From NCBI GenBank assembly GCA_900617105.1, contig UYFQ01000010.1:1-64000 (forward strand): DNA of 64,000 nt, written 5' to 3'. The notes beneath the pieces were generated by a model. That model saw only the letters and a list, made by a program, of their open reading frames with translations, made no database searches and was not told the DNA's origin. The position numbers and the translations under genes are program-made. This document shows positions 1 through 64,000 of the stretch, piece by piece. The stretch is from Hydrurus foetidus. Its lineage: Eukaryota. How positions within the stretch are numbered: the stretch's first letter is position 1; the number at the start of each line of letters is the position of its first letter.

Positions 1-241
1 ATCAAGCTCAATCTTGATAACTACGTCATTGGACAAGAGCGTGCTAAGCGCACTTTGGCCGTGGCGGTGTACAACCACTACAAACGCTTGCGGCACAAAG
101 AAAAAGCCAAAAAAGACGATGTAGAGCTGACTAAAAGCAACATCTTGCTGATTGGCCCCACAGGCTCCGGTAAAACGCTGCTGGCGCAAACCCTGGCCCG
201 TATGCTGGATGTCCCCTTTGTGATGGCAGACGCTACCACTT

Positions 242-272
<31 letters not shown>

Positions 273-1056
273 TGAAAACATCATTCAAAAGCTGCTGCAA
301 AGCTGTAATTACGATGTAGAGCGTGCCCAGCGTGGCATTGTCTACATTGATGAAATCGACAAAATTTCACGCAAATCAGACAACCCCTCCATCACCCGCG
401 ATGTGTCCGGTGAGGGCGTGCAGCAAGCTTTGCTCAAGCTCATTGAAGGCACCATGGCGAGCGTGCCACCACAAGGCGGACGCAAGCACCCTAACCAAGA
501 CTTTTTGCAGGTGGACACCACCAACATCTTGTTCATTTGCGGCGGTGCTTTCTCAGGCTTGGAAAAGGTCATTGGTAACCGCACGGAAGCCTCTGGCATT
601 GGTTTTGGCGCCGCTGTCAAAAGCAAGAAAGAACGCAGCTTGTCGGAAGTGTTCAAAGATGCCGAACCAGAAGATTTGATCAAGTTTGGTTTGATTCCCG
701 AATTGGTAGGCCGCATGCCGGTGGTCGCTACCTTGGCTGAGTTGACCGAAGAGGCGCTGGTTCAAATCTTGACCGAGCCTAAAAATGCCCTTGTAAAGCA
801 GTACAACAAGCTGTTTGGCATGGAAGGCGTTAACTTAGAGATTCGCCCCGCTGCGCTCAAAGCCATTGCCAAGAAGGCCTTGAAACGCAAGACCGGTGCT
901 CGTGGTTTGCGCTCTATCCTTGAGCAGGCGCTGATTGACATCATGTTCGATTTGCCCACCACGTCCAATGTCGAAATGGTGGTGGTCGACGAGTCAAGCA
1001 TTGACGACGACAAACCACCGTTGCTGGTGTACCGCGAAGCGGCTAAAAAAGCCTGA
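1..1056 (+). CDS. clpX: ATP-dependent Clp protease ATPase ClpX (5'-truncated by window edge)
   Basis: Frame open from base 1 ([17 protein letters not shown]); Walker A GPTGSGKT, Walker [24 protein letters not shown] loop. Confidence 0.98.
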
Positions 1057-1180
1057 TGCCCTAACGAGATAACGAGAGAGGGGCAATGCCCTCTCTTTTC
1101 TCGAGTTTAAAAGTTTGCCTTGCGCTTGAAATAGCGGTTTCACATCCGCTGCTCATTCCCCTGAATTTCAAAGGAAAACC

Positions 1181-3613
1181 ATGTCTGGCCAGACTCCCCT
1201 CCCGTCCATTGCCATCGACCTCCCTTTGTTGCCCTTGCGCGATGTGGTCGTGTTCCCGCACATGGTGATACCCCTGTTCGTGGGCCGTCCCAAAAGCATC
1301 AAAGCCCTTGAGGCCGCTATGGAAGTAGACCGCCGCATCATGCTGGTGGCCCAAAAAGCCGCAGCCAAAGACGAGCCTGAAGCCACCGACATGTTCGCGT
1401 CGGGCTGCGTCTCCACCATCCTGCAAATGCTCAAACTGCCCGATGGCACGGTCAAAGTGCTGGTTGAGGGTTTACAGCGTGCCGCTGTGAATGAAATTAC
1501 TGAAGGTGAAGCTTTTTTCACGGCGAATGTGACACCGCTGGACGCGCCTGTCGCGGGCAATGCCAAAGCCACCAGCGAACTTGAAGCTTTGCGCCGTGCC
1601 GTAATGCAGCAGTTTGACCAGTACGTCAAGTTGAATAAAAAAATTCCCCCTGAAATTTTGACTTCTATTTCCAGCATTGATGATGCTGGTCGTCTGGCCG
1701 ACACCATCGCAGCACATCTGCCGCTCAAGCTGGAAAGCAAGCAAGCGGTGTTGGATTTGTCGCAGATTAAAGAGCGCTTGGAAAATCTATTTGAGCAAAT
1801 TCAACGTGAAGTTGACATCCTCAACGTGGACAAAAAAATCCGTGGCCGAGTCAAGCGCCAAATGGAGAAAAATCAGCGCGATTTTTACCTCAACGAGCAG
1901 GTCAAAGCCATCCAAAAAGAGCTAGGTGATGGCGAAGAAGGTGCTGATGTCGAAGAGATCGAAAAGAAGATCATCGCAGCCAAAATGCCTGCTGAAGCCC
2001 GCAAAAAGGCCGATGCTGAGTTCAAAAAACTCAAGTTAATGTCGCCCATGTCTGCGGAAGCGACGGTGGTGCGCAACTACATTGACGTGCTGTGTGCGCT
2101 GCCCTGGAGCAAGAAAACCAAGATCAAACACGATTTGCCTAATGCTGAAACGGTGCTCAATGAAGATCACTTTGGCTTGGAAAAAGTCAAAGATCGCATC
2201 ATGGAATACCTGGCCGTGCAGCAGCGCGTGGACAAGCTCAAAGCCCCCATTCTTTGCTTGGTCGGCCCTCCTGGCGTGGGCAAAACCTCGTTGGGCCAGT
2301 CGATTGCCAAAGCCACAGGTCGCAAATACGTGCGCATGGCTTTGGGTGGCATGCGGGACGAGGCTGAAATCCGTGGTCACCGCCGCACCTACATCGGTGC
2401 GCTGCCCGGCAAAGTTTTGCAAAGCTTAACCAAAGTCGGAGCCCGCAACCCCTTGTTCTTGCTCGACGAAATCGACAAGCTCGGCACCGATTTCCGGGGT
2501 GACCCGTCAAGCGCTTTGCTGGAGGTGCTCGACCCTGAGCAAAACCACACCTTTGGCGACCACTACGTCGAGGTGGATTTTGATTTGAGCGACGTGATGT
2601 TCGTGGCCACGTCAAACTCGATGAACATTCCTTCCGCCTTGTTAGACCGCATGGAGGTGATTCGTCTTTCCGGCTACACCGAAGATGAAAAAACCAACAT
2701 TGCCGTGCGTTACCTGTTGCCCAAGCAGTTGAAGGTCAACGGCTTGAAAGACGGCGAGCTGGAAATCACGGCGGAGGCGGTGCGCGACATCGTGCGCTAC
2801 TACACCCGCGAAGCCGGTGTGCGTTCGCTGGAACGTGAATTGTCCAAAATCTGCCGCAAGGTTGTCAAAGGCTTGTTGCTCAAGAAAATGACTGCCAAAG
2901 TGGTGGTCAATGCGGATAACCTGAACGACTTCTTGGGTGTACAAAAGTACACCTATGGCCGTGCAGAAGCCCAAAACCAAGTCGGCCAAGTCGTCGGTCT
3001 GGCTTGGACGGAAGTGGGCGGTGATTTGCTGACTATCGAGGCTGCAGTGATGCCCGGCAAAGGCATCATCACCCGCACTGGCTCGCTGGGCGATGTGATG
3101 AAGGAATCCGTCGAAGCCGCCCGTACCGTGGTGCGCAGTCGCGCTAAGCTGTTGGGCATCAAAGACGAGACGTTTGATAAAAAAGACATCCACATCCATG
3201 TGCCCGATGGTGCAACGCCCAAAGACGGCCCCAGCGCCGGTGCTGCGATGACGACAGCGTTTGTCTCTGCATTGACAGGCATCCCCGTGCGGGGTGATGT
3301 GGCCATGACGGGTGAAATCACCCTGCGTGGCGAAGTAACCGCCATCGGTGGTCTCAAGGAAAAGCTGTTGGCAGCGCTGCGCGGCGGCATCAAAACCGTG
3401 CTGATTCCGGAGGAAAACGTCAAAGACCTGCAAGAAATCCCTGACAACGTGAAAAGTGGTCTGGAAATCGTGCCGGTGCGCTGGATTGACCAGGTTCTGA
3501 AAGTGGCCCTTGAGCGCATTCCCGTGCCTTTGGCAGACGAAGACGTTGTTGTCTCAGTGGATACCAGCAATCCTCCCCAAGCGGTGCTGTTGGATGAATC
3601 GGTCAAACATTGA
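1181..3613 (+). CDS. lon: Lon protease
   Basis: LPLRDVVVFP N-domain, GPPGVGKT, catalytic PKDGPSAG; canonical clpX-lon order. Confidence 0.99.
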   Translation: MSGQTPLPSIAIDLPLLPLRDVVVFPHMVIPLFVGRPKSIKALEAAMEVDRRIMLVAQKAAAKDEPEATDMFASGCVSTILQMLKLPDGTVKVLVEGLQRAAVNEITEGEAFFTANVTPLDAPVAGNAKATSELEALRRAVMQQFDQYVKLNKKIPPEILTSISSIDDAGRLADTIAAHLPLKLESKQAVLDLSQIKERLENLFEQIQREVDILNVDKKIRGRVKRQMEKNQRDFYLNEQVKAIQKELGDGEEGADVEEIEKKIIAAKMPAEARKKADAEFKKLKLMSPMSAEATVVRNYIDVLCALPWSKKTKIKHDLPNAETVLNEDHFGLEKVKDRIMEYLAVQQRVDKLKAPILCLVGPPGVGKTSLGQSIAKATGRKYVRMALGGMRDEAEIRGHRRTYIGALPGKVLQSLTKVGARNPLFLLDEIDKLGTDFRGDPSSALLEVLDPEQNHTFGDHYVEVDFDLSDVMFVATSNSMNIPSALLDRMEVIRLSGYTEDEKTNIAVRYLLPKQLKVNGLKDGELEITAEAVRDIVRYYTREAGVRSLERELSKICRKVVKGLLLKKMTAKVVVNADNLNDFLGVQKYTYGRAEAQNQVGQVVGLAWTEVGGDLLTIEAAVMPGKGIITRTGSLGDVMKESVEAARTVVRSRAKLLGIKDETFDKKDIHIHVPDGATPKDGPSAGAAMTTAFVSALTGIPVRGDVAMTGEITLRGEVTAIGGLKEKLLAALRGGIKTVLIPEENVKDLQEIPDNVKSGLEIVPVRWIDQVLKVALERIPVPLADEDVVVSVDTSNPPQAVLLDESVKH

Positions 3614-3620
3614 GTGCCTA

Positions 3621-3667
3621 TACTTTTTGTGCCCAACTGGACTTGGGCGCAAAAAGTAGGCTATAAT
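3621..3667 (+). promoter_or_regulatory. Hairpin after lon overlapping a sigma70-type promoter for the tRNA cluster
   Basis: TACTTTTTGTGCCCAA/TTGGGCGCAAAAAGTA inverted repeat; TGGACT(3638)-18 bp-TATAAT(3662) just before tRNA-Gly. Confidence 0.6.
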
Positions 3668-3681
3668 TTGAGGCTTGAAAC

Positions 3682-3757
3682 GCGGGAATAGCTCAGTTGG
3701 TAGAGCGATACCTTGCCAAGGTATAGGTCGAGAGTTCGAACCTCTTTTCCCGCTCCA
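3682..3757 (+). tRNA. tRNA-Gly(GCC)
   Basis: GCGGGAATAGCTCAGTTGGTAGAGC...TTGCCAA...TTCGAA...CCCGCTCCA, 76 nt. Confidence 0.98.
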
Positions 3758-3799
3758 ATTTCGTACTGGAGCAGCGGTTTCAGTGCAGCGTTAGTTCAT

Positions 3800-3875
3800 G
3801 CGGGAATAGCTCAGTTGGTAGAGCGATACCTTGCCAAGGTATAGGTCGAGAGTTCGAACCTCTTTTCCCGCTCCA
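3800..3875 (+). tRNA. tRNA-Gly(GCC), second identical copy
   Basis: Identical to 3682-3757. Confidence 0.98.
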
Positions 3876-3919
3876 ATTTAAAAAATGGAAGTCTTGACTT
3901 CCATTTTTTTATTCAAAGC

Positions 3920-3993
3920 GGCGCGGTAGCAAAGCGGTTATGCCCCGGATTGCAAATCCGGTTAGCGCGGTTCGACTCCGCGCCGCGCCTCCA
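3920..3993 (+). tRNA. tRNA-Cys(GCA); probable prophage attachment target
   Basis: GGCGCGGTAGCAAAGCGGTTATGC, anticodon arm CCGGA-TTGCAAA-TCCGG, ends CCA; integrase follows. Confidence 0.95.
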
Positions 3994-4007
3994 AAAATGT
4001 TGAATGA

Positions 4008-4020
4008 AATCAACGACTTA
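4008..4020 (+). promoter_or_regulatory. IHF-binding consensus in the att region
   Basis: AATCAACGACTTA matches WATCAANNNNTTR, 15 bp after tRNA-Cys. Confidence 0.65.
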
Positions 4021-4021
4021 G

Positions 4022-4046
4022 AAGCCCCGGACCCCCGGGGCTTTTT
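4022..4046 (+). terminator. Intrinsic terminator after tRNA-Cys
   Basis: AAGCCCCGG-ACC-CCGGGGCTT followed by a T-run. Confidence 0.75.
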
Positions 4047-4191
4047 CGTTTCTACGCCAAAAAGCGGTGGCAATACGTACCTCTGCCACACAAAACTGTG
4101 GCGAAACCACACATAGTCGGACTGCACTGGGCGATGAGTCGAGTTTCTGGACCCGGCTGGAGTCACCGGATAGGTGTAATATCGCGCCCAC

Positions 4192-4225
4192 AAAAGGGCC
4201 CCTCTTCGGGGCCCTTTTTTATTTT
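4192..4225. terminator. Terminator-like hairpin directly before the integrase RBS
   Basis: AAAAGGGCCCC-TCTTC-GGGGCCCTTTT. Confidence 0.6.
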
Positions 4226-4236
4226 GGAGTCCATCA

Positions 4237-5379
4237 ATGGCAAGCGTGCAGAAACGCGGTGACAAGTTCCAGCTCAGGGTCGTCAACAAGCTCCTCAGCA
4301 AGCCCTACTACGACTCCTTCGACACGGAGGAGGCTGCCAGAAGTTATGGCCAGCAGCTGGAGCGCCTACTTGAGCAGGGGGTCGTGCCCCTTGAGCTGCT
4401 GGAGGCTGGTCCAAAGGCTGGGCCGACCATGGGCAAGGTGATCGACAACTACTCGACCAATCCCGACGCCACGCCGGCGCAGAGTGACCTAGACCTCCTG
4501 CCGGTGGTGCGCAAGGAGGTGGCCACCATCCGCACGACAGAGCTCACTTACCAGTGGGTGCAGGGATATGTCAGCAAGCTGAAGACGGAGAAGAACCTCA
4601 CGCCTGGCACGATCCGCAAGCGCGTGGGGCTGCTGGCGCGCGTGCTTGACTGGCACCAGCTGCACACGACCGGAGCCAGCCAGCCCAACAGCTTTAGGAT
4701 GCTGCCTCGGGGCTACAGCTTGTACACGCCAACGCAAGCGAAACTAGCTCCAGACGGCGCCAAGGTGGACGCGCGTCGGGACCGTAGGTTGACGAAGGCG
4801 GAACTTGCATCGGTGCGCTCGGCGCTGTCGGGTGTGAAGCGTGACGACAGGGAGCGCCCGCTGAAGCACGACCCCGAGCTTGAGATGTTGTTTGAGCTGA
4901 TCCACGGCACAGGTGCGCGCTTGTTCGAGGCCTACAGGGCTGAGCCTGGTGGGTTCAGTTTTGAGAAGGGTTGGTGGCGCGTGGAGGGCTCGAAGGGGCA
5001 CCGCGGAGTGAAGAAGCCCCGGGTGGTGCCTCTGCGGCCGGAGCTGTTAGAGAAGCTGAGAAAGTTCTGTGAGGGGAGGGCGGAGGGTGAGCCGATGTTC
5101 TCGTTCTGGGACGGTGACCCAAAGACGAGAAAAGCTACCCAGTCGAGACTGACGGCGCGCTTCAGCACGCTGTTCGACTATGCCAAGGTGTCGGGTTTTA
5201 CCGAGCACGACCTGCGTCACAGCGCGTGCTGTGACTGGTTTGAGGAGAGGAACGCCCAGGGGCACTGGACGTTCTCTGATGTGGAAATTGCCAAGATTAT
5301 GGGGTGGGGCAAACTCGACATGGTGCTGCTGTACGCCAGCTTCCGCGCGGAGGATTTGTCCGCGCGGTTGGCAGCCTAG
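4237..5379 (+). CDS. int: Tyrosine integrase
   Basis: TGARLFE (R), EHDLRH (HxxR), MGW...LLY (W, Y); arm-binding-like N-terminus; GGAG RBS. Confidence 0.93.
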   Translation: MASVQKRGDKFQLRVVNKLLSKPYYDSFDTEEAARSYGQQLERLLEQGVVPLELLEAGPKAGPTMGKVIDNYSTNPDATPAQSDLDLLPVVRKEVATIRTTELTYQWVQGYVSKLKTEKNLTPGTIRKRVGLLARVLDWHQLHTTGASQPNSFRMLPRGYSLYTPTQAKLAPDGAKVDARRDRRLTKAELASVRSALSGVKRDDRERPLKHDPELEMLFELIHGTGARLFEAYRAEPGGFSFEKGWWRVEGSKGHRGVKKPRVVPLRPELLEKLRKFCEGRAEGEPMFSFWDGDPKTRKATQSRLTARFSTLFDYAKVSGFTEHDLRHSACCDWFEERNAQGHWTFSDVEIAKIMGWGKLDMVLLYASFRAEDLSARLAA

Positions 5380-5762
5380 AGGCAGCCTGCGTCCAGCAGG
5401 ATGAGGGCTGCGCGCGAGCCGAGTTTCACGTCTGTGTGGTGCGTGCTGAAGTAGGCGACTCGCGCCACGGCCTGCACGGCGCGCACAACTGCTGCGTCTC
5501 CGTCTCCTGACAACTGGCAGAGGTTGTAGTCGTGCCAAATATCTCCGTGTCTCAGCCGCTCGCGGACCAGGTCTCGGGTGCGCTTGGCCTTGGGCACACC
5601 AGAGAAAAGCCAATACAGCCGACGGGTAACGAGGTGGTCTACGATCTCGTCGCGGATGGCAGCGACGCGGGCCTCACGCTTGGTCTGGTATGAGCCACAC
5701 GCGTTCAGCACGGTGGCGGCGTCAACTAGGGTGTAGGCCTCAGCCACGGCGGAATCCTCCAA
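5376..5762 (-). CDS. Hypothetical phage protein
   Basis: Tiles with neighbours; converges on int; start uncertain. Confidence 0.55.
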   Translation of the reverse strand: MEDSAVAEAYTLVDAATVLNACGSYQTKREARVAAIRDEIVDHLVTRRLYWLFSGVPKAKRTRDLVRERLRHGDIWHDYNLCQLSGDGDAAVVRAVQAVARVAYFSTHHTDVKLGSRAALILLDAGCL

Positions 5763-6156
5763 CCAGGTTGGGTAGCAGCGGCACGTTCACGAGGAAGTGG
5801 GCGAAGTCCCTCACCCACCCTGCCCTAGCGATGCGGGCGTTCGCCAGAGCGAAGTCCTCCGCCACTCCTGCCCGCGCTCTGATGGTGGCCAGCTCGATTC
5901 CAACGGCAACGCGCTCGCGCGCGGCAGTGGCCATGGCCTCCAGATCCAAAGGCTTGGACTCAGCCCGCTCGGCCCTCACCAGCTCCCAGTGCAGGACCTC
6001 CGAGTTGTCTGAGTCAAAGTTCATCAGGTGCTTCTCGATGCGTGCCAGGGGTAGCTCGCCGGGGCGCAGTTGGATGTCCACTGCAGTGACGTGCTGTAGG
6101 TGGCCAAGGCCCAAGGCCTTCAGCAGGCTGGTGTTGGGGTCTCGTGACGCGGTCAT
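5740..6156 (-). CDS. Hypothetical phage protein
   Basis: ATGA overlap with upstream gene. Confidence 0.6.
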   Translation of the reverse strand: MTASRDPNTSLLKALGLGHLQHVTAVDIQLRPGELPLARIEKHLMNFDSDNSEVLHWELVRAERAESKPLDLEAMATAARERVAVGIELATIRARAGVAEDFALANARIARAGWVRDFAHFLVNVPLLPNLVGGFRRG

Positions 6157-6446
6157 GCTGTGGCGCCCCCCAAGTTTGGTCGCACACGCTTGGGCACCTT
6201 TGCCGCGCCCGGCACTGCGACAAGGGGTGGTGGACCGGACTTCTCACGGCGCAGGGCGGCCTGCTCAAGGGCTTTCTCGGTCAGTCGCTGCATCAGGGCT
6301 GGGCGGGGGAAGATCCACCCGCCATCACCGTACTTGAGCCCAGGCAGGTCACCTGCGCGGGACTGCTCCTCTACCGTGCGCACCGCGCAACCGAGGAGCG
6401 AGGCTGTAGCCTCGACGCTCAAAATATCCTCAACATTGCTGCTCAT
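6153..6446 (-). CDS. Excisionase-like helix-turn-helix protein
   Basis: LSVEATASLLGCAVRTVEE...GDLPGLKYG..WIF is an Xis/MerR-like wHTH pattern; close to int. Confidence 0.75.
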   Translation of the reverse strand: MSSNVEDILSVEATASLLGCAVRTVEEQSRAGDLPGLKYGDGGWIFPRPALMQRLTEKALEQAALRREKSGPPPLVAVPGAAKVPKRVRPNLGGATA

Positions 6447-6507
6447 AGGTCAGTCTTCTTATTGTTGGGTTGATCGGAGGTGGGGGCACGTTGGCCCCCA
6501 CCTGACT

Positions 6508-6741
6508 TTAGCCTCGCGCGCCGAGGCGGTACTGACGCTTGCCTACGAGGGCCATCTGGCGGCGGCGCTCACGCTTACCGATGTTGGTGTGCTGGCCCGT
6601 GGCGCCGCGAGGCGAGAAGACCAGCACGCCTTCACGCGCATGCAGGTTGTACAGGCGCCGGCTCATGCGACGGCGGCTGTGGTGCTGGGCCTGGCTTTCG
6701 CCTTCGAGGCGCTGAGGGGTGTGGACGTTGTCGAGGTTCAT
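6508..6741 (-). CDS. Small Arg-rich protein
   Basis: 77 aa, SRRRMSRR and KRERRR; A-rich leader. Confidence 0.55.
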   Translation of the reverse strand: MNLDNVHTPQRLEGESQAQHHSRRRMSRRLYNLHAREGVLVFSPRGATGQHTNIGKRERRRQMALVGKRQYRLGARG

Positions 6742-6773
6742 TTTGTTTTTGTTTTTCAGGGTGAGGGGATTGC

Positions 6774-6896
6774 TCAGGCGTCATCGCCCAGCAGGGCTCG
6801 GGCTTCAACGAAGCGACCGATGCGGTAGCCAACGTAGGCGCCGATGGCCACCAACGTGGCCACGCCAACGGAGAGCAGGAAGTTGATAGCGCTCAC
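6774..6896 (-). CDS. 40-aa membrane peptide (below ORF-track cutoff)
   Basis: GTG overlaps upstream TGA; MSAINFLLSVGVATLVAIGAYVGYRIGR... Confidence 0.55.
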   Translation of the reverse strand: MSAINFLLSVGVATLVAIGAYVGYRIGRFVEARALLGDDA

Positions 6897-7312
6897 TTGG
6901 CGACCTTGGGCAGAGGGAATGGCACCTTATCGACGGGCTGGCAGCGACCGTCGTCACCTGCGTAGGCCTTCGTCTGGAAGTCCTTGTCGAGCAGGCAACC
7001 CACGGCGCCGGAGATCGTGCTGCACTTCAGGCCAATCTGTACTGCGGGGTTGTCCTTCGAGATCAGCTTCACGCTGCCCCAACCGTCGCCCTGGGGGCAG
7101 TCGGGCGTCATGGTGCTGTCGGTTTGAGCGACGATGGACGTGTTGGCGAATTGAGGGTTCGCAGCGCGGAAGCCCTGAGCGTTGAACTCGACGTTGGCCT
7201 TGCCCTGCGTGCGGGCTGTCTCCAATGTGTCGAACGAAACTTTGTCCTTGCCGCAAGCGGACAGGAGGGCGGCGGTGATGGCCAGGGCGAGCATTGTTGT
7301 TTTTGTTTTCAT
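6893..7312 (-). CDS. Lipoprotein
   Basis: MKTKTTMLALAITAALLSAC: signal peptide plus lipobox; four further Cys. Confidence 0.75.
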   Translation of the reverse strand: MKTKTTMLALAITAALLSACGKDKVSFDTLETARTQGKANVEFNAQGFRAANPQFANTSIVAQTDSTMTPDCPQGDGWGSVKLISKDNPAVQIGLKCSTISGAVGCLLDKDFQTKAYAGDDGRCQPVDKVPFPLPKVAK

Positions 7313-7328
7313 GGCTTTGCTTTCAGAG

Positions 7329-7670
7329 TTACAGGGAGTTGGTGCCTTCGACGCCGCGAGCGAGGCGGTTGGTGGTGCGCTGTTCGAGCGCATCCAGGGC
7401 TGACTTCAGCCCCGCGATAGCCGTCTCGTTTTCCGAGCAGGGGAACTTCGAGTTGAGGTGCTCGGTACGGTGGATCAGGATGGCAATCAGCTGCTCGTTG
7501 GTGACGCCGTTGTGGCCAGCCTGAGGCACTGGTCCGTGCTGGAAGTGAATGCCACTGCCGACTGCGCCGTTGATCACGGCATAGTCATGGCCCATGACAT
7601 CGTTGCCGTCGATGCTGCTGAGGGCGTTTGCGTAGACAGAGCTGTCTGCTTGGGATGTGTAAATTCTCAT
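7329..7670 (-). CDS. tad1: Tad1-like anti-Thoeris/CBASS nucleotide sponge
   Basis: IHFQHGP...GVTNEQLIAILIHR...FPCSENETAI...LEQRTTNRLARGVEGT matches the Tad1 pattern (FQxG...GV...F.SREN..A...R..DR..R.V.GT) as recalled. Confidence 0.8.
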   Translation of the reverse strand: MRIYTSQADSSVYANALSSIDGNDVMGHDYAVINGAVGSGIHFQHGPVPQAGHNGVTNEQLIAILIHRTEHLNSKFPCSENETAIAGLKSALDALEQRTTNRLARGVEGTNSL

Positions 7671-7794
7671 GTTGTTTTTCTTCTTTCGAGAGTTACGCTG
7701 ACCAGATGGTCAGCAGGGAGGTTGCCAGCTGGGGTTGCTGGACAAGAGCCGTGAGCTTCAATACGAAGCCCTTGGCCATTGACTTCGGGTTACT

Positions 7795-8016
7795 TCACTT
7801 GGCGCCCCGCGCGGCCACGAGCATGCAGTAGTCGGCCTGGGCAGGTCCGGTGGCGCAGCGTGCCGCCATGGGCTCGGCGCCACCCTTCACCAGCTCTGCA
7901 ATCACCATGTTGCGATGGACAGAGCAGGCAGCTGGCGCAGCGATCACAGCTGACAGCGTCAGGCCGGCGATCAGGAATTTGGAAACTTCAGTTAGGTTGT
8001 AGGTCATGGGTTTCAA
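7795..8016 (-). CDS. Small membrane/exported protein
   Basis: Hydrophobic N-terminal segment; start overlaps upstream stop. Confidence 0.55.
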   Translation of the reverse strand: MKPMTYNLTEVSKFLIAGLTLSAVIAAPAACSVHRNMVIAELVKGGAEPMAARCATGPAQADYCMLVAARGAK

Positions 8017-8909
8017 TCTGTTTCGACGAACTGGGCTGCTGCATCGCGGATGCGGCTCTGGATGTCACGACGCTTGGCTATGGACCTCTGCCACGCGGGC
8101 TGGTCGATGTGCTTCTCAATGGCCCCTCGCGCGATGGACACCAGCTCGGGCGGAGAGATTGCGTCAAGCTCCCAAGAGCTGGTGCCGAACCGCTTTTTGT
8201 AGCTGTCAAAGCGAGAGTCGGTGGACTTGGCGGGGTTGGGCGGTGGGTTCAAGCGACTGATCTGGTCGTAGTTCAGCGCCAGGCGGTCCAGCTCGATCCA
8301 AGCGTCGTACTCTTCAGCAAACAACTTGATCCGCTCCTCCAGGTCTCGGGACATGTCGATGCCGCTGGGGTCGTGATCCCCGAGGTGCAGCAGCACGATG
8401 CGCTGACTTTGGTCAGCCGCCTCTTCCACGTCGCGGTCTACGAACTCACGCAGCACAGTGCCGCTTGGGTAGCCTCGGGCGGCCAGCAGGGGCACGTCCA
8501 GCTCGTAGCACAGGTCCTGCAGCACGCCGACAAGGGCTTCCTTCTCGACGATGACAATGGGGCGGTCCTGCTGCGTTGCCCACATGTCCATGTGAAACGA
8601 GCTGGCAGAGGCCTCAAGGATCTGGGCGCCATCCACCCAGCGTGTGCGCCGCACGAAGTCCCGCGTGCGGTCCTCGATGGCGTCCCAATCCAGCAGCCCC
8701 GCCATGCGCGCGTCGTTGACGACGCCGGTGATGGTCTTGTAGCTCTGGGTGGTGTTGGCGATGATGTCGCGGGCCACCAGCTGGTAGTAGAGCTGGCGGA
8801 CGGTGAGCCGAAAGCCCATGGCCTGATACTCGACGATGATCTGGTCACAGATCTCGATTGTTTTCAGGGTGGCAGGTTTGAAGGCGATGTTCTTATATTT
8901 TTGCTTCAT
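8013..8909 (-). CDS. Top6A/Spo11-like (Mini-A type) winged-helix + TOPRIM protein
   Basis: LTVRQLYYQLV (candidate catalytic Tyr helix), IVEKEAL (TOPRIM Glu), LGDHDPSGIDM (DxD). Confidence 0.8.
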   Translation of the reverse strand: MKQKYKNIAFKPATLKTIEICDQIIVEYQAMGFRLTVRQLYYQLVARDIIANTTQSYKTITGVVNDARMAGLLDWDAIEDRTRDFVRRTRWVDGAQILEASASSFHMDMWATQQDRPIVIVEKEALVGVLQDLCYELDVPLLAARGYPSGTVLREFVDRDVEEAADQSQRIVLLHLGDHDPSGIDMSRDLEERIKLFAEEYDAWIELDRLALNYDQISRLNPPPNPAKSTDSRFDSYKKRFGTSSWELDAISPPELVSIARGAIEKHIDQPAWQRSIAKRRDIQSRIRDAAAQFVETD

Positions 8910-8937
8910 GCTTGTTCCTTTGATTTCTACCTATCCG

Positions 8938-9579
8938 TCAATGCTGAGTAGTGCTTCCTTTCACTCGTTGGTAATTGCTGTAGCGGTTTTTGACCAGTAG
9001 GGCTGACTCGAGCGTCAGGCCCGACTTGACCCTGGAGCGCAAAGTTTCAGGGTGAATACTGAACTCTCGCGCCCACTGAGCCACGGACTTAGACTGACCA
9101 GCGTGGGCTATGAGCGGTACATTACGCTTGTTACTGGCTTGTGTGGTTCGATCAGCCCAAACGCAGTTGCCCTTGGAGTAAGGCCCGTCGTTGCACAGCC
9201 TTTCCAGAGTCAGCCCTTCAGGACGTGGACTCATGTCCGCTATGAATTTCTCTGGGTCCAGCCACTCGTCACAAACAGCGATCCCACGACCGCCGTAGTT
9301 TTTGAAAGCTTTGTCATCAGGGTCGGTACACCTCCTGACCATGTTCGACCAAACTGAAAACAGAGGGTTAGAGGTGGCGCCGTTCCGGCTCCGCCTCCTG
9401 CACCCGCACGTGACAAGAGCACCGGACTGAAGGTGCTGAGTCAGAACGTCCACAGTGCCGCCGCAAGAGCATTGGCACTTCCAGGAGTACCTGTAGCCTA
9501 TTTCGGATTTGCTCCCCGTGAACTTCACCACGGTGAGCTTTCCGAACACGCTGCCAGTCAGGTCTTTGCGAGGTTTCAT
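8938..9579 (-). CDS. Free-standing HNH-type homing endonuclease
   Basis: DLTGSVFGKLTV, WKCQCSCG, NYGGRGIAVCDEW, LERLCNDGPYSKGNCVWA; looks AT-richer than flanks. Confidence 0.8.
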   Translation of the reverse strand: MKPRKDLTGSVFGKLTVVKFTGSKSEIGYRYSWKCQCSCGGTVDVLTQHLQSGALVTCGCRRRSRNGATSNPLFSVWSNMVRRCTDPDDKAFKNYGGRGIAVCDEWLDPEKFIADMSPRPEGLTLERLCNDGPYSKGNCVWADRTTQASNKRNVPLIAHAGQSKSVAQWAREFSIHPETLRSRVKSGLTLESALLVKNRYSNYQRVKGSTTQH

Positions 9580-11702
9580 AGCGCAATAACGTGATCGCAG
9601 ACCGACTCGCTGAGCTCATCGTGAGAGCAAAGCAAAACCTGCTGAAAGCCACACGACGCAAGGAACCCGATCATGTTGCCTGTACGCTGGTCGTCGCATG
9701 CGGCAGCTGGCTCGTCCAGGATTAGGAACGGGGCCGACGGCAGGAACGTGCGCACCAGGGCCACGCGGATGGCAAGTCCCAGCGCGTCGAGCGTGGAGCC
9801 CGACATAGACGAGATCGGGTGGTCATCAACCTTGAACCCGGAAGAGTCCTTGGTGACCTTAGAGGCCACGCCGCGTATCTCGCTGAAGTAGCTCGACACG
9901 GCCGCCAGCACGATGTTCCACAACTTGTCGGAGATCAGCGGCCGGCACTGGCGCACCCGCTTGAGCAGGGCATTGTTGAACTCCGTTGTGGCGAGGTTCT
10001 TTTCGTGCTCTGCAAGGCGCTGTTCGATCTCGGACACGCGGGCCACGGCATCGTTGTAGGCTGCCAAGGCGTCGCGCATTCCGCGCTCAGCGTCGGTCAC
10101 GGTCTGATTGGCAGCGGTCACGGCAGCGTTGGCGAGCGAAGCTCCCGCGCGGGCCGCGTTGAGCTTGTCCTGGGCGTCACCAAGGGTGACCTCAGGCACG
10201 GCGTCCAAAGCAGCTTTGGCGGTGTCGTAGACGGCCTGGGCAAGGGTGACCTGGGCCTCGAACTCGGACTTGCGCACCACCGCGGTGTTGTACGTGGTTT
10301 GCTGGGCCTGCAGGGCTTTAATCTCCTGGCGCAGCACCGGCACGGTGAGCGTGTCCTTCAGCTCGGGGCCGGTCCAGGTGTAGATCCGGGGGAGCGTGCC
10401 GTCCAGGACCTGAGTTACGAAACCCTCAGCGCGCGCGCCAGCCTGGGTTGAGGCTGTGTCGGCCTCCTTGACCCACTTGAGGGCCTGCAGGTCCTCGTCA
10501 GCGCCAGTGACCGCAAGCTCGGCCACGCCTTTTGAGACCTTGGCGCTCTCCAGCTGGGCGGCCAGCTTGGCGTTCTTGGCAGCCACCTCTGGCACGCCGC
10601 TGAAGTCTTTGCCACAGAAGGTGCACGAGCCGTGGGTCAATGCAGCCTCGCTGACACGGATGTCACCCTTCAGCTGGGCGATCAGCGCCACAGCGTCTGC
10701 TCGCTTGGATGTCAGCGCCTCGATCTCCGCAGCCAGATCACCGTAGGTGCCCTCGTAGGCCAGAGCTTCAGGGTCACGCACCAGGTGCGCCACCACAGCT
10801 TTGTGAGCCGTGCGTATACGGTCCATCTGCTCGACGTTGGTGATGGCCTGTTGCAGGGCCTCGACCTGACCCTCGACGTTGTCGGGTTTGGCGGGCACCA
10901 CGAGGTTCATCGAACGCTGGGTGGCGGTCTGCAGGGCGCCGGAAGCCGTCTGCAGGGCCGTCACCAGGCCGTTGCGTGCCACGATGGCCTCACGCAGCAC
11001 GCTGTGAGCTTCCTGGGCCGCCTGGACGGCCTGCTCGGCCTGCTTAGACACGTCCATGGCTGCGTGGAGTTCCTCGGTCGCTTCCAGGACACGGGCTTCA
11101 CCGGCTGCCTCGTCCACCGGCACAGCAGCCTTCTGCGCGCGCTCCAGCTCGGCCTGATCCGCGAGGAGGGTGGCCTCAAGCGTTGCGGTAGAGCCCAGCG
11201 ACAGCTTCTGCTCCATCAGCTCGATCAGCTCGTCGATGACGTTGAAGTCGGCCAGCTTTTCGATCAGCTCGGTGGTGGCCTTAGGGCCCGACTCCAGCGC
11301 GCCGCGGATCTCGTTCTGGTTGGACAGGGTCAGGCGGGCCGAGGCGCCTGCGTCCACCTTGAGCAAGCGGGCTAAGAAAGCTGTGACCTCGTTCTGGCCG
11401 GTCACGATGCCGCCGTCGTAGTTCACCTCGGCGCCGCTCTTGCCGCGCTTGATGGCGTACACGACACCGTCGACGCCCAGCTCTAGCTCCACTTTCAGGG
11501 AGTTGGTGGCTTCGCCCCAGGTCACGACATCGTCGAGGCTGTCGCGGATCGCCTTCACGCCGAACAGCGCGTAGGAGATGGATTCGAGCAGGGTTGTCTT
11601 ACCTTGCTCATTGAGCGCGCGGATTGCGGTCATGCCGGCGCCGAAGACGACTTCGAGGTCACGGTGGCGGCGGAAGTTTGTGAGTTTGATTTTGTTTAGC
11701 AT
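9576..11702 (-). CDS. Rad50/SbcC-like SMC ATPase (recombination nuclease subunit)
   Basis: NEQGKTT Walker A, coiled coils, CTFC zinc hook, MSGS signature, LILDEP, CSHD. Confidence 0.92.
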   Translation of the reverse strand: MLNKIKLTNFRRHRDLEVVFGAGMTAIRALNEQGKTTLLESISYALFGVKAIRDSLDDVVTWGEATNSLKVELELGVDGVVYAIKRGKSGAEVNYDGGIVTGQNEVTAFLARLLKVDAGASARLTLSNQNEIRGALESGPKATTELIEKLADFNVIDELIELMEQKLSLGSTATLEATLLADQAELERAQKAAVPVDEAAGEARVLEATEELHAAMDVSKQAEQAVQAAQEAHSVLREAIVARNGLVTALQTASGALQTATQRSMNLVVPAKPDNVEGQVEALQQAITNVEQMDRIRTAHKAVVAHLVRDPEALAYEGTYGDLAAEIEALTSKRADAVALIAQLKGDIRVSEAALTHGSCTFCGKDFSGVPEVAAKNAKLAAQLESAKVSKGVAELAVTGADEDLQALKWVKEADTASTQAGARAEGFVTQVLDGTLPRIYTWTGPELKDTLTVPVLRQEIKALQAQQTTYNTAVVRKSEFEAQVTLAQAVYDTAKAALDAVPEVTLGDAQDKLNAARAGASLANAAVTAANQTVTDAERGMRDALAAYNDAVARVSEIEQRLAEHEKNLATTEFNNALLKRVRQCRPLISDKLWNIVLAAVSSYFSEIRGVASKVTKDSSGFKVDDHPISSMSGSTLDALGLAIRVALVRTFLPSAPFLILDEPAAACDDQRTGNMIGFLASCGFQQVLLCSHDELSESVCDHVIAL

Positions 11703-11710
11703 GATTGTCC

Positions 11711-12616
11711 TCAGAATTTGGAGACGTTTTGGAGCTGTTTTCGCTCTGCCTCAGCACGGGCCACCTGCAGCTCGTACAGTTCTCGGTACTGCGTCCATCC
11801 GACGAAGTTGTTGCTGCGTTGGTCCCACTCGATGGGCAGGGCCTGGTGCTCGATGGGCGAAGCGTGCAGTGGCTGGGAGCCCACCAGACGCTGGAACAGC
11901 GCCACGTCGGCCTCGACACTTGGATCGGTGCCGTCATGGTTCAGGTAGCTGACCCGTGCGCAGCGCGCGGCACTGAGTTGGGGCAACAGATCCACACGGT
12001 AGAGCGAGCGATCTGTTTCGCTGACATAGGGCAGGTGCCAGGCGTCGGGATCGGTATAGTTTCCAGTGCGCTCAACTGGCACACTGTCGCCCCTGGCCAC
12101 CCTGATGGCGTTGGCCAGCGCCTGGAACTCAGGCTGAGCGTCAGGATGGCAGCGCAGAGCGAAGAAGTTGGCCCACTCTGTCGCGGTGACGATGGTGCGC
12201 ATCCACTGGAAGGGCTCCAGCACACGGTTGGCAAGTTGCTTGTGCATGCCCAGCGCTGCCATGCGCTCGGCCCATACCGACGCATCCTGCGCGGCCTGCA
12301 GCCACAGGTCCATGGCCTGCCCCAGCTCAGCACCCTCAAACTGCACGGCGGCCTGCATACCTGGCTGATTCTTGCCCCAGAAGACCGGCATGGCCGGGGT
12401 GTCCCGAACCTGCTGGATCATCTTGGCCACGGGCACGGCCCGGGAGGACATGGCGTTGCGAGAGAAGACCCGGTGGGTCATCACTTCGCCGTGGATGAAC
12501 CTCGGGTACACCAGCTCAAGGGTGGTGATGCGCGCTGGGGGTGTGGTCTTTTGGGCTCCGCGACTTGTGGTGTATGGGGTGCGGGAGTCAGCGATAACGG
12601 TTGCTTGAATCATCAT
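11711..12616 (-). CDS. thyX: Flavin-dependent thymidylate synthase
   Basis: THRVFSRNAMS fits the ThyX (R/T)HRx7S motif; HKQLANRVL, FFALRCHPDAQPEF. Confidence 0.85.
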   Translation of the reverse strand: MMIQATVIADSRTPYTTSRGAQKTTPPARITTLELVYPRFIHGEVMTHRVFSRNAMSSRAVPVAKMIQQVRDTPAMPVFWGKNQPGMQAAVQFEGAELGQAMDLWLQAAQDASVWAERMAALGMHKQLANRVLEPFQWMRTIVTATEWANFFALRCHPDAQPEFQALANAIRVARGDSVPVERTGNYTDPDAWHLPYVSETDRSLYRVDLLPQLSAARCARVSYLNHDGTDPSVEADVALFQRLVGSQPLHASPIEHQALPIEWDQRSNNFVGWTQYRELYELQVARAEAERKQLQNVSKF

Positions 12617-13734
12617 GGTGTGGGGTCCTTAGGTTCGGCGGTGGCGGTTGCATACAAGCCCTTAACAGCAGCCTGTTGCTTGGGGTCCAGATGTTCGAGC
12701 AGCAGGTCAAGGATATTTACCGACTTGATGTCCTCAATGGAGTCACTCAGCTCGGTCAAGCCTTCGACCGTCTCGATCTGCACTGCGTTGGTCACCACGT
12801 AGGACTTCGATTTTTGGCGGAATGCCGAGATCGACTTGATCACGTCGGCCGCCTCGGCGGCGGTGGCGGTGCCGCCGACACGGATGAAGCCGGAGCCTTC
12901 TTCCTCGATGCCGGCCAGATCCCTCCAGTCGACCTTTGCAAACCAGCCGTCAGCGTCATCCGGTGTCCACGTGGTGTGGAACTCGTGAGTGTCGGTGTCG
13001 TGGTCGATCACCAGGCAGCGCTTGGTGCCGTCCTTCTGACCGTCGCCATGCTCCAGGCAGTCGCTGATGGAGCTCGGGACTTGATTTCCGACAACGATCA
13101 CAGCGCCACCGAGAATGACGCGGCCCTGGTGCTCGTGACCGAACACCGTGGTGATGCCGCGCTTCTTCATCTCCTTGGCCTGGTCACGGGTCATGTCCAG
13201 CGAGTGGTCGGAGGCGCAGGCAAATTTGTTGTCGAGGTTGGCGTGCACGAACAGCCACTTCGTGCCGTCTGGCACACGGGTCAGCTCCAGGTCAAACAAG
13301 TCCTGGTTGGTGACGTGGGGGATGACGTAGCCGTTGGTGCCGCTTAGTGCCTGGGCCTTGGCTATCAGCGTGAAACCCTTGTGGCGCATGCCCAGCAGCG
13401 CACCGACAAAGGCAACGGTGCCGAGACGAGACGAGTCCTTGCTCAGGTCATGGTTGCCCAGTGCCCAAGTCATCTCGATGTCGGGGTTGTTGGCCAGGAA
13501 GGCGTCCGCCACCTCGTAGATGCACAGTGCCTGCATCAGGGGCGTGTCGTAGGTGTCGGTGAGGTCGCCGTTGATCAGAACGCGCGAGCATCCCAGCGCG
13601 CGGGCCTTCGTTAACAGCTCAGCAAACCTCGTGAGCAGGAACTCCCGCAGCGCCACAGCGCTGGCGAGTGTGGTGCCGCCTGTGCGTTGGACGCCCAGAT
13701 GTAAATCATTCAGAACCAGGGTTTTATTCGACAT
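12613..13734 (-). CDS. Mre11/SbcD-like metallophosphoesterase nuclease
   Basis: DLHLG, NGDL, LGNHD, FGHEH; start re-called at MSNKTL. Confidence 0.88.
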   Translation of the reverse strand: MSNKTLVLNDLHLGVQRTGGTTLASAVALREFLLTRFAELLTKARALGCSRVLINGDLTDTYDTPLMQALCIYEVADAFLANNPDIEMTWALGNHDLSKDSSRLGTVAFVGALLGMRHKGFTLIAKAQALSGTNGYVIPHVTNQDLFDLELTRVPDGTKWLFVHANLDNKFACASDHSLDMTRDQAKEMKKRGITTVFGHEHQGRVILGGAVIVVGNQVPSSISDCLEHGDGQKDGTKRCLVIDHDTDTHEFHTTWTPDDADGWFAKVDWRDLAGIEEEGSGFIRVGGTATAAEAADVIKSISAFRQKSKSYVVTNAVQIETVEGLTELSDSIEDIKSVNILDLLLEHLDPKQQAAVKGLYATATAEPKDPTP

Positions 13735-13972
13735 GTTTTCTCCGTTCTTCATTTCGGTTTTTGGAGGCCTCAGAGGCGACGCGCGCGCGGAAGACTGCTT
13801 CGGCTTTGGCCATACGCTCCAGCTCCTCGCGGGGCTTTTTGCGCATGTCCTGGCATTTAGTGCACTGGGCCCGCTTGCTGAGCGTGCCAGGGTGGATGAC
13901 AAACTTGAAGCCCTCGACGGGCTTCGTAAGTCGGCAGTACGCGCAGAACTTGGTGGTACTCGGGGCGGTCAA
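13724..13972 (-). CDS. Small CxxC...CxxC zinc-ribbon protein
   Basis: CAYC and CTKC; overlaps both neighbours. Confidence 0.6.
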   Translation of the reverse strand: MTAPSTTKFCAYCRLTKPVEGFKFVIHPGTLSKRAQCTKCQDMRKKPREELERMAKAEAVFRARVASEASKNRNEERRKHVE

Positions 13973-14484
13973 TCGAACACCCCCGGCGCGAAGTTGCGTA
14001 GGGCCTCGCCTGCGGTGGTGAAAGTGGGGAAGTCAGTGAGATTCCAGGAGCCCTTATCGCCGTTGTCGTACATCCAGCGGGGATCTACTACGCGCCACAG
14101 GCTGAGGGATGTGTGGCAGACCAGCACTAAGCACACGCCGCCGCAGTTCGCACGCTTGCGCAAGCGTGCGAGCTGAGGAACCTTGTCACGCTCGATGCGG
14201 TAGTTGTGCTCGGTTTGCTTGACCTCGATCAGGCCGAAAGTCGGGTAGCTGTGCACCTCGTTCTCAGCGGCGAAGAACTCGAAGTCCGCAGCCGCTGACT
14301 TGATGGTGCGCCCGGCGGCCTTGGAGTCGACCAGACGGTTGTACTCCCGGTGGGGGTGTCGCACCCACTCGGTGAGGTACTCCTGGGTGGCCTTCTCAGC
14401 CTCCTTGCCCCGGTCTTTGAACGTGTTGAACTTCTTGAAGGTGACCTTGCCGGCGACCTTCTGGGGTTGGGTCTTTGTAGCCAT
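13969..14484 (-). CDS. PD-(D/E)xK nuclease, RecU-like Holliday junction resolvase candidate
   Basis: DRGKEAE, ADF, LIEVK, QLARL; start re-called at MATKTQ. Confidence 0.7.
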   Translation of the reverse strand: MATKTQPQKVAGKVTFKKFNTFKDRGKEAEKATQEYLTEWVRHPHREYNRLVDSKAAGRTIKSAAADFEFFAAENEVHSYPTFGLIEVKQTEHNYRIERDKVPQLARLRKRANCGGVCLVLVCHTSLSLWRVVDPRWMYDNGDKGSWNLTDFPTFTTAGEALRNFAPGVFD

Positions 14485-14702
14485 TACGCCCCCCGAGGTT
14501 GGAGGGCAGAGGCCATCGCGCGGTGATGCGCGGCAACGCTGCCACACCCGCAGGAGCGGGATTGGCCACCGACGAGGTGGTCTTGACGAATGGTCTTTGG
14601 GGTGCCGCAATCGCAGACGCATACCCAATGGGCACGGCCTTCGACAACGCGGATTGAGAGCAGGGTCAGCTTACCCAGCCTCTGTTGAGGAGCTAGTTTC
14701 AT
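14484..14702 (-). pseudogene. Truncated homing-endonuclease N-terminal domain
   Basis: RLGKLT...WVCVCDCG...HLVGGQSRSCGC parallels the first ~60 aa of 8938-9579; no nuclease domain. Confidence 0.6.
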
Positions 14703-14824
14703 AGCGCATCGCTTTCTTCTTATTTTTATTGGATGCCTTGAGGGGCCCCGACAACGCCGTGCTCATTGGCTCGGTCGTTGTCAGGGAACGGATTATGCAG
14801 GAGTTTTAGAGTCCGTGTGCGGAG

Positions 14825-17800
14825 CTATGCCGCAACACCGAACAGCTTCTCCAACGCGGCCCGGATTCGGCCCTCGTCGATGTAGTCGCCGTTGGCTGCA
14901 CGCTTGTCGCCGCCCACTTCGATCTGCTCGCCGAAGTTTTTGCCCAGAGAGATGGAGCTGACGATTGGGATCTTCGTGTCGATACCTCCGTAGGGTTGTG
15001 TCATGCACTCGTGGACCTCGCGGATGCAGGCCTGAGCGTCATCTTTGTGGACCGAGAACACGACTTCATCGTGGACGGGGAAGTAGAAGCGCGCGCGGTA
15101 TTTGCCGGTGAAGATTCCCCGGCGCCACATCTCTGCCAAGGCCATCTTCGTCTGTTCCGCGGCCGAGGCCTGGATCTTGAAGTTGGGGCCCTGCCGGCCA
15201 GCCTTCTGGGCCTCCCACTTGCTATCAGACATGAGGGCTGCACGCAGGTGGCGCCGAGCGCCCATCAGCGTGGTCACATAGCCATACTTCTCCGCGAACT
15301 CGCGCACCTCCTCTTTCCAGATCCCAATGCCTGGCATGGCCACATCCTTGGCGTCGATAAACGCCTGGGCCACCTCGACCTCCACAAACAACTGCTCGGC
15401 GAGACCTGGGGCCTGCAAGTCATAGTTCGTGCCGAAGTTCACGGTCTTGGCGTCGCCGCGCAAGTCCTTCGCCTTTTTGGCGACAACCTTGTCGGGAGAT
15501 GTCAGCATGCCGAGGAACTCGTCGTACTCGACGGTATTGCCCCAGATGTGGATCGCAGCGGCCACGGCCGTCAGGCTGTGCACGTCCTTCAAGTTCTCGC
15601 CCACATAGCAGGCGGTCAAGTTCGCGTCCCCCGACTGGTAGGCGATGGACACAAGCTCCTGACCCTGGAAGTCGAGTGACACCACCACAGCGTCCTTTTC
15701 GTGGGGCAGGATCACCTCGCGGAACTCCACACCTTCACCCCGCTTGGGCATCTGCTGGGCGTTGGGGTCGCTGGAGCTGTAGCGCAGTGTGACCGCCTCC
15801 GACTGGTTCATCGAGGGGTGGATGTTGCTGTCACGCCAGTGGCCCAGCGATTTGTAGGGCTTGTAGTACAGGCCCCGGCGCGTGAGCACCGTCTTGACAT
15901 CCTTGAACGCTTTCAGCACTGAGCGCTGCTCGTCGGTAATCGGGTCCTTCTTCAGGGCCCAGTCGACCGCCACGTCGTCCGTCGATGCCTTCGAGATCAG
16001 CGCATCTCGTTCACCCTCGGTGAGGGGAGTGAGCGTGGCGTACTTTGTCTTGCCCTTCCATTCGTAGGACACCTCGATGGGCTCTGTGAGGGAGAACAAG
16101 TCTGTCTTGGCATCCCTCGCGCGGCGCAACTTCTTGAAGCCTTCGGCCATGTCCTCGTTGTCTTTGCGCTGCTTGTCCGTCATCATGTTGAAGATGCGGG
16201 GACGGATGCCAATGACCCTGTAGAACAGGTTCTGCATCTGCTTGGGCGAGTTGAAGTTGATCTTCGGCTCCCCGGTGAAGTTGTCCTTCAGCACACGGTT
16301 CAAGGCGGGCACATCATTGCGTTCCACGATGTTGGCCAGCAGCTCAGCGATGTCGTTGTCGGGACACTGCTCGCGGATGTCCGCAGCAATGGCGTTGAGC
16401 TTGCGCTTCTTGGTGGTGAACTCCTCGCTCACCAGCAACTCCACAGCCATTTTGGCGTCGGCCGGATCAATGTCGCCCTCGAACTCTGGGCAGATCGTGC
16501 CGGCCCAACCGTTCTTCAGCAGGAACTCCCGCAGCGTGACCCAGCCCTTCTCGTAGCGTGCCTCGTCCTTCGCCTCCATCGCGCGCAGCTTGGCAAGGGA
16601 TATAGGCACACCCTGGACGAACGCCAGGCTTGTCAGGTACTCAGGCAGTGTCTCGACTTCCAGGTAGACATTCCAGGTTCCCTCTATCTCCATCACCAGC
16701 TGGTAGTGGGTGTGCAGCGCGCCAGTGCAAATCGTGTCGTCGCAACCGTAGTCAAAGACATGGGTGGCGGGCAGCTCCTTCATCTTGTACTCGCGCGTCT
16801 CATGGGGCTCGGTAACGGCATCCTTGAGCAGCTTCGCTGGCCGACCCTTGATCAGCACTTCGCCGGTGTCGGCGTCAACTTCCTGCGCCACTGCTGCGCT
16901 GTACTCTGCCTCCACAAGCGTCACGTCGAACTGTTTGACCACCTCACCCCCGTGGAGCGTGCCCACAGGGCCAGAGAAGCGCGTCGTCTCCTCGTAGGTG
17001 GCCTGCTTGTAGCCAAGATGGTGTAGGCTGCGATCCTTGAGTCCACGGCGCAGGTTTTCGTCAACGTAGGCGGCACCGACCTTAGTGTCGATGGTGTTGG
17101 GCACCATGCCGTGCCAGCCGTTGTTCATCCACTTCTCGCCCCAGGTGCGGTACAGCACCGAAAATTCAAACTGACGATTCTGGATCACGATACGCTTGCT
17201 GCGAGGGATCAGCTCGACCATCTCCCTGCACTCGTCCACAGTGATGTTGTCGGTGTCCTTGTGATCCACCGACATGTAGATGGTGTGCTGGGTGTTGTCG
17301 CCGAAGGTCAGCGACATACCTGTCAGCTCGTGGCCAAGCACGTCCATGCGGATCTTGTCACTGTCGGTGAGGGCCTTGCGCAGGCGAATCCACTCGTCCG
17401 ACTCCTCCCCAGTGGAGGTTTCAATGTCCAGGGGGACGAAGGGTGACTCACCAACGACGGCCGCAAACCGGGACTTGACCTTGGCGTAGTTGGCGGCTGT
17501 CACGAGGGTCTTGGTGCCATAGAACTTCTTCAGTCCATGCACGCGGTCCTCGTCTGGCAGCTCGTCCCACTGCTTCACCATGCCAGCGTGGATGCCCAAG
17601 GGCTTGCGCATGGTGTTGACCTCGTCGACCAGCAGCTTGGCGCAGCGCCAGCTGGTCGTCACCATGTCCTTGGCGTCGATAATTTTCTGCAGGGTCCTCA
17701 GATCCCCCACATCTTCCTTCAGGCGGTCCAGCTCACCGTTCTCGATCAGCTCCAGCATCATGTCCAGGCCCTCAAGCCCAAACGCGCGCACCAGGCCCAC

Positions 17801-18412
17801 GAAAGCTGCATCACCGAAGCCCTTGGCTCCTGGGATCTTGTCACCCTGGTCACCAACGAGGCATTTGTACACCGTGATGTACTTGTGCGGGAAGCCACCA
17901 AACGGGTTGCGGTTCAGCTCGCCCTTGGCCCAGATGTCGGTGTTCTCGTCGTGCAGCACAGCCAAGTCACCGTCACTGGTGACCACCACGTTTTTCCCGT
18001 AGCGCAGGACCTTGCACAGGTAACCGATGACATCGTCAGCTTCCAGGCCATCCTGCTTGATCACGTGCATGCCCAGGTCCAGGCACATCTGAGTGACCTT
18101 CTCGCGGGCAATGTTCAGCTGCTCGCTGACCTCGGGGATCTTGTCCCGGCCGTCTTTGTAGGTGGGGAGGAATGTGCGGCGGCGCAGCTTGCTACCTGCA
18201 CCGTCCCAGACGATCAGGCACCGACGAGGAGGTACGTCGAACTCGGAGAGCACGGCGCCCAGCTTGTCGAAGAAGCCCTCGATGCCGTAGTCTGCAGAGT
18301 TGACCTGGTGATGTGTGCCGGCTGCGTCAGCGACAACCTTTCCGTTATCGTGGTCGATTCCACGCAACAGCGCCTCGTTGAGGTAGCTGTTGGCGTCAAA
18401 AATTAGTCTCAT
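14825..18412 (-). CDS. Family A DNA polymerase with fused 5'-3' and 3'-5' exonuclease domains (~1195 aa)
   Basis: LEADDVIG, SDGDL, GDQGDKIPG; LDIET, YGCDD; motifs A SLDFQGQEL, B AKTVNFGTNY, C VHDE; GAGGT RBS before MRLIFD. Confidence 0.95.
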   Translation of the reverse strand: MRLIFDANSYLNEALLRGIDHDNGKVVADAAGTHHQVNSADYGIEGFFDKLGAVLSEFDVPPRRCLIVWDGAGSKLRRRTFLPTYKDGRDKIPEVSEQLNIAREKVTQMCLDLGMHVIKQDGLEADDVIGYLCKVLRYGKNVVVTSDGDLAVLHDENTDIWAKGELNRNPFGGFPHKYITVYKCLVGDQGDKIPGAKGFGDAAFVGLVRAFGLEGLDMMLELIENGELDRLKEDVGDLRTLQKIIDAKDMVTTSWRCAKLLVDEVNTMRKPLGIHAGMVKQWDELPDEDRVHGLKKFYGTKTLVTAANYAKVKSRFAAVVGESPFVPLDIETSTGEESDEWIRLRKALTDSDKIRMDVLGHELTGMSLTFGDNTQHTIYMSVDHKDTDNITVDECREMVELIPRSKRIVIQNRQFEFSVLYRTWGEKWMNNGWHGMVPNTIDTKVGAAYVDENLRRGLKDRSLHHLGYKQATYEETTRFSGPVGTLHGGEVVKQFDVTLVEAEYSAAVAQEVDADTGEVLIKGRPAKLLKDAVTEPHETREYKMKELPATHVFDYGCDDTICTGALHTHYQLVMEIEGTWNVYLEVETLPEYLTSLAFVQGVPISLAKLRAMEAKDEARYEKGWVTLREFLLKNGWAGTICPEFEGDIDPADAKMAVELLVSEEFTTKKRKLNAIAADIREQCPDNDIAELLANIVERNDVPALNRVLKDNFTGEPKINFNSPKQMQNLFYRVIGIRPRIFNMMTDKQRKDNEDMAEGFKKLRRARDAKTDLFSLTEPIEVSYEWKGKTKYATLTPLTEGERDALISKASTDDVAVDWALKKDPITDEQRSVLKAFKDVKTVLTRRGLYYKPYKSLGHWRDSNIHPSMNQSEAVTLRYSSSDPNAQQMPKRGEGVEFREVILPHEKDAVVVSLDFQGQELVSIAYQSGDANLTACYVGENLKDVHSLTAVAAAIHIWGNTVEYDEFLGMLTSPDKVVAKKAKDLRGDAKTVNFGTNYDLQAPGLAEQLFVEVEVAQAFIDAKDVAMPGIGIWKEEVREFAEKYGYVTTLMGARRHLRAALMSDSKWEAQKAGRQGPNFKIQASAAEQTKMALAEMWRRGIFTGKYRARFYFPVHDEVVFSVHKDDAQACIREVHECMTQPYGGIDTKIPIVSSISLGKNFGEQIEVGGDKRAANGDYIDEGRIRAALEKLFGVAA

Positions 18413-18422
18413 TTCGTAGACC

Positions 18423-18779
18423 TCAGGTTTTGTTTGGGTGCTGCAGCACCACGCGCCGGCCGTCAAGGTAGGCAGTGCGGGCGGCGGTTGTGGGAAGCAC
18501 TCGGGGTTCAAGCCATGTGGGGTACTCCCCGGCCGCCGGCGCCTCTGCACTCAGGGTCGCGGCCTGCTGGTAAGTGAGGGGGTTAGTGCTCTTGAGCATC
18601 ACGACGACACCGGTTCGGACCTTCTCGCCGAGCCACCCAAAGACAAAGCGTCTGGAGATGCCCCGGCTGATGACTGCAGCGATCAGGCCCGGGCGGGTCT
18701 TGGGGGTGCGTAGTAGGGCCAGGAGGGTCTTCTCAGCCTTGCGGACCTGGGCTGCCCTTGACTCAGCTTGGGCGGTCAT
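18423..18779 (-). CDS. Hypothetical basic protein, possible winged helix
   Basis: ATGA-coupled; basic helical N-half. Confidence 0.55.
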   Translation of the reverse strand: MTAQAESRAAQVRKAEKTLLALLRTPKTRPGLIAAVISRGISRRFVFGWLGEKVRTGVVVMLKSTNPLTYQQAATLSAEAPAAGEYPTWLEPRVLPTTAARTAYLDGRRVVLQHPNKT

Positions 18780-19021
18780 CGAAGGAACCTTCGGTGTTTG
18801 TCCTCGGCCTCCTGACAGCCGACGCAGCGAATGCGGGCCATATCCAGGCGTTTGAGGACAATGGGGATTTCACAGTCCACACAGTCGGTGATTGGCCAGC
18901 TGCCGTCATCGTTCTGCTTCTGCTGGGGGCCCGCGCGGCGGCGGGCTTCCCTCACTGCAGCTTCGGTGAACTCAAGCGTATGGGTGGTGGCGCGGTCGAT
19001 GTCGTCGGCTTCGTTGGACAT
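18776..19021 (-). CDS. TraR/DksA-family C4 zinc-finger protein
   Basis: ADDIDRA (DxxDxA); CVDC...RCVGCQE. Confidence 0.85.
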   Translation of the reverse strand: MSNEADDIDRATTHTLEFTEAAVREARRRAGPQQKQNDDGSWPITDCVDCEIPIVLKRLDMARIRCVGCQEAEDKHRRFLR

Positions 19022-19022
19022 G

Positions 19023-19574
19023 CTATGCCTCCGAGCTTTCGAGCAACGTGTAGAGCTTCAGCGCTTCATGCTGCAGCTCCCCGACAGTGCCATTGTTTGT
19101 GACTTCGACCGACACCAGATCGTCGTTGATGCCCAGCTCAGAGATGTGCTGGGAGTGCTCGCCGCTGAGCAGGGCATGCCCGGGGCGCACGATGCGCACG
19201 ATGACGCCGCCAGCCTTCAGGATGGCCTCAGCTTCGTTGTCGTAGCGGATGTCGGTGATGACCGTGCGGGAGCGGCCGCGCTGCTCCCAGAGGTTGAGAG
19301 CCCGGCGCACCCAGACCTGGTCGCCCAGGGCTTCGCGCATGCCGTTGCCAACGTGCTGCATCGCTTTGCGACGTGCCATCCCCAGGCCTGGGGACCAGCC
19401 GTCTTTGGTGTTGGGGTCGTGGTAGAGGATGACCTCTTCGCACGCGATCAACGCTGTGACCTCCTTCACGGGGTCCGCGAAGGCGAGTCGGGTGTAGCCC
19501 TTTACATAAAGGGCAGAGGCAAAGGTGTCCTTGCCTACACCGGCCTTGCCGGTAATTCCTACGAGATGTGTCAT
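19023..19574 (-). CDS. Deoxynucleoside monophosphate kinase
   Basis: GITGKAGVGKDT, AFADPVK, ITDIRYDNE, HISE. Confidence 0.9.
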   Translation of the reverse strand: MTHLVGITGKAGVGKDTFASALYVKGYTRLAFADPVKEVTALIACEEVILYHDPNTKDGWSPGLGMARRKAMQHVGNGMREALGDQVWVRRALNLWEQRGRSRTVITDIRYDNEAEAILKAGGVIVRIVRPGHALLSGEHSQHISELGINDDLVSVEVTNNGTVGELQHEALKLYTLLESSEA

Positions 19575-19632
19575 TTGACTTCGCTTCTTTTTATTTTTGT
19601 AGTCGAGTCGGAAAGATGCCCAGCCGGGCGTG

Positions 19633-20514
19633 CTAAATCACTTCTAGGTACTCCTTGAATCGCTGCAGTGCGCCTGGCTCAGGGCGCTTGTTTGGATTGC
19701 GCCAGGGTGACCCCAGAACTCTGGAGAAGGTCCTAGCGGTCATGACGAGGGGGACAGCGCAGGTGTAAAGCTCCTTGAAGCTGTAGTGCTCCCCGTTGCC
19801 TATGGCCTCGGCGAGTTCCTGCACTGCTTTCTGGGCGCCCCAGCTCTCCGCTCGGCTATGCGCGGTGACCCGGACCCTGCGCTTTCGCAAACCTTCTGCT
19901 GCAATCCTCTCGCTGGCCAAGCTGACGATCTCAAACTTAGGCTCCACGCGGAGGAGGTTATTGATTGCCCATAGCACCGATTGCGGCATCTGGTGGTCCA
20001 CCGCGGCCAATGCCAGCGGGTGTGACGTTGTCAGGGGCTCCACGCTTAGAGCCCGCATGTCGGCGTCAAGCGCGGTCGCTGACGTGCTGATAAGTCGTTG
20101 GTGAACGTTCGACCACATGGAGTCGTAGCGGACCTCGAATCGGTAAGCCCCTGACCTGAGAGAGACCCAATCGGGGCCCAGCTCCAGCTCAAACTCCCCC
20201 CGGCTAAGCGCGAAGGCCTGGGCAATGAGGGTGGCTGCGGGCAACCACCACTCCTGGGGCTCCCTGGGCGATCCCAAAACCTTGTGGTAGTGGCGGCGGG
20301 GGAGGGCCTTGCGCGCCACACGCTCGGGCCTTGGCACCCTGCCCAGCCTACGATCCGCATACTCCTCGTAGGCCCCTAAGATGTCATCGAGATCGACCTG
20401 GGGCACCGGCAACCTCCAGTCCACCACACGGGCGTGGCTGTCAAAACTGAAGAGGTTAAATCCGGGCAGTGTGATGGAGCGCCCGTCCGGTGCCGCCAGC
20501 AGCGCGCGCTGCAT
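19633..20514 (-). CDS. Hypothetical protein (start uncertain)
   Basis: Long open frame filling the gap between kinase and MazG-like gene. Confidence 0.55.
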   Translation of the reverse strand: MQRALLAAPDGRSITLPGFNLFSFDSHARVVDWRLPVPQVDLDDILGAYEEYADRRLGRVPRPERVARKALPRRHYHKVLGSPREPQEWWLPAATLIAQAFALSRGEFELELGPDWVSLRSGAYRFEVRYDSMWSNVHQRLISTSATALDADMRALSVEPLTTSHPLALAAVDHQMPQSVLWAINNLLRVEPKFEIVSLASERIAAEGLRKRRVRVTAHSRAESWGAQKAVQELAEAIGNGEHYSFKELYTCAVPLVMTARTFSRVLGSPWRNPNKRPEPGALQRFKEYLEVI

Positions 20515-20584
20515 GGAGGGTCCGGTGCGGGCGCGCTCAACCGCTGAGGTCACAACCCTCAGCGCCTTGAGCGGGCTGTACCAA

Positions 20585-21187
20585 CTAGGCAGCAGCATTT
20601 TCCAGGACCTTGCGCTCAGCAACCACATCGCGGTTGACGGCGCGTTCGGCACTGAACACCAGACCCTTGTAGCGGTCGAGCAGCTTCTCGATGTTGACGC
20701 GGACGACTCGGTCCCCGTCCTGCACCTCCACTGGTCCACACTGCAGGATGGTGCACACCACCGCGCTGATGCGCCCAGACAGCTGTCCGCTGGTTAGCTT
20801 CGGCTCGCGGGCGTAACCGACCCAACGCTTGGCGATGTCCAATAGCTCGTTGAGCTCTTGGCGAATCAGGCGCGAAGACGCGAGCTCCAGGCGGGCCAGC
20901 GTTGCGGCTTCCTCCGCTAAGAACGCTTCGCTGCCTGGCGTCCCAAAGTGGTCTGCGACAACCTGTACGGCTGCCTGGAAGTAAAAGGTCAGGTCGCCGG
21001 CCTCTTCCACAGCGTTCACGGTATCTACCGCGTTGATGAACTCGTGGTACTCGGTGGCGATGCCCAGGATCGCGTGGGCAAAGTCCTTGCTGGGGTCGTC
21101 GGAACGGTTGAACAGGCTGCGGACGAAGCCGGCATAGCCAATGGTGGCCAGGACCTGGTCCGCTGTGATGATTGGGTTGTTGCTCAT
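20585..21187 (-). CDS. MazG-like NTP pyrophosphohydrolase
   Basis: HAILGIATEYHE...EEAGDLTFY; NIEKLLDRY. Confidence 0.75.
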   Translation of the reverse strand: MSNNPIITADQVLATIGYAGFVRSLFNRSDDPSKDFAHAILGIATEYHEFINAVDTVNAVEEAGDLTFYFQAAVQVVADHFGTPGSEAFLAEEAATLARLELASSRLIRQELNELLDIAKRWVGYAREPKLTSGQLSGRISAVVCTILQCGPVEVQDGDRVVRVNIEKLLDRYKGLVFSAERAVNRDVVAERKVLENAAA

Positions 21188-21898
21188 TTAATTCTTCTTG
21201 TTATTGAGTGTGGAAATAACGGTGTGCTTCAGGTCGCCGTCAAGGTCCAAGTTGTTCTGCATCCAGCGCAGGTAGCTGGAAGGGATTGCTGAAAACTTCT
21301 CGTCCTTGTGCTTGCCAAACGGCATCGTGACCAAAAGGAAGGGCTCTTGCGAGGCCTCGGCATACTGGCGCAGCGTGAGCCCAAGGTGCTCACAGAGGTG
21401 CTTCGTCAGGTGGTAGGCGCTGTACACGTCAGCCAGCACTCGGTGGGCGCCGGTGGAGCGTGGCAGGTTCAGCGCGTAGATCAGGGTCTGCAGCTTGTGG
21501 TCCTCAATGTCGGGGTAGACCCGACGTGCCCAACGGAGGCTGCAGGCCTCGACAAACTTGCCATCCACGAAGGGGGCAAGTGCGGCGGTGTCAAACGAGA
21601 TCCGGTGCCCAAGCACCACGAGATCCCCCGGCAACTTCTCTCCGTGGCAGCCGGGTTCGTCCAGGGAGAAAAACTCCTCCAGAGTAGGGCTGCTGGCCAC
21701 GTCAGAATCCACAAGCCCATGGATGCCCGAGGCCGACGGTTTGATAGGTCGCTGTGGGTCGATCAGGGACTCAACTTGTTCAAGGATGTTGAAGTTTTCG
21801 TCCGTGATGACCCAGCCGACTTCACAAACCCCGCGCTCAGGTGTTGCGTCCGTGGTTTCTGTATCTGCGAAGCAGTAGGTCGCTTTGTCAAAGTTCAT
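21188..21898 (-). CDS. DEDDh 3'-5' exonuclease (exonuclease X-like)
   Basis: DTETT, GHRISFD, AHRVLADV; C-terminal MPFGKHK...IPSSYLRW. Confidence 0.88.
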   Translation of the reverse strand: MNFDKATYCFADTETTDATPERGVCEVGWVITDENFNILEQVESLIDPQRPIKPSASGIHGLVDSDVASSPTLEEFFSLDEPGCHGEKLPGDLVVLGHRISFDTAALAPFVDGKFVEACSLRWARRVYPDIEDHKLQTLIYALNLPRSTGAHRVLADVYSAYHLTKHLCEHLGLTLRQYAEASQEPFLLVTMPFGKHKDEKFSAIPSSYLRWMQNNLDLDGDLKHTVISTLNNKKN

Positions 21899-21912
21899 GT
21901 GGGCTCCAGAAT

Positions 21913-21932
21913 GAGGCCCCCGAAGGGGCCTC
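21913..21932 (-). terminator. GC hairpin with cUUCGg loop
   Basis: GAGGCCCC-TTCG-GGGGCCTC after a stop codon; weak U-tract. Confidence 0.5.
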
Positions 21933-21938
21933 GCTCAA

Positions 21939-22829
21939 TCACACCTTGGCAGGCAGGGTGGCGGACAGACGCAGCTTGGTCCACGAGTTCTTGCCCTTTT
22001 CTGCGGCTTCACGGATGAAGTACAGAGTGAAGGGGTCATCGGGCAGCTTGTAACCAGGCAGGCCCATGGCCACGCACTTGGCGGTGGCTTCCAGGTCAGT
22101 CTGGTACTTGCGGAACGCAGGGATGCTGGAGCTGCTCAGGGTGATCTGCACCACGCCTGTGAAGTCCACTTCCTCCTCGGCGCCCATCGCTGCTACCTGG
22201 CAGTCGATGAACTCACGCTTGCTGGCCTTGTCGAAGTCTTCCGTATCCCGCAGGTACGTCAGGTACTCCTCGACCGTCTTGCCTTCCCACGCCTTGTTCT
22301 CCTCACCCACCACGTTGTCGACGGTCACGCCGTCCTTGGAGTAGGCGACGAACTCGGCGCTGGACTTACCGTCCTCACCTGGGGAGATCTCGAAGTGGCG
22401 ATCCCACGCCAGCAAGCGGGCCTTCACCCATTTGCCAAGCACGACCTTGTCTCCACTGGTCTCCTTGATGACGCCGTCCTTGGCCTTGAACACGCGGTGG
22501 CTGCCGTAGGAGAAGTCAGCGGCGCCTTGCATGGCCTCCACCTCCTTCTTGAAGTTCTTGGCAGCGTTCGCGGCGTCCTGGGTGGCCAGTGAACTGGCGC
22601 CGGCTTTGGCGATGGCGGTTGTGGACGTGACCGACGCAGCCGCTGCCGGGGAGGGCGTAGGCTTCGGGGTTTCGCCGGACTTTTCTGGCGCGGGCTCGCG
22701 CTCAGCGACTGCAGTATCGGCACCCGCGGTGTCAGGGTCCTGCTCGAAAGCCGGTCCTGTCTTTGCTGCTGCAGCGCCTGCGGCGTCAGCTTGGGTTGTC
22801 GATCCAGATGTAGGCTTCTTGAGTGCCAT
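21939..22829 (-). CDS. Replication-module protein, possibly ssDNA-binding
   Basis: Low-complexity N-terminus then beta-rich domain; position next to primase; function inferred only from context. Confidence 0.45.
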   Translation of the reverse strand: MALKKPTSGSTTQADAAGAAAAKTGPAFEQDPDTAGADTAVAEREPAPEKSGETPKPTPSPAAAASVTSTTAIAKAGASSLATQDAANAAKNFKKEVEAMQGAADFSYGSHRVFKAKDGVIKETSGDKVVLGKWVKARLLAWDRHFEISPGEDGKSSAEFVAYSKDGVTVDNVVGEENKAWEGKTVEEYLTYLRDTEDFDKASKREFIDCQVAAMGAEEEVDFTGVVQITLSSSSIPAFRKYQTDLEATAKCVAMGLPGYKLPDDPFTLYFIREAAEKGKNSWTKLRLSATLPAKV

Positions 22830-22881
22830 GATTTTCTTCCTTGGTTTCGTTTACAGGTTTACTTACAGTTGCGTTCAGGAC

Positions 22882-25758
22882 TCAGCTATTCGCTTTCGTC
22901 TTGAACAGTTCAATGCCCTCCGCTGACATCTTGTTGATGTCTAAGCGGAAGAGCACTGTTTGACCACCCCTTTTTAAGGGGGCGCCCAAACAGTTTTTGT
23001 CCACGAGTGCTGAGAATTTCTTCAAAGACTCGGTGAACGAATCAGCTGTTGCATACAAGGGATGGAAGCCCTTGCGTTTGCACCAGCTGAAATACTTAAC
23101 GAAGGTCTCTCTCACAAGGATGTCGACGTGATCGCCCTTGACCGTGAACTCCCTACCTTCCACGATGGAGAACTCACTATCCGCATCCTCTGTACGGGTG
23201 ATCAAGGCGATCTCATTGAGGACCTTGGCAGGCTCAGACAGAACCTGCATGGTCATCTCGGCTTTGTTGTCCATCACCGCAGTTTTCAGGCGCTCCAACT
23301 CTCCGCGCAGGGCGTCTCCAAAAACCTCGCGCAGGGTGTTGTCCAGGAAGTTCAGGCCCTCCAGAACAATCGCCAGGTTGTAGACCTGGCGGTCGTGGGA
23401 AGTGCTGGCCAGCGTGGCCCGTAGTGAGTCCCGCAGGGGGGCCAACGCAGCGCGCCGGGACTCCACGGTCTCGCGGTAGGCATGCTTGAGCAGCAGCCGC
23501 CCCAGCGCAGGCATGTTGACCTGGCCTGCTACGGCCTCGTTGAACTGCTGTGTGCGCTGGGTTGCTTCCTCTTTGCTGAAAGCCACTGGTACGCAGCGCT
23601 GCATGATGGCGGTCTGCATCTCTTGAGCCTCAGCAAGGAACACCACGGGTGTGGAGTAGTGGAACTCTGTGATGTCGCGGAACGATGACGTTGCCGAGCC
23701 CTTCGCCACACCTCCGCTGGCTCCCACACCTTGGTTGTAGGCAAGGCGGAAGGATTGCATCAGCATGTCCGTGCGCATCGGGCCCATCTCGGAGGGCTTG
23801 TACTCATCGAGGATCAGCGGGATGCTTGCTGAGGCTGTCAGCGCCACGCGCAGGGGCATTGCTGTGCCCTGGCCCGCCGACATCATCTTCGGTTCCCGGG
23901 TCAGGTAAAACAGACGCGAGAAGAGCAGAGCTGTCAGCGTTTTCCCAGAGCCTGCGTACCCACTCGGATGCAATAGTGGGAACTGCTGGAAGGCCTGGTG
24001 GTAGTGCTGCCGATGGAAACACGACACCATCCAACCTAGCATCTGACCCACGACGAGGGGGCTGTTGATGTTGAGCAACGCCTTGAGCCACTGCAAGGTG
24101 TCAGGATTGCTCTCGATGGCAGTGGCGTTGTGCACGTCAGCCCAATAGGTCGCGTTCGCACCGTAGCCGGGCTTGTAGACATACTCGGCCTCAGAGTTGT
24201 CGGTGACGACTCTGTCGGGGTGAACCCAGATCACATCCTGCTGGATGCGGTCAGTGATCAGGGGATTTTGGACAATGTCCAGACCTTCTCGGTGTACTGC
24301 GTAAACCACTTTTTTCCTCTTTTCTGCGGAGCGCTTCAGGAGCAGGCCAACAACGCCCGCTTGGTTGTCAGTGCCTGAAAAAATACCGCCGTATGACATG
24401 CAAACTGAGTGCAGCCCGGCCTTGGATTGGAAGTCTTTTTGGGTGACTAGACGTCTGCCCACGGGCTTGCTGTCGCACAGCAGGTCGGCCTCAATTCCCA
24501 ACACGGTCCTGTCGTCAAGGTCAATGAGCACACTGGGTCGGCGAAAGCCGATGTTCGAGATCGTTTTGGCCCCCTCAGCTGTGCGCTTGTGCACCCCGCT
24601 GCTGGTGATCATCATTCCCTCGATCAGGCTGGCGGCACCCGACGTGAGGTCGTTGACAAGTTCGGGTGGGAGGTCTTCCTCCTCCTCGTCCGCCACGGTG
24701 CCCACGCCAGCTGAGGCCGACAGCCCGTCGAGATCCCCTGTTGGCGTGTCCACGTCAACGAGCGAGCGAATGCCACCGCGTGAGTAGCTGTAGCAGGGGT
24801 TGTCGTGGGTGTACTCAAACATGCGGCGCAGCTCCTCCTTGCGCTTGCGGGGTGAGCCGTAGCGAGAGGAGTCCCCAGCGTGCGTTTTGCACAGGCCTTC
24901 AGCAGCTTCGACTAGCTGCTCGCTGGTCTTGCCCAGTGCATTGGCGGTGATGGCCAGCTGCATGGCGAGCTTGTGAAAGCCCACGCCAGGTGCCAGGTTC
25001 TCGCCGCGCATGATACGCTCTACGGTGGGGGGAAACTGACCCTTGAACTTCGCCAGCAGGCCGATGTCGACCGTGCCTTTGGAGCGGCGCTTCAGGCCGT
25101 CTGTGACCTTGCCCTGGGCCTTGATGAACATGGCTGCGAGGGTCATGTTCAGCTCAGGCAGATCCCGCATGGGCTCCACGAGCACAGGCTTGCTGCAGAC
25201 TTCGTCGAAGATCTCCGGGGTCATCGTCAGTGCCTCGTCAAGCGAGATTGGCACCTTGAATTTCCCGTTGCTTCGCTCGACCCCTAGCGAGCGCCACATG
25301 CGTCCACGTCGACCGGTGTAGACGCGCAAATCAAGCGTGTCCACCACGCACTCCATGGCCATCTCGCGGTAGATGTAGGGCAGGGCGCCGACGCCTGCCT
25401 TTGGCACGTTGGCCATGAAGACGGGCGGTGGCACCTCGATGTGGAATCCCCGGCCGCCAGTGGCGTAGAGGCGCAAAGACTTGAGGTTGACTCCCATCGC
25501 CAGAAAGTTCGCGAGGAACTTCTGAAACTCAGGGATCGTGGTGCTGATGTCCTCAGCATCGAAGTCGAAGTACAGGCAACCCGAATACTTCATCTTCTCG
25601 TAGTCCTCACGACCCCAGGTCTCGTCGGGTGAGGAGTGGGCATCTAACACCGTCACGAATGCCGGCTGATGCTCCTGAATAATTTTCGAGCGGTGCTCGG
25701 ACAGCGCTTCGCGCCAAGCGTCCTTACCGCCCTCAAGCTGATACCAAAAGTAGGCCAT
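22882..25758 (-). CDS. AEP primase fused to P-loop helicase
   Basis: YFDFD, ATGGRGFHI (AEP motifs); GYAGSGKT, LILDEY. Confidence 0.85.
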   Translation of the reverse strand: MAYFWYQLEGGKDAWREALSEHRSKIIQEHQPAFVTVLDAHSSPDETWGREDYEKMKYSGCLYFDFDAEDISTTIPEFQKFLANFLAMGVNLKSLRLYATGGRGFHIEVPPPVFMANVPKAGVGALPYIYREMAMECVVDTLDLRVYTGRRGRMWRSLGVERSNGKFKVPISLDEALTMTPEIFDEVCSKPVLVEPMRDLPELNMTLAAMFIKAQGKVTDGLKRRSKGTVDIGLLAKFKGQFPPTVERIMRGENLAPGVGFHKLAMQLAITANALGKTSEQLVEAAEGLCKTHAGDSSRYGSPRKRKEELRRMFEYTHDNPCYSYSRGGIRSLVDVDTPTGDLDGLSASAGVGTVADEEEEDLPPELVNDLTSGAASLIEGMMITSSGVHKRTAEGAKTISNIGFRRPSVLIDLDDRTVLGIEADLLCDSKPVGRRLVTQKDFQSKAGLHSVCMSYGGIFSGTDNQAGVVGLLLKRSAEKRKKVVYAVHREGLDIVQNPLITDRIQQDVIWVHPDRVVTDNSEAEYVYKPGYGANATYWADVHNATAIESNPDTLQWLKALLNINSPLVVGQMLGWMVSCFHRQHYHQAFQQFPLLHPSGYAGSGKTLTALLFSRLFYLTREPKMMSAGQGTAMPLRVALTASASIPLILDEYKPSEMGPMRTDMLMQSFRLAYNQGVGASGGVAKGSATSSFRDITEFHYSTPVVFLAEAQEMQTAIMQRCVPVAFSKEEATQRTQQFNEAVAGQVNMPALGRLLLKHAYRETVESRRAALAPLRDSLRATLASTSHDRQVYNLAIVLEGLNFLDNTLREVFGDALRGELERLKTAVMDNKAEMTMQVLSEPAKVLNEIALITRTEDADSEFSIVEGREFTVKGDHVDILVRETFVKYFSWCKRKGFHPLYATADSFTESLKKFSALVDKNCLGAPLKRGGQTVLFRLDINKMSAEGIELFKTKANS

Positions 25759-25907
25759 GTGTATGGCCCCTTAAATCATGCAGGAGGTGCGCAGGACGCC
25801 GGATCTACAGGCGCAATTGAGCAGTTGACGCGCCTCTTCGGCGCTCAAAGTTTGAGAATTCATTGTGGCCCACTTATTATTTTTGTTTTAGGGCTCAGTG
25901 AAGAGGT

Positions 25908-26411
25908 TCAGTACCTTATTGGCACTTCGGGGAACCTCTCCCTGAATTTATTCAGCGTCACGCAGTACGTGTCACCGTCGACCTGCAGATTTTCTCTGCT
26001 CTTGGTCTTTATCAGGATCGCATAATGAGGGGCAAATTGTAGCTTACCGCGCCCCGATTCTTTACCTTTCCATTTGAACTCAAATGTCTGAGGGATGTGC
26101 AAAAACAGGTCTCTGTTGCGCCATCTAACAGGCTGAAGCCCTACGACTACCTCACCTTTCGCGTCAGCTACAGTGATGATCGGTCCATCGAACTTTGTCA
26201 TCTCCATGTAGCCGAGCATTAATACATCGGTGTCAACGGGTGCCCCTGCCTCCAGTCGGTACACAACAAGGCGCCGATTGGGGAATCCCGCCTCCAGGCT
26301 GCGCGCGCCATAGCCAAGGTATGGGAGCCTCTCGGTATCCCCCATCTGCGCCACAATAGCGTCTAGACTGGCCCGGTCGTCGAGGAACCTGGCCTCCTTA
26401 ATTATTTCCAT
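25908..26411 (-). CDS. Hypothetical protein
   Basis: Overlaps helicase stop; AT-richer. Confidence 0.6.
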   Translation of the reverse strand: MEIIKEARFLDDRASLDAIVAQMGDTERLPYLGYGARSLEAGFPNRRLVVYRLEAGAPVDTDVLMLGYMEMTKFDGPIITVADAKGEVVVGLQPVRWRNRDLFLHIPQTFEFKWKGKESGRGKLQFAPHYAILIKTKSRENLQVDGDTYCVTLNKFRERFPEVPIRY

Positions 26412-27810
26412 ATACAGCGTCCCTCAGGTCTTGGTAACTCCGCTGTACGGAGTTAGCCAGTTCGTCGTTATTTAATAGAGACCCAAACATGCCCACTTGA
26501 ACGGTGCTTTGTGCGATGGCAATTCGACAGTGCACGGGGTCGGTCTGCCCGTCGCGGTCGAGCCGCGCAACCACTTGGTTAAACGGTGCGGGCGTAGTTG
26601 GAGCTTCGACGACAAGCATATCAGAGCAAACATGCTGTAAACCATCAACCCCAAACCCAGCGCTTGAGGGCTGAAGCAGGATTAATCGGCACTTTGGGTC
26701 GTCTATGAAGCGCTGGATAGCCCGGCCTCTCTCCCCCTTAGAGACATCCCCATACACCGCCACAGCGTTGTATTTGGACAACTCTCGAAGAAGGTAGGCG
26801 TTGGTTCGCCGAAAGTGAGCAGCAACAACGAGCTTGCGCTCCCCGATCTCCCCCATCACTTCGTCAATAAGATCCAGCACTGCAGGGCGTCGATTGGGGT
26901 TCTCGTCGAACTCCCCCCAATTGATCACAACCTGCTGCAGCGCGGAGCGAAGCGCGGAGGCCGAGATAGCGTCGATCTCAGAGCCATCGGCGAATTCCAC
27001 CAGGCGCTCCTCGGCGATGCGCCGGTAGAGCTTCAGGTGCTCCGCGTCCAGCTTGTAGGTGATCTGGGTGAAGAGCGGCTCTGGCATGTCCGCGCGGGCG
27101 TCCCGCAGCAAGATGCGGGAGGTCTGCACTTTCATGTTGGCGGCCAGCAACTCGATGTTGGCCCACTCCACGACATTGTCGTATTCGTCCTTCTCCGCGA
27201 CGTGCAGGCGCTCGAACTGCCTCAGGTTGCGGTAGATGCTGGGGGCGATCAACTTTATGTACGCATAGGCGTCCAAGGGCTTGTTGATGGGGGTGCCGGT
27301 CAGCAGCAGCAGGGGGCGCCCTTCGGAAATCATCTTGACGGCCTTGTGCGTGTCGCTCTCGATGTTTTTGATGGCCGTAGCCTCGTCAGCAAGGACCCCC
27401 AACTTCTTGTCTTCAAACTGGGTGTAGAAGCGATCAAAATCGTTCTTCAAAAGCCCGTAGGTGGTGATGATGAATTCGACATCAAGCGACAGCTTCTGGC
27501 GCTGCTTGGGTGACCCTGCGTAGATCACCGTCGAGAGAGGCTGCCCAGTCCCTATGTTGGTGACGGACCTCAGCCACCTCTCCCACTGGGCGAGTAGGAT
27601 GGGCGGGACCAGGATCACCCATTGGCGGTATCCGGCGCTGAGGCCCAGGTACAGGGCCTGGTGGGTGGAGCCGGCGGTCTTGCCGACCCCTGGTTCCCAG
27701 TAGATGCCAACTCGGTCCCATTGGCAAAGGTCGTTGACTCCGTCAACTTGTATAGGGCGCAGCTCGAATGGAAATCGGAACTGCCCCCTGACTGCTTCGT
27801 AAGGCGTCAT
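26398..27810 (-). CDS. SNF2-family superfamily 2 helicase
   Basis: EPGVGKT, LADEA, LTGTP, GFGVDGLQ, QVVARLDRDGQ. Confidence 0.9.
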   Translation of the reverse strand: MTPYEAVRGQFRFPFELRPIQVDGVNDLCQWDRVGIYWEPGVGKTAGSTHQALYLGLSAGYRQWVILVPPILLAQWERWLRSVTNIGTGQPLSTVIYAGSPKQRQKLSLDVEFIITTYGLLKNDFDRFYTQFEDKKLGVLADEATAIKNIESDTHKAVKMISEGRPLLLLTGTPINKPLDAYAYIKLIAPSIYRNLRQFERLHVAEKDEYDNVVEWANIELLAANMKVQTSRILLRDARADMPEPLFTQITYKLDAEHLKLYRRIAEERLVEFADGSEIDAISASALRSALQQVVINWGEFDENPNRRPAVLDLIDEVMGEIGERKLVVAAHFRRTNAYLLRELSKYNAVAVYGDVSKGERGRAIQRFIDDPKCRLILLQPSSAGFGVDGLQHVCSDMLVVEAPTTPAPFNQVVARLDRDGQTDPVHCRIAIAQSTVQVGMFGSLLNNDELANSVQRSYQDLRDAVYGNN

Positions 27811-27840
27811 GGTTTTTTACTTCGGGAGCGTTGAGGGGTA

Positions 27841-28281
27841 TCACAGGCGGCTGAGGAGTGTCAGAGCTTGTTGCGTGTCCTTGACTTCGGCGTCAAGGGT
27901 TTTGTCGTGGGGTTCCCGATACAGGTGAGAGCGGGCCATCACGGTTTCCAACCAGCCGGCCCCATAGGCGCGATAGAGCGGCACGCGCTCACGCAGCTTC
28001 AGCGCCAACAACTTCAGCGCTGCACGAGGTGGTGGCTGGTCCATGAAGGCCCCAACCTTGGCGCTGTCGGGGTAGAGCCTTGCTACGTCAATGACGCCAT
28101 CCGCGATGACGAACTGCAAGGTGCGGTGCACGTGACTGGTAAAGGCCGGGTCTGGGTGAGCTGGATAGTTCTCCCAGTCCCACGACAGCCAGGCCAGATT
28201 CCAGGCCAGGGGGTCCCCGGCTAGGAGCATGGATCTGGAGGCTACTGGGTAGCGCTCCAGGGCTTCAGGAGAATATCTCAA
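27841..28281 (-). CDS. Hypothetical protein
   Basis: Coupled start with GGAGG RBS. Confidence 0.55.
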   Translation of the reverse strand: MRYSPEALERYPVASRSMLLAGDPLAWNLAWLSWDWENYPAHPDPAFTSHVHRTLQFVIADGVIDVARLYPDSAKVGAFMDQPPPRAALKLLALKLRERVPLYRAYGAGWLETVMARSHLYREPHDKTLDAEVKDTQQALTLLSRL

Positions 28282-28529
28282 ATGGCCTCCTGCTTGAGTA
28301 GGAAGACGCCGGCCTTGGCAAAGCCGCGGTAGGTCGTCTGGGTGAGTGGGGAGGTTCCAATTGTCGCGTAGGGGAGCAGCGCAACAGAGACCTTGTGGAA
28401 GTCCTCAAAGACAATGCCGAACCGCTCCCACAGCACGTCTTCCATCTCGTAGTCACCTGCGTCAACGTCGAGGCCAAGCAGGTCACGCACCAGATCATGC
28501 GAGCCGAGCTCAAGTTCGGCCGTACTCAT
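28278..28529 (-). CDS. Hypothetical protein
   Basis: ATGA overlap with ligase stop. Confidence 0.6.
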   Translation of the reverse strand: MSTAELELGSHDLVRDLLGLDVDAGDYEMEDVLWERFGIVFEDFHKVSVALLPYATIGTSPLTQTTYRGFAKAGVFLLKQEAI

Positions 28530-29872
28530 GTCGTGGCCGCCTCGAACTGGGCAATCACCTCTGCAAGGGTGTCGGCCTCATACTTGTCGTTGCGCAGCTC
28601 GACGAAGCGAGGGTGGTAGAGGCTGTACAGTGGGTTGGAGTCACCGGGCTCAGCCACACTGTTAGCCCGCACACACATCACCTTGTGCAGCACTGAATCA
28701 CGGTTCTCGTGCAGGTACTGCTCTATGTCGCGTTTGAAGCCTGACACGGCCACCTCCAGCTTGTCGTCCAGCGTGCGGCAGATCACGGAACCGAACGTGC
28801 TGGCTGTGCGCTTGCCGGCGGTGCCTTCCCGGAACCCCACAATCTTCAGGTCCACGTCGACCTCCAGCTTGAACTTGATCTGGTCCTTGCTGTCACCGTC
28901 GAGCCACGGCATGTGTGGGCTCTTGACGATGATGCCTTCGAGCTTGCGCGCCAGCACCTCCTGGTAGTAGGCCAGGGCCTCAGCCTTCGAGTGGACCACG
29001 CGGTGCTCGATCAGGTGGATTAAGCCGGACTTGCCGTCGAGGATCTGATCCTCCAGGGAGCTCAGGCGGTACTCATAGGCCACCTCGTAGCGACCCTTTG
29101 GCACGGCGGTATGCAGGGGCACCTGGTCCCACGCATCGAAGCGCACCTCGGCGCCTTCCGGCAGCTCGCCACCCAGCTGCAGGCTGTTTAGCATGCCGTT
29201 GCCCACGCTGCGGGGCTGCAACTTGCCGTCGATCCAGACAGTCAGCTCACCGTGGGTCTGGGTGCCTGTGGAAAAGACCCGTGAGGCCTCCTGTGCCAGA
29301 GGGCCAAGGGCGGACTCTGGAAAGGTGTTGCCCTGGCGGCTGGTAATCAGCACGGTCTCGCCGCCGTTGTCCACACGCACAAACATGCCATCCGCCTTCA
29401 GCTGAGCAAACACGCCGTCATCCCAATTTAGCTTCTCGAAGTTGGAGTCCTTGGGCAGCGAGCAGCGCATATAGGCGAAATCGGGGATCAGCCCGGGGAA
29501 GGCGGTGTTGACTGTGCCCACGCCGATGCCGGCCTTCAGATCCTTGGTGATCACACGGCGCAGCAGCTCGCCGGAGTCATCGCTCAACTCCCGCATGTGG
29601 AACTTCACCTGCGTGAGCGCTTCGCCGCCTGTAACAGCGCGCGAGCTCAACGCTTCCAGCAGATCAAACTCGGCGTCCTCCCACTCAGCGGAGCCCGTGC
29701 TTTCTGTGGGCTCCAACTTGGCGATGTAGAACATCTGGGTGGGGTCGAGTGCCAGCTTCACGATGCCCTGCTCGAACGGTGTGAAGGTTTGCACAAGGGC
29801 GAGCTTTTCCTTTTTGCCAGACACTGCTGCAATGGTTTGCAGCTTGGCGAAGAGAGCGTTAGTGGAGTCCAT
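28526..29872 (-). CDS. ATP-dependent DNA ligase
   Basis: QLKADG (KxDG), EGIIVK, SLYHPRFVELRNDK. Confidence 0.92.
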   Translation of the reverse strand: MDSTNALFAKLQTIAAVSGKKEKLALVQTFTPFEQGIVKLALDPTQMFYIAKLEPTESTGSAEWEDAEFDLLEALSSRAVTGGEALTQVKFHMRELSDDSGELLRRVITKDLKAGIGVGTVNTAFPGLIPDFAYMRCSLPKDSNFEKLNWDDGVFAQLKADGMFVRVDNGGETVLITSRQGNTFPESALGPLAQEASRVFSTGTQTHGELTVWIDGKLQPRSVGNGMLNSLQLGGELPEGAEVRFDAWDQVPLHTAVPKGRYEVAYEYRLSSLEDQILDGKSGLIHLIEHRVVHSKAEALAYYQEVLARKLEGIIVKSPHMPWLDGDSKDQIKFKLEVDVDLKIVGFREGTAGKRTASTFGSVICRTLDDKLEVAVSGFKRDIEQYLHENRDSVLHKVMCVRANSVAEPGDSNPLYSLYHPRFVELRNDKYEADTLAEVIAQFEAATT

Positions 29873-30520
29873 TTTGTATTCTCAGGGTTAGGTGTTGGAT
29901 GAAATCTTCGAGGTCTAAATCCTCGACGGGGCGGATAAACCCAATGGTCTCGGCGTACTCTTCAGCGTCGGCGCAGAGTTGCTCCGCTTCGCTGATGGCC
30001 GACTCAATGGATGTCCAGAATTCACGCCATAACGTCGCTGGCGACCCAGCGACGGACGAGAGGGCGAATAGCGTAATCTGCCCTCCCGAAAATGTGGCGT
30101 AGCCAAGCGTGAGCACAACGTTGCCCGCGCTAATCCGAAACCCAGCTACATGGTGCGTGGGCTTCTGGTTCTCCCAGGGAAACTGGTTTTTGCTGAGGAT
30201 GACTGTCAAGGTCTCCCCCTACTGACTTTTCCAGCCGGCCCGAGGCTCATCCTCGGTAGCGGCCGGCCTCCGGTGTTGATTCCCCTCGCGAGGACTCCTA
30301 CGCCAAGCATCGCCAGCTCTTCGCGGGTCAGGTGCTCAGCTGTTGTCATGTCGAGGCCGTGGATGGAAACCACGTAACCTTCGACTACGCCCGGGGACTG
30401 CCGCGTGACATTCACGATAGCCCCATCTACACGCACTCCGCCACTGTGGGGGTGGTGTGGGTCAGTGATACTCCAGTGGTCTTGGCGCCACTCAAATTTC
30501 AACTTCTGATTCGGTTTCAA
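29859..30520 (-). CDS. Two coupled hypothetical genes (29859-30209, 30206-30520)
   Basis: Overlapping stop/start tiling. Confidence 0.5.
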
Positions 30521-30560
30521 GGGGTTGTTCTCGGTTCAGGCAGGTCACCCCGCCCTTGGG

Positions 30561-31601
30561 TTATTCGTTATGGGCGGTGACTGCGTGAACTTCGGGCGGG
30601 CCTGTAGGGTCAGATACGACCAGGTACAACTTGTGGTCATGCACAAACGTGCACACCTCGTGGGTCTCTGCGAGGATGTGCGCCACAGCGCAGAGGTAAT
30701 CGTCGTCATAGAGCTTCTCGGCAGCGTCGAGCTGACCAAGGGCATCTGCCACCTGCGTTGGGCTCAGGTTGGTATCCCCGTCCCGCAGGGCTTTACGCTG
30801 GGTTTCGATGGAGTGGATGGTGGGCTTGAGGTCCACCAGGCGGAAGTCCTCACTCGTGGCGTCGATCCAATCGGGGTCGTAGCAGGGCAACTTGAGGATG
30901 TCGTTGTCGGGGGCGTTCTCGTGCTGGTCCTGCAGGTGGCCACCACAGTAGTCCCAATACCAGTCGCCCGCACAGACCGTGCCCACCGAGGTCAGGTCCA
31001 TGGCATCGTAGTACCCACCCTGGTCGACCTTCAGGACCTTTGGCGAGGCATACCCACCTCGCACGTCGCAACCACCGTGCACGTTGATGATCAGGTGGGT
31101 GGGCTCGTAACACTCGTCGCCCATGTACAGCTTGGTGAACTGGAGGGTTTGGCTGAGGTCGACGTTGTCGGGGTCGTTGTAGGTGTTGACCACGTTGGGC
31201 TTTTCCCCACAGCGGCCCTCAGCGTGCAGGTGCTCAGCAAACTCCTCGCTCAGGCCCAGCCAGGTGCTCTCAGGGTTCTCGGCGGTGTACTGGTCAAGCT
31301 CCGTCTGAAGCTCAGCGTCAAACTCGAAGTTGTTGACCAGCCAGTGGTAGAGGCTGACGGTGGCGTCCATGTGGGCCTCACCCGCCCCAGCCTGACCAGA
31401 GGGGCGCCAGACGCTCCAACGCACACTGACCTCGGACTCAGCGGCCAGGTCTCGGCCATGGTTGCGGGACCAGTGGCGGCCGTAGTGATCACCGCTGTCG
31501 CAGATACCGCGGCCGGTGTTCTCGGTCAGCATCTCCTTCACGATGTCGGCAGTGGTGACGCCCTCATCCGAGCGTGTTTCGGTAGCAATTTCAGTTTCCA
31601 T
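30561..31601 (-). CDS. Acidic hypothetical phage protein
   Basis: Start re-called after the hairpin-RBS motif; MLTENTGRGICDSG..YGRHW; Asp/Glu-rich. Confidence 0.7.
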   Translation of the reverse strand: METEIATETRSDEGVTTADIVKEMLTENTGRGICDSGDHYGRHWSRNHGRDLAAESEVSVRWSVWRPSGQAGAGEAHMDATVSLYHWLVNNFEFDAELQTELDQYTAENPESTWLGLSEEFAEHLHAEGRCGEKPNVVNTYNDPDNVDLSQTLQFTKLYMGDECYEPTHLIINVHGGCDVRGGYASPKVLKVDQGGYYDAMDLTSVGTVCAGDWYWDYCGGHLQDQHENAPDNDILKLPCYDPDWIDATSEDFRLVDLKPTIHSIETQRKALRDGDTNLSPTQVADALGQLDAAEKLYDDDYLCAVAHILAETHEVCTFVHDHKLYLVVSDPTGPPEVHAVTAHNE

Positions 31602-31675
31602 AAGGACTCCAAAGGTTTGGGCAATGCGCCCGGGGTTTTGGGAATCCACGCTATGCGTGGGTTCCCGGTGTCTTG

Positions 31676-32146
31676 TCAACTACAGATGTAGTAATCCTGC
31701 CCGTCGAACTCAATCTCGACGTAGTCGACCTTCAGGTTGTCGGCCGTTGCCGCCCAGTCGATGACCAGGTAGTCTGGGAGGGGACTGGGGATGGCCCCAA
31801 TGTCTTCGCACAGTTCGCGGCAGTAGTCCTCGAAGTGGCTCTCGCGGATCAGGGTGGCGCCATGTGCCCAGTCGCCATAGTCTTCAGCCTCGGCCTGGAG
31901 TGCAAGTAGGTGCTTGAGTTCCTCAGCGTTGTCCTCGTTCCAGTCGGCCAATGCGTCGTGGGCATCAGTGACCTCGGTAGCGGCAGAGGCAGCGGCAGCG
32001 GCGTTGTCGGGGTCGACATCCAGGCTATCCGCAGTGACCTGCTCCAGGGTGTCCTCCAGGTCCTGCAGCTCGCCCTGCAGCTCGTCAATGCGCTTGATGA
32101 CATCGCGGCTGTCAATGGTGTCATCCATGTTGGAAATTTCAGACAT
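31676..32146 (-). CDS. Highly acidic ArdA-like anti-restriction (DNA mimic) candidate
   Basis: Extreme D/E content; DYCRELCEDIGAIP..L.DY..IDWAATADNLKVDY resembles the ArdA C-terminus. Confidence 0.55.
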   Translation of the reverse strand: MSEISNMDDTIDSRDVIKRIDELQGELQDLEDTLEQVTADSLDVDPDNAAAAASAATEVTDAHDALADWNEDNAEELKHLLALQAEAEDYGDWAHGATLIRESHFEDYCRELCEDIGAIPSPLPDYLVIDWAATADNLKVDYVEIEFDGQDYYICS

Positions 32147-33032
32147 TTTTGGTCTCCGAAGGTTGCCTCAATTCGAGGTCTGGGTAAAAGATTCGGGCGT
32201 GGGCTTGGAAGCCCTGCCAGCGCGCCTCAATGAGGCGGTCACGGTAGTGGTAGTCAAGTGCGGTGCCGGAGCCTGGGCTCAGGTATCCGTACATGGCGTC
32301 GTGCCAACGCTCGAACTTCTCGCGGAAGTTCAGCTCGTGGAAGGGCTTGCTATGCTGGGGCATACGGGACAATCGTGTAACCCACATTGACCAGCTCTAG
32401 GGCAACGCTCGATGGCCCGCAGTCGCGCCAGTCAAGGTCAAGTTCGTCAAGTATTCGGCCCGCCTCGTGTACCCGGTCGGCCCTCAGCGCGTCAGCCTCA
32501 TTGCCGTGCTCGCTGTCGTCCTCAGCGATCCACACCTCTCTCACTTCTTTGCGCATAGTGCCTCCACTTCTTCGTGGTTCAGGGGTGTCCAAATCGTCTC
32601 GTGCGGGTAAGACGTGCCGGGGCCGCCCGCGATGGTGTTGAGGTGGGTGTCGTCGATGCCGGGGTAGTCGTCCAGGTCGAGCACTTGGACGCTCACATCG
32701 GGACAATCGGAGCGAACGTCCTGCACGACACCGCCCCTTACGATCACCAGGATGTGTCGGTCAATCAGCATGGGTCACCTCCAGCGCGGGAATCCAAACC
32801 CACGCGCTAACCCACACCCCCTCGTCGCCGCGTGAGACCAGGGCAGGGGAGTCGATGTCTACATCGTCGTTGGCGTAATCGACGATGGCGCGGTTCAACT
32901 CGTCTTCGGTAGCGACGTTGTCGATGTCCAGCACAAATTTCTCAAGCGCCCTGTAGGCCTGCGATACCTGGGTAGCGGTGCCGGTTTTGGTGATCTTCAC
33001 CAGGTACTTGGCAAGCCTCAGCAGATCCGTGC

Positions 33033-34196
33033 TCATGCGTGCACCTCGGCCTTCACATTGGCCACTGCTGGCCCAAGGTACTCGCTGCGCAGAGTTTCCA
33101 TGGCGTAGTCGCTGCCCACAAAGCCCCAGCAGGCGTCGTTGTCCCCAATCTCGACCCACTCGTCATCACTGTCGGCCTGCAGCTCGAAGGTCTGCACCAC
33201 GCAGCCATAAACGTTGCCGTTGATGATGTCGTTGTACTGGGCCAGGAACTGGCGTGCGTAGATCTCGGCCTGGTTGGCGCGGGCCCAGGCAATCTGCTTG
33301 GGAGTGGCGGCAGGTCGTTGTGAGCACAGCAGGTTGGCCTTGTTATGCAGGTCGCTGCAATCGGCGGACAGCTCAAGGGAGACCAGCTCAGCATGCACAG
33401 GGCCGGCCTCGCTCCACTTGATCTCAACGAGCTGGTATTTGCTGTTTGTGCCATGCAGCACCTGCGAAGGGGTGCGCACAAACGCCCATGGGTTAACGCT
33501 CTGCAGCAGTTCACGCAGCGTGTCATCTGGCACCCAGACGCCGGCGCCACTGGACGTGTCCCAGCGGCAGTCCATGCCCCCGCCTGCAATGCTCCACATG
33601 GAACCACCGTGCTCGTACACGTCGCAGAGCACTGCGTCAACGTCACCGGGGAAATACTCCGGCTCAGCGAACATCTGCTCAAGCACGGTCTGCATCTCCG
33701 ACTCGTAGATCACATTGCTCCAGCTGTGCGTTGAGTTGGCTTCGTCTTTCAGCTGCATCGGAGCCAGCTCGGAAGCCGGGCGCTCCGAGTCTCCCTCGCA
33801 CTCAGAGCCGCTGGCCTGAAAGCGCGCCACGATGTCTTCCCCGGAGTGGACGGACAGCACCTTCGCAATGTACCGGGGCAGCACCGCAACGAAGTGCTTA
33901 TCGAAGATGTCCACCAGCTTGGCCTCACCATAGCGATCCATGCCGAGTGCTTCAAGCGCCTCAGCTTCCTTGCCTGCGTAACGGCTGCGGCGGTCGAACA
34001 GCTGCCCCATTCCATCGCCCAGCATGTCTTCGATGTCGCGGTTGTCGTCATCGTGCACCAGGTACGCCACCACCAGCTTGTCGCCGACCCGCTCATGCAG
34101 GACGTAGTCGTCATAGGCTGGTTGAAAGTCCACTTGCACCTCGCCGTGGGGTGTGGAGACGAAGTGCGTGTGTCGCGTCGAAAGTTTGTAGGTCAT
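33033..34196 (-). CDS. Hypothetical phage protein (387 aa)
   Basis: Start after hairpin-RBS motif; YEHGG and CWGFVG motifs. Confidence 0.7.
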   Translation of the reverse strand: MTYKLSTRHTHFVSTPHGEVQVDFQPAYDDYVLHERVGDKLVVAYLVHDDDNRDIEDMLGDGMGQLFDRRSRYAGKEAEALEALGMDRYGEAKLVDIFDKHFVAVLPRYIAKVLSVHSGEDIVARFQASGSECEGDSERPASELAPMQLKDEANSTHSWSNVIYESEMQTVLEQMFAEPEYFPGDVDAVLCDVYEHGGSMWSIAGGGMDCRWDTSSGAGVWVPDDTLRELLQSVNPWAFVRTPSQVLHGTNSKYQLVEIKWSEAGPVHAELVSLELSADCSDLHNKANLLCSQRPAATPKQIAWARANQAEIYARQFLAQYNDIINGNVYGCVVQTFELQADSDDEWVEIGDNDACWGFVGSDYAMETLRSEYLGPAVANVKAEVHA

Positions 34197-34231
34197 AGGG
34201 ACTCCAAAATTGTGGGCAATGCGCCCGGGGT

Positions 34232-34543
34232 TCACGCAGAGTGGCGTGGAGAAAAGCAGTTCAGCAGCTCGCCGGTGTGGCGGTCCAGGTGCTCACGAAT
34301 ACCGTCGATGTCGTGGTACAGGTCGTCATCGGAAGCAGCAAGTAGCGCGGCAAGGTTTAGTGGGTTGCCGTTTGCGTGGCATGCAGTGATGTCCAGCTCA
34401 ACTTCGAGCATCACGCAGCCACGGTTCAGGGTGTCGGTCCATGCGTAGCGCTTGAGGTAGCGGTCGACGATTTTGTCGATCAGGCGGGCGTCGGAGGTCT
34501 CGACGATCAGGGTGATGCGTCGGCGTCGGGTAGTTGTGGTCAT
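34232..34543 (-). CDS. Conserved phage protein (DUF6874-like)
   Basis: DITACHANGNPL...HDIDGIREHLDRHTGELLNCFSPR pattern, recalled. Confidence 0.6.
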   Translation of the reverse strand: MTTTTRRRRITLIVETSDARLIDKIVDRYLKRYAWTDTLNRGCVMLEVELDITACHANGNPLNLAALLAASDDDLYHDIDGIREHLDRHTGELLNCFSPRHSA

Positions 34544-37500
34544 GCAAACTCCAGAATGAAACCGCACTCAGTCATGTTGCAGGCGAAGAAGCCCCCGCCC
34601 TCGACCTTGAAGCAGTGGTAGACGTAGTCCCCATCGCGGTTGACACGCAGGGGCTCACCACCCAGGAACGCGCCCTTGGCCCTACGCTGGGGTGGAACCA
34701 CGCCCAGCTGGTCGTAGAACATGGCCCCAGTAGTCGGTGTCCACTCGTCCGGGTCTGCATCCAGCGCGGCCCACAGGGCGTCCCATTCCAGCGGGGCGCT
34801 CATGCTGGCACCGCCTCGGAGCGGTACGCGCAGATTAAATTCCAGAAGGCGCAGCACAGCTGCGCGGAGTGGGTGCTGTCGGCCTTCAGCAGGGCCTCGC
34901 CCAGGGCTCGTGCGAAGCCCCCGCCCCGGGCCTCCATGGCGGTGATAGCCTCCATGTACTCATTGTGGGAGAGGGAAGTAATGGCACGCTTGTGCACCGT
35001 CACCGCAGGTGTGCCGATGACGACGGCATCGCCGTGCAGGCGCAGGCCATTTAGGTTGTAGCTGACCACCACGTCAGGTGGGGTCAGCTCGTCGTCGAAC
35101 TCGACGAGCATGGAAATGTGGGCTGTTTTTCGCATATGAACTCCAAAGGTTGCCCCAATGCAGGGCGGGTTAAGTTACTCGGCAAGCAGCCAGTCGGCAG
35201 GCACGCCGTAGGCCTCGTAGTCGCCGGGGTTTCCAAGGTCTCCAGCGCCAGGTACGCAGGGGCTGCAGCGAGCGCACTTGACAATCACAGGTGACTCGAA
35301 GACGAAGAAGTGCAGGGCACCGCCAAGCCAGCTGGACTCGTACTTGACCCCGTACAGCTCCCCGGCGTACTGGCACTCGTCCTGGTGCACGTAGTTGAGC
35401 TCGAAGTCGCACTCAGCCCGGGCCTCGTCGAACTCGTCGTCGGTGCCTCCGCTGTCGAAGTCAGCTCGCGCCTGCTCCATGTGCTCCTTGCTCGCGGACT
35501 CGTAAGTCAGGTTTGTTCCGTGGCGGTAGAGCATGTCGTCCACCAAGTCGGGGTCCAGCTGTTGGGCGTGGATGTAGCCGTAGGCGATGCCGGTGTCGGG
35601 GTTGTGGTTAGGTAGCATGTGCATCGAGCTGCTCCTCAGGTTGTGGTGAGACTTGGGCGCCGCCGGGCAACAGCGCCAGCACCACGGCCGCTTCAGGTTT
35701 TTCAAACTGGGCCTGTACTTGGTTGATGCCGTCAACGTGTGTCTCACCCTCGACCGGGGCGAACTGCCAGCGGGTGAGTTGGCCCTCGTAGCGGGCGAAG
35801 ATTGGAATTTCAGGGCTCATAGATCAGCTCCAGGGTTTGCGCAGCAAGGCTCCAGGCCCTGGTAATCAGCGCAGATACAAAAGGGTCTTGGATGTCGATG
35901 TCTTCATCCTCAGTGTCTGTGAAGACCTTGCTGAGGGCCTGCAGCATCACCTCGTTGGCGTCGGTGTAGTCGTGCAGGTGCGAGATGCCTTTCTCAGCTG
36001 TCGCCTGCTTGAGAACGCTCAGCTCCAGCTCGGCCGACTCAAGGGTGTGGGCCAGGCCTGCGAGGAAGCGCCCAGTCAACTCCACGGCCGCGTGGTGGTG
36101 CATGTGGGCACGGGCTTTGACGTATTCGAGCCTCATGTCGTGGCTCCTTGGGCCGCCAGCTCACGCAGGTGATCACGCAGCCAGCGCCGCGCGGAGTCGT
36201 AGCTGGGGTGGGCGTGGAACTTGCCCACGGTCTCGATGTCGAAGCTGGTCAGGTCCTGGACACGCACGCTGAAGGCCTGCTGTCCCGAGGGGTTGGTCTC
36301 GCGGGTCACGAAGAAGTTGCCAAACTCCGTGAGGACGCCAGTGCCCGGCAGCACGGTGCCGAAGAAGGCCATGGTGGTGTGATCAAACCAGTGACGGTGT
36401 TCGCCTGGGTTGTACAGGCGCCGGATCTCCGCCATGGAAATCGAGGGGTAGTTGAGCATAGTGGGACTCCAAAATTGCGCCAATGCGGCGCGGGTTAAAA
36501 AGTTGTGTGGGACGGGCTGAGGCGCTTACGCACCAGCAGTGAACAGGTCGTGCTGACGACCCCTGGTCGGCACGTGGGTGACAGGGCGGTCGAACGCAAG
36601 GCCACAGGACGCGACGAAGCGCGCATCGTCGAATGCGACGTTGAGTCGGAGGTGGGGCAGAAGGTTGTTGACGACCCGAGATACCGCTGCACGGTTGTCA
36701 GGTGTGTTGGCCTCTTTGAGGGCCGTGGCCAGAGCCACATAATCCTTCTTGGACATGCTCATGTTGAACTCCAAAATCTGCGCCAATACAGCGCGGTTAA
36801 AAGTGGGGGCGCACCCGGGTCAGGGGTGCGCCTCCGGTTTCTCACTTGCAAAGGTTACCGGGTGAGATCCGGCTTCAGGCCTAGTCGAGCGTCAAACTTT
36901 CGTCGGCGGGTCTCGATTTCGGGTCAGGGGTGGGGTAGGACCTGTGCACCGTCCACCTCCCGACTTTCGTATGCCCCGCCTATGAAGTCTTTGCAGCCCA
37001 GGCTGGTAGTGGCGCCCAATGCGTCCAAAACCCCGGCTTGCCCGTCAGCGACCCATACTGGGCCACGTTTGCGTTTTCGTTGATCAGCTGTATCTTTACG
37101 CCCACCGGCGTGGCCTCGTCGATGGGCAGCCAGGTCTGCGCCGGAGAGAAGCACGCAGTGCCTTTCGAGTTGAGGGTTGGCTGAATTGGCTGAGGCACAT
37201 TGGCAGGCTCCAGGTTGTTGAGCGCCTCCACAAGGTCGTCGGCCAGCCACTCGTTGTGGGCGTCGACCAACCAGGTGGCAGGACCTTCACCGCCCTCTCG
37301 CCAGTACACCGCCCAATTGTTGGCATCTTTGGGAAGGCACTCTTCAATGTTGCCGTCGCCTGTGTCTCGGACCGGCCAGGTTTGGTAGATGCGGGTCATT
37401 GCGTAATCCTCGATTCGGACTTGAACACGGCATTGATGAAGATGCCCTCGCCATTGGCCTCGTCGTGGGCCAGCTTGTCGTCGGAGGCTTGCTCGATCTC

Positions 37501-37982
37501 CTGCATCTCGGCGCGGAACGCGGCCGCGGCCTCGTCGTAGGTCATGCGTGATTTGCTGGTCCACCAGCCGTCTTCATCCCAGCCGCGGTAGCGGCCGGTG
37601 ATGGCGTAGTACATGTGGGCTTCAGGCATGCGGCACTCCCTGTGACAGGAAGGTGGCGAACACCTTGGCGAGCTCGTCAGGGAATGCCCCAGGCTGCCCC
37701 ACGTGGTGGCCGGGGTTGCGGGCGATCCAGGCGCCCATCTCCTCAGTCACTTCGTAGAGAAACACGCTGGGGTAGCCCTCGTCGGGGTCGTAGTGGGCGG
37801 CGTCGAACTGGGCCATGATGACGGCGAATGCCGCGCAGTTCTCGGCGAGATTCAGGTGCCCTTGGAAATTGTCGAGCAGGCCGTCGTTCTGGCGGCACTC
37901 AGCTTCAGCTCCAATCATCAGGTACATGGCCTGCATGGTGACATCGTGGGCTGGCGGTGGCGTTGTCGGGTTGAGGTCCATC

Positions 37983-38351
37983 TCAATACTCCGTTGTAAG
38001 GATCATGGCGAAGCGCTCGCCCTCGTTGGCGATGTAGAACAGCCAGGTGCCATCAGGCGCATCGGTCAGGTCGATGTGGCGCTCCCACGCTGGGGGCACA
38101 TCGTCCTGGATCTCCAGCTTGAGGTCCCCTCGGCCGCCCAGCACCTTGAAGGTGAGGATGCCAAGGTCCCCCTGGGGGATCACCTGGGGCAGCTCGGTGG
38201 CGGCGATGTCGATCAGCCAATACAGGCCGGCCTCGGCGCAATCCCGCACGCCGTCGCTGTATTGAAAGCTGCGAGCGAGGGAGTGCCTGACGAAGAGGTT
38301 GGCACCGTTGCGGCCTTCGTTATAGGCCTTGAGAAATGCTGCTGTATCCAT
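37983..38351 (-). CDS. Conserved phage protein (DUF6876-like)
   Basis: YSDGV...YWLID...TDAP...ILTTEY pattern, recalled. Confidence 0.6.
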   Translation of the reverse strand: MDTAAFLKAYNEGRNGANLFVRHSLARSFQYSDGVRDCAEAGLYWLIDIAATELPQVIPQGDLGILTFKVLGGRGDLKLEIQDDVPPAWERHIDLTDAPDGTWLFYIANEGERFAMILTTEY

Positions 38352-41133
38352 GTGTGAACTCCAAAAGTTGCCCCAGTGCGGGGCGGGTTAAAAACTATCA
38401 AACCACCTTCATGCTGTGTTGCGTGAGGACTTGCTTGTCCAGGTAGGCGGCCCAGTCCCACTGGCCGTCGATGAATTGGTCCAGCTCCTGAAGGACGCGG
38501 ATGACGTGGTTGCTACCGATGTTTCCACCGCGCAGGTCGTCCACATACTTCACCTTTGCCCCAGGGTGCGAGGCGCAGATCATCAAGTTCACCGAACCCA
38601 TAGCAGCTTCGACGTAGACGTGATGGCGACGCAGGTTCAACTGCGACACTTCGGCACGCAGGACCTTCAGGTACTTCTCGGAGGCCTTGCGGCGCGCCAA
38701 TTCGATCTGGTCCTCAAGCCAGTCAGAAATCGTGACGATGGCTGGACTGCTCTCGGTGAGGTTGTGCGAGCGAGACTGGCTATGGCTCATCTCGCTGTAG
38801 TGGTGCGTGGTCACTGGACCTCGGCCGTCTTCATGACGTTGTCGGGGTGCCGCGCCGGTGAAGTTTTCAGAGGTGTATTTCACTCGGCATCTCCCTTCAA
38901 GCGTCGAACGATTTCCTCGTGGGTGAGGCCTTTGAGGAGGTCTTCGATCTCTGCCTGCTCCACCCGGTTGCGCTCCTCCGCCTCGGCGTCTTTGCGCTCC
39001 TTCTCCTTGCGCCACAGCTTCAGGGCCTCCATACCCTTATCTGTTTTGCCAGCGTCTACTGAGATGTAGAGGGTCACCTCGCGGCCCTGTCGATCAACGA
39101 ACACCGGTGTGCCACTGGTCTTCACAGTCACTGTGAAGTGGTTGTTCACGAGTCGGTTGGCAGTCTCCATATCGAGCGAGCCGCCGAATGATCCACCGAC
39201 GATCTTCTTGGAGTTGTCGGCGTAAAGCCGGGTGTGGTACCCGATGTCTTTGTGGGCGCTGAAGTGACTCACGGTTGGTATCCTTTCAGCCACGTCGGGC
39301 CAAGTTCGTTGCGGATCTGGCGGAGCAGGGCGCCGTCAGTCTCTTTCTCGTCACGTCCCGAGATCCAGGCCACGCGCAGGAGGTTCTTCCAGTAGCGCCC
39401 GTGGCGGGCGGCGAAGGCCTCGATGGCGCGCTTCTGGTCGGCAGTCAACATGGCCGCTGCGCGCTGAGCCAGTGGCACCTTGTTGGTGTTGGTCAGACCG
39501 TGCTCGGCAAAGTATGTAAAGTTGCCGTTGGTCATGTCGTCGGGCAGGCACCGCATCAGCAGGTAACCCGTGTCGTTCTTCTTCGAGAAGAAGTGGGCAC
39601 CGCCCTCGTCGTAGGCCCAGGTGAAGCCGTTGGCCGTGTGATTTTGGTAAGGGGACTTCACAGCGCGCGCCCCAGAGCCTCAAGGTCGAACCACTGCCCG
39701 TTGTCGGTCAGCACCGTGTAGCCGTAGTCGCCGCCGTAGCAGTAGCGGCGCTCGTGGGTACTCCACCAGAAGGTGTCAACGCGCTCGATGCCGCCAGCAA
39801 GTTTCGTAATCATGTTGTTGGCCAGCTGGGCAAGCTCGGCACCGTGGGCCTCGTCTACTGGCTTCTCCAGCTCGATCCAGACGCGGTACAGCTTTTCGGT
39901 TTTCTTCTTGGGCATATGAGTCCTCACTTGACTGCGACGAATCCGCCGCTGGTTTGCTAAAGCGCCACGCATGGCGCATCGACGTAGCTACCCTTGGGGC
40001 TCACCAGTCGACCGTAGGAGACGAAAGTGCCTCCGTAAGGGGCGACGGCCATCACGCTCAAAACGCGCTGCAGGTAGCCGTCATAGGAGACGTGGGTGCG
40101 CACGTCAGGTCCCTCTGTTTGGGAGACGCTTGATGCGCTCCAGCCAGAAGTAGTTTTCTGGGTTGCTCAGGTCCCGCAGGCACAGGTAGGTCACGCCGTG
40201 CATGCTCCACACTACGAATTGATCCATCATTTACAGCTCCTCGCGGCAGGTGCCACAGTGGGTGAAGTGGGTTGCGGCTTCGTCGATGTCGTGAACGGGG
40301 TGAATGCGGTTGCCTTCGCGGTCAGTGGCCCGCTCTGGAATTCCGTGGGCATCGTCTTCGCCCATCCATTTGATTCCCCCGAATCTTCTGGAGGTGCACG
40401 GGACGCAGTGCACATCCGCCTCGTAGGTGTAGGCGATGACTCTCACACCGGCACCAGCACTTCAGCGACCCAGGGGCGGGCCTGCAGCTCGACAGTTTCG
40501 ATGCGGCACTCACGGCGCGCGGCGAGGGCGCTGGCCAGACGCTCTGCCTCCGGCTTCCACGGCTCGCCCACTTCGCTCACGTGGTTGAACATGAAGGTCA
40601 TGTCCTGCGTGGCCTGGTAGGCGTAGTGCAGGGCGTTATGGCCTTCGATCACCCGGGTATAGACCCTGACTTCATATTTGCGCATGGAACATCTCCTTGG
40701 CCTTGTCGAGGGCCGCTATCATGGGTTCAGGGTCGTTGTTGCCGGAGTAGGCCACCCACGGGCTCAGGATCTCACCTGGAGCCCTGTTGTCGCATGGGTA
40801 GCCTCCACGAGATATGGCCAGAGGGCATTCCCGACACGCTTCGCTGGAGTCCCAGGGCTTGTTGTCGTAGTGCAGCTTGCACAGCGCACAGCTGCTCGCA
40901 GATACCTCGATGGGTAGAACCCGGTACTGCACGATTTGATCCTGGATCGTAGGATCGACGCGATGCTCAATGCGGTTGGCTTTACGCAAGCCAATCCACT
41001 TTCGCAGGGAATGCGCAATCGCATCCTGAGGGGCCACGCGCCGAGCGGGCGTCGGGTAGAACTCCGCTAACCAGGTTTCTTGTGACATTAGGTAGGACTC
41101 CAAAATTTGACCCAATACAGGTCGGGGTTTGCC

Positions 41134-41565
41134 TCAATTCAAGGCGGGTTTCTCAAGTAGCCAGAGCCTTCGAGCGTTGTCTTCGGCCTTGGTCTTGAAT
41201 TTGTATCCGGTGTCGCGGCGTATGCACTGCAGCATGTTGAGGTCGCCGGTCTTCACTAGCGCAGAACCACCAACAGCCATGCCACCCAGCAGCTCAAGGA
41301 GTTCCTTGCGACGCGGGGAGTGCGCTACGCCTGCGCCTATGTCCAGCGCGGCCTTGAAGGCGCTCAGGTGGTACTTGTAGGGTCGCTGTCGGAACACCGG
41401 TTGAATCCGGTGCACAGTGATCAGGCTGCGCACCTGGCCCTGCTTTATGCCCAGCGCGTCGGTGACCTCGTCGAAAGTCAGGCAGGGCTCTCGCCCGGCC
41501 AGCGGTCGGCGCTCGAAGTCCCACTTCTTCGTGAAGACGTGGCCATGATTTACGATTCCAGTCAT
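41134..41565 (-). CDS. Putative HTH DNA-binding protein
   Basis: LTFDEVTDALGIKQGQVRSL; ATGA-coupled start. Confidence 0.55.
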   Translation of the reverse strand: MTGIVNHGHVFTKKWDFERRPLAGREPCLTFDEVTDALGIKQGQVRSLITVHRIQPVFRQRPYKYHLSAFKAALDIGAGVAHSPRRKELLELLGGMAVGGSALVKTGDLNMLQCIRRDTGYKFKTKAEDNARRLWLLEKPALN

Positions 41566-41999
41566 TCCAAGTAGCTCCCCACGACCGCGCCATCGTCCTC
41601 GAAGCGGTAGACGAATCCACTCCACATCGACTCGGACAGGAGTCGGTGCCAGCGGGACAGCACGCTACCGGCCTTGGTGCACACGGCCCAGCCCATGGGC
41701 AGGGAAGTCTGGTTGCCCACCTGGATGACCTGTGTATCAAGGGTGTCGTGGGTCTGGCCCTTGTACTTCACGAAGCGCGGGGTGCAGTCGTCCTTCGCGT
41801 AGTCGAAGTCCTTCTGGTCCCGAGCACTCAGCTCGGGGTAGCAGAGTATGGGGCGGACACGGTTGTTGGTGACGACTTTCACTGCGGACACTCCCGCAGC
41901 GCGCCGCCACTGACGTTGTCAGGGTGCATGTTGAACTCCAAAATTTGCGGCAATACACCGCTACAAAATCTATAGCTGCATCAGCAGCGTTGTCGGGGG

Positions 42000-42524
42000 C
42001 TAGTGGTGTGGCTTCAGGAAATCGTAGGCTTCCAGCAGCAGCTCGTTGAGATCGTCGCCCACAATCGTGTAGCCGTCAGTGTCCAGAGGGTCGTGAACCA
42101 TGTGGCGGCCCGGTATCCCAGGGTTGCGCTGCGGGTCACGTGGACCAATCTCGTAGCCCCAACCTGCCAGTGCAATCTCGCACTGCCCAGGCGTTAAGGC
42201 TTTATCCCGGGTATCCGGCTCTACCAGTCCCAGGCTCCGAGAGTATTCCCGGAACGTGCGCACCTTGACCTTCTTGGCCTCCACGGCAACAGGGTCTGGG
42301 GTGTAGTCGAGGCCCTCCTCGGCGTTCAGCATGTCAATTACGCCCCTCAAGTCGTTGAGTTCGCCCTTGAGTCGCTCGGCGTTGGTGAGGCCGTCTGGAT
42401 TGCTCGCGCCAGAGTACACCTCCGACATACCGAACTGGGCTGTCTTGAGTGCGATCTGAGCGATCTCGCTGGCCTCCTCGGCCGCCTTGGTCAGTAGGTA
42501 CTGCGTGTTGTTCATCATAGCCAT
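42000..42524 (-). CDS. Second MazG-like protein (start uncertain)
   Basis: KAAEEASEIAQ...LKGELNDL. Confidence 0.6.
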   Translation of the reverse strand: MAMMNNTQYLLTKAAEEASEIAQIALKTAQFGMSEVYSGASNPDGLTNAERLKGELNDLRGVIDMLNAEEGLDYTPDPVAVEAKKVKVRTFREYSRSLGLVEPDTRDKALTPGQCEIALAGWGYEIGPRDPQRNPGIPGRHMVHDPLDTDGYTIVGDDLNELLLEAYDFLKPHH

Positions 42525-43530
42525 GGGTATCCCGGCATCGGGGTCCGTAGTAAATTGATCTTGAATTTCAACCACCGCCAGAAGTGCCGCACTCCAAAAC
42601 ACAGGAGCACGATCAGGCCGGCGATGGTGGCGCAAACAGCGAAGATGGCGAGGCCCACATTGGTGGCGCCGATTGTGGGGTGACAACCCTGACACGCTGG
42701 GCCACCTCGGCCCGCTCCGCGTCGAAGTAGTGGCCGATCTCCCCGTCCGCACGGACGACCTCGTTGAACACCAAGCAGGCGCCGTCGTCGGGGTGTGATC
42801 CGATGAGAACTCCAATGCGCCCATCCTTGTGCATGTAGACGCCCCGGTCTTGCAGCTCATAGTAGGCGTTGAGCGCATCAGCGATCATCTGGCCCACCTC
42901 GTCCTGCAGCGCGGCCGCATCCGGCAGTTGTTGGATGCGGCCCCAACCTCGAATGCGCGCCATCACATCGACTGCGTCGTCATCGGCAACCATCTCGTTC
43001 TTGCTGTCCCAGATGTACCCGCGGTGATGCTTGAACGGCGGCGCGTAGAGGGCCATTGCCGTGCGTCGGTCGGCGGTCATGGTGTGTTCCTTTCATAAGG
43101 CAGGCTTGACTCAAACGGAAGAACTAAGCGCTCGTTGCGCTCGCTGCCTTTTGTCAACTCCCCAATCTCGTCCAGCAGCCCCGCGATGATCATGAGGTGC
43201 GCATCAGGTGTGTGGGTAACGTCGGGGTTGGCGAGGCGGAACCTGGCGTCGGTAATTAGTTGTTGATTCATCATTCAATCCATTTCTGTGCCACAGGGCA
43301 CCAGGTAACTGGGCGCACACCCTGCAAGGTGTGGGACGGGTAAACATCGCCAATCATTGGCTCGCCCAGGCTGTAATAGGCGTCGTCGAGGATCTCGATC
43401 AGCTTGCGGCCGGGCCGAGAGATGGCGATCTCTTCGCCGGGGCGAAGACGAACGGTCACATCGCGCATGCCACTGGCCAGGCGCCGCTCTTTGTAGCTCG
43501 GAGCGATAGCGCTCTGAGGAATTCGGTGGT

Positions 43531-43920
43531 TCATGTTGGGTCAGCCTGAAGGTTTTTGTAGTGGGTGGGTTTGATGCGCCAGGTCTCGCTGCAGTCGGTG
43601 AACCACTCGGGCGCACACCCATCGACTTGGTGCAGGAACGCCACCACTTGTCGGTCCGTGAACACCAGCACCTTCCGAGACTTGCGCCAGTCAGGCGCAC
43701 CCACCACGGGCAACAGTTCCGGCAGGCTGTCTTTCACCGACATCCAAACCTTCTCGTGGGCAGGTTCGGGGGGCGCCACAGTGGCTGCGGTCTGGGCCTC
43801 GTTGAGGATGTCTTTCAGCAGGTGGCCCATCGGAGCGCAGGCCCGCTCGTCCCGCAGTGCGTCAGAGATCTCGTACAGCTTGCCCATTTGGGCGCCGTTG
43901 AAGAGGTGGGTGTGGCTCAC
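43531..43920 (-). CDS. DUF551-like phage protein
   Basis: WMSVKDSLP...VLV...PTHY. Confidence 0.6.
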   Translation of the reverse strand: MSHTHLFNGAQMGKLYEISDALRDERACAPMGHLLKDILNEAQTAATVAPPEPAHEKVWMSVKDSLPELLPVVGAPDWRKSRKVLVFTDRQVVAFLHQVDGCAPEWFTDCSETWRIKPTHYKNLQADPT

Positions 43921-44600
43921 GACTCAAGACTCCTTGTGGCCACGTCGATGGCCTCGTCAAAGCCTCCACGATCCACGCAGTAGTGCGTAGGGACCCTGTC
44001 CCCCACCTTCACAATGGCGGTGCGTGTGGCGTCGTCCTGGTAGAGCTTCACCGTCTGATCGGAGGCGTCTTGCCAGTGGCCGGCCAGGGCGTACAGAGTC
44101 TGCAGACGCTCGGCATCTCGGGCCTGCTTCTCGACCAACTTCCAAAGGTCACCACGGGTTCTGTTGAGTGCCCTGAGGGTGCTCTCGGTGGGGTTCAGCT
44201 CCCACTTGGTGTGGGCCTTGCCAACCGCCGCCGTTAGCTCGTCAAACTCCAGGCGGACCTTGAGCATGTAGGGGGTGTGGGTCATCGTTTAAATCTCCGT
44301 CCGTTACGTTCGTTTTTCCACTGGGCCTTGCGCTTGCCGGCCACGTCGTAGGTCGTCACAGGCTCTGGCCAGGGGTCCCTCGTGAAGTCCATACTGCCCA
44401 GGTCGTCAGCGTCACCGGGTGACACAGCGAATGCCGACGCTGCCTGCATCGCAGCGAGCATGGCGAGGAGGCCCCTGACCCGGCCGAGACCGAGGCCATT
44501 ACCAGCGATCACCGCTGTGAGTGGTGTCGCTGACGTTGTCAGGGTTTGCTCCATGCGCAGCACCTCAGGCTCTACCCGCATGGGCTCGCTCAGAAAGTCG

Positions 44601-44969
44601 TCATTGGAGTTCATTGGGCACCTCCACTTCGTCACCCAACTCCGAGGCGACGTAGCAGCGCAGCCCGGCCACGAGTTCGGAGCGATCACACTGCATCCAC
44701 TTCTTGCCCTCGTCTCCCTCCGCGTAGCCGTCGGTCCAGTACGCAATCCATAGACCAGAGTGGGCAATGGTGCGGCTGATATGCTCACGCGTTAGGATCG
44801 GCCCGCCTTGTGCCCAGTCGGTTGAGGTGGTTTCGATCAGGAAGTCGTCTTCGCCGTCACTGGTATCGAGCCATACGTGTGTGGCTGACATATCCGCGCC
44901 AGGGTGCTGCGCCCGGCAAACCGCCCAATTCAGGGCGGCTCCAGTCAGTTTTGATGTTTTGATACGCAT
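44601..44969 (-). CDS. NinX/DUF2591-like protein
   Basis: LTGAALNWAV...STDWAQGGPI...AGLRCYVASELGDEVEVP. Confidence 0.7.
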   Translation of the reverse strand: MRIKTSKLTGAALNWAVCRAQHPGADMSATHVWLDTSDGEDDFLIETTSTDWAQGGPILTREHISRTIAHSGLWIAYWTDGYAEGDEGKKWMQCDRSELVAGLRCYVASELGDEVEVPNELQ

Positions 44970-47900
44970 GGTGTTCCGTCTCCGGTTAAGAATCCAAGGT
45001 GGACCAGCCGCAGCAGGTCGTTAGGCACTGCGTCACGGGTCCTGGTGTTTTTCAGGCTGTTGCACATGCCGTGTATGTCAGTGCCCCAGTCGTAGTCCTC
45101 AGTGACCTGCAGGACCAGGCCGGGGTCGGGTCTGGAGAAGTGGTCCACCCTAGCCAGGCGGAAGCTGATGGACTTGATCACGGTTGCACCGCCAGTCCGC
45201 GCCAGGTGGCTTGCTGCGTCGGGTCGTTCAGCACATCACTGGGGGAACCCGCTTCCTCAGCCTGACTCGGGTGCATGCGAGCTTTGAACCACTGAAGCCC
45301 GCCCCACTTTGCGTAGTACAAATTCCCATCAACTTCAACCTCGTAGACGCCGACCTTGTCGGGCTCCACCGACATGGGAAACCAATCGGTGACTTGGGGC
45401 ACGAGGAAGAAGTACAGCAGGTCGCAATACCACGGCAGGTGGTCAAGTTTTGTGGACTCCGTGAAGTGGTCACCTTCTCCGTCATAGCCCCAGAACCTCC
45501 CGTTGGTGACGTTGTAGGCAACGCTCCGTTCCGTCCAGGGCAGCCCGTAAACGTAGACGAGGTCGCCGCCCTTGTCGTGGGACACTGTGTCCACCACGAG
45601 GTTACGGGTTTCGGCGAGGGCTTGCACCTCTTCCAGCGTGCGGTGACGCGTAAATTTAGGTAGGGTCATGCGGATCTCTAAATTGGGTTGTGGTGGTGGT
45701 CCAGAAACTCCATCGGTGTGGAGAAAATGGCCTCGGTGTCAGCTGGCAAGCGGTGCTCAGGTGGCTGCCACTTGACGACGTGGGTGCGGTAGATGGCGAG
45801 GCCGGTGCATCGACTCCCTGAGTGCACGTGGCACTCAACTACCGCATCGGAATGGCACAGGCGCTTGTATTCCTCGGGGGTGCTGCCGCCAAGCCACCCC
45901 GGCAGCGCATCACGCCGCAGAGGGCAGTCAGAGCAGGCCCTGGTGAGCTGTTTCGTGGCGGGTGCACCCTCACCCTTGGCAATGAACTTGAGTCGCTTCA
46001 TGATTTACTCCAGGGCGTAGGCGGTGGCGAAGGCGACTTGGCTGTCGTAGCGCTCCACGCTTCTGCATGCCCCGCCAGCCATGTGGCGCACCAAAACCCC
46101 GCGATGGGTTTCAAGCACGTTGACGGAGTGGCCCTCAACTTCTGCAGGCGCCTCAACATTAATGCGGCCCCGGACATGGTTCATCGAGCGCATGGAGCTT
46201 TGGACAGCTTCTGCCTGAGCTTGGGTAAGGATCATGGCTTCACCCCAGGTGTAACTTTGGGCCAGTGAGAGCCCTTGAATTCCACAGTCATCGAACCCGT
46301 GACCATGGCTGTAATCATCCCCATGCCAAAGGTCAGCCCGCCGATGAGGGCGATGCCAATCAGGCACAGGATGACGGTGTTGGAGATCACGCAGAGGATC
46401 TCTTCGAGGCGGGTCATGCGCTCCTCCCTTGGGCTTCAATAGTGGCGGCTACGCTGCGCTGCAGGTGGTAGAGCAGATCCTCGGCAACGCTCCCAATCAG
46501 CGCCTTGGACTGCTGTCTGGTGACGGTCTGCTGGACCGATTGAGTGCCTATGCCGGGCACATCCACCTCAAGGGTGACCCTCAGCTCCCCCTCCACTGGG
46601 GTGGAGTTGCGCTCCTTGGCCAGGTTGAACTCGATGCGCAACTTCTCCATCGCATTCCAGCTGGCAATGGGCCAGTCCTCGGTGTCGTGTCGATCCAGGG
46701 TTAGGGCCTCAAGGAAGCCCTCGACTGCTTTCTGTAGGCGGCTCATGTCGGGGCCTTCTGTGCAGCAGGTCTTGGCGAGCGTGCCGGCTGCGTTCGCCAT
46801 GCTTGAAGGCACGTGTAAGTACCTCCGCACAGCGGGCACAGGTGACCCCTTGGGAGGTCTGGGCACGGTTTGCGTTTACCGTTCACAGCCCACCTCCAAA
46901 CAGCTCGGCGTAGACCGCAGCAATGCCACGCTGGACTTCCAGTCGGGAAGCCTCAGCCTGACGATGCTTGTACTCGCGCTGGGCCCACTTCATCTGGGCG
47001 TAGGCAACCAGGTTGGCCAGCTCCTCAGGCTTGTACTCGGAGATCAACTCCTCGTTCATAACGCCCCGTCCGCCATGGAAGGAGTCTTCCATACCGTAGG
47101 TGGTGAACTTGACCTTGTCGGGTCCCAGCAGGTGGGCATCAACGTCGTAGTAGCACCACGACTTCTTGCTGCCGTTACCGTCGTCCCACCACGTGCCGTA
47201 GGTCTCGTCCAGCATTGCTCGGTTGGCCTGCACATAGCCCCGGAATAAGGCCTTCGCTGCGTAGTTGTCCAGCTCGTGTGGGTAGATGTTGGGTTTGCTC
47301 ACGATTGCAACTCCTGTAGGGCACCAATGTTGTGCAATGCCTGGATGATGTGGGTCTGAGCCCAGCAGCATCCCTGCATTTCAGCCACCACTGGGTTGTT
47401 GAAATAGTTCACGCCATCGCGCTGCATCAGCTCGACAATGTCGTTGCCACCTGTGGAGGTGTAGAGGTGCCCGTACTCGGCGACGATCTGGTGTTGATCT
47501 GGAGTCAGCTTCACGATTGCACCTCCTGTAGTGCGTTCACCGCGTCGGTGCCGGTCATCAGCTCTTGGATCTTGCAGGCCATTTCCCAGCAGCTGACAGC
47601 GCGAGAGTTGGGGCTGTTGTAGATCTTGGTGCTGGGGTCTGAAGCCTTCCGGCCATACACCCAGTTCAGGAGTTGGATCGCAAGGTCTTCGGTCTGGTCA
47701 ACGATCTCCTGCTCGGTGCGGTGGGGCTGAGCCTCTGCACCCATCTCCCGGACCACGTGTGCGCCCCAGTTCGATGTGCCGACAAGGTGTCCCGCTGCTC
47801 GCGCCGAACTCGCGGCGGTGAGCAGCCGACCAACATCGGTCCAGTCCGGTGAGGCCGCTTGCTCTGCCAGCAACTCCGCACGAACCTTGTCCAGCAGCTC

Positions 47901-49558
47901 GGTGCCTGGCACCGGCGCCGCGGCGAGGAACCGCGTGGCTTCGTCGTAGTGGAGGTGGTTGTCCACCAGTACCCGAAGGTGCGTCAGGGCCTGCATGCGC
48001 TGGTGGTCGAACTGGAGGGCAAGGGTGCGCCACTCCTTTGCCACGTCCTTGGGCTCGGCCGCGATCCACGCCGCAGCCGACAGGGCCATGCCGTCCTGCT
48101 TGACACAAATCGGGCCCAGCGCCTTCCCAATGTTGACCCACAGCGCCAGCACCTCGTCCAGGTACAGGCTGTGTTCTGCGCGGGCGCCCAGCTTGGTCTT
48201 GTAGACCGTGTAGCCCGGAGTGCCGCCGGCGTCCTCAACCTTGGTGCAGGTGAAGTCCTGCAGGCGGTCTTGTAGGTAGGGCGTGCTCATATCCCGGTGC
48301 TCCCAAACCCAGACAGGTACTCGTGACCCTCCCGGCCGTAGCGAAAGCCACGGTTCCGGTAGGTGCCATCGGCGCGGCGCCCACACTCGTAGAACACCCC
48401 GAAGTCACCGTTGATGGTGACGACGGCGAGCGAGCGCAGAACTGGCGCAGAGTTACCGAGCAGCTGGGCGGGAAGCACCCAGCGCTCGAAGATTTCGTTG
48501 ACGGGAATAATGACGCTGTCGGGATGCAGGCTGAGTTGGACCTCAGTCAGCAGTTTCCGAACAGCGTCGAGATGCCGTTTTGCGGCATGGTTGTGGTTGT
48601 CGAACGCCAAACGCGCGTCCGCCTCCTGAGCTTTTACAGCTGTATTCATTTGGACTCCAAGGGTTTGCCCCAATACAGGGCAGGTGCTGACTTTACAACT
48701 ACTTACGAATTAACCTGTGACAGGTTGGTGAATTTGCGGAAATATCCCATTCACACTATTGACACGCGTCGTGGCTACAGTCTCTGTAGCAGTTTCAGGG
48801 TGCCCTTCGCGTCTTGCCGGTACTGACTGACCGGTTGGTCAAGAATCGTGGGGAACCTGCAACGGTGCAGCGTTACCGCCTCCGGCGAGTCCTCATTCCC
48901 CACCAGCTCGAAGCTCTCGAACGGGGGCAAATTGGGAACATGGCGCAGGTGAGTCTCCCGCAGCCAGGCACAGTCAAGCGGGTCATCCAGCAGCGTTACG
49001 CGGCCAGACATACTTCCCCCGGCGTCCACACCACAAAGTCAGCCAACACCTCGGCGCGCAGCCCGGGGTACATCGTGGCCAGCGCCATGTCAAACTGCTC
49101 GTTGATCTCAGGATTGATCCTCAGCAGCGTGGGCGCCACGCGGTGCAGGCACCCCTCGTCGACACGGCAAGGGATCTCGGCATCACCCTCAGGGCCATGG
49201 GACTCCACACGCACATGAATATCACCATGTGGAATGTGGCGGTACAGGTGGACGGTCTGGGTTGGGAAGCGCCCGCAGGCGCCCAGCAGTTGGAACTGCG
49301 ACAGGTGAATCATCTTGAACTCCGAAGGCGCTATCAATTCAATAGCTAGTTGCGCATTGTTCATGCGGGCTAGAGGCTGACTGCCTCAGGTAAGCCCCCG
49401 ACAGGGGCTTACACAAAGTTCGTCTTGGGGTTGGTTCAGCGCTTCACGGTGGATCTCCGGTTGGTTGATGGGCGCAAGCCTGTGTCAGGTTGCGGTCTCA
49501 AGGTCGGTTTACATATCGTCCTCCATTCATCAGGTTTGGTACACAAAAGATCAGGCGT

Positions 49559-49584
49559 AAAAAAGCCACCTCAGCAGGTGGCCA
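49559..49584 (-). terminator. Intrinsic terminator inside the early arm
   Basis: Minus strand GCCACCT-GCTG-AGGTGGC-TTTTT. Confidence 0.7.
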
Positions 49585-52019
49585 TACTGGGTAGGCGTGG
49601 GTGTCAGGTCAAGCCGGGGCGTACCCCTTGATCAGATCTTCGATCACGGTCTCGGGGCTCATCGAGTACACCTCAAGGTAGGCCACCCGGCCCGTTTTAG
49701 GATGGGCCTGCGCCAGCTTTGCTAGGTGGTACTCACCTGTCGCCAGGTTGCCTAAATCCGCAACGATCCGAGCCCCTGCCCTGACGTGCAGGCGCTGGCC
49801 GTCCAGCGGGCCACCGATGAAGAGGGTGCCGACGTTGTCGGGTGCGATTGGCATCTTGTTTGCTCCTGGACGCGCTGGCTCCCAGCGCAAGTCCCCATTG
49901 CACGAACCGTCGGTCATTTTGTAAAGCCTGAAAAATCAGCTCCACCACTGTCAAGGAATTTATCCATTGCCTCAACACCCGTTGCTGCGGGCGCCACGCG
50001 CAATAGCAATTGCCTTGCTGCCAATGCCTCTTGTGTATCCCGCAACTGTGGCGCGTCACGCTCGATACGTGCCAGCAAGTCTTTGCAAACCTGCACCAGT
50101 TCTGGTGCAGCAACAATCAGCGATGCATCGGCAAACAGGGCGTCATTGACCGTCACCATTTCGCAGATATGCGTTTCAAGCCCGACCGGTGACGTATCAG
50201 AGGTTATGCGCTTTGGGAAAGCATTAGACTCCTCGATTTTCCAAGGGCCGGGGGTGTAAGTGTTTGTCATCTCATTTGCTCCTAAATTAATAGCTGACTA
50301 GTCACGGCCCATAAGGGCTAGAGGTCAAGTCTTCGCAGCGCCTCGGCTTTCAGCCCGGGGTGCTGGATGCCGTTGGCGTACTGCTCGGCTTCCTCCCGCG
50401 CCCTGGAGGCATTACCGTTCAGGGCGATGGCCTTGTCGAAGAACACCTGGTCTTGGCCGGACGGCTCTAGCCGTTCAATCAGGTACTCGCCAGCTGAATC
50501 CGCCACCATGACAAGGTCATCGGGCTCCAGCGTGTACGTGGGCTCGTCGTCAGATTCCCCGCACTGCTCAACTTTGCCGTTGAGCTTCACCCACACTCCG
50601 TGATGGGCGTCGACAAAGTCGACGCCCTCGGGCACGTCCTTGAGCTTGACGACGCCGTCGTCGGCACCGTACATGGAAAGGTCGATCGGCATTTCATTTG
50701 CTCCTAAATTAATAGCTGCCTGCTCAATGTTGGCGAGGGGCTAGATGCTGATCTGCCCCTACACCTACACCCACAGGCCTTCTGGCGTCTGCTTCAACTC
50801 CGCGTCGTTCAGCGCGGAGTTGATCCGCAGTCGCAGCGTCGTGGCGTACTGGGTCTCAAGTCGGTGATTCACCACCACCCGAACAGCGTCAACGCGCTCG
50901 GCCTCGACTTTGACGGTCCAGCTGTTGGGTGCGTCACCTGCCCCCACGAAAACGCTCAGGTCCAGTGGGGCAAGGGCGTTCAGCACTTGATTTCGATCGG
51001 CCATGGGGTTCCTCTCTGTTTTCGTGACTATACCGGGGCCACGCCCACGGGGTCAGTGTCCCGCATAAAGCGGCCCACGACGGGCATGCCAAATACCTTG
51101 GCATACCCGTCGTCGTCGTGCTTCACGTGAGGGACGCCCTCGGAGTCAAGGAATACTTCCCCCACCAGCACGTCAGCGAATGTGATCTTGCCCTCGCTCA
51201 GGCGCTCGGCCAGATCCTGGGCGGGCAGCATGATGTTGGCCTCGAAGTGGTTGAAGGCGACGCTGTCGGTGATGCAGTCGCACCCGTTGTTGCCATTGCC
51301 CCAGATGAAGTACACCCACAGCCGAGACTTGGGGCGGTAGTTGGGGTTGAGGCCGCCTGGCGAATTGGCGGGGGCGTTGTCGGGGACGGTGAAGTACAGG
51401 TGGCCCTCGTCCAGGGCGTTCAGCTCGTCGTAGGCCCACTCGGTGACACGCTGGAGGTTGGAGATGGGGTCCTTACGGGCGAAGGCAGGGCCAAGGCCGA
51501 TGCCCAGTGGGTTGGCGCCGACGTTGTCGGGGACCGTCTGGTGCTCTTCCCCGTCATAGATGCTGTGCATGGTGTACCCGTGCTGGGCGGCGAGCTTGAT
51601 GACGTGGGCAAGGATGCGCTTTTCGTTTGAATTCATGGTGGACTCCGAGGGTTGCCCTAATTTGGGGCGGGGTTAACTGTTCCAGTGGGTGACTTTGGCG
51701 GAGGTGTCGAGGACGGACTCCTTCTGCTCCATGCGGGCCTTCACGAGCCACTGGCATTCATCGCTGGGCAGGTTGGTGGCGGACGCCAGTCGTGAACGTT
51801 TCGGCCCACACACCCGTCGATGGGGGGATGTAGTGCATCCCCCCATCGCGGAGAGTGAGGCGGGTAAAGGGCCTTGTGCTACAAAATTCGTAGCAAGTTG
51901 GGCTAGATTAGTCCGAAAACAGGGTGCTTTCGGCCCCGGCGGCGGGCCAAGTTGGGTGTTTCAACCCTAAACCTGCCCCGAATCGTCGCCAAGGTCGGGT
52001 TTGGTGACGTTGTCGGGGG

Positions 52020-52262
52020 TGCACTACAAGCACTGTGCAAAATAGGCAAGTCTTTGATTTATAAGGCTTTTGTGTTGAGAATTTCGTGTAGAGCAGTTGG
52101 CGGGGAGAATCCCCAATCTAATAGAAAATGCGTTTCATATTGTGAAACGTACTTTTAGAAAAAAAGACCATTTCTGGAATGAACTGCTCTACACCTACCT
52201 GTTTTTATACTTACCTATATAAATCAAGGATCTTGTATGCTTTGCACAGTGCTTGTAGTGCA
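52020..52262. repeat. 22-bp perfect inverted repeats flanking an AT-rich core
   Basis: TGCACTACAAGCACTGTGCAAA at 52020-52041, reverse complement at 52241-52262. Confidence 0.9.
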
Positions 52263-52321
52263 GTGATTTTGGCCCCTTGGAAAGAATCGTGCCAGCTTTT
52301 CTTCCGATTCGGTATTTTTAG

Positions 52322-52338
52322 CTGGCACGGACCTTGCT
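52322..52338 (+). promoter_or_regulatory. Sigma54 -24/-12 consensus
   Basis: CTGGCACGGACCTTGCT = TGGCAC-N5-TTGC. Confidence 0.55.
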
Positions 52339-54537
52339 TTATCCAAGGGTTTACCCTGTGCGAGGGTTTACCCTAGGTAAGCCCAGGCCGTGCCTTAGGA
52401 GTGGGTGTAGCCATCTTTTTCGATGCCAAGCCCCATTCCGGCGAAGTTTATGAGCACGCAGTCGGGTCCGGGCGCCACTTGGCGGCGGAATTCCCTGTAT
52501 GGAACCCCACCTAAGTACCCGTTGCAGGGTGTCAAACGCTCCCAGACCCGCTTGAGCGAGTGGCGCTGAGGCTTGGTCAGGAAGATCATGTGAACACCAA
52601 TGCCGTAAACCTTGCAGCCCGGTATTCACGGGAGTTCTGTCGGGGTTTCTGCTTGGGTTCGACCCAGAAACTACGCACCAGAGTGTTGGTTTGCCCGGTC
52701 ACCTCGAACACCTTGCCCGAGCATTTGCTTGCCCGGTTCATGGCGGTCTCGATTTTTTGGGTCAGCCGGCCGTACCTGGTGAAGACGGGGTCGGGGGCGC
52801 CGACGTTGTCGGGCCTCATGACGTAATAGAGGGACATTTTGAGTTGGACTCCAAGTTGTGCGCCAATTCAGCGCGGGTTGATTATGCGGTCGCCTTGATG
52901 ACGGTCCGGGCGTACTGGGCAAAGGTCATAGGGCGAAAGCCCTGAAGACGTGCCGATGCGACGTGAATTTCATATGTGGTCATGGTTTGGACTCCAAAAG
53001 TGCTTAAAAATTAAGCAGAAACAGGGTTAAAAATCAAATTGGGGCTGCCCCCGACAACGGCAACGTTAGCGCTAACGTAAACGCTATCCCGACAACGTCA
53101 TCGTCAAGGCCAGCGAACCAGCCCCAAAACGATCTCAGGCAAGCCCCGACAACGTCGAGGAATTAGCCGTGCAGGTTGGCCTGGACAACGTCGGTGATGT
53201 CCATAAAGCCTGAGTTGTGGCCACACATCACAACCCACTTGCCTCCGAGGTGCCGGGCGTGGCTGTAAAGCCGCGCAATGTCAGGCGTGGAGAAGGTGTA
53301 GACGGCTGAGCCGTCTTCCCAGATGTAGTACATGGCCAGAACTCCTATTGGTTTGAAAATCAGATTGCAGCAACCCCGACAACGTCATCGTCGGGGTTGG
53401 CGATGAATTTCACGATGTGAAACCAATCCCGTAATACCTGGCCATCGCCTGGGCAGTGGACAGGATGGATTCCTTGTCGTTGTCGTGGGCGCTGATGGGC
53501 GGCACGTCGCTGTCGTTGTCGGGGCCAACGGCGCAGTATTCGCCCCAGTCGGTATCCCGATACACCTTGACCAGCCCCACACGGGCAATGAGACGTTTTG
53601 GCATTTGAATTCCTTGATTGAGAATCGTTTATATTCCGATTGAAATAAAAAGCCCTATTAAGGCTCTTTAGTTCAACACCCCGACAACGCCGGTGTTGAT
53701 GGCGTTGTCGGGGGTCTAGGTTTGAAACCTTGGCGCAATACACGCCAACAGGCCGGCCACGCCGGGATTGCACAGAACACGCCCTGTGCGATGGCGGATT
53801 GGTAGCCTTATCATCGGCTGGAGGTTGATCAACTTATGGGTGCTAGTAGTAGCCCGAGCTTGGTATTGCAATCAGGGCGTGCACCATGTGCTGCATATCC
53901 CCACGAATGGGTTCAGCGAGCCCCGTCAAGGGCTATCACGGTGACTATGAGTCACACACCTGCCCATTGTCATTACCGGGGGTCAGGGTTCCATGCGTCC
54001 AGCATGGGTCCAGGGCTTGCACCTGCTATACGCTTGATATGGGTTCGGGGCTAGAGGTTCTTGTCACTGCGTGGGCCATTGGGCTGGTCAGGGATTGGTG
54101 AGATTGACCACTGGGACGGCTCGGCGCTCATGCGCTGTCGCTGTCGGGGTTCTGATTCCTGAGGAACTGCTTGGCTTTGTTGGTTGCTGATGACTATCCC
54201 CTACGGACTAGCGTAGGGGACTGCACATCTCTAGGGTCGCCATATCATTGATACGGGCGCCCCGACAAGGTGCGGCACGGGGCCGGTGGCAACGGGCTTA
54301 GCCCGTGGCTTTGCCCTTGTCGGGGCTACATACGGTAAATTTTTAATGACCGAAGCTGACCAAGTTCAAAGCACACGCGGCTTCACCGGCACGGTCGAAG
54401 GGGTAAACCTTGTCCGATTGGGTAAAACGTGCGCACTGATCCAGTGTTGCCAAAATGGCAACTTGTCAGGCTGTGAGTGTAAGACTCACATCTAAGGGAA
54501 AACCCTTAGATGTAAACCCTAGGGTTTACGTTTTGGG

Positions 54538-55431
54538 TTAGGTTGTTAGCTCGGGGTCTGTTGTCTTGGCTTCGCTCTTAGCGGTTTCAATATCTAGCCA
54601 AAGAGTTAGCGTGTCGCAAAGTGCGCGCTTTACTCCCTTTGTGTCTTTCCAAAGTGTGGCCACGATGGCCAGTGTTGCGATCATTGAAGCCTTATTTGTC
54701 GGGCTATCCATGCCACACACAGTCAGTGCCTTAACATCTGATTTTGTAAGGTTAGCCTTTATGTCTTGCATGAACGGGCGATACTGGCCATTTTCTAGTG
54801 CCTTGATATCCGAAGCCTGAGCGGTCGACTGGCGCGCCTTACGTGGCGCAAAACTTGCAGCTGTAGCGCTATGCGCGGTTTTTGTTGTCCCTTTGGCTGT
54901 TTGCCACACGGTGACACCCTGAGCTTTAAGGCTTGCCACTTCTAAGGCGTAGGCGTTGGCCAGTGTCTCAGCGTTGGCGGTGGCCAGTGTCTCAGCGTTG
55001 GCGGTGGCCAGTGTCTCAGCGGTGGCCAGTGTCTCAGCGTTGGCGGTGGCCAGTGTCTCAGCGGTGGCCAGTGTCTCAGCGTTGGCCAGTGTCTCAGCGT
55101 TGGCCAGTGTCTCAGCGTTGGCGTTGGCCAGTGTCTCAGCGTTGGCGTTGGCCAGTGTCTCAGCGTTGGCGGTGGCCAGTGTCTCAGCGTTGGCGGTGGC
55201 CAGTGTCTCAGCGGTGGCCAGTGTCTCAGCGTTGGCGGTGGCCAGTGTCTCAGCGGTGGCCAGTGTCTCAGCGTTGGCCAGTGTCTCAGCGTTGGCCAGT
55301 GTCTCAGCGTTGGCGTTGGCCAGTGTCTCAGCGTAGGCGTTGGCCAGTGTCTCAGCGGTGGCCAGTGTCTCAGCGTTGGCCAGTGTCTCAGCTGGTGCGT
55401 TGTTTTTTGTGGTGCGTGTAGAGCGTGACAT
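54538..55431 (-). CDS. Repeat-containing protein, first gene of the leftward arm
   Basis: Unique N- and C-termini in frame with 21 AETL repeats; all units are multiples of 3 nt; ATG at 55431 preferred over GTG at 55455. Confidence 0.6.
   Translation of the reverse strand: MSRSTRTTKNNAPAETLANAETLATAETLANAYAETLANANAETLANAETLANAETLATAETLATANAETLATAETLATANAETLATANAETLANANAETLANANAETLANAETLANAETLATAETLATANAETLATAETLATANAETLATANAETLANAYALEVASLKAQGVTVWQTAKGTTKTAHSATAASFAPRKARQSTAQASDIKALENGQYRPFMQDIKANLTKSDVKALTVCGMDSPTNKASMIATLAIVATLWKDTKGVKRALCDTLTLWLDIETAKSEAKTTDPELTT
54957..55392. repeat. Tandem repeat: 21 x TGGCCAGTGTCTCAGC in 18- or 24-nt units
   Basis: Counted directly. Confidence 0.97.
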
Positions 55432-55681
55432 TGTAGAAGCCTTAAAAAGTGACACGTGCAGGGATGGCGTGCACGCGGAGGAGGGGGATAGGAGAATTAA
55501 CCATGTAATTAATGTAACCGATTAAGGCGACACTGTCCGCGCATTAAAGCAACAAATAAAAAATAAGTAAGTTGACGGCTACCCTTTTCTATGCTAGAGA
55601 GCTCCGGCCCGGGCCCCTGGGGCCTTAAATAAAAATCAAAAATACTACAACTTTGCCTTATTAGTATGTAATAATGTAGCC

Positions 55682-56158
55682 ATGAACAAGCACACACCCC
55701 AATACGCAGAGATGGTTTCCAGGCTCGTATCCGGGGAGCTGTCCCGCAAGCAGGCCGCCGATGAGTACGGGGTTAACTTCGGAACACTATCGTCCTGGCT
55801 AATCCGAGACAAGATCAAAACACCCCGGGTAAAGCTCGTCACCGGGGCGGCCCGGGCAGCCGCTGATAGGGCCAATGAAGATCCCGACAAGGTCATCGCC
55901 CTGGACCAGGCAGTCGCCATGGTGCTGGCCGGGGAGTGCACGGCCTACGGAGCGGCAAAGGCAGACGCTAGGGTCAACCTAAGCACCCTGAACGTGCGAA
56001 TCAGAAAAGCCCGGGAAGCCGAGGGCGGGACAAAGCGCAGGGCGGGCCGCCCAACACCGGCCAACGCAGCGGATGCAGTGGAGGCTGTACGCCTCGCACG
56101 CCTTGCACTGCGCCAGGCCGAGGCCAACCTGGAGACGTTCCTGGCCCGCACCGAGTAG
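55682..56158 (+). CDS. Tandem-HTH DNA-binding protein, repressor candidate
   Basis: LSRKQAADEYGVNFGTLSSW and TAYGAAKADARVNLSTLNVR; divergent from the early arm. Confidence 0.65.
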   Translation: MNKHTPQYAEMVSRLVSGELSRKQAADEYGVNFGTLSSWLIRDKIKTPRVKLVTGAARAAADRANEDPDKVIALDQAVAMVLAGECTAYGAAKADARVNLSTLNVRIRKAREAEGGTKRRAGRPTPANAADAVEAVRLARLALRQAEANLETFLARTE

Positions 56159-56286
56159 CGCGCCCGGGATAAATTCCACAATGTGAAATTTCTGATGGAG
56201 TTGAAGCCCAGAAAAACAAGAGCCGCAGGCCAAGCAGACATCTACGGAGTCGGCCCGATAATTTGAGATAACAAACAGGGAAAACC

Positions 56287-56727
56287 ATGAAAATAATCGC
56301 AGTATTGATCCTCGCAGCCCTGACAGGCTGCGCCACCACGGCCCAGAAAGACCTGAAGTTCGAGCAGGACCTCAAAGCAGTCAATAGGCTGGAGAGTTCG
56401 CTGGCTGGCACCAAGGTTAAGTGTGGTAATTCGCAAAGGTGCGCCAAGATGTTTGCGTTGACGAAGGCCTACGTGCGGGCCAACTCCGACATGAAGGTGC
56501 AAACCTCTGACGAAAATAGCATCTCCACCTACAACCCAATCACCTATGGCCACATAGGGTTGCAGGCGGAGCTGGTTCCAGACAAAGGGGACACAGGAGT
56601 GATCAAGATCGACGGCAGCTGCAAGGGGATGCTTGTGGACCCGGCCATGTACCAGAGGGACTGCTCCAACCGCTTGGCAACTGCATTTGAAGGCTTCCTG
56701 CCGTATTTAGCCGACAAAGTTGATTAA
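56287..56727 (+). CDS. Lipoprotein, possible superinfection exclusion
   Basis: MKIIAVLILAALTGC lipobox. Confidence 0.7.
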   Translation: MKIIAVLILAALTGCATTAQKDLKFEQDLKAVNRLESSLAGTKVKCGNSQRCAKMFALTKAYVRANSDMKVQTSDENSISTYNPITYGHIGLQAELVPDKGDTGVIKIDGSCKGMLVDPAMYQRDCSNRLATAFEGFLPYLADKVD

Positions 56728-56856
56728 ATGACCTCAAAACGCGCAAGAAACCCTAGAAAAACACCACCAACGGAGCCAAAACCGCCAAAATAGACCCCAA
56801 ATCTGGGCAAATCAGCCCAGATCCCACAAGAAAAAGAGCCGTACACCGGCCGTTCT

Positions 56857-57294
56857 ATGCTAAAAAAAGACATCCAGGATCTGCCCGGAGCAGGTCAGCG
56901 CGCGACCATAGGGGCGACCCACAGCCTGCAGGTGAACGTGGCGGGCATGCCCGTCGCAGAGCTGCTCCAGCTGCGGGCCGAGATCAACGCCGCGCTGCCC
57001 GCGAGCAGCCTCAAAGACCTTGACCTGGCGTCCGAGCTGGTGATCCAGGTGCTGGCGCTGCAGGCTGCCCAGGCAAGAGCCCTGGGCGACGACGACACCC
57101 CCACCAACCAGCTGGCCCAGGCAATGGGCGCGCTCACGTCGGCCCTCACAAGCCTGGTGAGGCTGCAGAACGAAACCTACACATCCGAGCGCATCAAGAA
57201 GATGGAGCAAATCTTCGTGGAGTGCGCTGTGGGGCTGCCTGCGGACACCTACACGGCGTTCCTGATTGAGTACGAGCGACGGCTGAAGGGCTGA
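56857..57294 (+). CDS. Terminase small subunit candidate
   Basis: Helical 145-aa protein upstream of TerL; positional inference. Confidence 0.55.
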   Translation: MLKKDIQDLPGAGQRATIGATHSLQVNVAGMPVAELLQLRAEINAALPASSLKDLDLASELVIQVLALQAAQARALGDDDTPTNQLAQAMGALTSALTSLVRLQNETYTSERIKKMEQIFVECAVGLPADTYTAFLIEYERRLKG

Positions 57295-57295
57295 G

Positions 57296-58285
57296 GTGCT
57301 TAACCTCAGTGTCGGTGCGCGGGTACGGGCCGCCCATCGGAATTTTCAGCCGAACCCACCGGCTATTTGCCGGCAGTGCCTGGGTCTCACCCAACACGCC
57401 CAGCTATTCGGTAGTAGGAAGTTCACGGGCATCTGCAAAGGCTGCAGGGAGGACAACCGGCGGGCCTCTGTATCAGCGGCGAGGAAGCTGGCCATCTCCA
57501 GGCTGGTGCAGCCTGCCAAGAAAGTGTGCACGGCATGCAACCGTGACAAGCCTCGAACACAGTACCGTAAAGCACCGGGTACAAAGGTTGCAGGGTGTGT
57601 GGTCCCAAAGTGCAGGGCGTGCGAGGCAGCAGCCCGCAAATCTGCCTGGTCGAACTTGTCGGAAGACGAGAGGAGAGCCACAAACCTTAAAACGGTTGAG
57701 TGGCGTAGGCAAAAGACCGCAGACGCGCGGGCCCAACGCGCGGCCAATAGGGCGACAGCAAAGGCCTCGAAGCTGACCCGAACGGAAAAGGCCTGCATCA
57801 CCTGCAGAACTGTCAAGGCCCTCGACAACTTCAGCCCCAACGGCAAGGCCGTAGACGGGCGTATAGGTCGGTGCAAGTCATGCGAGGCGGAATACGCATC
57901 TCGACGGCGCGCAGAGGACCCGCAGGGCTACCTTGACCAGGCCAAGGCCCGCCGGCACCAAAATCCAGAGGCTGTCTCAGCTCGCAATGGACGGGTGCGC
58001 GATGCCAGGCGGAAGATGCCGTGGGCAGACGCGGCCGCCTCGCGGGCTGTGTACGAGCAGGCCAGGCAGATGACACTCGCCACAGGGATACCCCACGCCG
58101 TGGACCACATCTATCCGTTGGTAAGCGAGCACGTCTGCGGACTGCATGTGGCCGCCAACCTGAGGGCGGTGCTACGCCAATTGAACGCCAGGAAGCAGAA
58201 CAAGCTCCCGGGATTCCTAGCTCAAGAGCTATGGGACCCATCCGCCCCTCACGTATTCAAAGAAGAAAAACAACATGAGCAGTGA
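57296..58285 (+). CDS. HNH endonuclease with repeated CxxC zinc ribbons
   Basis: HAVDHIYPL...CGLHVAANL...NARKQNK; multiple CxxC pairs. Confidence 0.85.
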   Translation: MLNLSVGARVRAAHRNFQPNPPAICRQCLGLTQHAQLFGSRKFTGICKGCREDNRRASVSAARKLAISRLVQPAKKVCTACNRDKPRTQYRKAPGTKVAGCVVPKCRACEAAARKSAWSNLSEDERRATNLKTVEWRRQKTADARAQRAANRATAKASKLTRTEKACITCRTVKALDNFSPNGKAVDGRIGRCKSCEAEYASRRRAEDPQGYLDQAKARRHQNPEAVSARNGRVRDARRKMPWADAAASRAVYEQARQMTLATGIPHAVDHIYPLVSEHVCGLHVAANLRAVLRQLNARKQNKLPGFLAQELWDPSAPHVFKEEKQHEQ

Positions 58286-59963
58286 ACTGATCGAACAACA
58301 CCTTGCGCGCCTGCGTATGGCGCACACCACCGTTGACCGCACTCAGCTGTCCAAGTGGGTGGAGCAAAACACCTACCTCAACGGAAAAAAATACTCCTTC
58401 GAGGGGCACAGCTTCCAGCGCCGAATCATGGACGACCCCAGCGACCACAAAGTGATACGCAAGTGCTCGCAGGTGGGCCTGAGCGAGACGTCGCTGCGTA
58501 TCGCCGTGGCGCTGATGGGGGTGATGCGCAACTTCGTGGTGATCTACGTATTGCCGACGGCCTCGTTTGCCGCGGTGTACGGGAAGACCCGGTTGAACCC
58601 GGTGGTGATGTCTAGCCCAGCCCTGCGCCAGGCGGTAGATTCCTCCATGATCGACAACCAGGACGTTAAGCAGTTTGGTAGCAACTTCCTGTGGATGCGG
58701 GGCGCGTCGTCCGACACGGCGCCAATTTCCGTGGCGGCCGACATGGTGATCGTGGACGAAAAGTCCTTCTGCAACCCGGAGGTCGTGAAGCAGTTTCACA
58801 GCCGACTGTCGCACTCCAAGTACCGGTGGAGAATTGACTTATCCACGCCCACGCATCCGGGTGACCCTATTGATGAAGCTTTCCAAAAAAGCAAGCGCCA
58901 CTGGAACATGGTGAAGTGCCACAGGTGTGCTCACACCTTCATACCTAACTACTACGATCACGTAGTGGTGCCGGGGTGGGACAAGCCCCTGGACGAGATC
59001 ACCAAAAACAACCTGCACCTTACCCATTTCGAGGCGGCCTACCTGGCGTGCCCGCACTGCGGCAAGGAGCCGGACCTGGGGGACGAGCACCGGGAGTGGG
59101 TAATAGAGAACTGTGACGAGAGTTGGGGGTCCACGGGCTACCAGGTCCAACCTTTCGATGCTCCGACAGTCATCAGCATCCCGTACCTGGTGCAGTCGTC
59201 CACGGCCTATGACACCAAGTCCAGGTTTCGCCAGTACAACCTTGGGCTGCCGTCGGAGGACGCGGAGAGTGGCCTGCTGGATGAGGACATTGAGGCCGCT
59301 GGCATTGACTACGACCCGTGCTTCGGCCAGCACGTGATGGGCATAGACTTGGGGATGACGTGCCACTTCGTCGTGGCTGCCATGGCGCCCGATCAGACGA
59401 TGATCGTGGTGCATTACGAGCGGGTGCCGCTGAGTAAATTCAGGACTCGGTACTCCGAACTCTGCGCAAAGTACCGTATATCCATCAAAGTGTTGGACCA
59501 GCAGCCGTACAGTGACCTTGTTATGCAGCTGTGCAACGTGGACCCCAACGTCTTCGGGGCGCTTTTCGTCACCCGAAACGGCATGGGCCTTTTTGATGTG
59601 CAGAAGCGTGAGGACGACCCGGACCACGCCCTTGCCGGGTTGAAGCAGGTTCAGATCAGCCGCAGCGCGATGCTTGACAAACTGTTGGCTGAGATCCGCG
59701 ACGGCAACGTCAAAATTAGGCGCACGGATGAGTGGAAGTTGTTGAAGTCCCACATGCTCAGCATGAAGCGCAGCGCCGCCGCCCTGCGCAACGGGGAGTT
59801 CAAGACCCAGTGGACAAAATCGAGCGACGGGCAGGATCACTACCACTTCGCTGTGCTGTTCGCCTGGGTGGCGGCGCAGATGCGGGGGATAGCGTCGGGG
59901 GTTTCGCTGCCGATGATGGGCGTCGGCTCTTTCAAGATCACGGGTCTGAAGCCTCAGCGATAG
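58275..59963 (+). CDS. Terminase large subunit (GpA-like)
   Basis: RKCSQVGLSE, VIVDE, LSTPT, CHRC/CPHC, MGIDLG, QDHYH. Confidence 0.9.
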   Translation: MSSELIEQHLARLRMAHTTVDRTQLSKWVEQNTYLNGKKYSFEGHSFQRRIMDDPSDHKVIRKCSQVGLSETSLRIAVALMGVMRNFVVIYVLPTASFAAVYGKTRLNPVVMSSPALRQAVDSSMIDNQDVKQFGSNFLWMRGASSDTAPISVAADMVIVDEKSFCNPEVVKQFHSRLSHSKYRWRIDLSTPTHPGDPIDEAFQKSKRHWNMVKCHRCAHTFIPNYYDHVVVPGWDKPLDEITKNNLHLTHFEAAYLACPHCGKEPDLGDEHREWVIENCDESWGSTGYQVQPFDAPTVISIPYLVQSSTAYDTKSRFRQYNLGLPSEDAESGLLDEDIEAAGIDYDPCFGQHVMGIDLGMTCHFVVAAMAPDQTMIVVHYERVPLSKFRTRYSELCAKYRISIKVLDQQPYSDLVMQLCNVDPNVFGALFVTRNGMGLFDVQKREDDPDHALAGLKQVQISRSAMLDKLLAEIRDGNVKIRRTDEWKLLKSHMLSMKRSAAALRNGEFKTQWTKSSDGQDHYHFAVLFAWVAAQMRGIASGVSLPMMGVGSFKITGLKPQR

Positions 59964-60008
59964 CCCGGGGGATTGCTTTGTCAAAGCCATCGACCCCAGT
60001 CTGGGGCG

Positions 60009-61556
60009 ATGCTAGACAAGTTCCGGTCTTTCTTTTCCACGTCCAAGCCCCAACAGGCGGGCCTTGCCTCGCCTGAGAAGGGCGCGGCCGTTACGCTGCC
60101 GCCTCTGCCGCCCACGCCCAAGGTGCCCAACAAGGCGGTGGCGCTACCACCGTACAGCAAGCGCACGCCCACGACTTCGGGCGACCAGAAGCTGGTGGCT
60201 GCCGACCGGCGCACGGCCAACCTTGACCTGCTGACGCTGCGCAACGGCACGAGCACCAAGGCGACGATCCACGACCTGGCGCAGGTCAGCCCTGACCTGA
60301 GCGCTTCGGTCTGGGCGTACCAGCGCCTGGTGATCACGCGCAACTTCAGCGCCGTGGCCCGCAATCTCGACGGCACCATCAATGTGGATGCCACCAATCT
60401 GACGCAGCAGCTGCTGACGCGGATGAGCTACCTTACGGACTACACCGAGGGGTTCAACGGCATCTCTGGTATCCACGCCTTGGGCGAGACGCTGGCGCTG
60501 GAATTGCGCCTGTACGGATCGTGCGCGATGGAGCTGGTGCTCGACAAGGCCCGAGTGCCCAGTCGGTTTCAGCCCATCTCCACCACGCAGATCGACTTTT
60601 GGGATGACGGCACGGGCAGCCCGTACCCGATCCAGAAGATCAATGGCCAGGAAATAAACCTTGACCAGCCGACCTTCTTCTACGAGGCGTTGGATCAGGA
60701 TTTGCTGACGGCGTACAGCAGCTCGCCCATGGAGGCGTCCCTGCAGGCGGTGCTCGCTGACACGGAGTTCACCAATGACGTGCGGCGTGTGATTAAGCGC
60801 GCGCTGCACCCGCGCCTGGACGTGAGCATCGACCATGAGCTGTTCCGCAAGTCGGTGCCGCTGGACATCGCGCAGGACCCCGCGCAGGCCGCGTCGTTCC
60901 AGGCGAACTACGTGGCGGACATCGAGAGCACGGTCAACGGCCTCGAACCGGATGACGCGCTGGTGCACTTCGACGCGGTGACGTTCACCTACCTGAATAA
61001 CGGCAATGTGACCATCGGCAAGGAGTGGGAAACCCTCCAGGCCATGATCAATGCGAAGACCGCCACGGGCACGAAGGCGCCGCCTGCCGTACTTGGCCAC
61101 GGGTCTGGTAGCGCAAATATAGCGTCCACTGAGTCGACCCTCTTCGTGAAGTACGTCGAGGGCATCCAGCTCAAGGTCAATTCGATCATCTCGCGCGGGC
61201 TGACGCTGAGCGCGCGCCTGCTTGGCCAGGATGTCTACGTGCAGTTCGAGTTCGAGCGCGTGGACCTGCGGCCCGACAGCGAGCTTGAAGCCTTCAAGGC
61301 CATGAAGCAGTCCAGAGTCCTTGAGCAGCTGTCCATCGGCCTGATCTCAGACGAAGAGGCGTCCATCGCGCTGACCGGGCGCCTGCAGCCGCCTGGAGCC
61401 CCGAAGCTGAGCGGGACCTTTTTCAAGGCCGGCTCGACAGACCCCAACGCCGCCACAAATCCCCTGAGCAACACCGGTGCAACCAATGGCGGGCCGCAGG
61501 ACCAGCGGCCCTCTACCCCGACACAAAACAAGGGCCCTGTCCAAAGGGTGAAGTGA
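60009..61556 (+). CDS. Portal protein
   Basis: Size and position between TerL and protease. Confidence 0.75.
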   Translation: MLDKFRSFFSTSKPQQAGLASPEKGAAVTLPPLPPTPKVPNKAVALPPYSKRTPTTSGDQKLVAADRRTANLDLLTLRNGTSTKATIHDLAQVSPDLSASVWAYQRLVITRNFSAVARNLDGTINVDATNLTQQLLTRMSYLTDYTEGFNGISGIHALGETLALELRLYGSCAMELVLDKARVPSRFQPISTTQIDFWDDGTGSPYPIQKINGQEINLDQPTFFYEALDQDLLTAYSSSPMEASLQAVLADTEFTNDVRRVIKRALHPRLDVSIDHELFRKSVPLDIAQDPAQAASFQANYVADIESTVNGLEPDDALVHFDAVTFTYLNNGNVTIGKEWETLQAMINAKTATGTKAPPAVLGHGSGSANIASTESTLFVKYVEGIQLKVNSIISRGLTLSARLLGQDVYVQFEFERVDLRPDSELEAFKAMKQSRVLEQLSIGLISDEEASIALTGRLQPPGAPKLSGTFFKAGSTDPNAATNPLSNTGATNGGPQDQRPSTPTQNKGPVQRVK

Positions 61557-62992
61557 TGGATCTACTCGACATTCGATTCTGGGCTGGCACTGAGCAGTCG
61601 CTACTGTCCTACGTGGAAGCCGTCAAGCGCATCCAGTCGGACGGCACGCTGGCCAAGGCAGATAACTACGCGGCCAAGGAAGACCGACCACCGCGCCTGT
61701 TCTCGAAGCAAGGCGACGTTGGCGTGATCACCATCAGCGGTTCGTTGAACAACTCGTCCTCGTGGGTCAATGAGTACCTCGGCGCCACGGGCTACCCCGA
61801 GATCCGCGACGCGCTGATCCATGCGGCCAGCCACGACGGCGTGAAGGCCATCGCGCTGGACATCAAGTCCGGTGGCGGGCACGTGGCGGGCGTGGCCGAC
61901 ACAGCAGACCTCATCTCCACCATCGACTCCAGGGTCAAGCCGATCTACGCCTACTCCGATGGAATGATCGCGTCGGCCGCGTACTGGCTTGGCTCCAGCG
62001 CACGCACGCTCGACATCGGAAAGGTGACCGAGGCTGGCTCCATCGGTGTGCTGGTGGTGCACCAGGAGAACAGCAAGATGCTTGAGGACATTGGCATCAA
62101 GACCACTGTTGTGCGCTCCGGCAAATACAAGGCCCTGGGAACTTCCGTGGAACCCCTGGGTGAGCTTGGCCAGGCTGTTCTTCAAGGCCAGGTGAACAAG
62201 CTGAGCAGCATGTTCGACGAGCACGTAGCCCAGGCGCGCGGCACCACCGCGGCGGCCGTGTCCGAGAAGATGGGACAGGGTCGGGTGTTCATTGGGCAGG
62301 ACGCGGTGGACGTGGGCCTTGTGGATTCCGTCATGAATTTCGACAGCTTTATGTCAAAGGTGCAGGGGGGGATTGACTCTCAAAAGTCGCAGTCCAAGTA
62401 TGGCGCCAATTCTCCGAAAGGGACCCAATTGAAAACCGCACTGACCGAACAAGAAATCGCCGCGCTGGCCGCCGGGGGCGTACAGCCCACCGCCGAGCAG
62501 GTTGCTGCCGCAACTGCGGAGGCCGAAGTTAAGCGCGTAGCTGACGAAGCCTCTGCGGTCGAAGCCAAACGTGTTGCAGATGCTGCTGCGTCTCAGCCTA
62601 CCGAAGTTGTCGCCATGTTGCAGACGCAGCTGGCTACCGCGCAAGCCCAAGTGGTGACGCTGAGCGTGGACCTGGGGGCCGCCAAGGCTGCCTCGACTGC
62701 TGCTTCTGCATCTGCCGAAAAGTTGCGCCCCATCGTGCGCGCAGCGGTCGGCAATCTGCGTGTGGCCCTGGGTAACACCAGCGCCGGTGTGGATGCCCTG
62801 GCTGACGACGCCCTGATGGCTGAGCACGCCAACCTGGCTGCCCAGTTCGCAACCAAGTTCAAGTCCGGTGGCGTTGCTGCTGTGTCTTCTTCTGCTGAGT
62901 CTGATAGCTCGGCGGATGTCGTGAGCGAAGCCGGGCGGCAAAACCGCCTTGCAGTGATTCGCCAAGGCAGCAAGTCCAAAACCGCCAAATAA
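61553..62992 (+). CDS. S49 prohead protease with C-terminal scaffold region
   Basis: DIKSGGG, ASAAYWLGS, AGSIGV, SGKYK; Ala-rich coiled tail. Confidence 0.9.
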   Translation: MMDLLDIRFWAGTEQSLLSYVEAVKRIQSDGTLAKADNYAAKEDRPPRLFSKQGDVGVITISGSLNNSSSWVNEYLGATGYPEIRDALIHAASHDGVKAIALDIKSGGGHVAGVADTADLISTIDSRVKPIYAYSDGMIASAAYWLGSSARTLDIGKVTEAGSIGVLVVHQENSKMLEDIGIKTTVVRSGKYKALGTSVEPLGELGQAVLQGQVNKLSSMFDEHVAQARGTTAAAVSEKMGQGRVFIGQDAVDVGLVDSVMNFDSFMSKVQGGIDSQKSQSKYGANSPKGTQLKTALTEQEIAALAAGGVQPTAEQVAAATAEAEVKRVADEASAVEAKRVADAAASQPTEVVAMLQTQLATAQAQVVTLSVDLGAAKAASTAASASAEKLRPIVRAAVGNLRVALGNTSAGVDALADDALMAEHANLAAQFATKFKSGGVAAVSSSAESDSSADVVSEAGRQNRLAVIRQGSKSKTAK

Positions 62993-63004
62993 GGAGCAAA
63001 CACC

Positions 63005-63493
63005 ATGGCAAAGTTTCAAGCAAACGTTCTTCTGAACCCCTATCAGCCGAACCGGACTTTCCGCGTGTCGGACAGTTTGACCGCAGGCGTGTCCGCCTCT
63101 TGGTTGGACAAGGTTGACGCCGGCAAGCTGGTGAAGCTGACCGGTGACAGCCAGTACGGTCTGTGCGCAGTGGGTGACCAGATCGAAGGCTACCTGTCGA
63201 CAGCCAACGACGTGGCGCCCAACGACGGCTTCGCCCTGGGATCAGTGCAGGTTCAAGACCGCTTCAAGGTGACTCTGGACGGCCTGCAGGCTACTCCCGG
63301 CGTCGGCACCGTGGCAATCGGCGACTACGTGGTTGCTGGCACTGTGACTGCTCGTGGCACTGTCCTGCCAGGTCCTGTGAAGGTCTGCAAGGCTACTGCT
63401 GCAGCCAACACCCTGCTGTTCCGCTGGCGCGTCGTCTCCCTCCTGTCGGGTAACGGCGCTGTGGGCTCCATCGCGGTCGTCGAATTCGTCTAA
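63005..63493 (+). CDS. Head decoration/cement protein candidate
   Basis: Gly/Val beta-rich 162 aa between protease and capsid; AAGGAG RBS. Confidence 0.65.
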   Translation: MAKFQANVLLNPYQPNRTFRVSDSLTAGVSASWLDKVDAGKLVKLTGDSQYGLCAVGDQIEGYLSTANDVAPNDGFALGSVQVQDRFKVTLDGLQATPGVGTVAIGDYVVAGTVTARGTVLPGPVKVCKATAAANTLLFRWRVVSLLSGNGAVGSIAVVEFV

Positions 63494-63532
63494 CCGTCCC
63501 CTCAACCTCAGCCTAAAAGAAAAACAAAAATC

Positions 63533-64000
63533 ATGGCACAAGAACTCGTAGTTATCGACGCCAAGGGCGACAAGAACGCTGTTGACCTGAGCGTGGGCAT
63601 GTACAAGGAAGCTGCTGACGCTGGCCTCAGCCTGCGTCAGCACCTGGCGGTGGCCTACCCCACCAACGCTGACAAATTCGGCTCTGCTTACGAGCAGCTG
63701 TTGGAGCAGTGCGGCGTGTTCGTCAAGGGCAACAAGGACGCCGGCATCAAGGGCTCCACGATGGCAGACATGCTGGCGCCCAAAGAGGGTGCAGGCACGG
63801 CCATCACCCGTGAAGGCATCCCAGCGTCTCGTATCCTGTTCCCTGCAGTGATCCTGCAGGTGATCGAGGACAAGCTGCAGGTGGATTACTCCACCAACCC
63901 CAACGCCTTGTCCAGCATGATCGCTGTGGAAGACAACATCGAAGGCGACCGCTGGGAACGCCCGGTGTTGAACTTCACCAACCCAGAAGCTGCCCGCGGC
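63533..64000 (+). CDS. Major capsid protein (3'-truncated by window)
   Basis: Open to the edge: MAQELVVIDAKGDKNAVDLSVGMYKEAADAGLSL...SRILFPAVILQVIEDKL; positional. Confidence 0.75.
   Translation, partial: MAQELVVIDAKGDKNAVDLSVGMYKEAADAGLSLRQHLAVAYPTNADKFGSAYEQLLEQCGVFVKGNKDAGIKGSTMADMLAPKEGAGTAITREGIPASRILFPAVILQVIEDKLQVDYSTNPNALSSMIAVEDNIEGDRWERPVLNFTNPEAARG

Follow-up and report, generated by a model that had tools for sequence, protein, structure and literature searches.

Among the closest described systems are the Aca1/Aca2 5' UTR motifs, small covarying hairpins of about 20 nt that lie 5' of a phage early ribosome-binding site (RBS) and come in lineage-specific variants (PMC13551039). 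Aca2 blocks ribosome binding through its 5' UTR hairpin (PMC13551039). The SAS/ESAS elements of Cluster K mycobacteriophages occur in many oriented copies that overlap the RBS, with conservation beyond 16S pairing, an inverted repeat upstream in some copies, a phage-specific consensus and a putative link to initiation (PMC3203893). The PeSLs of T4-type phages are repeated units of stem-loop, Shine-Dalgarno (SD) sequence and start codon following the upstream stop, set in a hyperplastic region rich in ORFans; their cassettes carry a sigma70 -35/-10 promoter and a stem-loop that acts as a terminator, and recombination has been demonstrated for them (PMC2839356, PMC4122927). In lambda and P22, boxB is a 5-bp GC stem with a five-base, A-ending, GNRA-like loop closed by a G.A pair (a CUAACC hexaloop in phi21), accompanied by boxA in nut sites and bound by an Arg-rich N protein (PMC2724277, PMC12550061). 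Then there is the standby-site module, in which a distal single strand, a short hairpin, a proximal single strand and the SD follow one another, a general physical rule that carries no sequence requirement (PMC3936740).

The window, the whole 64,000-nucleotide stretch analysed here, is a Burkholderiales prophage. Along the minus strand of its early arm recurs a module whose parts keep one order: a G-free flank, a GC stem of about 5 bp, a loop that ends in U before a G, a G-free linker of about 7 nt, GGAGT and ATG. The initial annotation listed 14 copies, all of which stand at the positions and with the stems and loops it gave, including a T.G closing pair in 8 of them. Reading along the window, they begin with the arm's last copy, 31599..31636 (stem 31619-31631, GGAG 31610), which supplies the ATG (31601) of a 346-aa phrog_11344 gene and matches the copy at 34194-34232 in 35 of 39 nt. 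Others lie at 32144..32183 (stem 32166-32178, GGAG 32157, ATG 32146), 34194..34231 (stem 34214-34226, GGAG 34205, ATG 34196), 35133..35171 (stem 35152-35166, GGAG 35144, ATG 35135, with the upstream stop 3 nt 5' of the stem), 36457..36496 (stem 36477-36491, GGAG 36470, ATG 36459), 36760..36799 (stem 36780-36794, GGAG 36772, ATG 36762), 38349..38389 (stem 38370-38384, GGAG 38362, ATG 38351 of a DUF6876 gene) and 41086..41128 (stem 41109-41123, GGAG 41101, ATG 41088). Directly upstream of the last is a tandem hairpin with no RBS of its own (41131..41150, stem 41131-41145). The series goes on at 41927..41966 (stem 41947-41961, GGAG 41939, ATG 41929), 48647..48687 (stem 48666-48682, GGAG 48658, ATG 48649), 51634..51673 (ATG 51636, a variant with the 7-nt loop CAAATTA) and 52835..52879 (stem 52860-52874, GGAG 52852, ATG 52837), and closes with an orphan hairpin (53730..53748), which shares the loop, lacks an RBS and lies close to the 3' end of a structured non-coding leader. 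Two RBS-fused copies were missed in that first listing: 49311..49351 (stem 49330-49346, GCTAT-TGAATTG-ATAGC, GGAG 49323, ATG 49313) and the A/T-rich 52981..53022 (stem 53001-53017, TGCTTAA-TTT-TTAAGCA, GGAG 52995, ATG 52983, heading a 33-codon ORF).

Such a series is not to be expected by chance. Between 30000 and 54500 the minus strand holds 14 YGHAYTG hairpins extended by at least three more Watson-Crick pairs, and YYGGAG follows in 12 cases. The plus strand holds none; 200 dinucleotide shuffles gave on average 0.4 such hairpins (maximum 3) and 0.005 (maximum 1) with YYGGAG. The AACCC said to precede the stem is common but has exceptions: it is missing ahead of 41961 and 53748, and only part of it precedes 48682 and 32178. 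Likewise, an upstream stop within 15 nt 5' of the stem, described as frequent, is found in 31 of 88 measurable cases (all phages, by a crude ORF rule).

Across the phages the stem is of 5 bp in 49 of 81 copies, with arms of 4-7 bp, and lies 5-8 nt from GGAG in 86 of 103. G makes up 5% and 2% of the flanks against a background of 29% (the linker was selected for at most one G). What is conserved in the stem is pairing. Among the window copies by themselves, 18 cells changed on both sides of the stem, against 6.2 +/- 1.8 in shuffles (0/500 as high), bearing out the covariation first claimed, and 68 rows from across the phages, picked without reference to stem pairing, gave 110 against 45.4 +/- 4.3 (again 0/500). 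The covariation score is 0.588 for the true partners and 0.10-0.19 when the partners are slid. The argument that T.G closing pairs mark the RNA strand is weaker than it seemed: the pairs are present, but RNA folding gives the hairpins of both strands equal energies (-8.79 and -8.81 kcal/mol), the sense strand being more stable in 17 of 81.

The loop is another matter. U|G at the junction of loop and 3' arm is found in 67 of 81 copies; of other hairpins 142 of 706 have it, and of terminator-like ones 7 of 24. None of the 81 loops is an extra-stable tetraloop. Over the clade the loop varies in sequence and length (GHATT, GCTTT, RCCTT, GACT, CTCGTT). Loops are more alike within phages (0.58) than between them (0.45; p=0.0005, duplicate stems removed), a difference that loses significance (p=0.078) without three of the phages, while the free stem positions are scarcely phage-specific (0.43 within, 0.39 between). 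The stretch formed by YHGGAGT and a phage-specific spacer has an identity of 0.67 within a phage as against 0.50 (p=0.0005). No Rfam 15 family reaches its gathering score at the element, the window's matches being tRNAs only, and from 30000 to 56000 there is a single chance match (E 0.059), away from all copies. The hairpin-RBS signal is thus uncatalogued, as the initial annotation had supposed.

Nine relatives, all within a single terminase clade or close to it, share the module, which is confined to the early arm. A hairpin is present at 82 of 100 such early starts (8.8 expected), and late GGAG starts have hairpins at the level of chance (7 of 43, 6.5 expected). The R2 pattern has 81 matches in nine records, every one of them on the coding strand of the early arm; because R2 was derived from copies of that arm, the lack of matches outside it is in part built in. 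In a blind pattern scan of IMG/VR, 10 of 23 matches pair at all three free positions, and 8 of those 10 belong to this phage group; within the family of G002, 148 of 151 genomes gave no match, so that the element is not a leader used throughout the hosts. An operon of about 24 kb carries 10-16 copies, and more than 90 natural variants are known overall. Copies head gene blocks that are not translationally coupled: gaps exceed 20 nt at 81 of 94 element junctions, and 242 of 330 other junctions overlap or have gaps of at most 20 nt. From -45 to -7 upstream of the 81 copies there is no conserved motif or promoter signal (information at most 0.24 bit). Between 36100 and 56000, eight promoter-like sites were found, with 5.3 expected by chance; one of them overlaps a copy on the copy's strand.

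I propose, tentatively, that the hairpins are best read as a distributed translational operator, and that a single shared factor, probably encoded by the phage, likely binds their U-ending loops. The idea of a shared site that coordinates the early arm was already put forward in the initial annotation. Its description holds: the hairpin exists, keeps its structure, points the way of transcription, is fused to the RBS and is peculiar to the early arm; that it coordinates translation I infer. Lying about 7 nt 5' of the GGAG that heads an early block, the hairpin likely acts in the mRNA. Folding predicts that the unbound module leaves the RBS easily opened and is too small to hinder ribosome loading, so that early genes would at first be translated strongly. 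A protein on the hairpin, beside the 30S footprint, would then block or otherwise tune initiation at all blocks together, a step whose precedent is the block shown for Aca2 at a single leader (PMC13551039). That the loop sequence is conserved and phage-specific points to a reader. Its variation across the clade is nonetheless loose for a protein site and counts against an operator.

Which protein might read it? The best co-occurring candidate is a 116-aa protein encoded just before DNA ligase, at the end of the early arm (29859..30209, minus strand), a candidate by co-occurrence only. It is present in all seven element-bearing records and none of 14 others, a pattern that comes down to one clade boundary and one loss; in G015 the space between its neighbours holds no homologue, nor does one follow its upstream neighbour in G013. 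The protein is acidic (6-11 K+R, 13-20 D+E), and its top fold match is to 5mmm_w, a chain of the chloroplast ribosome, at a Z of 6.4 (76 aligned, rmsd 2.9), which is under the tool's informative level. A second and weaker candidate, the 83-aa early gene at 52586..52837 (minus strand), which is itself headed by a copy, encodes several conserved Arg/Lys and occurs in 7 of the 9 records that bear the element and in none of 19 others; it was not found in the complete G010 or in G017. Its protein has no clear fold match. The full scheme, in which a single phage protein, of a family not yet described and perhaps the 116-aa one, binds all 10-16 hairpins over the 24-kb operon and switches every block together, loop and protein co-evolving in each lineage, is rather unlikely.

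Must there be a reader at all? The hairpin may simply sequester G/C-rich bases and block exonucleases, so that each uncoupled early gene would have a stabler message and a ribosome landing site that is open and S1-friendly. I consider this somewhat unlikely, with these points in its favor: opening the RBS costs 6.7 kcal/mol at the 81 elements and 9.8 at 197 other SD-bearing starts (p=8e-10), the cost rises when the hairpin is scrambled (71 of 81) or deleted (65 of 81), the elements sit at uncoupled junctions, and the layout fits the standby-site module (PMC3936740), with a median surface area of 20 and a predicted penalty near zero. Yet in that work a short hairpin leader merely equals the level of an unstructured one (PMC3936740), so there is no gain from a passive hairpin alone. 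A passive module also leaves unexplained the conserved U|G junction, the phage-specific loops and the absence from late genes and host chromosomes. It is improbable that the hairpins are processing marks, beside or in which RNase E or a phage nuclease divides the transcript of about 24 kb into hairpin-protected blocks. A stem-loop 5' of an A/U-rich stretch is indeed the signature of RNase E (PMC4619774), and 39 of 81 loops contain its core, RNWUU (PMC5222698), where composition shuffles give 5.7, as do 34 of 81 linkers, where they give 12.2; but the enzyme's substrate is single-stranded RNA (PMC5222698), which would make a 5-nt loop on a GC stem a poor one. Moreover, 15 of 42 five-nt loops have C or G at position 3, and a cut in the linker would remove the leader from its own gene. 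Stems of 4-7 bp fall short of the length that T7-type RNase III sites require. Weak terminators or attenuators that overlap the next RBS and step expression down along the arm are very improbable. A GC stem is followed by pyrimidines, with several G017 copies reading stem-TTTTTA-GGAG, but the 8 nt after the stem hold at most 4 U in 64 of 81 copies, 5 U in 13 and at least 6 in just 4, a U-rich tract thus being generally lacking; many begin ACAAC, and a terminator scan of 36100-56000 calls no copy on its own strand.

Neither the name boxB-like nor a role in antitermination is supported. Five-base loops on 5-bp stems like GCCCT or GCGCT do recall the lambda nutR boxB, agcccugaaaaagggc (PMC2724277). 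However, loops here end in U and not A (4 of 81 end in A, and 1 is of GNRA type) and are pyrimidine-rich (purine fraction 0.33), and boxA is absent, boxA-like words with at most one mismatch lying within 45 nt upstream of 2 of 81 copies where about 1.8 are expected. A fixed tie to the RBS plays no part in nut sites. By a crude test, Arg-rich stretches number 13, scattered in other phages and in no shared family, with none in the window's early proteins of under 200 aa. I give sites for an N-type protein almost no credence. PeSL-like joints, serving chiefly to swap genes in the hyperplastic early arm, have a very slim chance. Gene order there is scrambled among relatives, one pair of window copies is nearly identical, and the upstream neighbor is kept at 5 of 68 element junctions as against 18 of 109 others; but that difference is not significant (p=0.11, from distant relatives and pairs that are not independent), and the recombination joint of the initial annotation is weakly supported. 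Copies have too little exact sequence in common to make good joints, the median shared stretch being 8-14 nt and reaching 20 nt in 6 of 380 within-phage pairs, and covarying stems are expected from selection on RNA and not needed for homology. No close relative was found for mapping breakpoints, and two DNA runs showed no joint between copies, their contigs being of a kind that drops rare forms. Like a PeSL, the element joins stem-loop, SD and start codon after an upstream stop in a hyperplastic region; it is not one, since the 81 copies share no sigma70-like early promoter.

How translation is coordinated and shut off in phages whose long early operons hold small unknown genes is poorly understood except in T4 and T7. 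If the distributed operator does have a reader, Aca2-type control by an RNA hairpin would reach beyond single leaders to an entire arm of a genome, and an orthogonal RNA-protein switch would be gained. Even a passive module would supply GC-rich Burkholderiales with a natural collection of small, insulated RBS parts. The signal is compact and has a clear consensus; with more than 90 variants, a pair of candidate partner genes and sister prophages that have naturally lost it, it lends itself to a direct reporter test. It also has value for annotation because it marks the true starts of uncoupled ORFans.

How, then, does the element stand beside the two systems it most resembles? Aca motifs appear once per leader, right after the start of transcription and beside the DNA operator of the co-encoded protein (PMC13551039); here 10-16 copies lie inside one operon, no promoter or operator signal precedes them and an Aca-type partner was not identified; the HTH protein encoded in the window was found in 4 of 23 records. 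The element keeps, all the same, the covarying hairpin a short way upstream of the RBS. It varies independently of CCCCGACAACG, a repeated DNA word of these phages, which is absent from the hairpin-bearing G009 and present in the hairpin-less G013 and G015. SAS/ESAS, as defined in PMC3203893, has the 13-bp word GGGATAGGAGCCC and 17-bp inverted repeats conserved in sequence, in contrast to the arms here, of about 5 bp (4-7) and held by pairing only, with the conserved letters in the loop and flanks. ESAS also tracks gene families faithfully (PMC3203893), as the present element does not: one gene family can have it in some phages and not in others, with 46 homologue pairs discordant and 20 concordant. 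In common with SAS/ESAS it is a repeated, oriented sequence that overlaps the RBS and is conserved beyond what pairing with 16S rRNA explains.

The element is real and uncatalogued. All 14 boxB-like hairpins that the initial annotation had listed are present in the window, and there are additional copies at 49330-49346 and 53001-53017. Chance does not produce them: the early-arm minus strand carries 14 YGHAYTG hairpins, 12 of them followed by YYGGAG, compared with 0.4 and 0.005 after shuffling, and the plus strand of the same arm carries none. The covariation claimed for the stems is borne out (18 cells in the window alignment vs 6.2 expected), and no Rfam family matches the element. Nor did a search of mostly open-access literature, confined to main texts, find any description of the motif; a motif catalogue in a supplement might contain one. 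The argument that T.G closing pairs identify the RNA strand is weak, because the two strands fold equally well as RNA. That the element acts as RNA is suggested instead by its orientation, its covariation, and its fixed tie to the ribosome binding site (RBS).

Its anatomy was drawn from 81 core copies, what remained of 103 candidates after 22 were excluded for having no T after GGAG or a gap or stem length beyond set limits. In the AACCC 5' of the stem, C occupies positions -3, -2, and -1 in 54, 60, and 66 of the 81. The stem, 5 bp in 49/81 and with an outer G-C pair in 70/81, encloses a loop mostly of 4-7 nt, after which come a G-free linker (mode 7 nt), GGAGT, and a short spacer. Amongst 68 rows chosen by loop and RBS pattern alone, Watson-Crick pairing holds at the three inner free positions in 58, 61, and 60 rows, and all four pair types are seen. 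Five-base loops have G or A as the first base, facing the last U, and may therefore close as triloops. The U is a feature of the sequence, since GACT tetraloops and CTCGTT hexaloops retain it too, although it is unable to pair there. A U|G junction is found in 67/81 elements vs 142/706 other hairpins. The loop and the spacer after the SD are phage-specific, the free stem positions much less so, with p=0.078 in the test of specificity once the window and two related records (G008 and G017) are omitted.

The region from -45 to -7 upstream of the 81 core copies shows no conserved signal, so there is no promoter at the element. A second structure covering the SD, whether by AACCC pairing or by a TTGGA/TCCAA mini-hairpin, has no consistent partner, no covariation, and a top pair probability of 0.08. 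Antisense RNA directed at the RBS tag was also sought; opposite-strand matches, counted irrespective of their individual contexts, number 1 to 7 in five genomes, near the controls (1 to 4 per strand). Other leaders were encountered along the way. Two adjacent genes in the window share a different one, GCTATTAATTTAGGAGCAAATGA, with no hairpin (50262-50330 and 50685-50745, minus strand), and 49313 has a hybrid form. In the related phage G006 (L025, near 2016 and 5506-6027), several copies of the element have a TGTCCCCACGTGGGGACA palindrome ahead of them.

Amongst 440 genes predicted by a simple in-house caller, 81 of the 94 junctions that bear an element have a gap of more than 20 nt, while at 242 of the 330 others the genes overlap or are no more than 20 nt apart. 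The element thus stands at the head of blocks comprising 1 to 20 genes. The predicted energy to open the RBS is 6.7 kcal/mol at elements vs 9.8 at other SD starts, and the geometry fits a low-penalty standby module (PMC3936740). The order of early genes is scrambled between phages.

The window begins with host genes (a clpX-like AAA gene, lon, two tRNA-Gly, and tRNA-Cys) and continues into a large prophage. Its Lon is 76.5% identical to that of Ralstonia, so the host is likely one of the Burkholderiales. The prophage has a tyrosine integrase (4237-5379) and, on the minus strand, two arms: one for replication (polymerase, primase, helicase, ligase) and one of small ORFs of unassigned function (about 30.2-55.5 kb). 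Its terminase, portal, and protease genes are on the plus strand. The start of the integrase (4190-4240, plus strand) lies behind a strong terminator-like hairpin whose T-tract enters TTGGAGTC, the same RBS word as the element's. The first early ORF (54538-55431, minus strand, about 297 aa) contains a long AETLA(N/T)A repeat array, and Ala-rich proteins occupy the matching place in relatives. After it comes a non-coding stretch of 940 nt (53600-54540, minus strand), with many short hairpins, a fold much more stable than in shuffles (z = -6.7), and no Rfam match, possibly a structured leader, an ncRNA, or a palindromic DNA element. Divergent from the early arm is a Psq/HTH_28-like HTH gene (55682-56158, plus strand), a candidate repressor, present in 4 of 23 records by one query only.

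A second repeat, CCCCGACAACGTC, is found throughout the window, conserved in sequence and not in structure, dense at 52009-53711 and occurring also at 30903-41996 and 49834-51530. CCGACAAC occurs 27 times vs 2.84 expected. Most occurrences are on the coding strand of the early arm, many read in frame as Pro-Asp-Asn-Val, and there are inverted pairs close to where the arm starts. There are 10-30 copies of this repeat in each of G008, G010, G013, G015, G017, G019, and G026, and none in G009. It is independent of the hairpin and resembles a DNA site of the stoperator or parS type.

How widespread is the element? A terminase scan with a single protein found no relative, but a search with a terminase alignment recovered uncultured relatives of up to 58% identity; cultured phages (SHOU24, PMBT3, Seuss) are distant, at about 30%. 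The module is found in G001, G006-G010, G017, G019, and G026. Taking every early-arm YHGGAGT start in 10 phages, structure disregarded, 82 of 100 have a hairpin vs 8.8 after shuffling, while late GGAG starts have 7 of 43 vs 6.5 expected. In a terminase tree made without G026, the nine carriers included all lie inside one starred clade of 13, together with four records that lack a match: G002, G013, G015, and G014. Since completeness is rated as full for G013 and as 92% for G015 (70% for G014), the element has likely been lost at least once within the clade. Among 151 genomes from the family to which G002 belongs, the array appears only in the G001 prophage, and two further genomes have one match apiece with no early-arm homologues near.

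Most of twelve non-carrier arms subjected to the same hairpin test are near chance. That of G023 is mildly raised (10/36 vs 5.0), and G020, outside the clade, has hairpins at 16/41 starts vs 4.2 expected, and palindromic leaders of its own. The repeated leaders of G020 (L084, L131) carry ACTAGT/ACGT palindromes ahead of TTGGAGA. The search pattern R2 has no match in PMBT3 or Seuss, whose leaders are without the module. Seuss (L214, near 18933, 26116, 32470, and 34903) repeats a TTTACCT(G/C)AGGTAAA palindrome at several gene starts or immediately ahead of them, which looks operator-like. A window-specific pattern gave 23 matches in IMG/VR, none with a paired stem and hence due to chance, and a metagenome scan gave 57, three of them fully paired; two of these three contigs encode early-arm homologues, and no close relative is among them.

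I propose, at somewhat less than even confidence, that the element is a distributed translational operator. The hairpin is predicted to leave the RBS open, a feature shared with the next reading, a passive module for landing and stability, which I consider less likely. The two part ways at the loop, which a factor would read in an operator and nothing would read in a passive module. Conservation of the loop, its lineage specificity, and the early-only distribution favor a loop that is read. Every step past folding is a proposal, drawn from sequence and predicted folds.

Processing by a nuclease at the element would fit with RNWUU being commoner in loops and linkers than in shuffles, but I judge it improbable. 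That the hairpins are weak terminators seems very doubtful. Slightly more so is the suggestion of the initial annotation that they are recombination joints: the excess of synteny breaks at elements falls short of significance, and the copies have little exact sequence in common. Least credible is its notion of boxB-like antitermination; the element is not boxB (PMC2724277, PMC12550061).

If an operator, what might read it? Two small genes co-occur with the element. One, of 83 aa (52586-52837), occurs in 7 of 9 carriers and in none of 19 others; it was not found in the complete G010. Its protein, modeled confidently (pLDDT 92), belongs to no Pfam family; no known fold matches it clearly (the best reaches Z 4.8), and its Atlas matches stay below 0.9. 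The 116-aa gene (29859-30209), before the ligase, is in all 7 carriers searched (the short fragments G006 and G007 lying outside the search) and 0 of 14 others, a co-occurrence that amounts to one clade boundary and one loss. It is absent between its neighbors in G015 and after its upstream neighbor in G013. The protein is acidic, which counts against a reader; neither PHROG nor PDB yields a sequence match to it, and no viral fold resembles it at E<=0.001. Its fold matches, a chloroplast ribosome chain (Z 6.4, the best), Pur-alpha (4.9), and a PSRP-3/Ycf65-like protein (4.8), all fall in the range of common arrangements. For either protein, a weak or missing fold match excludes nothing. As a possible reader it is a lead only.

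Several known elements were set aside: integron attC (the element is too short and has no RYYYAAC/GTTRRRY pair), REP elements (GGAG lies on the wrong side), Cas6f/Racr repeats (the loop GTATT is like GTATA in the window phage only), sigma54 promoters (GG at -24 is not conserved), and N4 hairpin promoters. The layout resembles that of SAS/ESAS (PMC3203893), though without their 17-bp conserved arms, and of PeSL (PMC2839356, PMC4122927), though without a promoter. In its likely function, and despite having no adjoining transcription start or operator such as accompanies Aca2, the element is most like the Aca2 5' UTR hairpin (PMC13551039) or a standby module.
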